Shown in pieces: positions 1 through 64,000 of a stretch of DNA of 64,000 bases. A program made the position numbers and the translations under genes. Under the pieces are notes generated by a model that was given only the letters and a program-made list of their open reading frames with translations, had not been told where the DNA came from and did not search any database. The DNA lies in the NCBI GenBank assembly GCA_965178125.1, contig OZ237740.1, positions 1,240,001 through 1,304,000 on the forward strand, written 5' to 3'. The first letter of the stretch is position 1. The number at the start of each line of letters is the position of its first letter. This DNA comes from Bilabrum cf. latius (Eukaryota).

Positions 1-3000
1 TTGCACTCGAGCACCAGCGGCTTGCATCGATTGGAGTTCATAGGAGGATTTCCGTTCGCGGAGTCCTTGAGTGCCTTGCTGGATGAACGGAGACGATCGA
101 ATAGGCCAGATGGTGGGAGGGAGCGGAGATCCTCAGGTGCGGCAGAGCGCGCCAACGAATTGCTAGAACATTTTGACTACATGCAGAGGCTGGCATCCAC
201 TGGCGCAGAGGACGCTCCCAATGGTCTTGGACGAGGCAGGCCTCCACGGCGACAAAATGCGGTTAGGTCTTTCGTGCCCTCAGCGAGTCAACAAAGCTCG
301 TCGATGCCGGGCACCTCCAGCGTACCGGTCCGCCGAGCTGCATCGCGTCGCCGGCCCAAGCAGATGCTTTTGCGGTTTGGTCATCACTCTTCCAGGCTTC
401 CTGGTACCCGGTCAGGCAGTCGCGCCGACCAGGGCTCACAGCTTAGTGATATAGTCCCGCATGGTACGCTGCCGTGGAAGACTAGTACCAATACGAGATT
501 TTCGCGTTCAGACCCCAGCCTGTACTCACCGCTTGCTCTCGGGACCTAGTTTCGTTTGGCGGAGGCGTATGCAGCTGCAGGCAGGCGGCTCCCGCGTGGT
601 GATCAGGCAGCTGCTGCGGTACCTCCAGCATCCCAGTTGATCGATCACATCATGACAGTGTTGCAATCGATCCTGGTCGACGGCATTTAGGATGGCTCCT
701 CGGTTGCAGGACAAGCAGCTGCTATGCTTCGGCAAGTGTCAGCGTCTTCGACTTCGCTTTCGACCGGCACTTTGTCGCTTCTACTGCTGGCTTTGCTTGG
801 CGACAAAGGCGGCCTCACGCTCTCTGCTGCAAAGAAAGCCGTGCTCGAATTCGGCGGCACAAAGTTGAGTGACTCACCGCTCGCAGTTGCGGAAGCCATT
901 CTTTTCGGATCTAAGCATAACGGCAATACTAGCTCCTGTGACGATTCCTTGGATGCAATTCTGGAAACAGATACCATGGATCAAACGATGATTTTGTATC
1001 CTGGTCCTATGTTCGACCGATCGGCACTGCCGGCATCCATTCTTACAGCCCAATTCAAATATGCAGGTGCAGTAGAGAAGATTGAATCTGGTGGCCTGGG
1101 CTTTGAGCGTGCACGTGTCTGGCCACCACTAGCGCTCACAAATGGTACTGCAGGTATAACCGGGGGTGTTCCATTGGTACAGATACATGGATCCACTGCA
1201 GTGGCATTGCAGAGTTGCGAGCGTGCAGCTCAGCGACTGGCACCGGCCTTGCCTGTTGCCAACACCGGCAGCAAGTCTCCGGCAAAACTGTCAAATAGCG
1301 CATAGTGGAGCTCCCGGTGGCTAGTTGATGCCATGGCGGGCAGTTTGCAAAGCGTGTCTTCTGCTGTTGCTCTCGGTGTCTTCTACCGGAGAATTACGGT
1401 ACAATCAAACGATCGCGTTGCGTTACTAGGATCGCCAGACTCCTCGTGGGATGGCAAGCAGCCGATGCTCTTTGATGGTTGTTTCGCTCAAACTGCATTC
1501 TGTCGACAGGCATCTGTGTTGCCGGAATCCTTGCAGGACGCTGCTTTGCGTGATATGTCCGGCCTCATGATGGCGCGACGCTGGTACTGTCGCCACTAGC
1601 CGGATGATGATGGGCGCAGAACCAGATTCAGGGGTGGAGACGAAGCAGAGCTGTTTGTTTGTAGGCATGACAGGTTCTAGCCAGCGCGATTGGGCCTTGC
1701 ATTGACTAATCCTACCGCTGGAGACAGTGCGCCAAAGTTTGATGCAGATGAACCTGCTGAGCGCGCAGGAATACTGGATGCGCCGCTCGAGTACGGCACG
1801 TCCATTCTGCGATGTGTGGAGGCAGACCTTGAATGCAAGCTTCTTAGTACGAGTGTACAGGATCGCTTGAAACTCGCGAGGCAGCCCCTAACTGCACTCA
1901 GTGATACCTCTCCTGGGTCTAACAACTTTCTCGCGAACCTTCAGAATCGGGCAAAGATTCGTGTGCGCAGGTCTCGTCTCTCTCGATTCTTAGGCAGAGA
2001 GCAGCTGGCAAAACCTAGTGGCGCCACAGCGAACGAGTTTTCACCGACTGAACTAGGTACGCACTAGGCCAAGTCAAGCATGAGTCGTTCGCTTGAATCG
2101 CATCGGGTATTCATTCGTTCGCCTGGCACCGTGCACCAAGCATCCGCGAGGAGTCAACCTCCGATTCAGCCGACGCCATGGAAGCATTTTGTGAAAGTGC
2201 TGGAGCAGCATGTTAGCTCAGACGATTCTGCGATGGAGATACGCCGAATTTGGCTTATTGGAGCAACTCGGCAGGCGAATCGCAACCTAGTCTCGCTGGA
2301 AGATCCAAACCATGTCGCCCTCGTGTTCTCGGACTGGAATGTGCTACAGCAGAAGCGTTTGCACACTGGGTGGACGAGCTCCAGCGACGCGCTGGTTGGG
2401 GTGAATCAAGGGACAGCAAAGGGCAATAAGATGGGTGCAAAGGCCGATCTCGATGCAATTATGTCTGGGTCCTTCTAGCACCATCGCGAGCCTTCGCTAG
2501 CAAGGGCAGGTTCAATGCTGCTCCAACGAGAGACTGCCCCGAGTGACGGCGTTGCTGGATCTTTGTGGTCATGGGGCGCTTGCAAGGAAAGGTAGACTGC
2601 CATACTGCAGTCTCTGAACCCATCAATTCCTTTCGATGGTGTGGAATTTGACTACTCTGTATAGCCTCGTATTGGCAGCGTTCTTGCTCGCGTCGGCTTC
2701 GCTCCTCAGTTTGTCGTCGCGCCATCTATTGTTGACGATTCCGCCACAACGAGGTCTCTTGCCTCTGTGGAGGATTATCAGCGCGTTTTTACCGCTTCCG
2801 AAGTCCGTCGCCTTCGCGTTGATACAGCAACTGCTGAGATAGCCGGAATCAGGGCTTTGTTGCGAAAGCATGACCCAGCAGTGAAGCCTCTAGTGCAAGC
2901 GTCGATGCATAGCAGCGCCCATGAAGATGTGGCCGGGAGTGCGCATGCAACGAAGCAGCCCGAGGCTCGCTTCGTGGCCGCACAGTTTGCAGCTATCAGT

Positions 3001-6000
3001 GACACGGCAGGGGGAGCGGCCCTGGCGGCACCACTGCAACGGTTACATCAGGCTTGCCGCGATCTTTGGGAGGAGAAACGCGGGTCTATAGCTGCCGGAT
3101 AGGGCGGATACGCTGCCGTATCTGCGATTCAAGCCCTGAGAATGATTTCTTTTGGAAGTCTGCCCGGAGCTCTGCCCGGCATTGAACAGCTGGCATTGCG
3201 ACCTGGGTAGCACTTGTTGAGGATTCCTTCTCCCATTGAAGCCCTTCGCATTTCGCCAGCGTCGCTTGTTAACTATCTTGGACGACCTCGCGTTTATTTC
3301 TTGGCAAAAGCATCGAATCTGCTGGGGCATCTATGCAGTACTGGAGCTATCCTATACCCCGGTGGATCGCTGTCATTTCTCAGTACCGTGCTACGCGTGC
3401 TTGGTTTTGGTTTTGCTGTCCATGAGGCTCAATCCCGTTGTCTGTAGCACTTGGATTCTATCAGCTCCACATGCGCGTCGTCAGCCGGAGCTTTCTCGGA
3501 TGAGTCCGCAGGGTCGTCACTTGCTTCGGATACCAGCTCAGCAGCACGCACAGGCAAGTACCTTGGAATTGTAGTCGACGGCGCACCCGTTCTGGCTGCA
3601 GGCCTGTGTCGCGTCACATCTCATCATGTTTCAGCGTTTTCCTCTTAGATGAGGACCAGGCAGCACGAACTTAGCCCTGCAAACGTAAAGTTGAAAGCCA
3701 TCGCCCGATACATGGAGGCGCCTGGCTTGATCGCTGCCTTAGATTGTCTCTTGCTGCAGCTTCACGTGCACACGCGCGCGTCATTGGATGGCGCTGCCTA
3801 TGAGAGCATGCTTCCACGCCAACTGGCTTCGGAGTGTACCACGGGGATCCAGGCCATGTTCACAGCTGATGCATGGAGCACCGCCGCTGGCGAAGTTAGC
3901 AAAGCTGCTGCGTCTCGCACGCCAGCTGATTCCATTCATTCTTGGCTTTGTACTTCTGCAGAAGTCGTTGGGCGGCTTCGATCGAATCTGATCAAATACC
4001 GCGAGATAGTCTTGGCACCCGTGCTTCGTGCGACCCGGAAGGGCTTGACTTTAGTTGAAATCAAGTGTGGCGAGTCCAAGGCGGTGCGAGTCCCCTACTC
4101 TGCGATCCCTGCGCTAGTCGAAAGTGACGAGAAACCAACGTAGCCACTCATTGAGAGTAGTGCTGCAGCACCCGTTAGTGTTGCAGCACCATCCAGCGGC
4201 GAAGGTATCCGCATTTCCGAGTCGGGCCTCGTGTCGTTGAGTCAGCAAGCACTTCTGGTCAACGACGCCTTGAAAAAGCTGTACCCTTCAAATCGTGCTA
4301 GCAGCGACAAGGACGGTGCAATAGCAACACTACCTACTCACTCGTCAGTTGTGGAGGAGCTGCTGGTAGACGGAACAAGTCGCCGTGAAATACCTACATC
4401 CGATCTGCTTGCAGTTCGCAGACTCGGGGGCATCAATAATTTCGAGAGGACTATGCAGGTGCAGGCAATCGACCAAAGCGGCATCCGAGCAGGAGATTCA
4501 TCGTAGTACAGCCGCAATTTTGCCCCTGGCACTCGGCACTCCCCCATGTTCGGACTAATGGGCATGCTTCGCAGTTTCGGGCGGGCCGGTGCATAGCTGG
4601 TGTCCACAATCAACGAAGCCGCTAGCTAGGCAGCCGATCGTTTGCAGCTCGGTGCTGGAGATGACCTGATCAGACCTGGAGATTCAGAAGAGAGAGAGTC
4701 TGGTTCTGGAGTTGATCGAACGCTAGATAGGGCACGGAGAGCAGTCCGGGAAGCTGCTGGCTTGCTAGGTGCCGCCGACGGTCTTGAAGAGGTCGATAGC
4801 GACAGCGACACTGATCACATGTTTGGACCTCTTGACTGGTAGAGTCAAATAAATCGATTTAGGCCTTTTTCAGATGCATCGTCCCCTGTTAGAGGTGTGC
4901 CAAGTATAGCACAAGTACCTGCGGAAGTCCATACAGGGCCATAGTCTCCAGCTAGCGTCCCTGGACGTAATGGTTTGACTGAGTCCGACGCTGAGCCATT
5001 CAGTATTGATCCTTTGCCGCTGCAACTACAAGACCCGGGTGCTTAGAGCGCCGAGAGGCCGCAAGCCGACATTGATGACGCCGCAATGCTTTTGTCAATA
5101 TCACAGGACGATGGATTGGCTAATCTGAATATACCTGCACACTAGATTGATCATTACTTTGTGCCCCAGATGCCTGTTTTTGAGCGGCCATAGCGCCCGC
5201 TTACAGTGTCCCCGTCGGGCAGAGCGACATTAGAACGATTAGACTCTTAGTCAAGTGGCCTGGGAGATGCGGGTGCAGGGTCCTCGTCGAGCGGTCCGGG
5301 AGCTGCAGGTGCAGGGTCCTCGTCGAGCGGTCCGGGAGCTGCAGGTGCAGGGTCCTCGTCGAGCGGTCCGGGAGCTGCAGGTGCAGGGTCCTCGTCGAGC
5401 GGTCCGGGAGCTGCAGGTGCAGGGTCCTCGTCGAGCGGTCCGGGAGCTGCAGGTGCAGGGTCCTCGTCGAGCGGTCCGGGAGCTGCAGGTGCAGGGTCCT
5501 CGTCGAGCGGTCCGGGAGCTGCAGGTGCAGGGTCCTCGTCGAGCGGTCCGGGAGCTGCAGGTGCAGGGTCCTCGTCGAGCGGTCCGGGAGCTGCAGGTGC
5601 AGGGTCCTCGTCGAGCGGTCCGGGAGCTGCAGGTGCAGGGTCCTCGTCGAGCGGTCCGGGAGCTGCAGGTGCAGGGTCCTCGTCGAGCGGTCCGGGAGCT
5701 GCAGTTGCAGGGTCCTCGTCGAGCGGTCCGGGAGCTGCAGGTGCAGGGTCCTCGTCGAGCGGTCCGGGAGCTGCAGGTGCAGGGTCCTCGTCGAGCGGTC
5801 CGGGAGCTGCAGGTGCAGGGTCCTCGTCGAGCGGTCCGGGAGCTGCGGGTGCAGGGTCCTCGTCGAGCGGTCCGGGAGCTGCAGGTGCAGGGTCCTCGTC
5901 GAGCGGTCTGGGAGCTGCGGGTGCAGGGTCCTCGTCGAGCGGTCTGGGAGCTGCAGGTGCAGGGTCCTCGTCGAGCGGTCCGGGAGCTGCAGGTGCAGGG

Positions 6001-9000
6001 TCCTCGTCGAGCGGTCCGGGAGCTGCAGGTGCAGGGTCCTCGTCGAGCGGTCCGGGAGCTGCAGGTGCAGGGTCCTCGTCGAGCGGTCCGGGAGCTGCAG
6101 GTGCAGGGTCCTCGTCGAGCGGTCCGGGAGCTGCAGGTGCAGGGTCCTCGTCGAGCGGTCCGGGAGCTGCAGGTGCAGGGTCCTCGTCGAGCGGTCCGGG
6201 AGCTGCAGGTGCAGGGTCCTCGTCGAGCGGTCCGGGAGCTGCAGGTGCAGGGTCCTCGTCGAGCGGTCCGGGAGCTGCAGGTACGCAGTCGTCAAGTATT
6301 TTGCTTGACTCCGATCTAGAGGCAAGAGCTCGCCCTGTTCCGGAGCTTGACTATTCCATACTCCCGCATTTGGATCCGGAGAGTCAAGTCATTGCGATGC
6401 AGAACTACTCTGAGTAGCTTGCACAAGTTGAACGCCACAATGAGTCGCTTCGCGCTTTGCAGCGGTCACGAAATATTCGTCGGGCTGTTTTAAGCGGAGT
6501 CGCAGATCTTTCGGCCAGTTATGACAATGCGGGCGATGCACCCGCACCCGCACCCGCACCCGCACCGGCACCGGCACCGGCACCTGCGCCTGCAGCAAAC
6601 GCACAAGCCGCCGCCAGCTCGAGCTCCGGAGGCGATGCACCGGCACCGGCACCGGCACCGGCACCTGCAGCAAACGCACAAGCCGCGGCCAGCTCGAGCT
6701 CCGGAGGCGATGCACCCGCACCGGCACCGGCACCGGCACCGGCACCAGCGCCTGCAGCAGATGCACAAGCCGCGGCCAGCTCGAGCTCCGGAGGCGATGC
6801 ACCGGCACCGGCACCGGCACCGGCACCAGCGCCTGCAGCAGATGCACAAGCCGCCGCCAGCTCGAGCTCCGGAGGCGATGCACCGGCACCGGCACCGGCA
6901 CCGGCACCAGCGCCTGCAGCAGATGCACAAGCCGCGGCCAGCTCGAGCTCCGGAGGCGATGCACCGGCACCGGCACCGGCACCGGCACCAGCGCCTGCAG
7001 CAGATGCACAAGCCGCGGCCAGCTCGAGCTCCGGAGGCGATGCACCGGCACCGGCACCTGCAGCAAACGCACAAGCCGCGGCCAGCTCGAGCTCCGGAGG
7101 CGATGCACCGGCACCGGCACCGGCACCGGCACCGGCACCGGCACCTGCGCCTGCAGCAGATGCACAAGCCGCGGCCAGCTCGAGCTCCGGAGGCGATGCA
7201 CCGGCACCGGCACCGGCACCGGCACCGGCACCAGCAGCTGCTGCTGAGTCCGCACCCTCAATGGTTGGAGGTATAGACGTTGGGTTCTTGCAGTATCTGC
7301 CTCGAGAGGCACAGATTGATGCATTGTCGAATGTGCGGCGTGACGATATTCAGAGTTTACCCCCAGAACTGCGTTCGATTGGAACTCAGCTGCGGCAAGA
7401 GCTTGGGCTTCCCAGCGACTTCGAAGGGAGTGTTGTTGAATTTCGACTCAGACGACATTCGGCACGCATGCAGCGCAATGCCATTGGGCGGCCGCGTCAG
7501 CGAGCTAGCAGATCCTCTCAGAATGCATCTCGTTCGCATCCAGAACGCTTTGGTGTTGATTAGGGCTTGACCAGCGAGTAGCTGGCAGATCCATTTGGCT
7601 GGATTGCTCGACCTCGGCCGACTCCGGTGCAGAAAGTTGAGGACGCACTGATGGAGAGGGTGCGTCGCCGCCCTGGCACGCCATCACAGCATTTGCAGGA
7701 TGCCATGGAGAAGTTCTAGTCTGTTCCAAACTAGAAATCACTGAAGCCTGGCGCCGAACAGAGCATTAGGCAGTTCCTTGAGAAGGAGTGTCACGCGGTG
7801 ATCGAGTCAGCGGTGAGGCGCTTGCGGCGCACCAGACCAACTCAATCGACTGAGCTGGAGCGCCGCAACCGCGATAGAGTTGAATTTTTGTTCCGGTCAC
7901 TGCTGCAAGGCAGGACAGATGTATCAGGGCCGGGAAATAGATAGTACAAGCATGCGGTGTGGTTCCTCACTACCGGTGAAGCGAGACCGACCCGCACCAC
8001 GCCTTCACACATGCGTCGCATGGCGCAAGCGTTGGCCCAGTAGGACGAGATGCTGCTGCGAAGAGCGCAAGCTCGCTTTAGCTAGCATTTGAGCGCAGCA
8101 CCTTCTAGCTCCCCTCCACTTGGACTTGGCCAGCTTGCCCCAGCATCCATCAATGCCATGGATCCCGTGAATGGAACTCACGCCCTAGTACAGGGTCTCA
8201 GCAGCACGAAGTCTCGAGAGGGCATACCAATGATTCCTGTGATGCGCTGCTTAATCCGACTGCCGCTGGGCTCTCCGCTGGTTGCATTGCAAGTAGGTCA
8301 AGCAAATCCATTCCGAAGCACGGACCTGGTGCAGCGATTGAACGTCGGCAGCGGCCAGGGGGCCACCGACACCGCCCACCCTCACCTTGGCGTCGTGCAT
8401 CCAGCGGTGGAGGTCTCGGAAGTTGTTGCACTGTGGCACCGGAACCGCACGAACGATGCCACGTGGAATCCAGCATTTGACCCTGCCTACAAGGCTGGTG
8501 GGCACAAGAAACCGCTGCGATTCGGCTCCGGGTACATTTACAAAGCCAACGAGAACCAGCCCCCCAATGACCCCAGCGCCGAGGGTGCCGTGGTTGTGTT
8601 CACGCCGCCCCCGCTGCTGCACAGCGGACTGCCAGCCGAGTACGAACTCTCCGCCAGAGGTGTTGGCTGTGCTACAGACAAGCAGTAGCTATTGGTGTCC
8701 GAAGCTGACGAGAATCTGCCTGTATGGTGCACCCCCTTGACCCGGGATAGACATGTGATTGGCAATCTGATTCCACAATCTATGCGTACAGCCACCGCTC
8801 GACGACGGCCTGTCCTGGAGGCAGCCACGTACGATCCCGTTGCCGCACCAGGTACGCGTAGGGCGTTGTAGCTCCCATTAATTGAGTACAGGAGCGGTGT
8901 TTCATACGCAATGGAGGACTATGACAGCGCTCGGTCTGCTGAAGATGCCGTAGCACTGATGTCCACCTTTTCTTTTGCCGCCTATTGCGTAGACCGCGCG

Positions 9001-12000
9001 GCGAGTTTGACGCAGGTCGACGACAGAGATGCATTCATGGAGGTGTCAGCGATTTGCCGGATGGCACTCCAGCAACTTGACGCTACGACAGCGTATCCGA
9101 GCCAAGACGACATATCGGAGATGCGAAGATGTGCTAGAATGGCCCTTCAGGGTCTGGCGAGAAGTCGTAGATATAGGGGTACAGTACACAGCTCCATGGT
9201 AGGTGCACTTAGGGCACTCTCTGGCATGCCGGTGGAGGGACCTGTTCCTTTCGCACCGACACCTGGGAATACCCAGCGATTGTAGTGGCTATAGGCGTTC
9301 TTTCACCCTGTTGCCCGCGCACAAAGCAGCCTTGTTGCATGCATGGGAACTGGGACGGCTGCAGCCCTCACGCAGGCCGGGCTGGCTTTCTCCGAGGCCG
9401 CAAGTGTCGCAGCCGCAGGAGCCCTGGAACTGCGCAACGAGCGAGGTCCTGACCCCAACAGCTCGAATTCTTCGCGGCGTGCAACTGCCCGCTGTGCCCA
9501 CCCGTACGCCCAAACCGCAGTGGCAACTGCGCTCATCGAGGCGATGCAATACTAGCCATATGCAGGTGCTGCGATGCTCTCTGCGCCCATTTCACAAGAG
9601 TGTAAGCAACTAGAGCAGTACGAGGCTACTGCGGGGCTGAGCGGTCGATCCAGGGTCCCCTCAGATCCATCGGACCGAGAGGCTCCGACCAAGAAGCGCA
9701 GGATTCAGGATGACAATGCATTACTCAGCCCAGCGGCCAAGCCAGTCAGGAGTGGAGGCTCGCAGCGGCAGCGACTTCCGGGCATTGAAGATTCCTTGGA
9801 TCTTTTGCAGTGCGTCAATGACGAGGTCTCGCTCAGTGATCCATCTGATTGGAAGTCGCACCCGAGCTTTATGATCCAGCTGATTAAGAGGTCCACAGAG
9901 GGGCTCCGTCCGATTTAGGAGTTTCTTGAAATGGACAGACGGCGGCGGGCGCGAGACTACCAGCTTGTGCTATAGCTGCGAGGTCTCTTGCAGCTCATTG
10001 CACGACGCATTTCGGCTTACGAGCAGCCTTCTGCTCTAAGTAGTGCTGTGTCGTCGCAGCCGTCCATGCCTCCGTCTGCTGGCTCGTCTTCCAGCCAGGA
10101 CGCCTCAGAGCTGGCTTCGTCGCGTCAGGATTTTACGCTGACTGCCCAAGAGGAGGCAACATTTGCTGGTCTCCTGACTCAATTCTAGGCCCTTGGAGTC
10201 GTGATTCCGGAAGACCTCGTGGCTCCAATCCGGTTGTTGGCCCGCACCATGATCTGGAAACAACGCAAGGCACGGCACGAAAGGCTTAGGCGAGCCCGAA
10301 TTGAGCTGCTGCGAGCACGCGGGTAGTAGATCTAGGTCCCCTAGGCTGCTATGGAGGATGATGGTATCGACGCTAGTGGATCTGCAAAGGATGGGGCTTC
10401 GACCAAAAGCGTATTGAATGCCCCCAAACCGGGGGGAAACGCAGCAGACAAGGCAGCAGACATCGGATAGAGTGGTCCGATGGCCAAGTCCGAAAGCTCT
10501 AGCGATCTGCAACTTGATGCTGCGTTGAACAATGACGATAGCGATTCGTCTGGGTGCGAGGAGGTGCTTGCCGGTACGGATGAGATACTGTTCTCGTACG
10601 TTCCCGCTGGGTTAAAGCGAAATCGGATTCGTCGATGGATATGGCAGTCTCGCATGGATGCGAGAGATGCGGTACTGCGTCAGGCTGTTGGTCCTGAGTC
10701 TGCCGTTGATCCAGAAACGGGGTCTGCGCCGATACCTGGTGCCGCTTCAATCTCCAAGGTGGACACCAGCGAATCAGGGGCAGCACCTATGACTGACGAC
10801 GACGTGCCGTCCAAGGGCAACGGGTCGTCTGGTGCGGCTTCCGTTGGCACCGCGATCTCTTTGCCGACGGAAATGGATGCGTCATCTAGTTCAAGTGCAT
10901 TTGATACGCCCACAGACAAGTAGCTCGGTTTTGCGAGGAAGAAGAATCTGGCCGACGCGCCAAGCTCGCACGTGGTTATGCTTGGAACTGACCGCGTGTT
11001 GCGGTTCTGGTGGGAACCGCGCCAAGGGTACCTGCCTCGCTTGGAGCAGACCATAAAGCGAGCGAAAGCACCCACAGAGTACAAGGGACCGCAGCCTACT
11101 GATCTGCCACCTACGAGTGAGATTGCCGTCGGATTGCCCCGTGGTGTACTGATTCGGCGCGCCTCAACGCACCTCCGCTGGCACCAGCGACACGGCGTAT
11201 GTCCTATCTGCGCCAACATGCCTTCGGTCCCGCTGGACTATTCCAGGGTGTCCAACAACTTTGACTGCCACTGTACCAGTCGCCATTAGGAATCCAGCGA
11301 GCATGGCGGGTTCCACGGCGGCTATCGGCCTCGCGAGGTCGACATGATCCTGCGATGGGACAGGGAAGCGGAGCAGGCGGCCTCAAGCACCAAGCCTGCC
11401 TCGGGCGCTGGCAAGGCTAGCGGGGTCTATGCTAGTGCAGGCACCGCTGCTGTGATCTCGGAAACGAGCACGACCGGGCTTGCAGGTGATGGTGACGTCA
11501 CGAATCCATTTTCGGTTGCGGCCGGAAGTCCTCTCGCTGATCCTATCACAGGCTCAGCATCAATGTACGATCCGTTGCGGGCTGCGCAGCCCCTGATCAG
11601 ACCCTCAATTTCACAGACAGTGCTGCCACTAGATGTGTTTGAGGGCAAACCAGTGAGTAGTTGGCCTTTGCAGAAGCGAGCCAGGGCTCTCCTGCGGGCG
11701 CGCGGGGCAGCCGAGGCGTGCGCCAGGACTGTGCGTCGGACTGGGCGGCCCACGGAACTCCCGTGGTCCCCAGGTTCTTTCATTGCATCTCCGCCCGATA
11801 TTTCTCAGCGGGGCCTTGCGCAGCTCGTGGGGTATATTGTCAGGAACCCCAGCGAAGCGTGGCCCGAGCAGCCCGCGCATGTTGTCGTCAGACGACTTGC
11901 TGCTGTTCCTGCCAACCGGCGCAGGCTGAGGCGACTTGTGTTCTTTGCAGCCTTGCTTGTCGGCCGACGGGTGCTCGATAGGCTGCTCGAGTCTATCAAT

Positions 12001-15000
12001 CAGATGAGGCGACGGCGCGGGGAGTCTGAGGTGGTTGTGCATCAGCTCGCACCTACATTTGCGGATAAGGCATACGCGGGCTCTACCTAGCTTGGCAGGG
12101 ACACATCCGACAATACGTCGCAGGCTTCCAGCTTGAATGAATCGGTTGAGCTACCTGAGACGCCGACACTGTCGCGAGGCAGTGCGTTCCAGAGGATTGC
12201 TGAAGCGGCCATGTCGAGCGCGGCTGGACGGACCGCTGGTCCGCCGCCGCCATCGTCAGGTGCATCTCCTGGAGAAAGAAGTGCCCCGGCGTCCTTCGAG
12301 CAAGCTTCAACTGTGTTTCCTGGCCTGTCTGGTTGCACTACAGGCGAGCTTCTTCAGTGGACTGTGTGGAACTCCAGGGTAGCTCTATAGCTCTGGCTGC
12401 CTGAAGAGCTCCTTGAATTGCCTATTCGAGCAAAGCTGTCGTCGGAGACGTTGACTGACGAGCAAGGATTTGCATCAGTACCGGGTCTGTCTCGCTGGGG
12501 CGAGTGGGACGGGCCCTCAGATCCTTCCTCAGAGATGCCGCGTGGATTTGCGGGCCCGCTGCCCCCTGGAGCCACGGCCACTACTCGGCAAGAGCACCGC
12601 CAGGGTGACCGAGACGCCACGCAGGGTTTCGATATCATCGCAAGCTCAGTGCTGCAAATCGGCCGCATATCTCATAATACGTCGCTGCCAAGCAAATATC
12701 AGCCGGTAGAGGATGATTGGGCGCTGCAGGGTGTTTCTTCTTTGCTCTAGATGCTTGAGCCCAGGCCGCAGGAGCAGATGCTGGTGATACCTGGCGCTGC
12801 AACTGCTGATGACCTGGAGAGAACAGAAGCCAAGCTCTAGAAGGGATCAAGCGCTAGCATTGACCGCGCGCTGGCCCATTTGCAGCGAGCTGGTGAGCTT
12901 AAGAGCCTTGATGAGCTGATAGCTGAACAAAAACAGGAAGCACAGGAAGGCGGGCAGTCATCGGCCCGACAAGCTGCGCTGGCTGCTGCCACTGCAGCAG
13001 CTGCTGATGCGGATGCTGAAGAAGTTGTAGAAGAGTAGGATCCATCGAGTGAAGGCACAGATCGAGCCTAGAACAGTCGCCAGCAAGAAGCCGGGGCAGC
13101 CGATGGCCCGTCAAGCGGTTCTGGAGCGGATCGTCTCATGCCGACTACCACGCCCGCCCTAGGTCCCATGGGAACCCCGCACCTTGGCGGCATGAGCGGG
13201 GCTGCAGATGGTGCAGATGTGATGGCATCGGCTGGCGAGCTTTCAGACGACATGCCTGCTTTCAGTCTGGATGACTCGATGGGAGACGCGCTTGGAGCAA
13301 GCGGCAAGATCAGCAGCAGCGACCTGGCAGCAAGCCAGCTATCGGCCTCATAGGCGTCATCGGGCGTAAGAAATGCGATGCAGGCAGCTGTGTCTCGTCT
13401 TGGTGACCCTGCCGATACTCCAAGGCACGCAGCTGCCGTGCTGGCCATGCAGGATGACGAAGAAGTCGAGACGCTGCTGCGCGAGCTGCGCCCCTCGCAA
13501 GAAAACATACACCCAGGCTCATCAGCCGCCGGCGCTCAAGGCGGACTTTAGGCAGGCGATTTACGGGGGTCAACAGGAACAAGCCCTCGGCGGCCTGACC
13601 CGCCCACTGCCACAGCCAAACATCGCAGCATGACCCAAGCCGAGGCAGCTACCGTGCTGAAGGCAGATCCCTTCTGGCTGCTGCGTCCCGTTGCACGAGT
13701 CCACGAAGGTGTGGAATTGCTCTCCGCGCCTGAAGCAGCGCGTGCTGCTGGGGTATCTCTGGAAGGAAAGGCTTTGTTGGCTAGCGCTGGGTTGCGGGAA
13801 TTGCGGTCCGAGCGGGCAGGCTAGGCTGTTCGGACTGAAGTGCTCCGACAGGAGCAAGCAGTGCTCTGGGCTCAACGCCCAAGCGCATCTGCTGCGCTTT
13901 AGGTTGCGCTGGCTCCGCTGTGGCGGGCCCTGCGGCTGGGTATGAGGGAAGCTGCCAGGGATGAGGCGGAGCGCAAGAGGGCGGAGGCAAAGGCGCGGCG
14001 GCTAGCTCGGGCAGCGGCGCAGGAGGCTGCACGAGAGCAGGAGGCCCGCCGCTCGCAGGGCACAATCGTGCAGCAGCTGGTAGGACAGGAGCGCCTGAGT
14101 CCGGCTGATGTAGCGCGTCTGTCGGCCCCGTTGGCAATTGATGGCTTCGCTGGAGCGGCGGACGCAGCGGCTGGGGCTATTTTCGATCGCGACAGCGGGC
14201 GACAGGGCGGTTGGAGTGCGGCGCAGGGTGTCATGGGCGGTGCTGCAGCCATGCGGGACGACGGTGACAGCGAAGGCGATGGCGGGGAGCATCCGCCAGC
14301 AGTGCTGCCGCGCAGGATGCGGCGCAGCAGCGTGACGTCCGTGTCATCTGCGCTCGGCGGGGAAGCCGAGGACGACAACCGCGACAACCGCTCCGCGGCG
14401 GGCCGCGATGGTGACGGCGAGGGCTCGGTGGCAAACGGCCGGGGCAGCGGCTCCAACCAAGATAGCGCGTCTGCAGCTGGAGATGATGCTGCAGACGGTG
14501 CAGCGGCTGCAGATGGCGAAGATGATTCCGAGAAGAAGGACTCTGCGTCCCCGTGGCTTCGCCGGTTCCGCCGCCTTCTCCTATGCTTTAGCCTGGTGCA
14601 CTCGATTGAGCACGACGAAGTGGCCGTGGAAGCCGGGCAAGACGTTGTTTCGGGCCAGGTCCGTGCCGCTGCACCTGCGATTGTGGGCAGCGAGGGGCTC
14701 GAGCAGGCGGACGCAGCCGCCGTGCTGCAGGTCGATTCCGCCGTGCTCGGCAGCACAGATGCCGCGGAGGAAGCCAGTGCGCTGGCGATACGCAAACTCC
14801 GTCGCTTGGTTCGAGTGGCGACGCTTTGTGGCCCCACCTCCTTGCAGCAGGTCTCCACACGTCGGAGCGCTGCGTTGGCTGCGTCCGCTCCGGCCCTGCT
14901 CAACTCGATGGCTCGCGGGGACTCGAGGCTACTCACGAGTCTGGTCGCAAGCCTCATCCGCATGCCCGGTACCAGGCAGCTGATCGACTTCGACAACAAG

Positions 15001-16134
15001 CGGCGCATTTTCAGGACGGTCGTTCGAAGGCTGCAAGGCAACTCAGCCCGTGAGGTGCTCAGCCTTGCGGTCCGTCGTGACCGTGTGCTGGAGGACGTAC
15101 AGAGCAAGCTCTTCGGGCTCAAGGCGAGCGAGCTGCGGAAACGCCTCAGCGTCTCGTTCCGTGGGGAGGCTGGCGTGGACGCAGGAGGGCTAACCAAAGA
15201 GCTGTACACCCTGCTGGCACGTGACATCTTCAAGCCTGCGTTTGCGCTGTTCGAGGCGTCAGCGGACTCGTCCACGTACCAGCCGAGCGCGAACTCCTCG
15301 ATCAACGACAACCACCTGAACTACTTCCGGGTAATAGGCCGAGTTGTGGGCAAGGCCATCTGTGATGGCCACGTGCTGGACGTGCACTTCAGCAGAGCGG
15401 TGTACAAGCACATGCTCGGCCTGCCGCTGGGCGTGGAGGACCTGGAAGCGGCAGACCCGGAGTTCTTCCGAAGCATCAAGTTCTTGCTCGACAACGAGAT
15501 CGATGACATGTACCTGGGCATCACATTCTCTGTGGACGAGGACCACTTTGGCGAGAAGAAACAGATCGAGCTGGTGCCGGGCGGGGACGACGTGGAGGTG
15601 ACAGACGCCAACAAGCACGCCTACGTCAAGCTGGTGGTGAAGCACCGCCTCACCAGCAGGATCCGAGCGCAGCTAGAGTCGTTCTTGCGCGGGTTCTACG
15701 AGCTCGTACCGCCGGAGCTCGCGCGCATCTTCACTGTCCCTGAGCTGGAGATGATCATCAGCGGGACTCCCGAGATCGACGTGGTGGACATGCGCCGGCA
15801 CTCGAGGTACAGGGGCGGATACAGGGCGGAGGACAAGCAGGTCCGCTGGTTGTGGCAGGTGATAGACGAGCTGAGCGAGCAGGACAAGGCCCGGCTGCTC
15901 ATGTTCGTGACCGGCACGTCCAAGATCCCAGTGGAGGGGTTCTCGTCGCTGCGAGGAGTGAACGGTCCTACCCCGTTCACCATCGCCAAGATCCCTGGAG
16001 GGGACGAGAGGCTGCCTCAGTCGCACACGTGCTTCAATACCCTGGATCTCCCTGCGTACTCCAGCATGCAGACTCTCAGGAAGCGGCTGCTGACGGCCAT
16101 CCGACTGGGTGGGGAGGGCTTCGGGCTGGCCTGA
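1..16134 (+). CDS. Giant HECT-domain E3 ubiquitin ligase, HUWE1/Tom1/UPL1 type (5' end outside window; about 5377 aa visible; TAG read as Gln)
   Basis: The frame +1 ORF fragments from 1..549 through 13942..16134 are separated only by TAG (more than 50 counted by hand; no in-frame TAA/TGA seen). The frame ends at TGA 16132-16134. C-terminal HECT domain: FRGEAGVDAGGLTKE, FRVIGRVVGKAI, LLMFVTGTSKIP, catalytic LPQSHTCFNTLDLP, terminal EGFGLA. UBM-like segment GIDVGFLQYLPREAQ...IQSLPPELR at about 7270-7375. Confidence 0.92.
5260..6283 (+). repeat. Coding tandem repeat, 36-nt unit x about 28, encoding (SSSSGPGAAGAG)n inside the HECT gene
   Basis: Unit tcctcgtcgagcggtccgggagctgcaggtgcaggg repeats with period 36 from 5281 to 6253, with only a few substitutions, in frame +1. 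Confidence 0.95.
6532..7237 (+). repeat. Coding compound repeat: 8 copies of AQAAASSSSGGD separated by variable (PA)n runs
   Basis: gcaccg hexamer runs of variable length alternate with gcacaagccgcggccagctcgagctccggaggcgat; visible in ORF 6457..7563. Confidence 0.93.
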
Positions 16135-16361
16135 TTGGAGCCAACGGGATTGGTCGGACTGGCGTACGAAAACATAGATACTAACTGACAAAAGCATACT
16201 TTGATTTAGAATATTCGTTTGGATAGCCGATGAGATCATGCTGTCGCATCATGCAGAGTGCCCCTCAGGCTAGCTGTGGTCACGCGGTCAAGGACTGTGT
16301 ATATTATTCTCCCTCTCATGTTGACGCTAGATTGTTTGTTACTTTGATCCCACGTATAAGT

Positions 16362-16884
16362 ATGGCAGCTGCACAAGAGACTGTGGTTTCAAAAATTGTT
16401 ATTTCCACCTCAGATGCACCAAAAGGTATGTGCTGCCCGCCATTGCCATGCCAAGCCACGTGAGCTGGGCTTATCAGCAGCACCGTCCCCCAACTGTAGC
16501 TACCGAGGTCCTATTTCTCTATTTCTCGCAGCGATTGGTCCATACTCGCAAGCAATAAAAGCTGCTGGAATGGTTTACATCTCTGGCATGATTGGGTTGG
16601 ACCCCAAAACTCAAAAAATGGTCGAAGGAGGCGTAAAAGAGTAGGCAGCCCAAGCTCTGGCCAATCTAGGAGGAGTGTTGAAGGCCAGTGGAATAGGGCC
16701 GAAAGAGGTTGTCAAGACAACCGTTCTGCTGACTACCATGGATGATTATGCCGCTGTGAACGAGGTGTACGCCGACTTTTTCAAGGAGTGCGAAGGATCT
16801 TATCCAGCACGTGCAGCATTTGCCGTTAAAGGGCTACCTGCTGGAGCTCTCGTCGAGATTGAGGGCATAGCTATGCAAAAATGA
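16362..16884 (+). CDS. RIDA: RidA / YjgF-YER057c-UK114 family enamine/imine deaminase (exons 16362-16425 and 16532-16884; one TAG=Gln)
   Basis: Spliced product [46 protein letters not shown]...GGVKE[TAG 16642]AAQALANL...VVKTTVLL...[15 protein letters not shown]...[24 protein letters not shown]. Stop is TGA 16882-16884. Confidence 0.95.
16426..16531 (+). other. Spliceosomal intron (106 nt) in RidA
   Basis: GTATGT donor and pyrimidine-rich ctatttctctatttctcgCAG acceptor. Removing it restores the family motif [11 protein letters not shown]. Confidence 0.92.
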
Positions 16885-17099
16885 CTAAACTCCGCACAGA
16901 TTACTACCAAAGCGCTCGCAATCAAGCCATAAAGCAATGGCAATTTTTCGGAGGCAATGAACGTTCCTTTCTACTAGCCAGCGAACCCGCCAATTCACCA
17001 GCTGGCAGCTGCCACTTGGCACGCTCAAAACAACTGGAGAGCCTCATCTAGCCAGGCTCAAGCTAAGTTCTTTCTATATTTCATATAGCTCTTGGAGAT

Positions 17100-18422
17100 A
17101 TGGCGCTAAATACAGTCATGTGCTTGGTGTTTGCTGCTATTGCAGCAACGTGTCTAGCGGATTCGCGTGGCAAGAGCAATCGGTTGAAGAAGCACGGATC
17201 TCCGGAGCAGCGTTTGGCTCAGTACAGAAGTATGATTTTGGACGAGGTGAAACGCGGGCCAAAATTTGTTGCAGCGCTTGTTTTGGGGGGCAAGGACCTG
17301 CCCTTGTCAATCGGCAACTCCACATTGCAACCGTTCAAGATCCAACGCACGACGGTAACGAATGGTCAGTTTCGACAATTTGTGCGAAAAACATCATATA
17401 AAACAGAGGCTGAGCAGTTCGGATGGTCTTTTGTGTTCAAGAGCCACGTATCCAAGAAGACTTTGGCCGGCGTCACCCAGACAGTCGAAGGCGCCAACTG
17501 GTGGCTGCCGGTGCGGGGTGCGTACTGGCGGTAGCCGGCCGGGCCCGGCTCCACGATCAAGCACAAGCTGGACTACCCGGTAACCCACGTAAGCTTGACC
17601 GACGCGAAGGCTTTTTGTGCCTGGGCGGGCGGGCGCCTGCCGACGGAGCAGGAGTGGGAGGCGGCGGCGAGGGGTGACCTAGCGGCCATCCTGGAGAAGC
17701 ACGCGGGCGCTGCAGAAAAAAACGGACTGCCATGGGGCCGCGGCAACCCCCAGCGAAGGATGAACTACTTTCAAGGAACGTTCCCTGGCCGCGACCTGGA
17801 GGAGGACGGTCACGGTGGGCTGGCCCCCGTCGGAGTGTTCCCCCCATAGAACCAGCTGGGGATCGAGAACATGCTGGGGAACGGGTGGGAGTGGGTGGAC
17901 TCGAGGTACACAGATGGACCTGGGCGCGACGCGAAGCAGGAGCAGTGGGTGCTGCGTGGAGGCAGCTACATCGACTCGATCGATGGCGCGCACAACCACA
18001 AGATCGACCTCTCTACCAGGATGCCCAACACGGCTGACGCGGGGTCAGACAACCTTGCGTTCCGCTGCGCGTTCGACCTGGACCGCAAGCAGGCCAAGGC
18101 TGCGCTTGCGATCCGAGTGAAGACGATCCGGCGAATGGCTCGACTCGCTGCAACTGGTGGGAGCGCTGGTCAGCGCGACGATGACGACGAGGAGGAGAAC
18201 GAGGTCCGTGCGGCGAGCAAGTACTACGAGGATATCCTTAGTGACAACACCGTGGAGGAGCTGGAGGTATTCGATGACGACGAGGACGACGAGGATGAGG
18301 ACGAGGACGAGCGGAGGTGGCAGGGCAAGGAGCCCAGGGCTAGCAAGCGTGAGAGAGGCCGCAAGCACAAGAAGGGCAGAGAAGAGAAGGGAAGACGCAC
18401 CCGGCGTCACGAGGACCTTTGA
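17100..18422 (+). CDS. SUMF2: Formylglycine-generating-enzyme family protein, SUMF2/pFGE-like; signal peptide and ER-retention HEDL (two TAG=Gln)
   Basis: Three same-frame ORF pieces joined at TAG 17532 and TAG 17847. Motifs [25 protein letters not shown][Q][23 protein letters not shown][Q][27 protein letters not shown]...[19 protein letters not shown]. It lacks the catalytic Cys pair of SUMF1. Ends HEDL-TGA. Confidence 0.88.
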
Positions 18423-18579
18423 GTTGCGTTATCTGAATCCAACTCGGTTGTTGTTCAACAATACCTTGCGTCGTTTTCGGACGGTGCCATCCAGCTGCCA
18501 CGACAAGCCAATTCGTCATCATCCGGATACTGCTCGAAGCACGTCTATAATAAGGATCCATGCTTCACTAGCAACACGT

Positions 18580-21500
18580 TTAGCCCGGCGGCGAGGGCGG
18601 AGGGACCATTGAAAGGTCGACAGAGCCCCTCCGTCCCAACGCATCCCTCGACCCACCGCTGTCCTCTGGCGGGGGCTCAATGTCGGCTGAATCCACCGAG
18701 TCGTGATCATTGTCATCGTGCTACGCCGAGCCTTGGGATGTCGATGACAGGCCGCCGCGCCCCCTTCCCGTGCCTCCCACCTAGGCCCCTTTGCTGCTAG
18801 GTCCGGCGTCCACGGCCTCGGTCGTCTTGGACTCCGGTGCGGCCGTCTCAGAAGCTAGATATCGCCTACCAGGGCCACCCCAGCTGCCAGCTTCTTCGGT
18901 GGCATCTTCCTCGTCCTCTACGATTTGGTCTGCCAGCCCTGCAATGGCAGCCTCCAGACTCGGAGACTGCCTCTGCCTGGAGCTGCTGGTGGCACCCGCC
19001 GCTCCTGGAATGCCAGATTCAGCTGCGTGCCCTGCCAGTGGCGTGCCCTCGCCGAAGAGGCGGCTTCCGTACCTCGACAGAGACTTGCCAAAGTCGGCTT
19101 GTTTCCTCGGCGAGGTTCCCGGCTTGACCACGACCGCGCGCACCCTCCCGATGGGTCGCATCTCATCGCGCTCTGCCTTGTCCTGGAGGGCCTGCCGCAT
19201 GCGCAGGACTGGAAATGACACAGTTCGTACCGCACTCCTGAACTTTGCCTTGATCTGCTCGCGCTTTGCCTGCTGAGCCGCCCGTTGCTCGGGAGTCTCC
19301 GCCCTGTCTTTCCTCTGCGCCGCTTCAGCCTCGTCCTCTCCTGTCTGCGTCCCGGTAGCTCGCATCTCCACCGGCTTCGGGGCGTGCTGCGCCTGAGAGG
19401 CCGCGATAGATGATGAACACGAGGCGAGCAGCGCCCTAGCACCAGCTCTAGGGTCGGGAAGGACAGATCGGATCACAACCGCAGTTGAGCACCTGGCGCC
19501 GGCTGGTAAGATGCCTTGCGCACTCACTCCGACTGACCGTGTGGCCTTTACGACGCTTGGTACTGCTACTGGTGCAAGCCACCCAGCTGTTCCACACTGT
19601 CCCAGCACGTTTCGAGGAGCGGGCAACACGCCGTGGGCATTGAGCCCGGTCTGCACCTCGAACGTCGCCGACGATCTGATAGCGCTGGCATTGACGCTGA
19701 GCAATGCTTTCTATGGCTCAACCGACCAATTTCGTCGCTTAATCGAATTTGACAAAGACTCAACAGGTGGTACACATTGAGGGAGCATCGGTGGTGACGT
19801 TGCAGGTAGACTTACGCGGGCTGGGCTGCCCGATGGCCCTGACCCGGTTGGAGGCACGACTCCAGCTCCGGCACCCCACCCGACCGTGTCAAATACGTCG
19901 GATCGCACTGGGATGCTCTGCCCAAGCAGACCAGTGCCTGCGTTGAGTCGGCCTACCAGCATGTGGGCTTTGGGATGGAACCCAGCCGAAAGCGGTGGCA
20001 AATGTCGATGGCCGGGCGCATGAAACCCGAGCGAGGGAAGACTGGAGAAGGCGGTGCCCCGTCGCGTGTCTAGACGCACCCCAAGTTTTGCAGAGTGCTT
20101 TACGCCTATGTCGTTCCAAGGACCACGCGTTGAGTGCGCCGGTAGGGTTGCACTCGAATGAACCTGGCCTTCGTCGCGGGACGCCAAGCGCGACCTGGAG
20201 CTGGCTATCCCTGCAGCTGTTGGCTTGCCACCAGGACGGGAGTCATGCCCTGTCTTATCCTAGATCCTTCTCAAGTGCGCCTCAAGGGCTTGGCGGTGCA
20301 GTGGACTGCCATCCGCAGACGTGCTTATTTTCGTGCCGTCGCGCGAACCCGCGAACGTGTCGATTGCAGAGACTGCAGCCTGGCTAATGGGAGACCCAGG
20401 CACTGGGGCAGCTGCTGACTCAGGTGCAGGAGCGGGCGCGACCTAATGCTCCTCCGAAGCGTCGTCCTGAAGCGGCGGGATCGAAGACACAGAGTCGGAG
20501 CAATCCTCGGGTGGTGCAGGTTCTGCAGCGAGTGGAAGCTCTGGTGTGGCGACGGACTCGGCGCCAGCAGTTGCCGCGACAATCATGATGCGCTCGGGCG
20601 TAGCAGAGCCCGGGTCCTCCTGCATGACAGTCTCGCTATCCAACGAAGAATCCAGCTTGTCTTCCACCGATTCGGTATCTAAAATCTCAGTAGCGCTGCG
20701 CATTCGAAAGTCGACGTCGGCAGTCGGCGCAGCAACAGATTCAGGAGGTGCTACTGTGGACGCCGCGCCATCTGAATACAGCCTACCTCGAAGTGCCTAT
20801 AACCTTGAGCCTGCTTTTGTGGGCGAATCAAGCGGAGATGCGGTCAATGAATTCGTGGAAGTACTCTTCTTCTTCACGGTCTTCGCGGCCGGCTTGCTCT
20901 CATCCACTGCTGCCGTGCCCGCTGCTGCCGTGCCCGCTTTGCTGGTGGTCTTCTTCTTCACGGTCTTCGCGGCCGGCTTGCTCTCATCCGCTGCTGCAGT
21001 GCCCGCTGCTGCCGTGCCCGCTTTGCTGGTGGTCTTCTTCTTCACGGTCTTCGCGGCCGGCTTGCTCTCATCCACTGCTGCCGTGCCCGCTGCTGCCGTG
21101 CCCGCTTTGCTGGTGGTCTTCTTCTTCACGGTCTTCGCGGCCGGCTTGCTCTCATCCGCTGCTGCCGTGCCCGCTGCTGCCGTGCCCGCTTTGCTGGTGG
21201 TCTTCTTCTTCACGGTCTTCGCGGCCGGCTTGCCCTCATCCACTGCCGCCGTGCCCGCTGCTGCCGTGCCCGCTTTGCTGGTGGTCTTCTTCTTCACGGT
21301 CTTCGCGGCCGGCTTGCTCTCATCCACTGCTGCCGTGCCCGCTGCTGCCGTGCCCGCTTTGCTGGTGGTCTTCTTCTTCACGGTCTTCGCGGCCGGCTTG
21401 CCCTCATCCACTGCTGCCGTGCCCGCTGCTGCCGTGCCCGCTTTGCTGGTGGTCTTCTTCTTCACGGTCTTCGCGGCCGGCTTGCTCTCATCCACTGCTG

Positions 21501-22935
21501 CCGTGCCCGCTGCTGCCGTGCCCGCTTTGCTGGTGGTCTTCTTCTTCACGGTCTTCGCGGCCGGCTTGCTCTCATCCGCTGCTGCCGTGCCCGCTGCTGC
21601 CGTGCCCGCTTTGCTGGTGGTCTTCTTCTTCACGGTCTTCGCGGCCGGCTTGCCCTCATCCGCTGCTGCCGTGCCCGCTGCTGCCGTGCCCGCTGCTGCC
21701 GTGCCCGCTTTGCTGGTGGTCTTCTTCTTCACGGTCTTCGCGGCCGGCTTGCCCTCATCCACTGCTGCCGTGCCCGCTGCTGCCGTGCCCGCTTTGCTGG
21801 TGGTCTTCTTCTTCACGGTCTTCGCGGCCGGCTTGCTCTCATCCACTGCTGCCGTGCCCGCTGCTGCCGTGCCCGCTGCTGCCGTGCCCGCTGCTGCCGT
21901 GCCCGCTGTGCTGGTGGTCTTCTTCTTCACGGTCTTCGCGGCCGGCTTGCCCTCATCCGCTGCTGCCGTGCCCGCTGCTGCCGTGCCCGCTTTGCTGGTG
22001 GTCTTCTTCTTCACGGTCTTCGCGGCCGGCTTGCTCTCATCCACTGCTGCCGTGCCCGCTGCTGCCGTGCCCGCTGCTGCCGTGCCCGCTTTGCTGGTGG
22101 TCTTCTTCTTCACGGTCTTCGCGGCCGGCTTGCTCTCATCCGCTGCTGCCGTGCCCGCTGCTGCCGTGCCCGCTTTGCTGGTGGTCTTCTTCTTCACGGT
22201 CTTCGCGGCCGGCTTGCTCTCATCCACTGCTGCCGTGCCCGCTGCTGCCGTGCCCGCTTTGCTGGTGGTCTTCTTCTTCACGGTCTTCGCGGCCGGCTTG
22301 CCCTCATCCACTGCTGCCGTGCCCGCTGCTGCCGTGCCCGCTTTGCTGGTGGTCTTCTTCTTCACGGTCTTCGCGGCCGGCTTGCTCTCATCCACTGCTG
22401 CCGTGCCCGCTGCTGCCGTGCCCGCTTTGCTGGTGGTCTTCTTCTTCACGGTCTTCGCGGCCGGCTTGCTCTCATCCGCTGCTGCCGTGCCCGCTGCTGC
22501 CGTGCCCGCTTTGCTGGTGGTCTTCTTCTTCACGGTCTTCGCGGCCGGCTTGCCCTCATCCGCTGCTGCCGTGCCCGCTGCTGCCGTGCCCGCTGCTGCC
22601 GTGCCCGCTTTGCTGGTGGTCTTCTTCTTCACGGTCTTCGCGGCCGGCTTGCCCTCATCCACTGCTGCCGTGCCCGCTGCTGCCGTGCCCGCTGCTGCCG
22701 TGCCCGCTTTGCTGGTGGTCTTCTTCTTCACGGTCTTCGCGGCCGGCTTGCTCTCATCCACTGCTGCCGTGCCCGCTGCTGCCGTGCCCGCTTTGCTGGT
22801 GGTCTTCTTCTTCACGGTCTTTGCGGCCACTTTGGCTGAGTCACTAGTTGATTTTGCATCATCGGGGGTTTTGACTTTCTTCAAGGTAGCCTTTTTTGTC
22901 GATTTCTTCAACGCAACTCCGAACGGACTCTACAT
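18580..22935 (-). CDS. Uncharacterised about 1450-aa low-complexity protein with N-terminal Lys/Ala/Thr-rich (histone-H1-tail-like) repeats
   Basis: Minus-strand ORFs 20797..22911, 20443..20703, 19711..20187 and 18781..19704 share one frame broken only by TAG. Proposed start ATG 22935 (M-[TAG]-SPFGVALKK). First non-TAG stop is TAA at 18580-18582, after ...MVPPPSPPG. Confidence 0.75.
20866..22827 (-). repeat. Coding tandem repeat, 84-nt core unit x about 22-23, with a variable number of 15-nt subunits: KPAAKTVKKKTTSK(AGTAA)2-4(V/A)DE(S/G)
   Basis: The plus-strand unit ttcttcttcacggtcttcgcggccggcttgc(t/c)ctcatcc(a/g)ctgctgccgtgcccgctgctgccgtgcccgctttgctggtggtc recurs throughout. Confidence 0.95.
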
Positions 22936-23279
22936 GCTGCACCCACAAGTTGAGATCAAAGTTTGTGGCCAGCTAGAACTCCGTACTATACACGAAATCA
23001 CTTTAACTAAGTGGAATTGACTATTGTTGTGTTCCTGGATGCAAAAATTTGTGTGGAAGGCTCGCAAATCGGAAACGATTGGTCGTGCAATGCATCCAGT
23101 TGACTGCTCACGCACGAGGCTAAGTATAGAATTTTTCGAGCAACTGGCGCATATTATCGAACTAAATTTAAATTGGGTCGATCAATCGTCAAGGGGCCGG
23201 ACACATTGTTGTGAGATGAATCTTCTGGACATGATGATGGAGGTCGCAGGCGGTCGCAAATATGCGCTGGCAACCTGCA

Positions 23280-26200
23280 TCAATTCCACGACAAGACATC
23301 GTCGATCAGGCGCTACGTCGCGAGCTGTTCATTAAGGAGAGCAGCGCGCTCGTCCGCAACTGCTGCTCTCGACTTGCCATCTGCCTCGGCATCCTAGATC
23401 GCCTGCTTCCGCTTTGCCGACTCCACCACTTCCGCATCATACCTCGCCGCCGCTATGCGAGACAGCTGCGAAGCCTTCACCCCCGATGAAACCATACGAC
23501 GCATTGTGTACCGACGACTGGTCGAATGATCCTTGGCTGGAGCTGCAGACACCTGCTGCGAGCTGCCAGGCCGCTCAACCCCTCTTCCAGCTCGATCCAA
23601 CTCGAGTACATCTCGCGTGCCACTTCCACTACCTTGCATTTGCTCCTCGAGTTTGCGAAGCCGGTCCACACCCGGTGGAGGGCTGTCAATGGTGACGTCT
23701 GCCTGGTCCGCCAGCTTGCTTTCGGTGGCGGCTTGAGCGAGAAGCAGCTGCACGCGAGCCATCTGCCACTTGGGGTCCTTGGGCTTGGCAGGCCCGGGCA
23801 TCAGCACGGGCTCCAAAGACACAGATGTTACCGTGGACCCTGGGGAGTCATAAGCACCTGTAATCCGTTGCCCTCTACTGCCACGGGCAGACCGAGCTGC
23901 CATGGAGTAGGCCTACTTGGTGGAGGCTACCGAGCCTTCAACTTCAACCGATGACCCCGTCGCGGCCGGGTCCTCCTCGCGCGTGTCGTTTGTGTGCGCA
24001 TGGCTCGCAGCAGCAGCAGCAGCAGCAGCAGCAGTATGGGCGAATTCCCTAGCGCGGGCAGACTGTCTCACCAGCATTTCAGCGGCGTGGGGCACCGGAA
24101 CATGCAGTGAGCCTGGCTCCAACGAGATCCCGGAGCTCGCCTCAAGGCCGCCCATGCTCGGTACGGCACCAGCATTAGACGGTGACTGTGGCTGGCGATT
24201 TTTAATAGGCTCTCTGGCACCGCGCCTACTTGTTCTCTTTGGCTACAGCGCCGCGGCGCGAATGCTCCGCGCCATGCTGGAAGCCGTGGCTCTGTCGATA
24301 CCTGCCGCAGCCACCATGCTTGAAGCCAACGAGTGCTCGGGTCCCGTCTCATATTTCTCAACGGAGGCGTTTCCAAGGTAGCCCTCATTGCTTAGCCGTG
24401 GCCGGGTAGCGCCTGGGCCGCCAAGTTTCTGCAGCTGTTGCTGCTGACGGTTCACTTGTCCTGAAGTCGGCGAGCCCTGGGCGTCCTGCACGCCGAATTG
24501 TGCCATCGGATGCGCCGATGCCGGAGCCTTTCTTGATGCCTTCAACTCGGCCTGGACCTATTTCGCGAGAAGCTTGGCCGCTGCAGCTGCCGGGACCCTT
24601 TTGGCCGCCGCGCGGGCCCTTGAGTTAGACAAGCTGCTCGCTTCTTGCAGAGCCCCACCGGCGCTCGTACCGCCCGCTGTCTGCTGCTCCATTGCCTTTC
24701 CTACTAGATGCTCAAGCGGGTAGGACGGCGGAGGGGAGGTGGGCCCCTCAAGAACTGCCTGTCGTAACCACTACCAAAGAGGATCCGCCAAGGTGCGACC
24801 ATTCTTGCGTTGACCCAGCAATACCGCTGGCCGAGTTTTGCCTGCCAATAATTCGTCATCATCTTCGGAATCCGAACTTTCGATGTCGTCCTCCTTGACG
24901 TGCCTGGATTCTTCTACAACCGCAGCGGCCCGCTTCTGGGCAATGTCATGCACGCGCTGCGCAGCGGGGCCTATGATTGAGGCCAGAGCTGGATGCTCTG
25001 TGATGAGCCTGTCCGCGTACTTCTGTAGCTTGGACGATATCCGACGAACGGCTTCAATTGCAAACGTGATCCGCATGTCTCGCTGGAGCTGCTCCTGTGA
25101 CGGAATTGCGCTGTCCTGAGCCTCGGGCTCAGGAGATGGCGTTTGTTCTGGCTCCCTGTCCACCTGGCTGTGCATCGTGTCATTGAGCTCATCGCAAGTG
25201 CCATCGTCACGCTGCTTGCTTGCATCCCTTTGGTTGCTCTCTTGCAACGATTCTCTAACTGCTGCACCATTCTCCGGCGCTTGGGTGCGGGAAGGCTCCG
25301 GTGGCGGGCGGTGAGGCGGTTCGGGGGCCCGGTGCGAGTGAACAGCCCCAGAACTCGTGCTGGAGCCAGAGCCTGATCCCGGCGATGATCCGCATGGACT
25401 TGAAGCCTGCTTTTCATTGCTTATCAGGACTGAGGTACTTGGTAGAACGTGAACGGACGTGGCACCGCTGGGCCCCTGTTCTGACAATACCGGCCGGCCC
25501 ACTGGTTCGGTCGTATCCGACAGCATGTCGAACGAGGCAGGCGGCACTCTAGGCTTTGGTGTTGATGGCTTGGGCTGCACAGCGGCACCTGCAGATGGAG
25601 ATGGCTCAAAGGACCACTCCCACGCTGAAGCCCCCCCACGTCCCCCTTTAGTCGCTGTGCCGCGCTCCGTTGACCTTGGCGCTGGCTGTAGTACTGCCAA
25701 CGGCTCCACCGCTGCAGATGCGCTAACCACCGAGCCAGATTCTTCGAGCTGAACTCGGGGCTTTGCGGTTAATTTGACCTCGATTGGTTGGACGACAACC
25801 GATACAACCCCAGCATGCTCTTGAGCCTAACCAATTGCTGGTCTCCTAGCTGCCTTGTCACAAGCATCCCGCTCCACTGCAGGTGGTACGATCGCAGGCT
25901 CTGAGGAGCTGGTCTAGAAATCGAGCTGCACAGGAAATCGTTGCCGAGACGGCGATTCCAAACTGGTTGTGCCAACGCCTGGCTGGGTTTCCAATGACCT
26001 CTCGCTGGGCTTGCTTGCAGTTTGCTGTAGGACTGAGGGGATGCGGCTGAAACTCGAGGCATGCAGCAGACCAGAAGACTCCAGCTCTTGGGCAGCACGC
26101 TTTACCTACGAAATCGCCGGTTCCACCGCCACTGATCTGCCAGTAACATCTGCTTGCAGCTGTCTTGGCTTGCCAGCAGGCTTCTGCGCGGGCCGCAGTG

Positions 26201-29200
26201 GCCTGACTGTCGGTCTCTTGGACTGGTGAGCAGGCGATGGCAGCGCCGAGCCGCTTGGAGATGGCACGCGCGTCTATGACATTCGACGAAAAGATTGAAG
26301 CTTAATGAGGCCCTTAGGGCCTGATGCCTCATTTCTAGTCGGAGTCTAGTCCTTCGTGTCGCGATTTCGCTTCTCAGGCGGCATCGTCATCCGGCGCAAT
26401 GACGGGAACATGGTAGCTGAGAGCTGCCCTCTCCTAACGCTCGCATTAGGATGACCAGGTCCCAAACCCTTGCTTGCCGCTGCCCTTTTGACCTCAAGTG
26501 GCATCCGATGCGTAGGCTGTGAGAGCTGCGCGGAGTCCGTGACAACTTGTACGTCGTCCTAGCTACCTAGCGAATCTGCATCAGACTCACCGCTGGGTGC
26601 CTGCTGGCGATGTCGAACCCCCTACCTGCCGACCATAGCATCCATCTTCATCGACATGCGTTTCAGAGACGGCAGCATTTGTGGCATTCTTCTGGCAAAA
26701 CTCTTGGCCTACGTAGTGTTCAGCAAACCCGATTCGCTGGGACTATCAAGCGGGCGGAGCAACTTTTGCTGAAGATCATTGCGGACAGGGTCATCCCGGG
26801 CTCCGATCTGCTCTTCGGAACGTACCTGCTGCTCCCTCTTTTGCTTTGCTCTCCACTGTTGCAGCATGGCCTTACCGCCGCCTCCAAATTTCGGTTTGCG
26901 AGTCTTGCTCGAGGCCACCCGACCCACGTTTGGCGTTTGTGCAGTCGGCTCCCTCGCTGAGAACGTCTTGCGTAGATGCTTTGGCTAGACTGCAAGCTCC
27001 TTCGGGCCTGCGATTCGAGGCAGGTCACGAATGCCGTCCTCAATGCGATCCTTGAACTCTTCTTGGTCGTCGGTGTCATCCCCGTCCTCCTCCACTGCCT
27101 CCGCCAGCGCGTGCAGCCCGCCCAGCGCACCCATGTGCACGCTGTGCCGGCCGCGCACCTTCACTGCAGCAGCGTCCTCCCCGAGTCCGGACGATGACCC
27201 TGGCTTCAGCGACCCGCGACGCAGCTGAGCATGCGCCGACACACGCGACCGCAGCTTCTGCCGCGCGTCTCCGCCCAGGCCCATGCTCTGCTGTCCGGGC
27301 TTACGCGTAGACCCGCCAGTCGGAGTGCCAGCCACGCGGGCCGAGAATGTCTTCTTCAATGTTGGCTTGCCATCAGCACCACCCACACGCCCACGCCGCA
27401 TCAACCGACCCACCCACACACCAGCCTCCTCACCATCGGACTCCCCCTCATCCCCGTCCTCCTCCACTGCCTCCGCCAGCGCGTGCAGCCCGCCCAGCGC
27501 ACCCATGTGCACGCTGTGCCGGCCGCGCACCTTCACTGCAGCAGCGTCCTCCCCGAGTCCGGACGATGACCCTGGCTTCAGCGACCCGCGACGCAGCTGA
27601 GCATGCGCCGACACACGCGACCGCAGCTTCTGCCGCGCGTCTCCGCCCAGGCCCATGCTCTGCTGTCCGGGCTTACGCGTAGACCCGCCAGTCGGAGTGC
27701 CAGCCACGCGGGCCGAGAATGTCTTCTTCAATGTTGGCTTGCCATCAGCACCACCCACACGCCCACGCCGCATCAACCGACCCACCCACACACCAGCCTC
27801 CTCACCATCGGACTCCCCCTCATCCCCGTCCTCCTCCACTGCCTCCGCCAGCGCGTGCAGCCCGCCCAGCGCACCCATGTGCACGCTGTGCCGGCCGCGC
27901 ACCTTCACTGCAGCAGCGTCCTCCCCGAGTCCGGACGATGACCCTGGCTTCAGCGACCCGCGACGCAGCTGAGCATGCGCCGACACACGCGACCGCAGCT
28001 TCTGCCGCGCGTCTCCGCCCAGGCCCATGCTCTGCTGTCCGGGCTTACGCGTAGACCCGCCAGTCGGAGTGCCAGCCACGCGGGCCGAGAATGTCTTCTT
28101 CAATGTTGGCTTGCCATCAGCACCACCCACACGCCCACGCCGCATCGACCGACCCACCCACACACCAGCCTCCTCACCATCGGACTCCCCCTCATCCCCG
28201 TCCTCCTCCACTGCCTCCGCCAGCGCGTGCAGCCCGCCCAGCGCACCCATGTGCACGCTGTGCCGGCCGCGCACCTTCACTGCAGCAGCGTCCTCCCCGA
28301 GTCCGGACGATGACCCTGGCTTCAGCGACCCGCGACGCAGCTGAGCATGCGCCGACACACGCGACCGCAGCTTCTGCCGCGCGTCTCCGCCCAGGCCCAT
28401 GCTCTGCTGTCCGGGCTTACGCGTAGACCCGCCAGTCGGAGTGCCAGCCACGCGGGCCGAGAATGTCTTCTTCAATGTTGGCTTGCCATCAGCACCACCC
28501 ACACGCCCACGCCGCATCAACCGACCCACCCACACACCAGCCTCCTCACCATCGGACTCCCCCTCATCCCCGTCCTCCTCCACTGCCTCCGCCAGCGCGT
28601 GCAGCCCGCCCAGCGCACCCATGTGCACGCTGTGCCGGCCGCGCACCTTCACTGCAGCAGCGTCCTCCCCGAGTCCGGACGATGACCCTGGCTTCAGCGA
28701 CCCGCGACGCAGCTGAGCATGCGCCGACACACGCGACCGCAGCTTCTGCCGCGCGTCTCCGCCCAGGCCCATGCTCTGCTGTCCGGGCTTACGCGTAGAC
28801 CCGCCAGTCGGAGTGCCAGCCACGCGGGCCGAGAATGTCTTCTTCAATGTTGGCTTGCCATCAGCACCACCCACACGCCCACGCCGCATCGACCGACCCA
28901 CCCACACACCAGCCTCCTCACCATCGGACTCCCCCTCATCCCCGTCCTCCTCCACTGCCTCCGCCAGCGCGTGCAGCCCGCCCAGCGCACCCATGTGCAC
29001 GCTGTGCCGGCCGCGCACCTTCACTGCAGCAGCGTCCTCCCCGAGTCCGGACGATGACCCTGGCTTCAGCGACCCGCGACGCAGCTGAGCATGCGCCGAC
29101 ACACGCGACCGCAGCTTCTGCCGCGCGTCTCCGCCCAGGCCCATGCTCTGCTGTCCGGGCTTACGCGTAGACCCGCCAGTCGGAGTGCCAGCCACGCGGG

Positions 29201-32200
29201 CCGAGAATGTCTTCTTCAATGTAGGCTTAACAGGTTTCATCTAACTATGCTCCTGAGCGGACTTTACAATAGGCTGAGGCTCCTCGGCCATGGAGAATCT
29301 GATCTTTCTCTCCCCTGGCGATTTCGCGGCCTGACTGCCTTGCAGATCTTTCAGACTTTTCCCGGGTGGTATTGGCGCTTGCTTGCGCGGAGGAGGCCGT
29401 GGCACTGACGGGGGCCCAGGTGGAATCGACTCCGCCCTCCCCGGTTGGACATCTGTATCGCTGTCCGCATTCAAGCTCTTCTCGCTAGCCCATCGCTGCA
29501 GGGGCGTCAATGGCGCCACAATACTTCTTCTACTCCGCACGAGGCCATTGATACCAGCAAGGGACTTTGATCTGGGCTTCTATTTCGCAGAGCTTCCCTC
29601 CGCAATGTGCACCGACCCAGGCTTCATGGACGCGCGACGACCAACGCTGACAGACGGACGCACGCTCGTGCTGCTGCTCGACCCCGCGCCCCCGGGCTTC
29701 GATGACGGAGACGACCCGCCCACGGGAAGCACAGGCATGTCCACCGACCCAGGCTTCATGGACGCGCGACGACCAACGCTGACAGACGGACGCACGCTCG
29801 TGCTGCTGCTCGACCCCGCGCCCCCGGGCTTCGATGACGGAGACGACCCGCCCACGGGAAGCACAGGCATGTCCACCGACCCAGGCTTCATGGACGCGCG
29901 ACGACCAACGCTGACAGACGGACGCACGCTCGTGCTGCTGCTCGACCCCGCGCCCCCGGGCTTCGATGACGGAGACGACCCGCCCACGGGAAGCACAGGC
30001 ATGTCCACCGACCCAGGCTTCATGGACGCGCGACGACCAACGCTGACAGACGGACGCACGCTCGTGCTGCTGCTCGACCCCGCGCCCCCGGGCTTCGATG
30101 ACAGAGACGACCCGCCCACGGGAAGCACAGGCATGTCCACCGACCCAGGCTTCATGGACGCGCGACGACCAACGCTGACAGACGGACGCACGCTCGTGCT
30201 GCTGCTCGACCCCGCGCCCCCGGGCTTCGATGACAGAGACGACCCGCCCACGGGAAGCACAGGCATGTCCACCGACCCAGGCTTCATGGACGCGCGACGA
30301 CCAACGCTGACAGACGGACGCACGCTCGTGCTGCTGCTCGACCCCGCGCCCCCGGGCTTCGATGACGGAGACGACCCGCCCACGGGAAGCACAGGCATGT
30401 CCACCGACCCAGGCTTCATGGACGCGCGACGACCAACGCTGACAGACGGACGCACGCTCGTGCTGCTGCTCGACCCCGCGCCCCCGGGCTTCGATGACGG
30501 AGACGACCCGCCCACGGGAAGCACAGGCATGTCCACCGACCCAGGCTTCATGGACACGAGTACCGCACTCGACACAGTTTGACTTTGCCTTTTGGGTGGG
30601 TTCACGTGTGAGATGCTGCTTCTTGGCCTTACCATGCTCTTGCGCCGTTGGGGTGGATGTGCATTTGATGTTGGTATCGCCGCGTTTGGCTTTGCAGAAG
30701 TTGGATCACATGCCTAATCAGGCTGAATTTCAGCAGAATGGTCTGCTTCAGATTCCTCGTGATACTGGGCGACTGGCCTTTGTGCTTCCTCCTGGGCGAC
30801 TGGCCCTGGTGCTGGTTCGAGATCAGACACTGCAGGGCCGTTGTCCTGGACAGCATCGTGCTGCACCGTGCTATCCCGAGACTGGTCTACGCCGATAGAA
30901 GGAGTCCCCGACGGCGCAGCGCTTCCATTTTGAGTATCTCGCTGTACTGCGTGTGCCTGCTTGTGGGTCTTTCTGCGATCCTTCTTGGGAGAGTGACCCG
31001 CTCCCCTCACACCGACTCCTTCGTCGATCAGGCGGAGCTTCGTGTTCGATCGGCCGAGCTGCCTGTCCTTCTCTTGCACCCGCCCGCGGTTCTCTGCCAC
31101 CACGAGTCGCTGCCAGAGAGCGTCGTGCTCGTCCGCAGCGGCCTCCTGGTCCTTCCTCTCCTCGTCGTCGGATATAGCAGAGAACGGCCGCTTCGCCAGA
31201 GGGGACGCGGGGGGCTGGGCATCGGGTGGAGCATCCAGGTCGAGGGGCTACCCCAACAGCGCGGCTGCTTCCATGAGGACCTGTCGAGCGCTAGTGGGCC
31301 CGGAGCTGTCACGTCCCCGCGACTCAGCCTCAGCCTCAGCCTCGCTCGCTTTTAGAGCCACCTCTCTCTCTATCTCGGCCTCGATCGATCCCGCGTCGCT
31401 CACGGCGCCACCATCGTCATTTGGGTTCGAATCCGCGCTGGCTGATCCATCAGAGTCCATGGCCAGCTGGTCCCGAGAAGAGACAGATGGCTCCGACCTG
31501 CCCTGCAGACGGTCCATGAGGCGCTGTGCCTCCAGCTGCGCCAGCCGGCGAGTCACTTCCTCCCCACTACCAGTGCCCGCCGGGGCACTAGATCCCACGG
31601 AGGACCCGGCCAGTCGACGCGACGCGTGCCTCTAGAACTTGGCCCGGGCTCGGCCCAGAGCCACGGCAACTGCGTCTGCACGTGGCTCGGCATCGCTCTG
31701 CACGGACCCGGGGCCCCGGCGCCGACCGTGTTTGCTCCTGCCCGGCAACGCCGCCCGGTCTCCGGGTAAAGATGCAGAGTCGTGATGTGGCCCGTCGCCC
31801 AAGTGTGCTGCTGGCTCTGGCTGGCTGGCAAGCACGGCAATGCCTAGCATTGTAGCGGAGGACTGCCTTGCCAGCCCAGCGTGTGCGGCATCGACTGCAG
31901 GGGACGCCTCCACGACCACATCGGCCTCTTTCCACACCAAACGCTTCTTCTTTTTCTTCTTTCTGCGTTTTCTTTTCTTCTCTGCGCCAGGCTATGAACC
32001 GCCCGTCGGATTGCCAACTGCCTCTGTGCCAGCAACCGATGAAGGGGCTTGCGTAGACGCTACACCAGCAGCCGACACGGATTGAGGGACATTCTTTGTC
32101 AAAATTCTACTTGATGACCTTCTCGAGCTTGACCTGCTTTTCTTGGAGCTTCGACTTGACCGTGAAGTTCTGCTGGTAGCTGACGTGCGGCGGCGACTCG

Positions 32201-32327
32201 TTCGCCGGCTCTCCCCGTGACCACTGAGCCCATCCTAGCTTGGTCCAGCGATGACTTTGTTTTCTTTGTCTTCTGTTGCGCTTACAGAAGCAGAATCTGC
32301 TGTCAAGATGCGATCAAGCCTGTCCAT
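23280..32327 (-). CDS. Uncharacterised about 3000-aa, largely disordered Ser/Gly/Arg/Ala-rich protein with two internal tandem arrays
   Basis: About 12 minus-strand ORF fragments (23394..23903 up to 32235..32465) share one frame, and the gaps I read contain only TAG. Stop is TGA 23280-23282 after LIDDVLSWN. Start taken at ATG 32327 (MDRLDRILTADS), uncertain. Basic NLS-like tract EKKRKRRKKKKKKR near 31940-31985. Confidence 0.75.
27077..29222 (-). repeat. Coding tandem repeat, 372-nt (124-aa) unit x about 5.8, nearly identical copies
   Basis: Identical spurious ORFs recur at 27231, 27603, 27975, 28347, 28719 and 29091 (period 372). Copies differ at essentially one site (atcaacc/atcgacc). Confidence 0.95.
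29610..30556 (-). repeat. Coding tandem repeat, 132-nt (44-aa) unit x about 7.2: SMKPGSVDMPVLPVGGSS(P/L)SSKPGGAGSSSSTSVRPSVSVGRRA
   Basis: accgacccaggcttcatggac recurs at 29611, 29743, 29875, 30007, 30139, 30271, 30403 and 30535. Confidence 0.95.
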
Positions 32328-32839
32328 AGCATGAGTCTGTTGCTGCTTCGGCTCGGGTGCCTCTTGCCAGGCTTGCGCCAAATTCCTATGCAACCTAAAC
32401 GAACCTGCAACAATAGTAGACAGAATCGATGTGGTACTGGAGGAAGAATTGCGCGGTTGGTACAAAGCACTGCGTCAATTCGATGCAAGGGATCGACTGA
32501 CTTGTTCGTCTTGCTCTCGCTCGAAGAAATGACCCCGTTCGTTGTAGGCTCGCATCCTCTGGAACCCCTACAACATCGCGGCTCGATGACATCGCCCGGA
32601 GCAATGCAGCCACTTCAATCTGTGCTTGCTTCCCGAATCAAGTCGCCGCGCAATTGAACGACTTCTTTGCGGAACCTCCCAGCTGGTCGCGAGAATCGGT
32701 CGCGTGATGCAAGATCCAAGCAATAACTTGATTGCATTCATGCGACGGATCTAAGTCAGGACAGGAGCATCTCACTCTACATACCACTTTCCCGAAAGCA
32801 ACCAGCTAGAGCGTGTTTCTGACACTCGCTGCAGGCTTG

Positions 32840-34489
32840 ATGCCTGAACCGAGGCAGTGCTAGCCAGAAGTAGACGGCAATGATCCCGAGAGCTAGCTTT
32901 ACCTACCAGAGGGCTGTTTTCAACCGGCAGTACCCTTTTGCTGCTGCGCTGCTGAGCCGCTTGGACTAACGTGGGGAATAGTGTCATTCGTGCTGGTTGA
33001 TTTCCTCACACTGCTTGCATTAGGTGTTACTAGCACGTGGCTTGCCATTGTGAGCTGCGAAAGCGAGAGAATTGGCGCAGACAGCTGGGTCGGAGCGGTT
33101 CCCGGCTGGCTGGACTGGATCCAGATCGGAGGCGGATGCCAGCTGAGCCGAAACGCTTTGGATGCTAGTCTGGGATGGCTTCTCCCATTGCTGGTGTTTT
33201 GCCTCGTGATCTCGGCAGGTATTCTTCTTTTGTGGATGGTATGCACGAGAGTAATGCGCCCCGACGCTCTCGCACGCCCATCTGTTGCATATGATATGCT
33301 GGCGTTGATGACCTCGCGCACCGAAGCAACATCATCAGCGCGAACACTGCCAAGTACAAATTGCTTTCGGAGCCCGGCTTGGGCCTTCGGGGCGAGTACC
33401 CCCTTTATCACCATGACCTACCTTGCAATAGAGGTCGCAGGCGCTGTGGCGTTGGTCGCAGTAGGGCCTATCGCACTCGCTATCAACCTTGTCTGGACGT
33501 GGGTTGTAGTGCCTGTGTTGGAGGTGCCTACCATTGCCTGGGCATATCCAGCGACAGACCTGTCAAGAATGGCTGAAGCTTTACCGGCCTTCTTTCAGCC
33601 GTTCGAGCAAGCAAAGAGCGCAGCACACCAGATGGATAACGCGACGGACCTTGCGACGGCGTTGGCGGTGGGCACGGGCACGGCAGCGGGACGTGCCTAT
33701 GCGGTATTTTCTGGTCTATCCATGGCGCACAGTGTGATATCGCACGCGGCAGGCGGCACCCGCTTTCGAGGTGACGTGACGCGAGCGGGGAGGATGGTGA
33801 GGCCGGCCATCGTCGCGCCTGAACCGATGGGTGGGGGGGATGACCATCGGGTGGCTGGGGTTGCCGGATCCAGAATTCCGGCCGCTGCTAGTGGCGGTAC
33901 TTTAGCAGCGACAGAGGAGCGCAACACACCGGCAGGACACGGCGCGTCCGTGCCGAATGGGCCAGGTGGGCAGGGACAGCACACCGCCGGGCTGGCAACA
34001 GGGAGTGCTGCGGTGCCTTCGGCTGCATCTGAATAGCGACCTTTTACGGCCGGCAGCAGTTTAGAGATAGATCGGGGCAGCAGCGCAGCGCATCAAGGCG
34101 GTCGAAATTCGCTACCTCGAGGGGGAATCAGCTCTGCTCGGGCTTTCGAGGTGCTGTTGTGGTGGAGTTGTTGGCGACTGCTGAACTCGGTAGTGGCAGA
34201 GGTGCCGCTACTAGTGCTGGACCTCTACCTCCTGAGTGTGGGAGATGTGCCCTTGGCCAAGTGGGACTCCAACCGGACGACCGTGGTGTTTATTGGATTT
34301 GTGATGAAACTGATTGCCTTTGGCTTCAGCTGTGTGACGATTGGGTGGGACACGAGACAGCTGTGCATGCTCGCTGCGATCCAGGAGCAGTTGCCGCAGA
34401 CACATCAACCGAGTCAGCAGTGGCAAAGCCAGCAGCATCATGACCAGCACTAGCACCACCAGCCTCAAGATCAATAGAAGCAGAATTGA
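32840..34489 (+). CDS. Uncharacterised multi-pass membrane protein (about 549 aa) with Gln/His-rich C-terminus
   Basis: ATG 32840 lies downstream of an in-frame TGA. ORFs 32981..34036 and 34151..34453 share its frame, joined through TAG. Several hydrophobic segments (VSFVLVDFLTLLALGV, LGWLLPLLVFCLVISAGILLLWMV, VVFIGFVMKLIAFGF). Tail QQWQSQQHHDQH[TAG]HHQPQDQ[TAG]KQN, then TGA 34487-34489. Confidence 0.72.
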
Positions 34490-34889
34490 TATAGCAGTGT
34501 GGCGGAGCAGACTGACTGGATCTGGGGCGGCGGAAACGGTACGTAATCTCTCGACTACTACCGCCGGTGCCTCGATTCGGCTGACCTGGGCGATGACTTG
34601 GGGGCATCGAAGGTTTGGGGTGTTGGACCATGATGTGCTGCTCTCCAGAATCTTGATGAGTGTGGAGCTGTGACCTCGCTTTCAAGATGCCTTTCGCTTT
34701 TCGGAGTATCTCCGCGAAGGCATGCAGTCGAGAAGGTCGGAGTGTCTCGACTCATTGCGGCCTCCTCGAGACGCGGAGGCACGCTGCATGGGACTGGTTT
34801 GCGGCCCGGTTTCACTTTTTATGCGGCTGCCTGAATCTATTGCTGTGCTATGCACGGCGGGCCGCCAAGTCAGGTTTTCGGTAATTGGC

Positions 34890-34908
34890 GGGGGGGGGGG
34901 GGGGGGGG
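34890..34908 (+). repeat. Poly-G homopolymer (19 G), intergenic
   Basis: Direct read; lies between two convergent genes. Confidence 0.9.
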
Positions 34909-35417
34909 ACGTTGGGCGAAGTGTGCGCCGCGGACCCAGGTCGGTCGGAAGAACAGGTCGCATGGGACAGGGCGCAGTGAAGAAACGTTCCAGAGGGTTT
35001 GGAAGCACATAATCTGTATATATAGCAACACAACAATCGCTTATGGTTGAACACAGCATTAATACGAATAGCACACCTTCAGCACATGGCCACGCTCAGC
35101 AATAAATTCATTCACCACCTGAAACGTCATCAGGTACTGATGCCAGCGTATACAACGAAGTTTACCAATCTCCGCCCCTATCCTGAACACAGAGAGGGTA
35201 TGCGCGTCATCGCAAAGCAATCCGTGACATTGGTCGCACCTCCCAGTTGCAACCGCCAGCCGAACTGTCGAGGCATTGCAGCGCTCCCACTCTGATATCA
35301 ACACCGAACCCCTTTCGGTGTTAGGATTAAGGCACGAACCCAGGCAGCAGCTCACTTACGCAACGGGCTCCCACAATTGAGCTAGTACAAAACAGTAGCA
35401 TAAATCACTTGCTCTTC

Positions 35418-37805
35418 TCACTGCTTGCCCGCCCGCACCCGCACCGCGTCTCGGAAGCGCACCAGGGCGAGCTGCCTCTTGAAGTTGCAGCCCATCCCGT
35501 ACTTGGCCCACTCCAGGTGCTTGTCCGTGGAGCGATCCAGCAGCAGCCGCTTCAGCTTGTTCGTACTGCAGCTGCCGAGTGCCTCCGTGACAGCCCAGGA
35601 CGGGGCCTAGCTTGGTCCCGTCGTAGCCTGCTCGACGAGGCACACTTCCGCCTTGCTCACATCATCATAGGTGGGGTGCAGCCGAGCTCCCCGCAGCAGC
35701 AGATAGGCAGCGAGGTAGAGCTTGCCGGTGGCTGCAGCGAATGCAAGCGGGGTCATGCACCGTCGGCCCAAGATGCCTTCGGCGCAGAAACTGTGGCCAT
35801 CGCTGTAATTGGGGCTCTTGTGCAAGAAATAGACGCAAGACTCGTCCTAGTTGGTGGCAAAACCATCGACGGGCATGCCTTCTCTCACAAGACGATCCAC
35901 GATGGAGATCATCCGCACCTGAGAGTCGCGGTCCATGGCGCAGACTGCCACAAACCCGTGCAGCAATGCGATCGCGCTGGACAATGCTCGGCCATCTCGT
36001 TCGTGCAAGACACCCTTTGCAGTGTTAAAAAGACCGAACTTCCGCCGCAACCCTGGCACAACGTCCAGAACATCGGCGAGAAAGCACGTTTCTGGCATGC
36101 GCTTGGACTTGCGCTCGCCTTGCTTCTCGTCGAAGATCGCGTCCGAGAGCAGGCACTCGGCCAGAGCCACGGCACCCTGGGTCAGATTCATCGTGAACGC
36201 GCGATTGAAGCTGGCATCAACCCTAACCAGCTCCTGCATGAGCAGCTTGTACCGGTTGTGCACCGCGATTGGCTTGGCCCTGTCTGCTGCGATCATGTCT
36301 CGGCGCAGGAGGTGCACCACAACGGGCTCCGGCAGCTAGAAAGGTTCCTACTTGCAGACAATGCGCGGCTTCTCGAGGGCAAGAAGTTGAAGGCACATGT
36401 CTCTTACGTGCGCGGAGGCACCGGGCAGCTCCGAGATGATCCGCATACCCTTTTCAATGCCCCTAGCCTCGTGCGCGGCAATCAGCAAGCAGTGGCCCAT
36501 CGTCCGGCCCGCCTCCCTGCTGATCTGCTCCACGTGGTCGTGCATGCACTGGCAGCCATCGCACCACAGCTTCTCTCCGTGGGGAACGTCCCACCTTTGG
36601 CTCTCCATCAGATGCAGCGCCATCTCCGAGGCACCGTCCACCACGCCTGCACCGAGAGCCAGCTCAGCCAACACCTCGCCAGACGCTCGACCTCCCGCCA
36701 GGGCCCTGGCGACCGTTTCAAAGCCTAGCAGGAACTTGACCATGCCGACTTGCTTGCGATCCCTCGCAATGTCCAGGGGCCCGCCGTGGCCGCCGTCGCG
36801 AGTGGGCGTTCCCGGATCTATCCCGAGCTCTTCCACCGCGAACTTGGCCACGTCAAGCTGGCCAAAGCTGCAAGCTTCATCCAGAACTGTCCAGTGTCGC
36901 TTGCAAGGACGGACACCGCACTTGTAGAGCGCTTTAAGTCCTTCGATGCGGCCAGAGCGCGCTGCCAGCATCTCGATGGACCACCAGTCCGTGTCCCACA
37001 CGCGCTGCTCCAGGAAGTGCATCCCGAACCCAGCGCCGTGGTCGATGGTGTACTCAAGCCGAAGCAGCTGACCAGGAGGGTATCGACTGGCAGGCATGTA
37101 TCCAAACGTGCTGTGCTTGTCGGCTGCCACCGCAGCAACAAGCGTTTCCGCGCGGGGCAAGCCCAGCCCTAGCCCTAGTACCACGGGGTGAGGAGGCGGG
37201 CTCGGGGCGTCCACTCCGAGCTACATCTTCAAGGCGAAGCAGTCCATGGCGCGCTTGAACAATGGTGTCATGTGGCCCCCGAGTGCGCGGGCCAGCGTGT
37301 CGATGCAAGCAGCGAGCCGCTTGTGGGCAGCTGCCATCGTAATCATGACCCGGCCAGTGCCGGCGTGCCGTGCGATTCGCTTCCCCGCCGCAGCCCCCAT
37401 CGCGGCATCGACGCTGCTGCCACGGGACTTAGCTATCCTTATGGCTGTTACACTTGTTATAAGTGGAACAATTCTGTAGTGTTTATAGTAGTACGCTGGG
37501 GTGGTTGATTCGACAACCTAGAACGCCTGCTGGGCTTGGTCCTTGCACCAGCCCGTTCCAATCTTGTCTTCGCGACGCTTCAGCGGCCTGCAAGCCTTGT
37601 CAACAAAAGCTGAGAACATGCCTTGCATTACCGACATCCCCATGCAAACGACGCTGGCAACGTGGGCGACGTCCTTGACCTCCTCCAACGCTTTCTGCAT
37701 TTCTGTTGGACGCAGCGCCCGCGCAGCCCGCCACACTCGACAATACTGCTCCTATTCAACTGAAGGATTGGATGGATTCATCCAAAACTCTGCCGGAGTT
37801 GACAT
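35418..37805 (-). CDS. Ankyrin-repeat protein, paralog A (about 795 aa)
   Basis: One frame broken only by TAG from ATG 37805 (MSTPAEFWMNP) to TGA 35418-35420. Ankyrin-like units WTVLDEACSFGQLDVAKFAVEELG, GPLDIARDRKQVGMVKFLL, MTPLAFAAATGKLYLAAYLLLRGA. Colinear similarity to 38307..41312 along its whole length. Confidence 0.8.
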
Positions 37806-38306
37806 GGTGGGAAGGAGTCTGGTATTGCAGGCGCTGGAGCACTCCACAAATCGTCCACCACCGCGTCCTCCCAGAACCGGCAACACCAATCAATGTTGTT
37901 ACAGCTTATCGTAATTGTGGTGTGGCAGACACTGCCAATTGCCGGTGCTGAAAAACTGCAGGCAAGTAGAAGTGAAGTGCAACTGAGTCCGGCGGCGGGA
38001 GAGAGCTCCTTTCTTCCAAGATTCGACTTGTAGTCAACGCTGCACTGAGGCAAACACGTACTTCTAGTAGAGCGACTACAAAGCAGTGATGAGGATACAA
38101 GCTAGCTATTGTAAGAAATGAACCTCAGCTGTTGTAGACCGAGATGTTCCGGCGGATAGGATTGGATAGGAATCTAGCGGCGGTTCCGCTACAAAACGCC
38201 ACTGTTTAGGGGGGCACTCTTCATCTGTCGAAAGGCATATTATTGGCAATTATGTTCATTAATGCGTCCCACATTCGTTTTTGTCTATCGGCACCACGTT
38301 TCGTGC

Positions 38307-41300
38307 TTACATAATGTCTATGCTCGCGGCATCTTCCATGGCCATCTGCTCCTGCTCCTCCTTCATGCGCAGGCGCTGCTGCAGCTTGCGGACATAGTCC
38401 GCAAGCTGTGCCTGTTCCTGTCGCAAGGATGCAGCGTGAGCGCGCGCGGCCGCCCGGTGTCGTGCTCTTGCATGCGCCGTTTGCTCTGCCCTCACGAGCA
38501 CCGACAGGACCTCCTGGGCGCTCTCAGACCTGCCGCCGAATCGAACGGCCCACTACAGTGCAGTGCATCCATCGCTGCAGCGATGCAAAGGATCCTGTCC
38601 CAGCTGCAGCAATGACCGCACAATCGCGGGGCTGCCCCCCACCGCGGCCGCCATCAGGAGGGTGCAGTCGCTGGCCCTGTGCAGCCCACCCCACTGGCAA
38701 CCGCCGCTGCTGCCCGCGCCCGACGACGGGCCCGAGCCGGTACTAAACCCGAGCCCTCCCACACCGCCTTGCACGTGCAGCGCCCGATAGCCAGCCAGCG
38801 CCACATGGCCCTTCCCGCTCTTGCTCTATTTCTTGCTGTCGCTCCCGGGCCGCACAGCTGCCTCGAAGCCCGCTTCGTCTCCCTGCAGGGCACACACCCA
38901 GGCGTCCTGCCCCTGCGCGCGCACCCGCACCGCGTCTCGGAAGCGCACCAGGGCGAGCTGCCTCTTGAAGTTGCAGCCCATCCCGTACTTGGCCCACTCC
39001 AGGTGCTTGTCCGTGGAGCGATCCAGCAGCAGCCGCTTCAGCTTGCTCGTGCTGCAGCTGCTCACAGCGTGCAGGACCCTCTCCTTGGGCCTCTTCACAG
39101 GACCAGCAACTTTGCTAAGCAGCCGGTCCAGCTCTTCCTTAGTCACGTCGTCGTAGGTGGGGTGCAGCCGAGCTCCCCGCAGCAGCAGGTAGGCAGCGAG
39201 GTAGAGCTTGCCGGTGGCTGCAGCGAATGCAAGCGGGGTCATGCACGGTCGGCCTAAAATAGGTTCAGCGCAGCGGTTATCCTGTATGAACAATGACATG
39301 AGCGACGTATGAGCTAATGGATGCACGAGCTTTGCGGGCGCCGCTTGCCCCCCGACTGGCATGCCAAGCCGAGCCAGGTTGTCAACGATCGATATCGTTC
39401 GCACCTAGGAGGTGCGGTCCATGGGACAGGTGACAATAAATGATTGGACCAGTGCGACGGCGTTCAGTCGGACACTGTCTTCATCGCTGACGCTGCGAGG
39501 CGGCACTCCCGCAGGGAGTCGGGGCAGGCACAGCAGCTTCCGCAGGCTTGGGATCAACTGCACTGATCTGCTCAGTGGAGTGCTTGGAACGCGCTTGCTT
39601 AATGAGACCCCCTCTTTTTCTAGCGAACCGGCTCGCATCAGTGCTTGAAAGTGACTGATCTCTGCGCTCAGCCAATGCGTGAGCTGCGCCTCGCTGCACT
39701 GGTAATCGAGCCTGCCGAGCTCTCGAAGAAGACTGTCCTACTATTGCTGAGTAGCCGCTACAGCTGCCTTTTCTAACGGAATGTAGTCGTGCCGCAGCAA
39801 AAAGATCAGCACCGCGGCTGGCAACGTGTGGTAACCACCCATCAATTTTGTTTTGGCTGGTCGCGAAGCACCGAGGGCCCCGAGAGCATCGTGCAAGTGC
39901 TGGGAGATGCCCGGCTTGGTCAGCATCAGCTCTATTTCGGCATCAAAATCGTCCGTCTGAGACGCGGCGATTAGCAGCCCTTCGCCGACTGAACGCCCAG
40001 CGGGGTGCGAGACTGCGTCTGGGTCGTCGTGCAAGACACCGCAATTGGTGCACCAGTATTCGCCTGCCTCTCCGAATGGGATGTCCCACTGCGGGTCGGA
40101 CTCCCGCAGCAGCTTCGAGACAATGTTCCCAGTGTTCTCATCAGATGGCACGCACCCCATCATCTGAGAAAGGAGCCAGCCCTGCCTCCCGGTGGTTGCA
40201 ATGTGATGCAGCGCCTCTCCTCCTCTCGCTCTCAGCATGCAGTCCGCCGCGCTGGCCATGCCGTTCTTCGCCATGGCGGCATGCAGGGCCGACTGATGCT
40301 CCTTGTGCCCCGTGCACACCATCGAGTCCATCCAGTGCTCCTCCATCAGGTACTCGACGACCTTGACCTGGCCCGAGACACCAGCCTGGTGAAGAGCCGT
40401 CCAGCCCCACTCCCGCGGCCCTGCGTCGTGATCGTACAGGGCGCGCAAGCCATCGAGGCAGCCGCTCCCAGCCGCTAGGATCTCGAGAGGATTCACTCCA
40501 AGCGATTCGCTCTCATACCTGAGGAACTCGAGGCCATACCCAGACCCTGCAGCTACTTTGCGATGCATGCTTCGATCAACCAAGCCACGCGCCGCCAGTT
40601 GTGACGAGTCAGGAGGTTCGACCAGGTCAAATGAGCTTGACGTACATTCAGCTACGACATTCACAAACGTCCCTGCGTGGGGCAGGTTCAGCCCCAGGGC
40701 CACCACCACGGGGTGAGGAGGGAAGCACGGCTCGAGGGCGGCCAGAAGCGTCCCGTCTGCGTTACAATCCAATGCGTCCTTGAATAGCTGGGAGGACTTC
40801 GCACGCGAAGTCCGATTAGCACTAAGGCATACTTCTAGAATGGCCTCTATGCAAGCTTTGAATCTTTTCTCTGCTGCGGCTCTGGTTACGAAGACCCGAC
40901 CAGTCCTACCGTCTCTGACCGGACCCGCGGGGCCTCCCTTTACACTTTTCATCGTTGTTATTTCGCTCGCAAGTTTAATCTCAGGAACTATGTTGGCTTC
41001 AGCCTCTGAGCAGCAATTCATGGCAAACGCGCTCGTAATTGATGCTTTGGTCCAACCTGTTGCTTGAATCTCATCATCCGCATTGCGGGCTGCATCGTCA
41101 CAGAAAGCAGAAAACAGCGCTTGAACTATGGAAAGCTAGTGATGCACGTAAGCTACAACAGCGTCTATTTTGCAACTGGGTTGATGCAGCAACGATCGCA
41201 ACCGTTTTGGTCGAAGGGACCGCGCGGCGCGCCAGATTGACCGATACAGACCACTTTCAGAGCCACGAGTGCTACCAGGAGTAGAACCAGCACGCTAAGA

Positions 41301-41312
41301 GTTGCCTGACAT
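38307..41312 (-). CDS. Ankyrin-repeat protein, paralog B (about 1001 aa) with extra C-terminal ankyrin repeats and coiled-coil-like tail
   Basis: ATG 41312 (MSGNS[Q]RAGS...IWRAARSLRP, matching VWRAARALRP of paralog A) to TAA 38307-38309; only TAG internally. Ankyrin motifs WTALHQAGVSGQVKVVEYL, QSALHAA, MTPLAFAAATG, CTLLMAAAVGGSPAIVRSLLQLGQDP, GCTAL[Q]WAVRFG. Confidence 0.82.
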
Positions 41313-41339
41313 GAATCTTGTTCCGTTTTTTGATAGTAT

Positions 41340-44300
41340 AGGGAGAGCTCTGTGCTCACGATGATTCATCGAATTATCGATTTGATTTCAAAGTTAAACT
41401 ACACGCTACCCAGGCTAGTAAGCTCATGGCGCACAAGACAAGCCAACGGATACTGCCTGATAGATTCACTCCAGGCACTGGGGATCCACGTGGACTCGGA
41501 GTTCTTTAAGGCCATGGCACGCATGCAAGGACTGTACGCCCGCCTGTGCCTCCCACAGGAGATCACCCGGACCTCTTTCTAGGAGACCGAGATCTCCAAA
41601 GAATGCCTTGCGGAGGCCATCTGGATCATGGAGGACCACCTGGTTTTCCCAGACACGGTGAACGAGTGGATTACTGCCCTGCTACGAGTCCGTATGAATA
41701 TGAATACAACGGATGACCTCGTCGCTGAGCGAGTGCCGGCGGGAACTCGCATCTGGAGGCAGGTCGGTGAGAATGCAGAGACGCACGGGAACAGGCTCAT
41801 GGCTATCTCTGGAGGCAATAAGCGAGCCCTGATTAGGTTTTGTCTTGCCCTTCCTGTAGTGGCAGCTCTGTCAGTGTCGGTGTATGCGAGGAGGTCGGAC
41901 ATGGCCACGAGAGACTTCGATGCAGGGGCTCACGCAAGAGAAGAAGCAGCGGCGCTGGTGGCCGCAGCCCAGCGCCGCACTAGCGACCCCTTCAAGGCCC
42001 AAGTAGCCTGGTATATCCAACAGGCGGTGGCTACCTACACTGCAGACGGAGTCTCGGTGGGAGAGCTACCTTGCTCGCTCTCCGTCACGCTCGCAGCAGA
42101 GATCACGAGGACGGCCATCATGAGCATCGCAATCCAAGGAGAGAACTTCTCGCTACATCGCCACCTGCCCAGTTCGACTGAGACGATGGGATCAATCGGG
42201 GCGAGAGGATGCGTCAGGGTGGCAGGAGGGCACTACTCCGCAGTACGACTAGCCGATCTACCGCTGAGTATGAGAATGGACTCGGGGCTACACGGTTTTT
42301 CATTTTCGTCCGGAAGCAAGTCCCTCCAGGAAACCCTGACGTCGATCCCACACAGTGTGGCCGAGTGCCTCTGGAGTCCCGGCGGCGGAGGAACTGCGCT
42401 TCTGACTACTCCGTACGATGCATTTGAACCACTCGTGGTAGGCACGGGTAACCTCTTCGGGCCGCCAGAGCACTTAGGCTGGCAGGGATGCGCGTAGCTC
42501 CCCCTCGCCGTTCTAGCTGGCCTAGACCCCAGCTCCACCATCATGCACACACTCCGCACCTATTTTGGCGAGGAAGGGGAAGGAATCCACGGGCTTAGCC
42601 TGCGAGGACTCACACTGTCAGTGATGGCCCTGGCACAGCAGCGAGGGGGTTCAGTGCGACTCCACCCAGCCGACAAAGAGGGGACCAGCCTTGCCAACTG
42701 GTGTGAGCGACTCAACTCGGACGCCACCGATGACCAAGCGATCCAGGGCACGATGAATATTGCCATCTCCCGCACCCACTGTGAGGTCTTCATCCCTACA
42801 GGAATCAATCCGCCGGGTGGACACGGGTCCCGGAGGCACGCCTGCCTGGTGCTGCGACCTGAGCAACGGGAGGAGGAAGGAGACGCGGATGCCAGAGTTG
42901 TGCGTACGCTGTCAACGAGAGGGGAACTGAACGAGGAACCGGTCATGGTACTATCAGTCCGCCCAGGAGACCAATGGGAGGACGGAGTGACCGGGGCGGA
43001 ACTGCTTGGAGCTCTCCGGGTGATGCTTACGGATGAGCAGAGGACCGACAGGACCTGGATACCGGAGTGCTTCCCCTGGATCAATAACCGCAATGCGGTA
43101 GTGGGGGACCGAGAATCTGTGTGGTTAGTCGCCCCCGGGACAAGCACGGCACATCAGCCACGAGGCGTCCAAGGTACTCGCGGGGGCTGGGATCAGATCA
43201 GGATCATGGACACGACCCCGCCCAAGTAGGTCAGGATTGCAACCAAAAATCTGGGACGCAAAGGGAACCTCGAAGCGATGGAGGTTGCCCTTACGGAGAC
43301 CAAGATGCCCGATGTGTTTGTTGGCACGGAGACACAGGATGCTAGAGGACGCTACGTCACTGACGTCCCGGACCTGTACGCGATGGAGACGAGGGCAGGA
43401 AACGGAGCCCCACACGGGGTATGCGTCGCCGTCAAACGAGATTCAGGCCTCGTACTGAGACGGTGGGCAGACATGGGAGATGATGACCTGGATGCGCCGG
43501 ACTGCCTCGTATGTGACGTCCTGCACCACGACCGACGCATGCTGACGGTGATAGCCTGCTACAACCCACCGCAAGGGGCTGCCCTCGGGGCAGAGACAAG
43601 GGGCTCAGTATTGGGCAAGGCTTTCGTGGTCGATCCCCAGCTGACCCTTGGACAGCGACGGAGTCAAGGACCGGCAGGCAATTTCACCAGGGACCGACTT
43701 GTGGTTACCGGTGACTTCAACCCGACGTAGGCCCGGGACCAAGAGGGAGCTGGTCAGATGGACTGGTATCTGGAGAACGACATGGGCATGATCGACATGT
43801 ATCGCGCACCTGCAGGGGGCGGGCCTACGCACAGAGGAGGCAACACACTGGATGCCATCTGCATCTCCACTTCTGCGCAGCTGCAGCTAGTGTCCAGTGA
43901 AGTGGCTCAAGAGCCAGGCACATATTCAGACCACACGGGGGTGATTGCAGACCTGCTGGTCACAGTCCCAGAAGTGGATGACCCGGCAACGCGAGCAACT
44001 GCAGTCCCAGCAACAACGGAGCAGGACGATGACGCCCCCTTCAGGGCAGCGTACTCACGGGTGTCCGACATGCATGTGCAGCAAGAACGCCTGGTTTGGG
44101 ACTATTACGTCAAGGAATTCGGGTAGGCTACAAGTGCAGTCCGCGACATCACTCATTGTGTGCTCGACGCAATTCGCGACCTCAAAAGCTCGACGGGAAC
44201 CTCGGCTGACCGAGAGGCTGCAGGGCAAGCGGTTACGCAGGCCGTGTCCTCCGTCAAACTGCTTCTGCAAGGATGTTTCACGGCAGCAGCCGAGACTGTT

Positions 44301-47300
44301 ACAGGCCGACAAATGGCAAACACCGGCCAGGCCGGGCACGTGGAAGCGTCACGCAAGCGCCACCGCAGGACCTGGGCGGCACGGACGAGATGGGCTGAAA
44401 CGTGGGGAAAAGCCCATGCCAGCCTCAAGGCCCTTATCGCGGGACCAACCACGGAACAAGCTCTTTCAGAGGCCAGAACATGCTTGGCTGCACATCGCCG
44501 AGCCAGCCTGCGCCTCGAAGGGCGACAGCGGGGGCTAGATGGACGGATGCAGGCAACACTCTGGGGGAGCACAGAGGTGAACCAGTAGGCCCATGAGGGA
44601 CAGGAGTACTGGACGATGCTCCTTGCCAACCTGGACCATGATCGACGGGCTGTCTTCGAGACCACCGAGCGAGGGGCACGCAGGACGGGCCACGCACTGC
44701 GGAACATGATGGGAACAGCAAGTCCGAGGGAAGCCCACCGATAGATCGCTGATGCAATCTCTAGAAGGCAACGAGCTGCACCAGGACTGGAACCAATCAC
44801 GAACCTAGGCGGAGAGGTGCTTACGGCCGTCGAGGATATCCTAGAGGCACACGCACAGCAGCTCTCTCACGCAGGTGGGAATGGAAGTGCGGATGTGGGC
44901 GGATTTATGGCCAGGATTGCGCCGCACATGCCCAGGGCAGCGACACCGCTCAACCTATTCTGCAGGTCGAACGCAGAGGTGGATCAAGCACTGGACAAGC
45001 TCAAGCACAACAAAGCTGTGGGACCTGATGGGATCAGGGCGGAATTGCTGACCAAATGCTAGCCATGCTCTGAGGAGGACGGGTGTCTGCGGCGAAGTGA
45101 CGCTCTGTTGGACCTCCTCAGGGCCATTTATAATCTCACACTCTTCTCGGGGATTCAGCCTGAGGCCTTTCAGGAGGGGTTCATGCGGCCGGTCTCCAAG
45201 CGCAAGCAGGGCACAGGAGTCACAGGAGTCGACGAATTCAGGCCAATATGCTGGACCTCGGCTCTTTCGAAGGTCGTAAGCACCATCGCAAACCAGAAGG
45301 TCATGTGGTACTGCGAAAACCACGGACTCTTCGGCCAGGATTAGGCCGGATTTCGCATCGGCAAGAACTGCCAGCAGGCCTACTCAGCGGTGATGGAATG
45401 GATTACCCAACGAAGGGGTGCTGGAGGTTTTCTGGTATTCTTTGACATCAAAGGAGCATTTGACAGTTGCAAGTGGAACATCATCGAGGCCATCATGACG
45501 GAGCAAGGATGGGGACGCCAGACGGTCCGCTTTCTCATGGCCCGCATGCAGGTGGCCATCCGCGTTCGAGACCCACTCACCAGGAGGGTCTCTACCAGAG
45601 TGCAGAAGACGGCGGGCACCCCCTAGGGCGAGATTCTGTCCCCCACCATCTTCCTGGTACTGATGGGGGTTCTCCTGGAAACGCTGCGGAAAGAGAGGCT
45701 CCAGCACGGGCACCATCAAAGGATCGTGACCGACACCGGACGATACGTTGAATGTGGACAAGTCGGGTACGCAGACGACTACGTGGCACTGACGTCGAAC
45801 TGGAACGAAGCAGTGGCGGTCATGAAGCTAGTCAAGAGCCTGTTTGCACTTGCGGGCATGTAGCTGGGAATCAAGCCCCTGACAGCATCGGGCCAGGGAA
45901 CCAAGACAGCGATCATGGCCTTTGGCTACGCTCGGGACTCAATTCCTGGGGACATGCCAGAGGGCGTCGCATGCAGAGCAGCGGACGCGGGAGAGACGGA
46001 TGGGGAGTGGACCATCCCACTTGCCTCATCCTACCTGTACCTCGGTCTACTCATTTCGACCCAACCAGTACGGATCAGCCCAGATGAAGTAGCTGGGCTG
46101 ACGCAGGCGAGAGACATCTGGGTAATTGATATGGCACCCCACGTACGCAGGAGGATTGCGATGGCGTACCGGGCGGCCAGGGACATCACACGAGCGGCGG
46201 TGAACGGCAACTGGGCGGTCTCCCTGCACGCCCAGCTGCTCCATGCAGGAGCAATCACGAGTGCATTCTACGGAGCAGAGGCAGCGGCATGTGCAACAGG
46301 ATGGGACACCTTGTCAGGATTAGGACATGGTTCCCAAGTTTTCTACGGGATGGAACTGAACCTGGAAGTCCTCAAGATGCTGGACAAATTCCTGCTGGAT
46401 ACGCGCTGGATGATTGTCAGCGGATCGACACAGGTAAGGCCCTTCACCATGGGCGGTCGATACGTGCCAAACCTTGCGATGGACACTGAGCTGCTGACGG
46501 CATCGGCAGCAGGGCGTGTTGCTATGGGCCTGCTGGACCTGATCGAGTGTCCCTCGAAGAAGGGCCTTGATGTTGCGGCCAGGTTCATCCACCAGGGCCG
46601 ATTCCTGCAGGGACCACCAGTACAGACAGGCCCACTCGGGGCCGCGCTGGCACTGGGATTCAGGATCAAGATGGCAGGGTGGACCCACCGGATCGATGAC
46701 GCGAAGGACTGGCTGGGATGCCAGGAGACTGCAAAAAAAGTCACAAAGTGGAGGAAATCCAAATCCGGAGCTGCTGACCGATCGTTCACAAACCTGAGCC
46801 TGGGATGCTCGCACGATCCGGCACTGTCGGATTGGGACCGGGAGAGAGCTGCGCTCGGAGTGGTCATGCTTAACCGGTACGCAACGAAGGGACGGTATGC
46901 CTTCGGACCAGGAGCCATGCCAACAGCAGCGGTGGTGCAGGAATACGGCCACCAAGGAAGACGAATTCTGCGCATCCGAGCTGGACAATACCCGCAACAG
47001 GGCACGCCCAACCTTCAAGTGATGGGCACCGCGGTAGAGCAGATGGAGCGGGCCGAGCATGACCATCATGCCGGAACGAGACCGTGGCAACCCGATGATG
47101 CGGATCAGAATAGAGGGAGGTCCCCTGCCTCCCTCCGGAAAGCATGGGCGAAGACAGCTCTCGCTCAGGACCCTTGGGACGAGAAGCTGGAGCGCACCAG
47201 CAGGGCCAAGCCAATCGTCGAAGACGCACTCACTCGGATAGAGCGTACGATTGCGCGGTCATCGGAACGGACAGCTGTCAAAGAGCTGGCCAACCGAGTG

Positions 47301-47950
47301 GTGCAGGTGATCAGGAACCAGCTGCGCTAGCAGGAGTAGCTGACGTGCAGGCAGTGGATGCGAGGCGATGCGGCGGCTGCTCTTGCCGCCACGGCCACGC
47401 AAGAGCTGATAGCGGCAACCAATGCGAACGCTCGGCTACAGCGACGGATGTTTAAGCCCCACGGCTTGCTAAGGGACATAGAGAGGCAATGGGCCAAAGG
47501 CATGAGCGCGTGCATGCTAGCCTCTCTGAAGGATCGTGAGACGCAGAGACGGTCATGGAGGAGGAAATGGTGGGTCCCGGCAGGGGACCCTGATGTGGGA
47601 CTGGACCGCGCTTTGTGCCGGGCACATGCTCCGCACCTGTATGCTTTCTCCCTGTGAAGGCATCAGGCTGAGGGCTTGTGGGGGACCACATTGATGGCGA
47701 ATAAAGGGGACTCGGCGGTGTAGGCTGAGATTGGGGGGCCTTTGGCCTGAAAGGGTCGGGGGTCTTGTAGTCCTTGTTTGAGGACTCCTCTGGATTCAGG
47801 TGATCACTCGAACTCCTTCGGGGGCAACGGTGCATCTGGGTGCTTGTGGAATCTTTACCCAACAATGTATTTCTGTATTTATTTTCTCATGCAGGCTGGG
47901 GCCTCGAGCCATGGCCCATGGGGGCTGCCTGCTAATGCCCGTCGCTTTTT
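41340..47950 (+). mobile_element. Non-LTR (LINE-type) retrotransposon, single ORF, APE endonuclease + reverse transcriptase; boundaries approximate
   Basis: Contains the 41361..47657 ORF. No poly-A tail or target-site duplication recognised, so the ends are inferred from the flanking genes. Confidence 0.8.
41361..47657 (+). CDS. Retrotransposon polyprotein (about 2098 aa): unknown N-terminal region, APE endonuclease, RT; 13 TAG=Gln
   Basis: Twelve ORF pieces in one frame joined by TAG, ending at TGA 47655-47657. APE (about 43230-43970): VRIATKNL, PDVFVGTET, VIACYNPP, VVTGDFN, THRGGNTLDAI, SDHTGV. RT (about 44990-46060): KAVGPDGIRAELL, FRPICWTSALSKV, [Q]AGFR, FFDIKGAFDS, GTP[Q]GEILSPTIF, YADD, YLYLG. 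Start codon uncertain (41361 is the first in-frame ATG). Confidence 0.9.
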
Positions 47951-47990
47951 TACATCCCATCACCCACCTTCGGGCCCCCACCAGAATGTT

Positions 47991-50971
47991 TCAAGACGCG
48001 TCGCCCTGCATCTTCCACTCCGAGCCGATTCCTCTCGAATTGATGGCACCGCTGGTCATGCCCCACTCGAGTCCGTCAGACGCGAGAGGCCCCCTCTCCG
48101 CCGCATCGTGCTGCAGCAAGCTGGCCGTCAAACCGGCTCCCGCCCCGTCCCCAGCCCCACTTCCGAACAGATCCATCCCATTGTGCTAACGCCTCGCCTC
48201 CGCGCCGGCCTCGCCTTCCTTCGACTTGGTGCCCGCCGGCTTTTTCAGTGCCCCCAGGAGCAATCCCACCACCTCCCTCTGCAGGTTGGACAGCGGAGCC
48301 TCCACCAGCACGTGCGCCACCAGAGCGACCGCGTGCACGCCCATCCAGACCGCGAGGAACCACGCCGCCACGGTCAGCACGTCGTAGTGCAGCAGGGCGG
48401 GCTGGTTGAAGAACAGCGTCAGGATGATGGGGTAGTGAAGCATGTACACGCAGTAGGTCAGGTTACTCATCACCTCCAGCACGGGCAACGACATCAAAGA
48501 GGCCACCAGCCCGTCCGGGTCCAGGAAGCACGCCGCGCAAAACACCGCCAGCGCGACGGCGAAGAGAGTCTTGGACCAGGCCACGTACAGGGTCATGACA
48601 CCGGTGCCCCACTGTGACACGTATGCGCCCGTCTAGTTGGCTACCGGGACGTGCCGGCTCTGCAGGCCACCCCCGGGAGCGTTGGACTTCAAGGATGGCG
48701 GCGACTGCGTCACACTGCTTTGACCCTCAAAGCCAGGCTGCTCAATAGAGTAGCCAAGCTCGCGTGAGTCCACGGGCAGCGCCAGCACCGATGCAGCCCC
48801 GTAGGTAGGCCCCTGCAGTGATACCTCGCGCACGCTGATTAGATACTCGCTGCTGTTCCACGCGCCCACTGGTGCGTCGCTGGACACGGAAATAGCCTCG
48901 CCGTGCGCCGGCCCTAAACTCCCTAGCCGCGCAGCGTCGGCCACCGTAGAGTTCCGGAGCATTCTCATGTCAACCGGGGCGGGGTATACGCCCACAGGGG
49001 CCATGTACAGCCATACAATGCACACAACGGCAGCGATTTGCAGCAGGAGAGCCACCATCCGCCTGTGAGTGATGGCTCCGGCGGCCCTCGCCGCGTCCCT
49101 TGCCTTGCCCAGGAGCGCCTCGGCCATGGCGTGCCCCTGCCCCGTGGTGTAGGCGATCCCCATGACCACGCCGACGATGTAGGCGGGAGCCCGCATCCAG
49201 GGCTTGCTGTAGTAGAGGTCCGACTGGTCGCCCCTGGACGGCGAGTGCCCGCCGTCCTGCTCTGGAGGCACCGGGGGTGCGAACGGGAACGGGGAAAGGT
49301 TGTCCCGCTTCACCACGATCGTGGCCGCGATCTGCGATGCAATCAGCAGTACCAGGCAATACGCGTAGGACGCCCACGTCCTGGCGCCGCTGCCCGAAGC
49401 ATCTCTCGGGAGTGTCGCGAGCAGCACGGCGACAGGCAGGACTGTGAGCAGGAAGAGCTGCACGTCGTTGGCGAGGTACCAGCCCCAGCCGATGCACTCC
49501 CTGTTGAAGTTGTTGTGGTAGGGCACGAAGTTGTTGACGAACAGCAGGTTGGTCCACCAGTAGTCCAGGCAGGGATTCCCTTTCTTGCCGACCACGCCGT
49601 GCGAGGGCAATGACCCGGGCAGCATGCCGAACGACGAGTGCCAGCCAAGCAGAGGCATGATGAACGCCCCGGCGAGGATAGTCAGCCCGATGATGGGGAT
49701 CAGCCGGAAGCAACGGTTGAAGAACGCGACAACCGCCGCACCGAGGGCGGGTGCGATGCCGATCGGTGCTGTCTTGTTGGTGCCGGAGCCGGAGCCGGAG
49801 CCAGAGCCAGAGCCAGACGCACCATTCGTGGCTCCTGCTCGGCTCTTCAGGGGATTTTTGCTGCCGCTGCTAGTTGACTTAGGCAAGCTCGACTGGCCCA
49901 TCTTTTTGGCAAGAATGTGGACGCCTAGGAAGCCAGACATCATAAAGAAGGCATCCACGGCGAATTCGGCCTGCTGGATGACCTGAAAGGCCGGTTTGGC
50001 CGCGGCTCCACCCGGAGGCTGCAGCTCCTGAAAGTTTGTCATGCCGCGGACAAGCATGTTGAGCGCCGTGTGACCGAGCACCACGAGGCCAATGCTGATG
50101 ACCCTCACGCCATTGAGAGCGGCCAGGGGACCCCCGCGGAGGCCGCCAGCGCCGCACGCCGTCGAGAGGTTGGTGGCCAGGTCCAGTGCCTGGCACGCCC
50201 GGGCGACGCAGGACTTGTCACCATCTTCCGGCTTGGAGTGCCTGCCAGTATTACTTCGGGGGAATTTAGCCACCTGGTCATCTCCAGGGGTGGGAGCTGG
50301 CTCGCATCGCCCATCCTCAAGCGCTGCCGCATCGCTGTCAACATTTGCGGCGGTCGTGCCGACAGCTGCAGACCCAGCTGCCGGGTAGGGTGCACGTGCT
50401 GCACCGCACCAATTCGAAACCCTCCTGTAGATCGAGGCGAATACCCCAACAAGCAGAAGGGCACCAAGGGTACTTATGGTGGCAATAGAGCCCCGCAAAA
50501 CGTGCTTTTCAAGGCCCTTGCCATCGTACAGGGAAGATACCGCCGATCCGCAGGAGACGGTGGCCTCCTTGAAGTCCGGCCCTACGAGTGCAAGGAATTG
50601 GACGGCTTCGAGTGCAAACTGGTCGATTTTAGTCGCGTTGTTTGCAAAATCGGCGGCCACGCAGCCGCTTGGCACGCAAAGCCCAAACTTAACACCGCTC
50701 GTGTCCACACTGCAGTGTGTACCGATCCGTGATGCACCGCTCGATGACCCCATGCACAAATCATAGTCTCCCAAATCCCATAAGCGCCTACCGCTCGCAG
50801 TGGATAGGTAATAGAACGTTTCGAGACCGCCCTGCAGCGAGGAACTGTCGAGGAAATGCGCAAGATGCAACTTTGCGGCGAAGCAGTGTGGCTATTCCAA
50901 GGAGAGTTAACACCTACAAGAGAAGCCAAAGGTCTTACGGGTTCCAAAATGCTAGGAATATAGCAGCTCAT
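47991..50971 (-). CDS. NRF-6 / acyltransferase-3 family multi-pass membrane O-acyltransferase (putative intron 50832-50938; true start uncertain)
   Basis: NRF-like N-terminus ASGRRLWDLGDYDLC...FGLCVPSGC. AT3 motifs LNGVRVISIGLVVLGH, AVDAFFMMSGFL, RCFRL, CLDYWWTNLLFVNNF, CIGWGWYLANDVQLF, YYSKPWMRAPAYIVG, SNLTYCVYMLHYP, LVEAP. TAG at 48633 and 48186 is read through to TGA 47991-47993. The short first exon is inferred from a GTAAGA...CTGCAG phase-0 intron. Confidence 0.85.
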
Positions 50972-51269
50972 GATTCTTGCTTTGGCACCAAGTGTGGATC
51001 GACGGGCGTGCACCGCTGGCGGCCTACCCGCTCCGAATCTCCGAGTCGCACCAATGTGTTGTGGAGTGTGCGTGATGCCATTCTACTCATACAAATTGAT
51101 GTCATGCAAATTGATTGTTCAGCAAACTCTCATACATTTGCCATGGTGGCACGCCGACATGCACGACAACAACAGTGCCACAGTGTGCATGACCCAATGC
51201 CGGCAACGTCGAGAAGATCGAGTCGCCGGCCGCAGAGTCTGCAGTGCCCCTTGTACTAGCAAGAAGCAA

Positions 51270-54200
51270 TCAAAGCGGCTCACCAGCCCCCGAATCGGAG
51301 TGCAGCAGCCTACGCAGCGTGTCTTCGAAATCTCCCATCGATTCGTCCCCGGCTGCAGCAGCCCCCTTCCCGTCCAGTGGCAGGCCCCCCCGGGCGGCCC
51401 CGGGCCCTGACCCAACCCCTTGGGATACCTCTCCCAGGGACTCCCGCTCCCCCAAACCCCGAGACAAGGCCCGTCCGCCGCCACCGTCTCTTCCTGCAGC
51501 ATGAGACGAACCCGCGCGGGGTGTGCCTCCCCTCCCTCTACCGCTCCCAGGCCCAGGGCTGCCAGTCCGTCGACCCGGCAAGGCCGCCCCGCGCACCCCG
51601 CTGCGAGCACGCACACGGCTACGACTGCGGCTTGCGCTGCGGACCCCACCGGGCACACCTCCCGGCAGCTTGCCCCCAGCCGCAGCCGCAGATGCAGCCG
51701 CGCCGATCGGCAGGCCACCGGTAGGAGCGAAGTTGCGCGCCGCTCCCGCGTGCAGAGCCACCGCGTCTACTGATGGAGACAGCGATCCGCCGCGAGGCAG
51801 CGGCCGCAGGCTTCGCGTGGAGGTGTCGTACTTCCAGAAGGCGGCGAACCACGCCTGCGAGGCCTCTGCGTCCCCCGCCGGGTCGCCGCCCTCGCCGCCA
51901 CCGTAGGCTGCCTTGAGCCGGTCGGGCACGGCCAGAGACGGCGGGCCCCTCCCCAGGATGCGCTGCGACAGCCCTAGACGATGATCGGCAGCGTACAGAG
52001 CCCTGAATCGCCTGCTTTCGGGGCTCTGCGTCAGCACTACAAACGAGAGGGGCTGCTGCAGCGCCTCCCGCCCGGACTCGCGCAGGGCGGCCGAAATGTC
52101 CTCTGCCGCCAGCTCTGCGGCTCGCATGGCCCCCTCCGCGAGCTTGGCTTCTGTGGCGCCTTTGGGGCCGCTCATGCACACGGCGCGCAGAGAGGACAGC
52201 ACCCGGCGCGCGTTGCTCGCGTTGGCAGACGCAGCCAGCCTCGGCCTTCCCCCAGAGTCGATTGAAGAAGTGTTCGGCCCCGCCGCAGATTGGGCGAGAG
52301 AGGCAGCCTCCTGCTCGGCCTCTTTGAGCGCCTGCCGCAGCAGCTCTCGAGCCTCGCCCTCGTCACGGTGCTGGCGGGACCTAGACTGCGCCCGCCGCGC
52401 GGACCACTTGCCCACGCGACCTGCGGGCGGAGGTGCCGCCCCGCTGCCCGTCGGGACCACCACCAGCGCGCCCCCAGTGGCCACTGGCTCGTCTTCGGTA
52501 ACAGGCGCTTTGCTTTTTGGGGTACTTGGGCCCTGCGACCCGTTTCCTTCGTTTCTTCGAGCGGGAGCAGTCACGCCGCTTCCATCACCGGCGGCCCGTT
52601 CTTCAGGTACAGGCGCGTGAGTAGCGCCTCCGGCTCGCTCTCCGTGTGGCGTGCGCGGCCGAGCCGACTTCCACGCCTCTTCCATTCTGCCCTTTCTGGC
52701 CTGGTCCCGCTTGCGCAGGCGGGCCAGCACGAGCTGCTGCTTCCTGGCCTGGTCCTCGCTCGTCTCGAGGACCATGACCACGTCCCCCTTCTTGGCCCTC
52801 GGTGATGGGGATGGGCCGGCGAAGGAGGGGACCATGACCACGTCTCCCTTCTTGGCCCTCGGTGATGGGGATGGGCCGGCGAAGGAGGGGGCAGGGGCAG
52901 GGGCAGGAGCAGGAGCAGCAGCGGCGGCTGGGTCTGCCTCCTGCTGCTTGCGCTCCTGGCCCATCGCGCGCTCCTGGTCATCGCCCCATCGGGAGCTTTC
53001 AAGTGCCTGCTTGTCGTGGCTCTGGCGGTCGTACCGGCCATGCCCCTGCACATGTCCGCTAGGAGTCGCGCGATGCTCGAAGGTAGCACCTCTAGGAAGC
53101 GAATCGACCAGGGGACGATCTCCACCATCGGAGCGGCCTAAACCCTATCCAAGTCCGGACTCGTGCTACCGATCGGAATCATCCCCACTACCTCGCGCTC
53201 GCTGGTCGTCCAGATAGCTGTCAGCCTCACGCAGCAACCGGAGCGCCTCCCCACGCCAATCCTCTGGGTCTATCTACTAGCTGCTCGGTGCACTGCCTCG
53301 GCCAGTCGCCGGCCACGGTGCCGCTCGCTGCGCTGGTACGTCGCGCGCTCGCCCCTGCAGCAGCTGCATTGCCATGGACCCAGCTTGCCGCCTCCTCTCG
53401 CCCTCCCTTGCGCTCGCCTCCCGCTCCAGCCGAGCGTACTGCTGCGAACCGTCCAGCAGAGCCCGGTGCACTTCTGGGGATGGAGGTGCCCGACGGCCCC
53501 ACCCCGCACCAGTGCCTGTGCCTGTGCCTGTGCCTGTGCCAGTGCCAGTGCCAGTGCCTGCACGCATCCGCCCCTCCACCCCAAGCAAGCCTGTGTCAGT
53601 GCCTGCACGCATCCGCCCCTCCACCCCAAGCAAGCCTGTGCCAGTGCCTGCACGCATCCGCCCCTCCACCCCAAGCAAGCCTGTGCCAGTGCCTGCACGC
53701 ATCCGCCCCTCCACCCCAAGCAAGCCAGTGCCAGTGCCTGCACGCATCCGCCCCTCCACCCCAAGCAAGCCTGTGTCAGTGCCTGCACGCATCCGCCCCT
53801 CCACCCCAAGCAAGCCAGTGCTGAATGTGCGGCTACCCGGGCTGTTCGCTGCAGATTGACTGCTTGCCTGCTGGCCCGCAGCTCGCCCCTCTGGTGAGTA
53901 AGCATCTGTGCTCGGCTAGGCTCGCCGCGGGGGAGAAGCGAACACCTCGTGCATGGCTGCCGCCGCAGTCGACATTGGTAGCCCGGATGAAAGGGGGCGG
54001 TCTGCAGATGCCCTGGCTGGTTCCACCTGGATGCCAACCGCGGGATCTTGTGTGCTACCTCTCGTCCGTTGGGCAAATCCACCGCGATGGTTTGCACCCA
54101 AACCCCCCGGTGGGTCTCCCTGCCACGGTGCAGTCTGAGACGCAGCTTCATGCCTGTCGCGCTGTGCTCGAGCACCGCGCTGGTGGTCGGCTGGAGGGCA

Positions 54201-55648
54201 AGGTGACTGTGCTGGTGGCTCTGCCGTTTGCTGCGATGCGCTCCCAGGCAGCTGCGGAGGCTGCACGTTCGCATCTGCGGCGGCACGGTCGCACGCTGAG
54301 CCCCTCCTCCGGATCTCGGCGCTTGCTACCATAGGCTGTGCATCGAGACCGCTGCCCTCCGGCTCGCTGCTCGACGCCATGCCCGAGCGTGCCCTCTAGA
54401 ATGGCTCGCCCGCTGCCCTGGCGGATGTCTCACCCAGTGAGTCTGGGCCTGTGTAATGACCAGAGCCGAATGCCCGTGCATCCGCAGGCTGCGGCTGGCT
54501 GGCCCTAGGCAAGGATGGCGGACTCTATGCCTCCGATTCATGGCCTTCTGCGTGTCGCCGCTGCGAGTCGGGTGCTGCCTTTGTCTGCGCATGCGCGTGC
54601 GCCTGCGAGGCAGAGGCACCAGCGGCCGGTGCAGCTGCCCTCTGCTGCCGCCTGATCACAGTGGCCTCAAACATGGGACCATCCTCCGCTCTCTCTCTTC
54701 CCCTAACCAGACCGTCGGATCCTACCATCAGGAGGCGCGCTGCCTCCCCCACAGCGTACACATCCACGCACTCCAGCCACAGCGACAAGGGACGGGACGA
54801 GGACGAGGAGACACCTGAGCCCGCAACCCCTCCTGCATCGGGCCTCCCATCACGCCCTGCGTCCGAGCCGATGGAGACCAGCTTGGCCCAGTCGTCCTCG
54901 TCCACAGAGGCATGGCTCGCCGCGTCTGTCCCGGTGAGAGCCCGCAGCCGGCCCACTGCAGCAGGGGGAAGCCCCCCCTTCGGCAGGGCGGGGCAGAACA
55001 GCCTGGGCCGTTCGGGGCGGGGGTGCGAGGGCGCAGGGAACAGAACGACGCAGCAGCGGGCTGAGCTTGAGGCAGGAGCTCCTGATCGCCCCAGCAGCAC
55101 CGCAGCCCGGAAGTGCCTCTGCCGGTGCCCAGCGAGGAACCGTAGCTCGGCGTCGAATATCTTGGCGGGGGGCCGAGTGCTCCCACCTGGTGACTGCAGA
55201 GGTACCGATTCCAGGAATCCTGGTGATGCGCATTGCACCCCTGCTATGGCCCGAAGCACTTTCCCGTACCTCCGGAGGCCAGCCAGTGCGTCAGCGCCAA
55301 TGCTGCACATGGATGGCTAGCCGGCGTGTGCCGGAAGCTAGCCCTCGGAGGCATCACGTGGCCCAATCGTTCCCGCTCTGAGCCGCTCCATTGTGATGAC
55401 AGGGACGTTCTTGGCTTGCTCGGCGGCTTTCATCATCGTCTGCGAGCAACGAAGTCTTAAAAATACATGACACTACAGTGCTACGAGCCTTTCAAACCCA
55501 AAACAGCAGTGTGACATCTTACTCTGGCCAGAGATGATGGATTTAGACTCCCATCGTACCGAAGGAAAGATACTGAGGCTTCAAAACAGCCAGCAATGGC
55601 CTCGTCGAGACCAAGTGCTCCCCCTGATGTCATCATGACGGCTGCCAT
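51270..55648 (-). CDS. Uncharacterised about 1430-aa Ala/Gly/Arg/Ser-rich protein (putative exons 55648-55523 and 55439-51270)
   Basis: ORFs 54525..55310, 53916..54380, 53277..53813 and 51270..53051 share one frame with only TAG between them; stop is TGA 51270-51272. A putative 83-nt intron 55440-55522 (GTAAGA...tcgCAG) links an upstream exon MAAVMMTSGGALGLDEAIAGCFEASVSFLRYDG. Confidence 0.68.
53510..53822 (-). repeat. Coding repeat: 45-nt unit x about 6 (LLGVEGRMRAGT(G/D)TG) plus an adjacent (GT)n dipeptide hexamer run
   Basis: cagtgcctgcacgcatccgcccctccaccccaagcaagcctgtg(t/c) recurs with period 45; (t/a)gtgcc hexamers at 53510-53557. Confidence 0.9.
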
Positions 55649-55853
55649 TCTCGACCACAACAGTGAGCTAGATGTGTTTCAGGTAGATATTATATTCATT
55701 GACTGGGCTCAATGAGTTTATCTTTCAGTCTATGCTGGATCTGCCGTCCGTTGGTCCGGATTATCAAATAGTAACGTGTGCAAATGAGCTTGCCAAACTC
55801 TGGTATATTTGTAGAGCAGTAGGCCGACTTCCATTTCGATCCTTATTGGCCTC
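55649..55853. promoter_or_regulatory. Probable short bidirectional promoter region
   Basis: About 205-nt, relatively AT-rich spacer between the divergent inferred start codons 55648(-) and 55854(+). No specific motif identified. Confidence 0.35.
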
Positions 55854-58800
55854 ATGGCCGCATCGAAAGACAAGTCGAATCTTCCAGATTCTTTTGTATC
55901 TGAACATGATGTCACTCTTGCACACGCTGCTGCCGTAACTCGCCTCACTAGGTTCGCACTGTATGCCTCACTCGGCGTGGGTTTAGGGGCTATCCTCGCG
56001 GCTTGCATGGGGGTATTGCTTGTGGGAGGCCAGCTAGCAGCCGCTGTCGGCCTTGTGGCATACCATGGGATCGCCGTTGTATATGCAGGGTACCGGTAAG
56101 TGCATGGCATCCGTGACAGAGCACTAGATGTGCTGCCGTGACTACTGTGTTGCTGTCAAATTGTGCACCGCCTCTCACGTTCATTCGCTGGATGCACGTG
56201 CGGTGATATTTATGCTCTGCTGAACCAGATTTGCGCCGCCCTAGGGCACGCGTGTCCTTTGGGGTATGTAAAATAGACTTATGCTCGTAACGGTACCTCG
56301 CTGCAGTTCTGCACATCGTGCGGCTGCACGACGTTTGATATGGATTTGGTTTGTTTGTAATGTATCGATTAGTTAGAAACTGGACTGATGTTGCCTGCTG
56401 CAGCTAGTAGGACGTGATTGAGGAAGGAAGTCCGCTGTTCTTGCTCGTCTGCCATTCGTTGGACACCAAGCTGAAGACCATCTCCTGATCGATCTTTTTC
56501 ATCTCCTTCCGCAGTCTCGTATTTTCATTTTCAACATTGCCTCATTTTCTGCACCGGGCAGCTGCACTTGGTGTAGAAGCAGTGGAGGACCTCAGTAGCA
56601 GTAGAAGCCCTGCCAAACGAGCAGAACAGCCGCAACTAGTCCAACCAAAGCCTGCCCTTGGCCAGCGAAGAGGTGTATCCTCCAAGTCAAAGCGCAATGC
56701 AAGAGGTCGAAACGGAAAATCTGCGGGGGTGGGTGGTCGATCCGCCAAAGCGGGCAACGGCCACACAAACACCAACCTTTCAGCAGATGCCTCAGCGGGA
56801 ACCACCAGCGAAATTCAGGCAGAATCTCTCAACTCAAGCACCCCACACATGTCAGTTGCAGATCGATTGGTGGCTTGGATCGACAACGCGCTGTGGATGG
56901 GCACAACGGGAGTGGCAGCGGGCTCGCCTCCGCGCGGAGGCAAGGAGAGCGAGCAGCCCTGGTGGTCGGGCACCCTGCTGAGCATGCCTCTCCTGATCCT
57001 GGGCTTTGCTGCCTGGCAGCTTCGCCTGTATGCCTTCCTGCCTCTGTTCCTCCCGGCGCTCTTCCTCACCCGCCTGCGGATGCTCATCGACGGGCCCTCC
57101 GCGCTCGGCAGGCTCAACGTGCCAGGCAAAGTTTCGCTCCTGGTTTTCTTCGTCTGGGTAGAAGTGGTGAGGCGCGCAGGTCACACTTGGCTCAAACAGC
57201 CGAACTCTGTGCTGGCCTTTCGTATGTCCTGGCATCCACGCTGCTCATCCGTGTCCCTTGTGCCTGACTTTTTGCTTGCTTCGAGCCTCGCAGGAAGCCC
57301 AATCGCTGGGTCTGCGGCCGTTGTGGTCCCTCTCGGCGTGGGCTGTGCTAGTGGATGTGCTGGCTACGTCACGCTGGCTCCTGCTGCTGCTTACGGTGCT
57401 GCTTCTTGCAGTGTACGCCCATGTCGATTCCGCACAGCGGGGCGCGCAGCGAGCCAGATCCAGCCTGTTGTCCCAGGCAGGCCTGTGCGCCATGGTGCTG
57501 GGCGCAGTGGAGGTCGCCCATGTCCCGCTCACTGGTTCAGATGGCCTCATCCACCTGCCTACCGTGTCTCCGCTCTCGTTTGCGCAAAATGGCGGTGGTG
57601 AGGGTGGCCTCTTCGACTTGCTTGGCGGGAGGGAAGGGATCGCAGGCGCGGGGTTCAACCTAGAAGCAGACGCGGCGCATGGATCGGTGGAGCATGCATG
57701 GGACAAGCCAGATGCATCATCTGAATCATCATTGGAAGGTTCACCCAGGAGCAAGGGCGGTCGAGCGGCAAACGAGGCTGACCTGCACCCTCGCATGCTC
57801 GGCTCGCTGCTGCTCCCTGCTACCTTCCAGGAGATTGTGACATCCACTGCGCAAGCGATCGGAAGCGTGGTGGAGGCGGGCACACCAGGCAAGGCCGTTG
57901 CTGCTGACAAGCCGCAGCAGGCCAAGCACGACCCATTCGCCTCTCTAGTGGGCCACCCGAAGGACCTGGCGGGCCTCGCGCAGGTGAGCGAGGAGGACGT
58001 GGAGTGGTACAGGGCTGCTGGGGGGCTGCAGGGCGTGCTGGGAGAGGAGGGTCGCAGGGAGATGATGATCGGAACCGCCCAGTTCTGGCTGCTGTGGAAC
58101 GTGATGAACCCGTAGCTGGAGCAGGACAGCAAGAGGCAGGTTCTCGTGGTAGAAACGATCGGGGGCGCTCCGGTTGAGGTGCCCCGAGCCGCGATCGGAG
58201 TTGAGCAAGCGGCAGCGACGCTCATCAAACTGTTCCATGCTGGGGATGCGGTGCTAGGAGCTGGCAGGCGCAGTAAAGACAGCACTGCGCTCGTGGTGGG
58301 CATGCCGAGGGAGGCGAGCGAGCAGCTGATCTAGTGGCTGCTCGTGTGGGAGGCCATCAATGGGCCCGCTAGAGACGTGCCCCAGTCGTTTCAGTCTAGC
58401 TTCGTCGCGGCATTAGAGCCGCACATCCTGTCAGCCGCAGCGGGGGGTCGATTCATCGCGAACGAGAGCGACATGTCGGAGGAGGATGCGGTGCGCCATT
58501 CGGTGATTGTGTCTCTGCGGGCGTTCATGCGGCAGAAACTGCGTGGCAGCAGCAAGGAGGGCCACGATGTGCTTCTGCAGCTGGCACTGGACAATAACAA
58601 CAGAGTCACCGCGCTGTTCCGGCCTGGTATTGTGCCTAGTGAGGTGCTGCAGGTAGTTGAGAGCGCAGATCGAGCCGTTGAGATGCAGCAGGAGCTTCCG
58701 CAGGGAGATGACCGCTGGGACAAGGTGGACGACCTGCTGGGCAAAGAGGACTTCAAGGTGCTGGAGAAAGCAGTCGTGCAGACGCTGCGGCCCATACACG

Positions 58801-61800
58801 AGGCTGCTCGGCAGGAGCTGTTCGAGCAGGAGGAAGGAATGCACGTCCACCTTGACCCAGAGACGCTCCGAACCATGCTGCGCATCACAAGCCGCATCCC
58901 CCACGAAGTCATCAAGGCCATCCTCCGGTTCCAAAGCGGGGGCGCAGTCCCGGATATGTGGAGGCCTCTCGATGCGCCCGTGGAGCTGGACATGCCAGCC
59001 GACTCGGCAGCCGGCCTTCCCGTCGCAGAAGCATTCCGCCGCGCCATTCTCCAGAACCTCGGCGTTGGCCACGCCGATATGGTCGGCGGGGTTGCTCTGC
59101 CTGGGCTGGAGGATCTAGGACTTTCCAGCGGGGCTGCCGCCGTCGCGCAGGACAGGCATGAGAGCAAGCCGCGGCGCAGGCGTCGCCGCCGCGAGCAGGC
59201 CAGTCCGCTAGACGGCAGGAGTCCTGGTTCTCAAGATGCGGGCTTGCCTGGTCGGAAGTGCGCTGACGCTCACTCTGGCCGCAACCGCACGGCTGAGGCC
59301 GAGCTGGCGGTGGCTGTGGTGCGTCTAGCTGAAGAGACAGAGACACTCGGGCGTCGGCGAGAGGATGAGCGGTTCGTTGGAGACGTACTGAAGCGCTTTG
59401 AGACTCCTTTCGACAGCACAGCCGACCAAATCGCTGAGGGCGGGGGTGTGGACAACACAGACGACCGCATGGGGTTCGAGGCGAGGATCGCCGTTGCTAA
59501 GCGGGATGCCATGGGCAGGGCACTGCGACACGTGTGGATCGAGACCGTGCGGGGAGACTCGATGGAGCCTAGCACCGGCAAGGTCGGAGATACCGTGGCG
59601 GCGGCCGTACCCCCGCGCCTGGCATTCGCGCGCACCTTGGCAGGCTCCCTTGGCCGCCTGCTCACGCTGCCCACTGCAAGCGCCGCCAGCGGTGGTGCCC
59701 CGGGAAAGAGCCGCAAGAAGATGTCGGCAGAGGAACAGGCAGCGGCCAAGCTGGACGCGGTGGTGGACGGAGTGGTGCGCTCCATGTCGGTGCACACTGG
59801 TAATTCCCTGAACGCTCTGGGGACCAGCGCAATGTCGTACGGCGCAGGTCCCGGGGCGGTGCCCGGCGCCCCGGGTGGCGACGGAAACAGGGGCGTCCCG
59901 GAGCCTGACCTGCAGGACTGCGCCAGCGGAGCCTCTACCCAGGCCATCGAGGACAGCCTAGACTTCGTGAGAGAGCTGATCGACGTTGAGGCCCGCGGGG
60001 AAGGCCGCGGGGGTCGGAGGCTCATGGACCTGCAGGGCAGTGAGATTGAGGCAGAGGCCGCGAGACTGCTCGAACGGGCAGTGGCAGAGGCGCAGAAACA
60101 ACGCGCGGCGCGGCGGGCTCGCGGGGACCCCCTTGACGACTGGGCCGACCCGATTCCAGTGGACAAGAGGCCGCCTGCCCCAGACTCGGAAGGGCGCGAT
60201 ACAGCCCGCAGGGCAGGGCAAAGCCCTGCCCCTGCTATTGCCGACACTGCCGAATCGCACGCCCCGACCAAGTCCCCTGGTCCCGTGCCGCGGCGCCGCC
60301 AGCCTGCGAAGCCGGTAGAGCATGAGGCGGACGGCAGTGTGAACCAAGGCGAACAGCCTGTGACGTCGGAGGATTCTGCCGGGGAGGAGGAGGGACTCGA
60401 AGAGTTTCAAGCCGTGGAGGAGCGTCTCAGCCGGTCGGACTCTGGTGGAAGGGCGGACAGATCTGGCGCAACCGCCTCGGCATCAAAGACTCGGACCAAG
60501 CTGGCTGACCCTGTCGTGGACAGCTCCTTGGCAGAGAGCTTCGACCGCCCCTTGGCCTGGAGCGACTAGGTGCTCATGGCAGTCATCCTGTCAGCGATCG
60601 CAGCGGCGTCCTTTACCGGCGGCCTAGCTGTACTGCTGCCGCAGGACTGGCTCCTGGGCCTGCCAACGGGCACAATGCGAGTGGTGGCGCTGGTGCGCGG
60701 GACCTTGTTAGGCACGGAGTCTGCGGATCTACTGCTGGATGCCATCCAGCTCGCGAAAGAGGAAGAGGAAGCTGCGAAGAAGACGGCCACCGGAGAGGGG
60801 GCCGATGAGGAGCAGGACAAGGATACGGACGGGAGCGGGGGGTGGGGAGCTGACATCGCGACTCCTAGCACCGGGACCAGGAGCCACGGGAAGGGCGGCA
60901 AGGGAGGCAAGGGCAAGGCGGGGCGGCGCCGGCGACACAACACAGGAGGTCGCAACCGCCTGCGGTCTGGCAGCGGCTGGAGCCATAGGAGCCGGTCTCA
61001 GAGTCGAGATGCCGACGTCGTCGACGCGTCTCCGCAAAAGGCAGCAAAGCCCGGACAGCAGGCGCACTCCCCTCCCGATCAGGGCGCAGCGCACCTCAAG
61101 AATGGAGTGGCGGCTGGACAGACCCGCCGGAACCGCGGGGGCTCTACCGCTCGGCCGGATGCCCTCCCAGGGGCTGGATCTGCACCTAAGGTTGGGTCTT
61201 CGCCTGCGCCGGCCGACGACGTGGTCGTCCTGCACGGCGATGGAGCGGCTGCCAAGCGCAGGGACGGGCGCGGCAACAGCGACGAGAGCGGCGATGCCGA
61301 AGCTCCAAGCACGCGCAACTCGCCGGGTGTGACCGAGTCTGCAGCGGTGCATGCATCCGAGGACTCCAAATCGAAGCGCAGACGCAACCGTAATCGGAAC
61401 CGCAAGTCAAGTGGCAGCACTGCAGTCAGTGGGGATGCGAGCCTGGCTCGAGAGCAGGCGGTGCAAGCTGAGGAGGCCCGGGACGACTCCCAGCGCCCCG
61501 TGCAGCAGCATGTGCAGGCCACACCCGAATCTGGTGGTCAGAAGCTTCGAGTGGAGCTGCCTCCCGCACACCAGACCAAGCCACCGGCACACACCACGCC
61601 GATCGCGACTCAGAGCCTGGAGTCCTCCTCTCCCATCGGCATGCGGCGCAGGGGTCAGCGGGAGGCTCGGTGGATGGCCACCCTGCAGCAGCTCGCAGAC
61701 GCTGCCATCAAGGCAGGCATGGACCCGGCTGCTCCACCGCCCGAGATCAACGTGAACCCTGCAACCAACGAGCTGGAGCCTGACATCCCAACCTCGCTGC

Positions 61801-63767
61801 GACCTCTCTGGCAGGCAGCCACGCAGGCCGCGCAGGAGATGGGGTCGTCCTCTCCCTACGCGCAGGCACTCAGGCTGGTGCGGCTGCGGAGGCAGGGGCT
61901 GATCGCGGCACTGCGGCTGCTTGGCGCCATTCAAACGGCCACCGCAGGCCCGGCGCCTCATGCCCTAACCTCGCGGCGCCAGTCGCCGGCGCAGCCATCC
62001 AATCGCACCCGTCCAACCGCCGTGTCAGGCACCCTACGCGCGCGGCCCATCAAGCCCATGCCCTCCAAGGTGGCAAAGCCGATCGTGCACAAGGTAGCCG
62101 CCCCTGCGACTGCGCAGCGCAAGGCTCGTCCGGCCCAGCCGGTCGCTGCCGGGAGTATCAGCAACGATCGCGATGCTGCGGATGAGCTTGCCGCGGTGGA
62201 AAGCGCGATGGTGACGCCTGTTCCTTCGCCCAACCGCCAGAACAGCTCGTCTAGCGGTCGAGCACCCGCTGTAGACTTAGCGAGCGTGGCAACGGCCAGC
62301 ATGGGAAGCGTGGGTCGCACGCCCGGGCCCGGGGGCTTCGATTCCCCTCGACGGCTCGGTCCTGCGGCAACGGGAGGGCAGGGACAGGGGCAGCCCCAGG
62401 CCCAGGCCCAGACCCAGACCCATGGCTTCGACGACGAGAGGGAGCGGGTGGGCTTCGACCCTGCCCGCGCGCAGCACCACCTAATGGGTCAGCCTCGCCC
62501 AGGTGGGGTCACCCTCGCCCACGGCATGCGGCTGGGAGGTGCCGATGAGTATCAGCGAGACGGCGGATCCATGGAGCCGGAGCTGGCTGCGGGCCAGCAG
62601 CGCGGGTCGCACCCGCACGAAGCGATGCGACGAGACGGCGGGGCCGTGTATAGCCCTGTCGGTGGATCCGCCGGATCGGACGCGGCGCCGGGTCACGGTG
62701 CGTACCCCACTAGCCTCGAGGGCGGCCCGTCAGCGGGCACTACGATCGGGCTGGGGCCCAACCTGCTGGCCGCCTTTGGGACTGCAGCGGCGGTGCCAGG
62801 GCAGGGCGAGCACGAGCGGTCCCCCGGGCGACCGATCCCGGGGTCGGGTGCGCGCGACGAGGGGCACAGGGAGTAGGCCGGGCCCTCGGAGCTGGAGCGG
62901 GAGACCTCTGCTGGTCACGTGTCCCAGGCGTCCCCCACCGGGACCGTGGACTCGCTGGGAGACCGCATCGACATATTGGCAGTGGCGCGGCAGCAGCAGC
63001 TCGAGGACGAGGGCAGGCGCGCCAGAGGCGGGAGCTACTCGGGCGGATCTGCCCTCAACCCAGATGCAGCGGCCTTTGTCGCCAGCGGAGCTGTGCCTGC
63101 GAGTGCCGTCCCGACGCTGGACGCCCCCCCTGGCCTGGTCACGGGGGCCTCGGGGGGGCTGCTGCACGGGTTCGAGGCTCCCGCGGCTGCAGAGCAGCAG
63201 GGAACAAGGGTCGGGGTTGTGGTGTCGGGCGGGACACGGCTTGATGTGGACGCGCCCAGGTTCGTGCCGAGCAGCGCCGGGGGGCAGCGTTCAAGCCCCC
63301 CGGGACCGGTCTCGAGCGGATTCGAGGCTCCGGCAGTGAGCAGCGGCGGCGGCTTGGTCGGCCTGGCGGGGCCGCCGACGAGCACAGGCATGGGCGGTCT
63401 GAGCCTGGGAGGCGTCTCTGTGGGGCTCAGTGCGGTGACCGGCGGTTCCAGTGGCATGGCGACGTCCACCACTGCATCTAGCTCGGGCATGGGCATGGGC
63501 ATTGGCTCTGGGCTGGCGTCGTTCGGTGGCCTGGGCGAGTTTGGTGCCCCCGGCGATGCGGGCCTGGGCTCGAGCATCTGGGGCTCTGGGGGGGACGAGG
63601 GGATGATTGGCTTTGGCGGCATGGGGGACCACATGCAGCTGAGAGCTGGCGTCCGCGGTGAGGAGCAGCAGGGCACAGGGGGGGAGAGTGGCTCTGAAGA
63701 CCGGGGCAGCACGGACGGGGACGGAGAAGGAATCGCGACCGACGCAGTGTCATCGCTGTTCCAGTGA
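55854..63767 (+). CDS. Large (about 2450 aa) membrane protein with long disordered C-terminus and two PAM2-like motifs (putative introns 56096-56514 and 57167-57293)
   Basis: Exon 1 ends CG|GTAAGT and joins ccgCAG|T in phase. A second intron GTGAGG...tcgCAG switches to the frame of ORFs 57258..58115, 58146..58334, 58344..60569, 60570..62876 and 62919..63767, which are joined by TAG. Stop is TGA 63765-63767. Hydrophobic segments near the N-terminus and at about 60570-60720. SALNPDAAAFVAS (about 63048) and LDVDAPRFVPS (about 63240). Confidence 0.68.
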
Positions 63768-64000
63768 GGAGCATAGATGGCTTGCGCTGCCAACTTTGAA
63801 TGATCCATAGCACAGCTACAAGTGAGTTTAAGCGGCACTACACTTTCTGTACCATGTGAGCGGTGCCATAACGTCGATACTTGGCCAAACTACGGGTAAG
63901 CCGGGGTGCTCTGCCCTCCTGCGTGGCGAGGATCACATTGTGATCATAACTTTGATGAAAAATGCACGCCACTCGCTCCGACCCAGCCCGGCTCACTTTA

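Follow-up and report, generated by a model that had tools for sequence, protein, structure and literature searches.

The 64,000-nt stretch of Bilabrum cf. latius DNA analysed here (GCA_965178125.1, OZ237740.1, positions 1,240,001-1,304,000 of the forward strand; hereafter the window) is best read as nuclear DNA from a compact, GC-rich eukaryote in whose cytoplasmic translation UAG encodes glutamine and UAA and UGA are the terminators, a reading to which we give a probability of about 0.85. The pattern is that of NCBI table 15, the 'Iotanema-type' code. The evidence on the code is drawn from this one 64-kb window and from one 4.4-kb metagenome contig of a relative (L001). The GC content of the window is about 61%, and its eukaryotic features include a HECT domain, ankyrin repeats, a non-LTR retrotransposon and a GT-AG intron, at least one of which is present in this organism.

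Freeing TAG opens the reading frames of the window

When TAG was taken as sense, 11 long ORFs of 440 to 5377 aa were found, occupying 57,546 of the 64,000 bases (90%); the opening of these 11 ORFs requires that TAG be sense. The standard code gave ORFs of at least 300 codons with a summed length of 50,454 nt; with TAA and TGA as stops the sum was 107,781 nt, so that ORF coverage doubled once TAG was freed, and the longest ORF grew from 850 to 5378 codons. When TAA was freed instead, with TAG and TGA as stops, ORFs of this size summed to 55,626 nt. Relative to the total under the standard code, freeing TAA thus opens nothing.

Nine of the 11 ORFs end at TGA. The largest (1..16134, + strand; 5377 aa, open at its 5' end) contains 56 in-frame TAG codons and no TAA, and its C-terminal HECT ubiquitin-ligase domain has a homology-defined end that is followed by TGA, the sole homology-anchored end among the 11. 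Also on the + strand are a 440-aa ORF with an FGE-sulfatase domain (17100..18422; 2 TAG), a 549-aa ORF (32840..34489; 5 TAG), a 2098-aa ORF with an RVT_1 domain belonging to a multi-copy non-LTR retrotransposon (41361..47657; 13 TAG) and a 2091-aa ORF (57492..63767; 4 TAG). On the - strand, TGA ends a repeat-rich ORF of 3015 aa (23280..32327; 22 TAG), an ankyrin-repeat ORF of 795 aa (35418..37805; 7 TAG), a 920-aa ORF with an Acyl_transf_3 domain (47991..50753; 2 TAG) and an ORF of 1415 aa (51270..55517; 10 TAG).

The remaining two ORFs, both on the - strand, end at TAA. One (18580..22935; 1451 aa, 7 in-frame TAG) is of low complexity, contains 84/168-nt tandem repeats and matched no Pfam family. 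The other, gene 7 (38307..41369; 1020 aa, 7 in-frame TAG), is an ankyrin-repeat paralogue of 35418..37805. An earlier note, made from the DNA letters, had placed TAA ends at 18580-18582 and 38307-38309, and these do terminate the two minus-strand ORFs. It had also counted ten genes with TGA stops and two with TAA. The TAA count stands; the long ORFs give nine for TGA, and ten is reached only with an additional candidate of 175 codons (16360-16884, + strand), which scores as coding and ends at TGA.

TAG corresponds to glutamine

In-frame TAG occurs 135 times in 19,171 codons, in all 11 ORFs, and makes up 15% of all Gln-type codons. Five independent comparisons support its reading as Gln. Against L001, whose protein identity to the window is 59-67%, 7 of the 19 residues aligned with TAG are Q, and a canonical Q of the window is kept at 40 of 91 positions. 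In terms of likelihood, Q beats every other residue at TAG-aligned positions, being best by 10.9 nats against L001 and by 18.8 nats once the ankyrin paralogue pair is added. Within the HECT ORF, the TAG at residue 4130 (12388..12390, +) aligns with the Q of L001 in NSRVAL-q-LWLP, and that at residue 4634 (13900..13902, +) with the Q in RPSASAAL-q-VALAP.

Other genes gave the same assignment. Logan proteins related to the window are 90-95% identical to it, and P0001 and P0005 are fragmentary database proteins that show the breakage caused by the standard code. The TAG at residue 939 of the ankyrin-repeat ORF 38307-41369 (38553..38555, -) is Q in P0005, the protein of a 90%-identical relative, and P0005 itself terminates at a position where the window reads CAG. 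At residue 655 of the same ORF (39405..39407, -), the TAG stands opposite a canonical Q of paralogue 35418-37805, within the conserved stretch MDR.S-q-VR.ISIVD. In the retrotransposon, the TAG in the reverse-transcriptase motif GTP-q-GEILSP (45624..45626, +) aligns with Q of a solved R2 protein, and the corresponding codon is CAA in further copies of the element, one contig carrying both 45624 T>C and 45626 G>A.

Over the final 50 codons of the ORFs, TAG makes up 0.119 of Gln codons; elsewhere in the genes its share is 0.093-0.190. Since the value near the ends falls within the range seen elsewhere, TAG does not appear to serve also as a context-dependent stop. An ambiguous code of the Condylostoma/Blastocrithidia type was rejected: neither TAA nor TGA occurs in frame, and TAG shows no depletion in the last 50 codons.

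Because TAG and CAG are one transition apart, we considered whether TAG is not translated as such, the codons being corrected in RNA (e.g. by U-to-C editing to CAG) or the genes being dead, with no change of code. We found no point in favour of this explanation. Gene-sized contigs of run X5 span many TAG codons with 0 differences, and one of them lacks a 97-nt GT-AG intron, although X5 is rated 'RNA? (probably DNA)', an RNA status marked as a guess. The 135 TAG codons are distributed across all 11 ORFs, the frames of which are intact and free of TGA and TAA. The relative, moreover, keeps the TAG habit at positions different from those used in the window. We consider correction or gene death extremely unlikely, and retain translation of TAG as Gln.

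The same recoding is present in L001, whose 1364 codons include 10 TAG, 0 TAA and 0 TGA and whose frame ends at TGA. This contig alone is weak evidence on TAA, because 10 TAG codons would predict only about 2-4 TAA were TAA sense. More distant HECT genes have 0 TAG in 2480 codons (L002) and 0 TAG in 1994 codons (L003).

TAA is absent from coding frames and ends two genes

Codon counts, the placement of TAA and the way in which coding signal is lost at both TAA ends support the reading that UAG is a sense codon and UAA still terminates. The 19,171 codons of the 11 ORFs contain 0 TAA and 0 TGA, and TAA occurs 54+62 = 116 times in the off-frames of the same DNA. UAA marks the ends of 2 of the 11 ORFs, and these are ends without anchoring by homologous C-termini or poly(A) sites.

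In a GC-rich genome TAA might merely be a very rare sense codon, both ORFs really ending at a TGA that lies 5 and 17 codons, respectively, beyond it. On the + strand of the window TAA is less frequent (154) than either TAG (469) or TGA (781), and among nuclear variants a code in which UAR as a whole means Gln is reported to be much the commoner (PMC5304391). An in-frame TGA follows soon after both TAA; ORF length alone therefore cannot separate TAA as stop from TAA as rare sense. The counts, however, argue against rarity. From the TTA/TTG ratio (39/229, the most A-averse comparable pair) 23.0 in-frame TAA are expected alongside the 135 TAG, from the CAA/CAG ratio 50.8, and from the off-frame rate 58; the probabilities of observing none are 1e-10, 9e-23 and 6e-26, respectively. 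Since the A/G codon ratios of the organism itself predict 23-51 TAA, GC-richness is not enough to account for their absence.

The placement of TAA was analysed without assuming that it is a stop, by setting TGA as the sole stop and locating in-frame TAA within the 11 ORFs so defined. Five were found: two upstream of the first ATG, three in the last 17 codons before TGA, and none in the body of an ORF. For TAA versus TAG in tail versus body, Fisher's test on these TGA-only ORFs gave p=8e-5, and under uniform placement the probability that all three TAA lying past a start would fall among the final 17 codons is 9e-7, which again counts against rare sense.

Coding signal, scored leave-one-out, ends at both TAA. 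At 18580 the score falls from +0.20 over the last 40 codons to -0.36 and -0.39 beyond; at 38307 it falls from +0.24 to -0.29 and -0.55, with GC going from 0.58 to 0.43. Past both TAA, GC drops to 0.43-0.50 in this analysis. Measured over 150 nt on either side of each codon, it changes from 0.66 to 0.48 and from 0.63 to 0.47, which agrees with the AT-richer sequence that the earlier note had described there. A similar drop is seen at 8 of the 9 TGA stops (downstream GC 0.47-0.57) and is absent at gene 5 (0.55 to 0.59). The short extensions that rare-sense TAA would add are GC-poor, score as non-coding and are dense in stop-like codons (3 of 6 and 3 of 18). After 18580..18582 (-) come TAG at +4 and TGA at +5 codons, and after 38307..38309 (-) TAA at +16, TGA at +17 and TAA at +19. 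We thus regard TAA as rare sense as very improbable, and UAA as a terminator.

A second explanation holds that TAA is unassigned or irrelevant, and that both TAA ends are artefacts of an unrecognised 3' intron, a pseudogene or an assembly error, leaving TGA as the sole true terminator. The presence of at least one GT-AG intron in this organism favours it, as does the fact that neither TAA-ended gene, each with a lineage-specific C-terminus of low complexity, has homologues that fix its end; searches for C-terminal pieces from relatives gave nothing usable. Against it, a DNA-like run crosses 35731-39045 with 0 differences, no joint is reported near the end at 38307 (the sole TAA end covered), the coding score of the frame stays positive as far as each TAA, and the same pattern is seen in two independent genes. 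We hold the artefact explanation to be distinctly unlikely. With 135 TAG and 0 TAA in frame, and coding signal that ends at TAA, the earlier note's observation that no TAA lies inside a coding frame held, and its reading that UAG is decoupled from UAA is supported.

A candidate decoding route

Published work on such codes suggests that UAG would be decoded by a tRNA-Gln with the anticodon CUA, and that eRF1 would have lost, or weakened, its recognition of the G in UAG and would still recognise UAA and UGA. Since a CUA anticodon cannot pair with UAA, a tRNA with a UUA anticodon would be absent. The earlier note had proposed the same pair of changes, an eRF1 blind to UAG and a tRNA-Gln with only the CUA anticodon. 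The 64-kb window contains 0 tRNA genes and no eRF1 gene. The proposed route matches the one argued for Iotanema by Panek et al. 2017 (PMC5304391), where a T32G change in the GTS motif of eRF1 is reported; tRNA-Gln(CUA) genes are described there as known in organisms with UAR=Gln codes. Each new case tests whether one molecular route, a CUA-anticodon tRNA together with an eRF1 change near the GTS motif, recurs.

Comparison with known codes

Codes of the table 6 type, in which UAR means Gln, are described from many ciliates, hexamitin diplomonads, some ulvophycean green algae, Streblomastix and Amoeboaphelidium protococcarum. These share with the window the move of a stop codon to Gln, and differ in that UAA is sense, whereas TAA is absent from the window's 19,171 in-frame codons. 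A table 6 code was accordingly rejected for the window on its in-frame counts of 135 TAG and 0 TAA. The Amoeboaphelidium assemblies are listed at 40% GC (PMC10608142, Table 1), compared to about 61% here. Annotating Bilabrum cf. latius under table 6 or the standard code would be wrong, and the standard code breaks its proteins into pieces.

Separation of UAG from UAA is rare among nuclear codes, with reports from a single fornicate, a single rhizarian, one genus of green algae and a few ciliates (PMC5304391, PMC11687900). The earlier note had stated that most nuclear recodings change UAA and UAG together; this background is outdated, codes with UAG reassigned and UAA still a stop having been in print since 2017 (PMC5304391, PMC11687900), so that the decoupling seen here is not unprecedented and not a new kind of code. 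UAG means Leu in the rhizarian 'exLh' and in TARA phyllopharyngean ciliates and Ser in Scotinosphaera, with UAA kept as a stop (PMC5304391, PMC11687900); these codes share the decoupling with the window and differ in the amino acid. The bacteriophage 'code 15' described for crAss-like and Lak phages (TAG=Gln) has an identical codon table, but belongs to phage and bacterial translation with RF1/RF2, whereas the window is eukaryotic.

Closest are the nuclear UAG=Gln codes. For Iotanema spirale (Metamonada, Fornicata), Panek et al. 2017 (PMC5304391) report that UAG means Gln and that UAA and UGA are stops. Iotanema and the window have in common UAG at Gln positions, UAA and UGA never in frame, and both of these used as terminators. 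UAA ends 104 of the 119 genes scored in Iotanema (PMC5304391), compared to 2 of 11 in the window (binomial p=3e-7), and this difference, together with a GC content of about 61%, makes the source very probably an organism other than Iotanema. Among ciliates, Hartmannula sinica, Trochilia petrani and Protocruzia tuzeti are reported to read only UAG as Gln (McGowan et al. 2024, PMC11687900, in which table 15 is used), so that there, as in the window, UAG moved to Gln independently of UAA. UAA lies at 93.5-100% of the homology-anchored C-termini in these ciliates (PMC11687900), whereas TGA is dominant in the window.

Its preference for TGA as stop and its GC-rich DNA make the source probably a further lineage with a UAG=Gln-only code. 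That the window and its relatives, the Logan proteins and L001, form a lineage in which such a code is hitherto undescribed, the code having arisen independently in a GC-rich, TGA-preferring genome, seems to us an evenly balanced proposition. The usefulness of the case lies in a GC-rich genome whose usual stop is TGA, not TAA. The ciliate study holds that UAA was kept because it is the preferred stop (PMC11687900), an explanation that does not apply to the window, since TGA is the usual stop here. If the proposed lineage is real, UAA would here, for the first time, be seen retained as a stop in spite of being the minor terminator, and the decoupling would rest on decoding chemistry, namely the CUA anticodon and eRF1 recognition, and not on UAA having been too heavily used to lose.

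Reading TAG as glutamine yields giant, uninterrupted ORFs

The GC content of the window is ~61% overall and lies between 0.54 and 0.69 across 2-kb steps. Under the standard code, stop-to-stop frames of at least 300 codons sum to 50,454 nt, the longest being 850 codons. When TAG was freed, such frames summed to 107,781 nt and the longest reached 5378 codons; when TAA was freed instead, they summed to 55,626 nt and the longest was unchanged at 850 codons. With TAG read as glutamine, 11 long ORFs of 440–5377 aa were resolved on both strands, covering 57,546 of the 64,000 bases. The ORF products are eukaryotic. A HECT ubiquitin-ligase domain (E 7e-97) occupies the C-terminal end of the giant 5377 aa protein encoded by the 5′-open ORF 1–16134 (plus strand; hereafter the HECT gene), and an atlas look-up of this end returned eukaryotic HECT. 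Domain matches identified an FGE-sulfatase-domain protein, two paralogous ankyrin-repeat proteins, i.e., gene 7 (38307–41369) and its paralogue (35418–37805), both on the minus strand, an Acyl_transf_3 protein and a non-LTR retrotransposon ORF (RVT_1). The other ORFs are low-complexity and repeat-rich, with one marginal Pfam hit as their only family match. No tRNA gene and no Rfam match was found in the 64-kb window.

All 11 long ORFs are uninterrupted, and a single intron was seen in the window. One contig of sequencing run X5 skips a 97-nt stretch at 32405–32501 (minus strand), directly upstream of the start codon of ORF 23280–32327; on the minus strand the skipped stretch reads GT...AG with a pyrimidine-rich 3′ end, i.e., an intron in the 5′ leader of that ORF. 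The giant ORFs also carry long, nearly perfect in-frame tandem repeats (5262–7241, 20865–22828, 27076–29228, 29605–30555 and 53544–53821), with units of 36, 81, 84/168, 372, 132 and 45 nt in up to 28 copies, matching at 96–99% in most arrays and at 85–87% in two. The widest space between long ORFs is the ~2 kb at 55518–57491, in which no ORF scores convincingly as coding; ORF 56489–57601 overlaps the 5′ start of gene 57492–63767 in a different frame.

Sequence comparisons point to glutamine as the residue encoded by TAG

Five independent sequence comparisons point to glutamine as the meaning of TAG. In an alignment of the HECT gene with L001, a relative from a metagenome (67% identity over the C-terminal 730 residues and ~59% across the 1312 residues aligned), TAG was treated as an unknown residue and its positions in either sequence were counted. 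Glutamine faced 7 of the 19 TAG positions, and canonical glutamine was conserved at 40 of 91. By likelihood, glutamine was ahead of the next residue by 10.9 nats, rising to 18.8 nats when the pair of ankyrin paralogues was added. A TAG in a conserved stretch of gene 7 is glutamine in the paralogue, and the database protein P0005, which matches the end of gene 7 at 90% identity, has glutamine opposite a TAG of the window and breaks off precisely at a CAG of the window. In the retrotransposon, the TAG within the motif GTP-q-GEILSP aligns with a glutamine of a solved R2 protein; in other copies of the element from the same runs this codon has C as its first base and A as its third, i.e., CAA.

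Among the glutamine codons of the final 50 positions of the genes, TAG makes up 0.119, a value inside the range of the other distance bins (0.093–0.190); since TAG is not depleted near gene ends, there is no sign of context-dependent termination. Within the HECT gene, the last 743 codons (13906–16134) hold no TAG among 26 glutamine codons, compared with 56 of 233 in the remainder, and L001 has three TAG in the matching region. This gap may be due to chance, or to TAG avoidance in the most constrained domain.

TAA is absent from the body of the coding frames

The earlier note on this DNA had proposed that UAG is read as sense while UAA and UGA remain stops, and had found no TAA inside the coding frames that it read. 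The latter observation holds for all 11 ORFs: their 19,171 codons include 135 in-frame TAG, 0 TAA and 0 TGA. Since TAA had counted as a stop when the ORFs were called, the count was repeated with TGA as the sole stop. The same 11 frames then contained five in-frame TAA and none in the body: two precede the first ATG, and the remaining three sit 5, 17 and 1 codons ahead of the TGA that closes the frame. The absence of TAA exceeds what GC bias would give. The triplet is found 54 times in one off-frame of the coding DNA and 62 times in the other, and A-ending codons are in regular use (CAA is 27% of CAA+CAG, GAA 27%, AAA 22%, and TTA 15% of TTA+TTG). Were TAA a synonymous glutamine codon, 23–51 occurrences would be expected from the 135 TAG and these A/G ratios, and the probability of finding none is 1e-10 to 9e-23. 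Were it a rare sense codon placed uniformly, the location of 3/3 post-ATG TAA within the last 17 codons would have P=9e-7; a Fisher test of TAA versus TAG in tail versus body gave p=8e-5.

Coding character falls at the two terminal TAA

The two TAA that the earlier note read as stops are minus-strand triplets at 18580–18582 and 38307–38309, closing ORF 18580–22935 (gene 3) and gene 7, respectively. Its count of ten genes ended by TGA stands for nine long ORFs, and reaches ten only if the short ORF 16360–16884, which has a positive coding score and a TGA stop, is included. An in-frame TGA follows the two TAA within 5 and 17 codons, so that ORF length is not decisive for where translation ends. 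In a codon-usage score trained on the other ten genes, the final 40 codons before TAA scored +0.20 and +0.24 in the ORF frame, and windows starting past TAA were negative. Across the two TAA, GC decreases (0.66 to 0.48 and 0.63 to 0.47), bearing out the AT-richer sequence described past the TAA, and a similar drop is seen at eight of the nine TGA stops, the exception being gene 5. The stretches from TAA to TGA are rich in stop-like triplets: TAG and TGA in one; TAA, TGA and TAA in the other. The C-termini of both ORFs are lineage-specific, and neither end is anchored by homology, which is the weakest point of this reading. A search for the C-terminal pieces of relatives returned, for gene 7, only P0005, which ends 37 residues before the C-terminus, and no match for gene 3. 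Of the poly(A) signals sought downstream of the stops, neither TGTAA, the green-algal signal, nor AATAAA was recurrent.

A second organism has the same recoding

The HECT frame of L001, 1364 codons long, contains 10 TAG, 0 TAA and 0 TGA, and ends at TGA. Its TAG positions differ from those in the window, which indicates that the recoding is common to a second, clearly different organism. As controls from the same HECT search we used two more distant HECT genes, L002 and L003, 48% identical over the HECT domain only. No TAG occurs in their open stretches (L002, at least 2480 codons; L003, at least 1994), and both close with TAA. Their contigs are GC-rich (57–62%) and the HECT-ligase ORFs uninterrupted; these are standard-code organisms, likewise intron-poor with giant ORFs. 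Near-identical DNA to the window was found in runs of several coded organism labels, and a copy ~90% alike in one run (X11); none of the listed runs was RNA. Contigs of these runs were compared over 30600–50599, a stretch that includes the TAA at 38307; long tandem repeats separate it from the TAA at 18580, and no repeat-free 20 kb contains both. A 22-mer of the retrotransposon had no match in metagenome contigs or in prokaryote genome contigs, its RT protein had none in viral contigs, and the end of the HECT gene had none in genome contigs.

The retrotransposon and part of an ankyrin gene belong to repeated DNA

At 41361–47790 lies a multi-copy non-LTR retrotransposon with an APE-like 'VVTGDFN' stretch and RVT_1. 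Contig depth in run X1 climbs along the element to ~2880 over a baseline of 9–18, the pattern expected of 5′-truncated copies. Its ORF has 13 in-frame TAG, so that the element is adapted to the host code. Its ATG (41361) and that of the divergent ankyrin gene 7 (41369) overlap by 9 nt. Depth in runs X1 and X5 is 10–40 times baseline at 34602–35935, i.e., the 3′ part of the paralogue 35418–37805 and the DNA downstream, marking it as a member of a repeated family. The two ankyrin genes have in common segments of 146 nt and 137 nt (98% and 91% identity; 35430–35787 versus 38916–39273), beyond which gene 7 extends ~200 codons further.

Comparison with known codes

Taken together, the in-frame counts, the placement of TAA and the fall of coding score and GC at TAA support well the proposed decoupling of UAG and UAA, and we put at about 0.85 the probability that UAG is sense and UAA still a terminator in the window. 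This type of code is already known, so that the window is most likely a further case of it. The first record of a code with UAG=Gln that keeps UAA and UGA as stops is that of Iotanema spirale, for which a change in the GTS motif of eRF1, T32G, is reported (PMC5304391). Two ciliates, Hartmannula sinica and Trochilia petrani, were added later, with Protocruzia tuzeti cited as an earlier case; UAA is likewise kept as a stop in UAG=Leu and UAG=Ser variants (PMC11687900). Both papers argue that a CUA anticodon reads UAG and not UAA, and that UUA would read both (PMC5304391, PMC11687900), which is the mechanism proposed in the earlier note. By analogy, an eRF1 change and a CUA-anticodon tRNA-Gln would be a reasonable basis for the decoupling here.

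No paper in the literature searched, which lay largely outside subscription journals, describes UAG=Gln alone in a GC-rich eukaryote. Amoeboaphelidium protococcarum, reported with UAR=Gln, has a GC content of 40.5% (PMC10608142), versus ~61% in the window, and was rejected as the source on this ground. Stop use also differs: UAA ends 104 of 119 scored genes in Iotanema (PMC5304391) and makes up 93.5–100% of ends in the ciliates with UAG=Gln (PMC11687900), whereas TAA ends 2 of 11 in the window, a strong difference from Iotanema (p=3e-7) and from the ciliates. The one distinctive point of the window is that UAA is kept while TGA is the main terminator.
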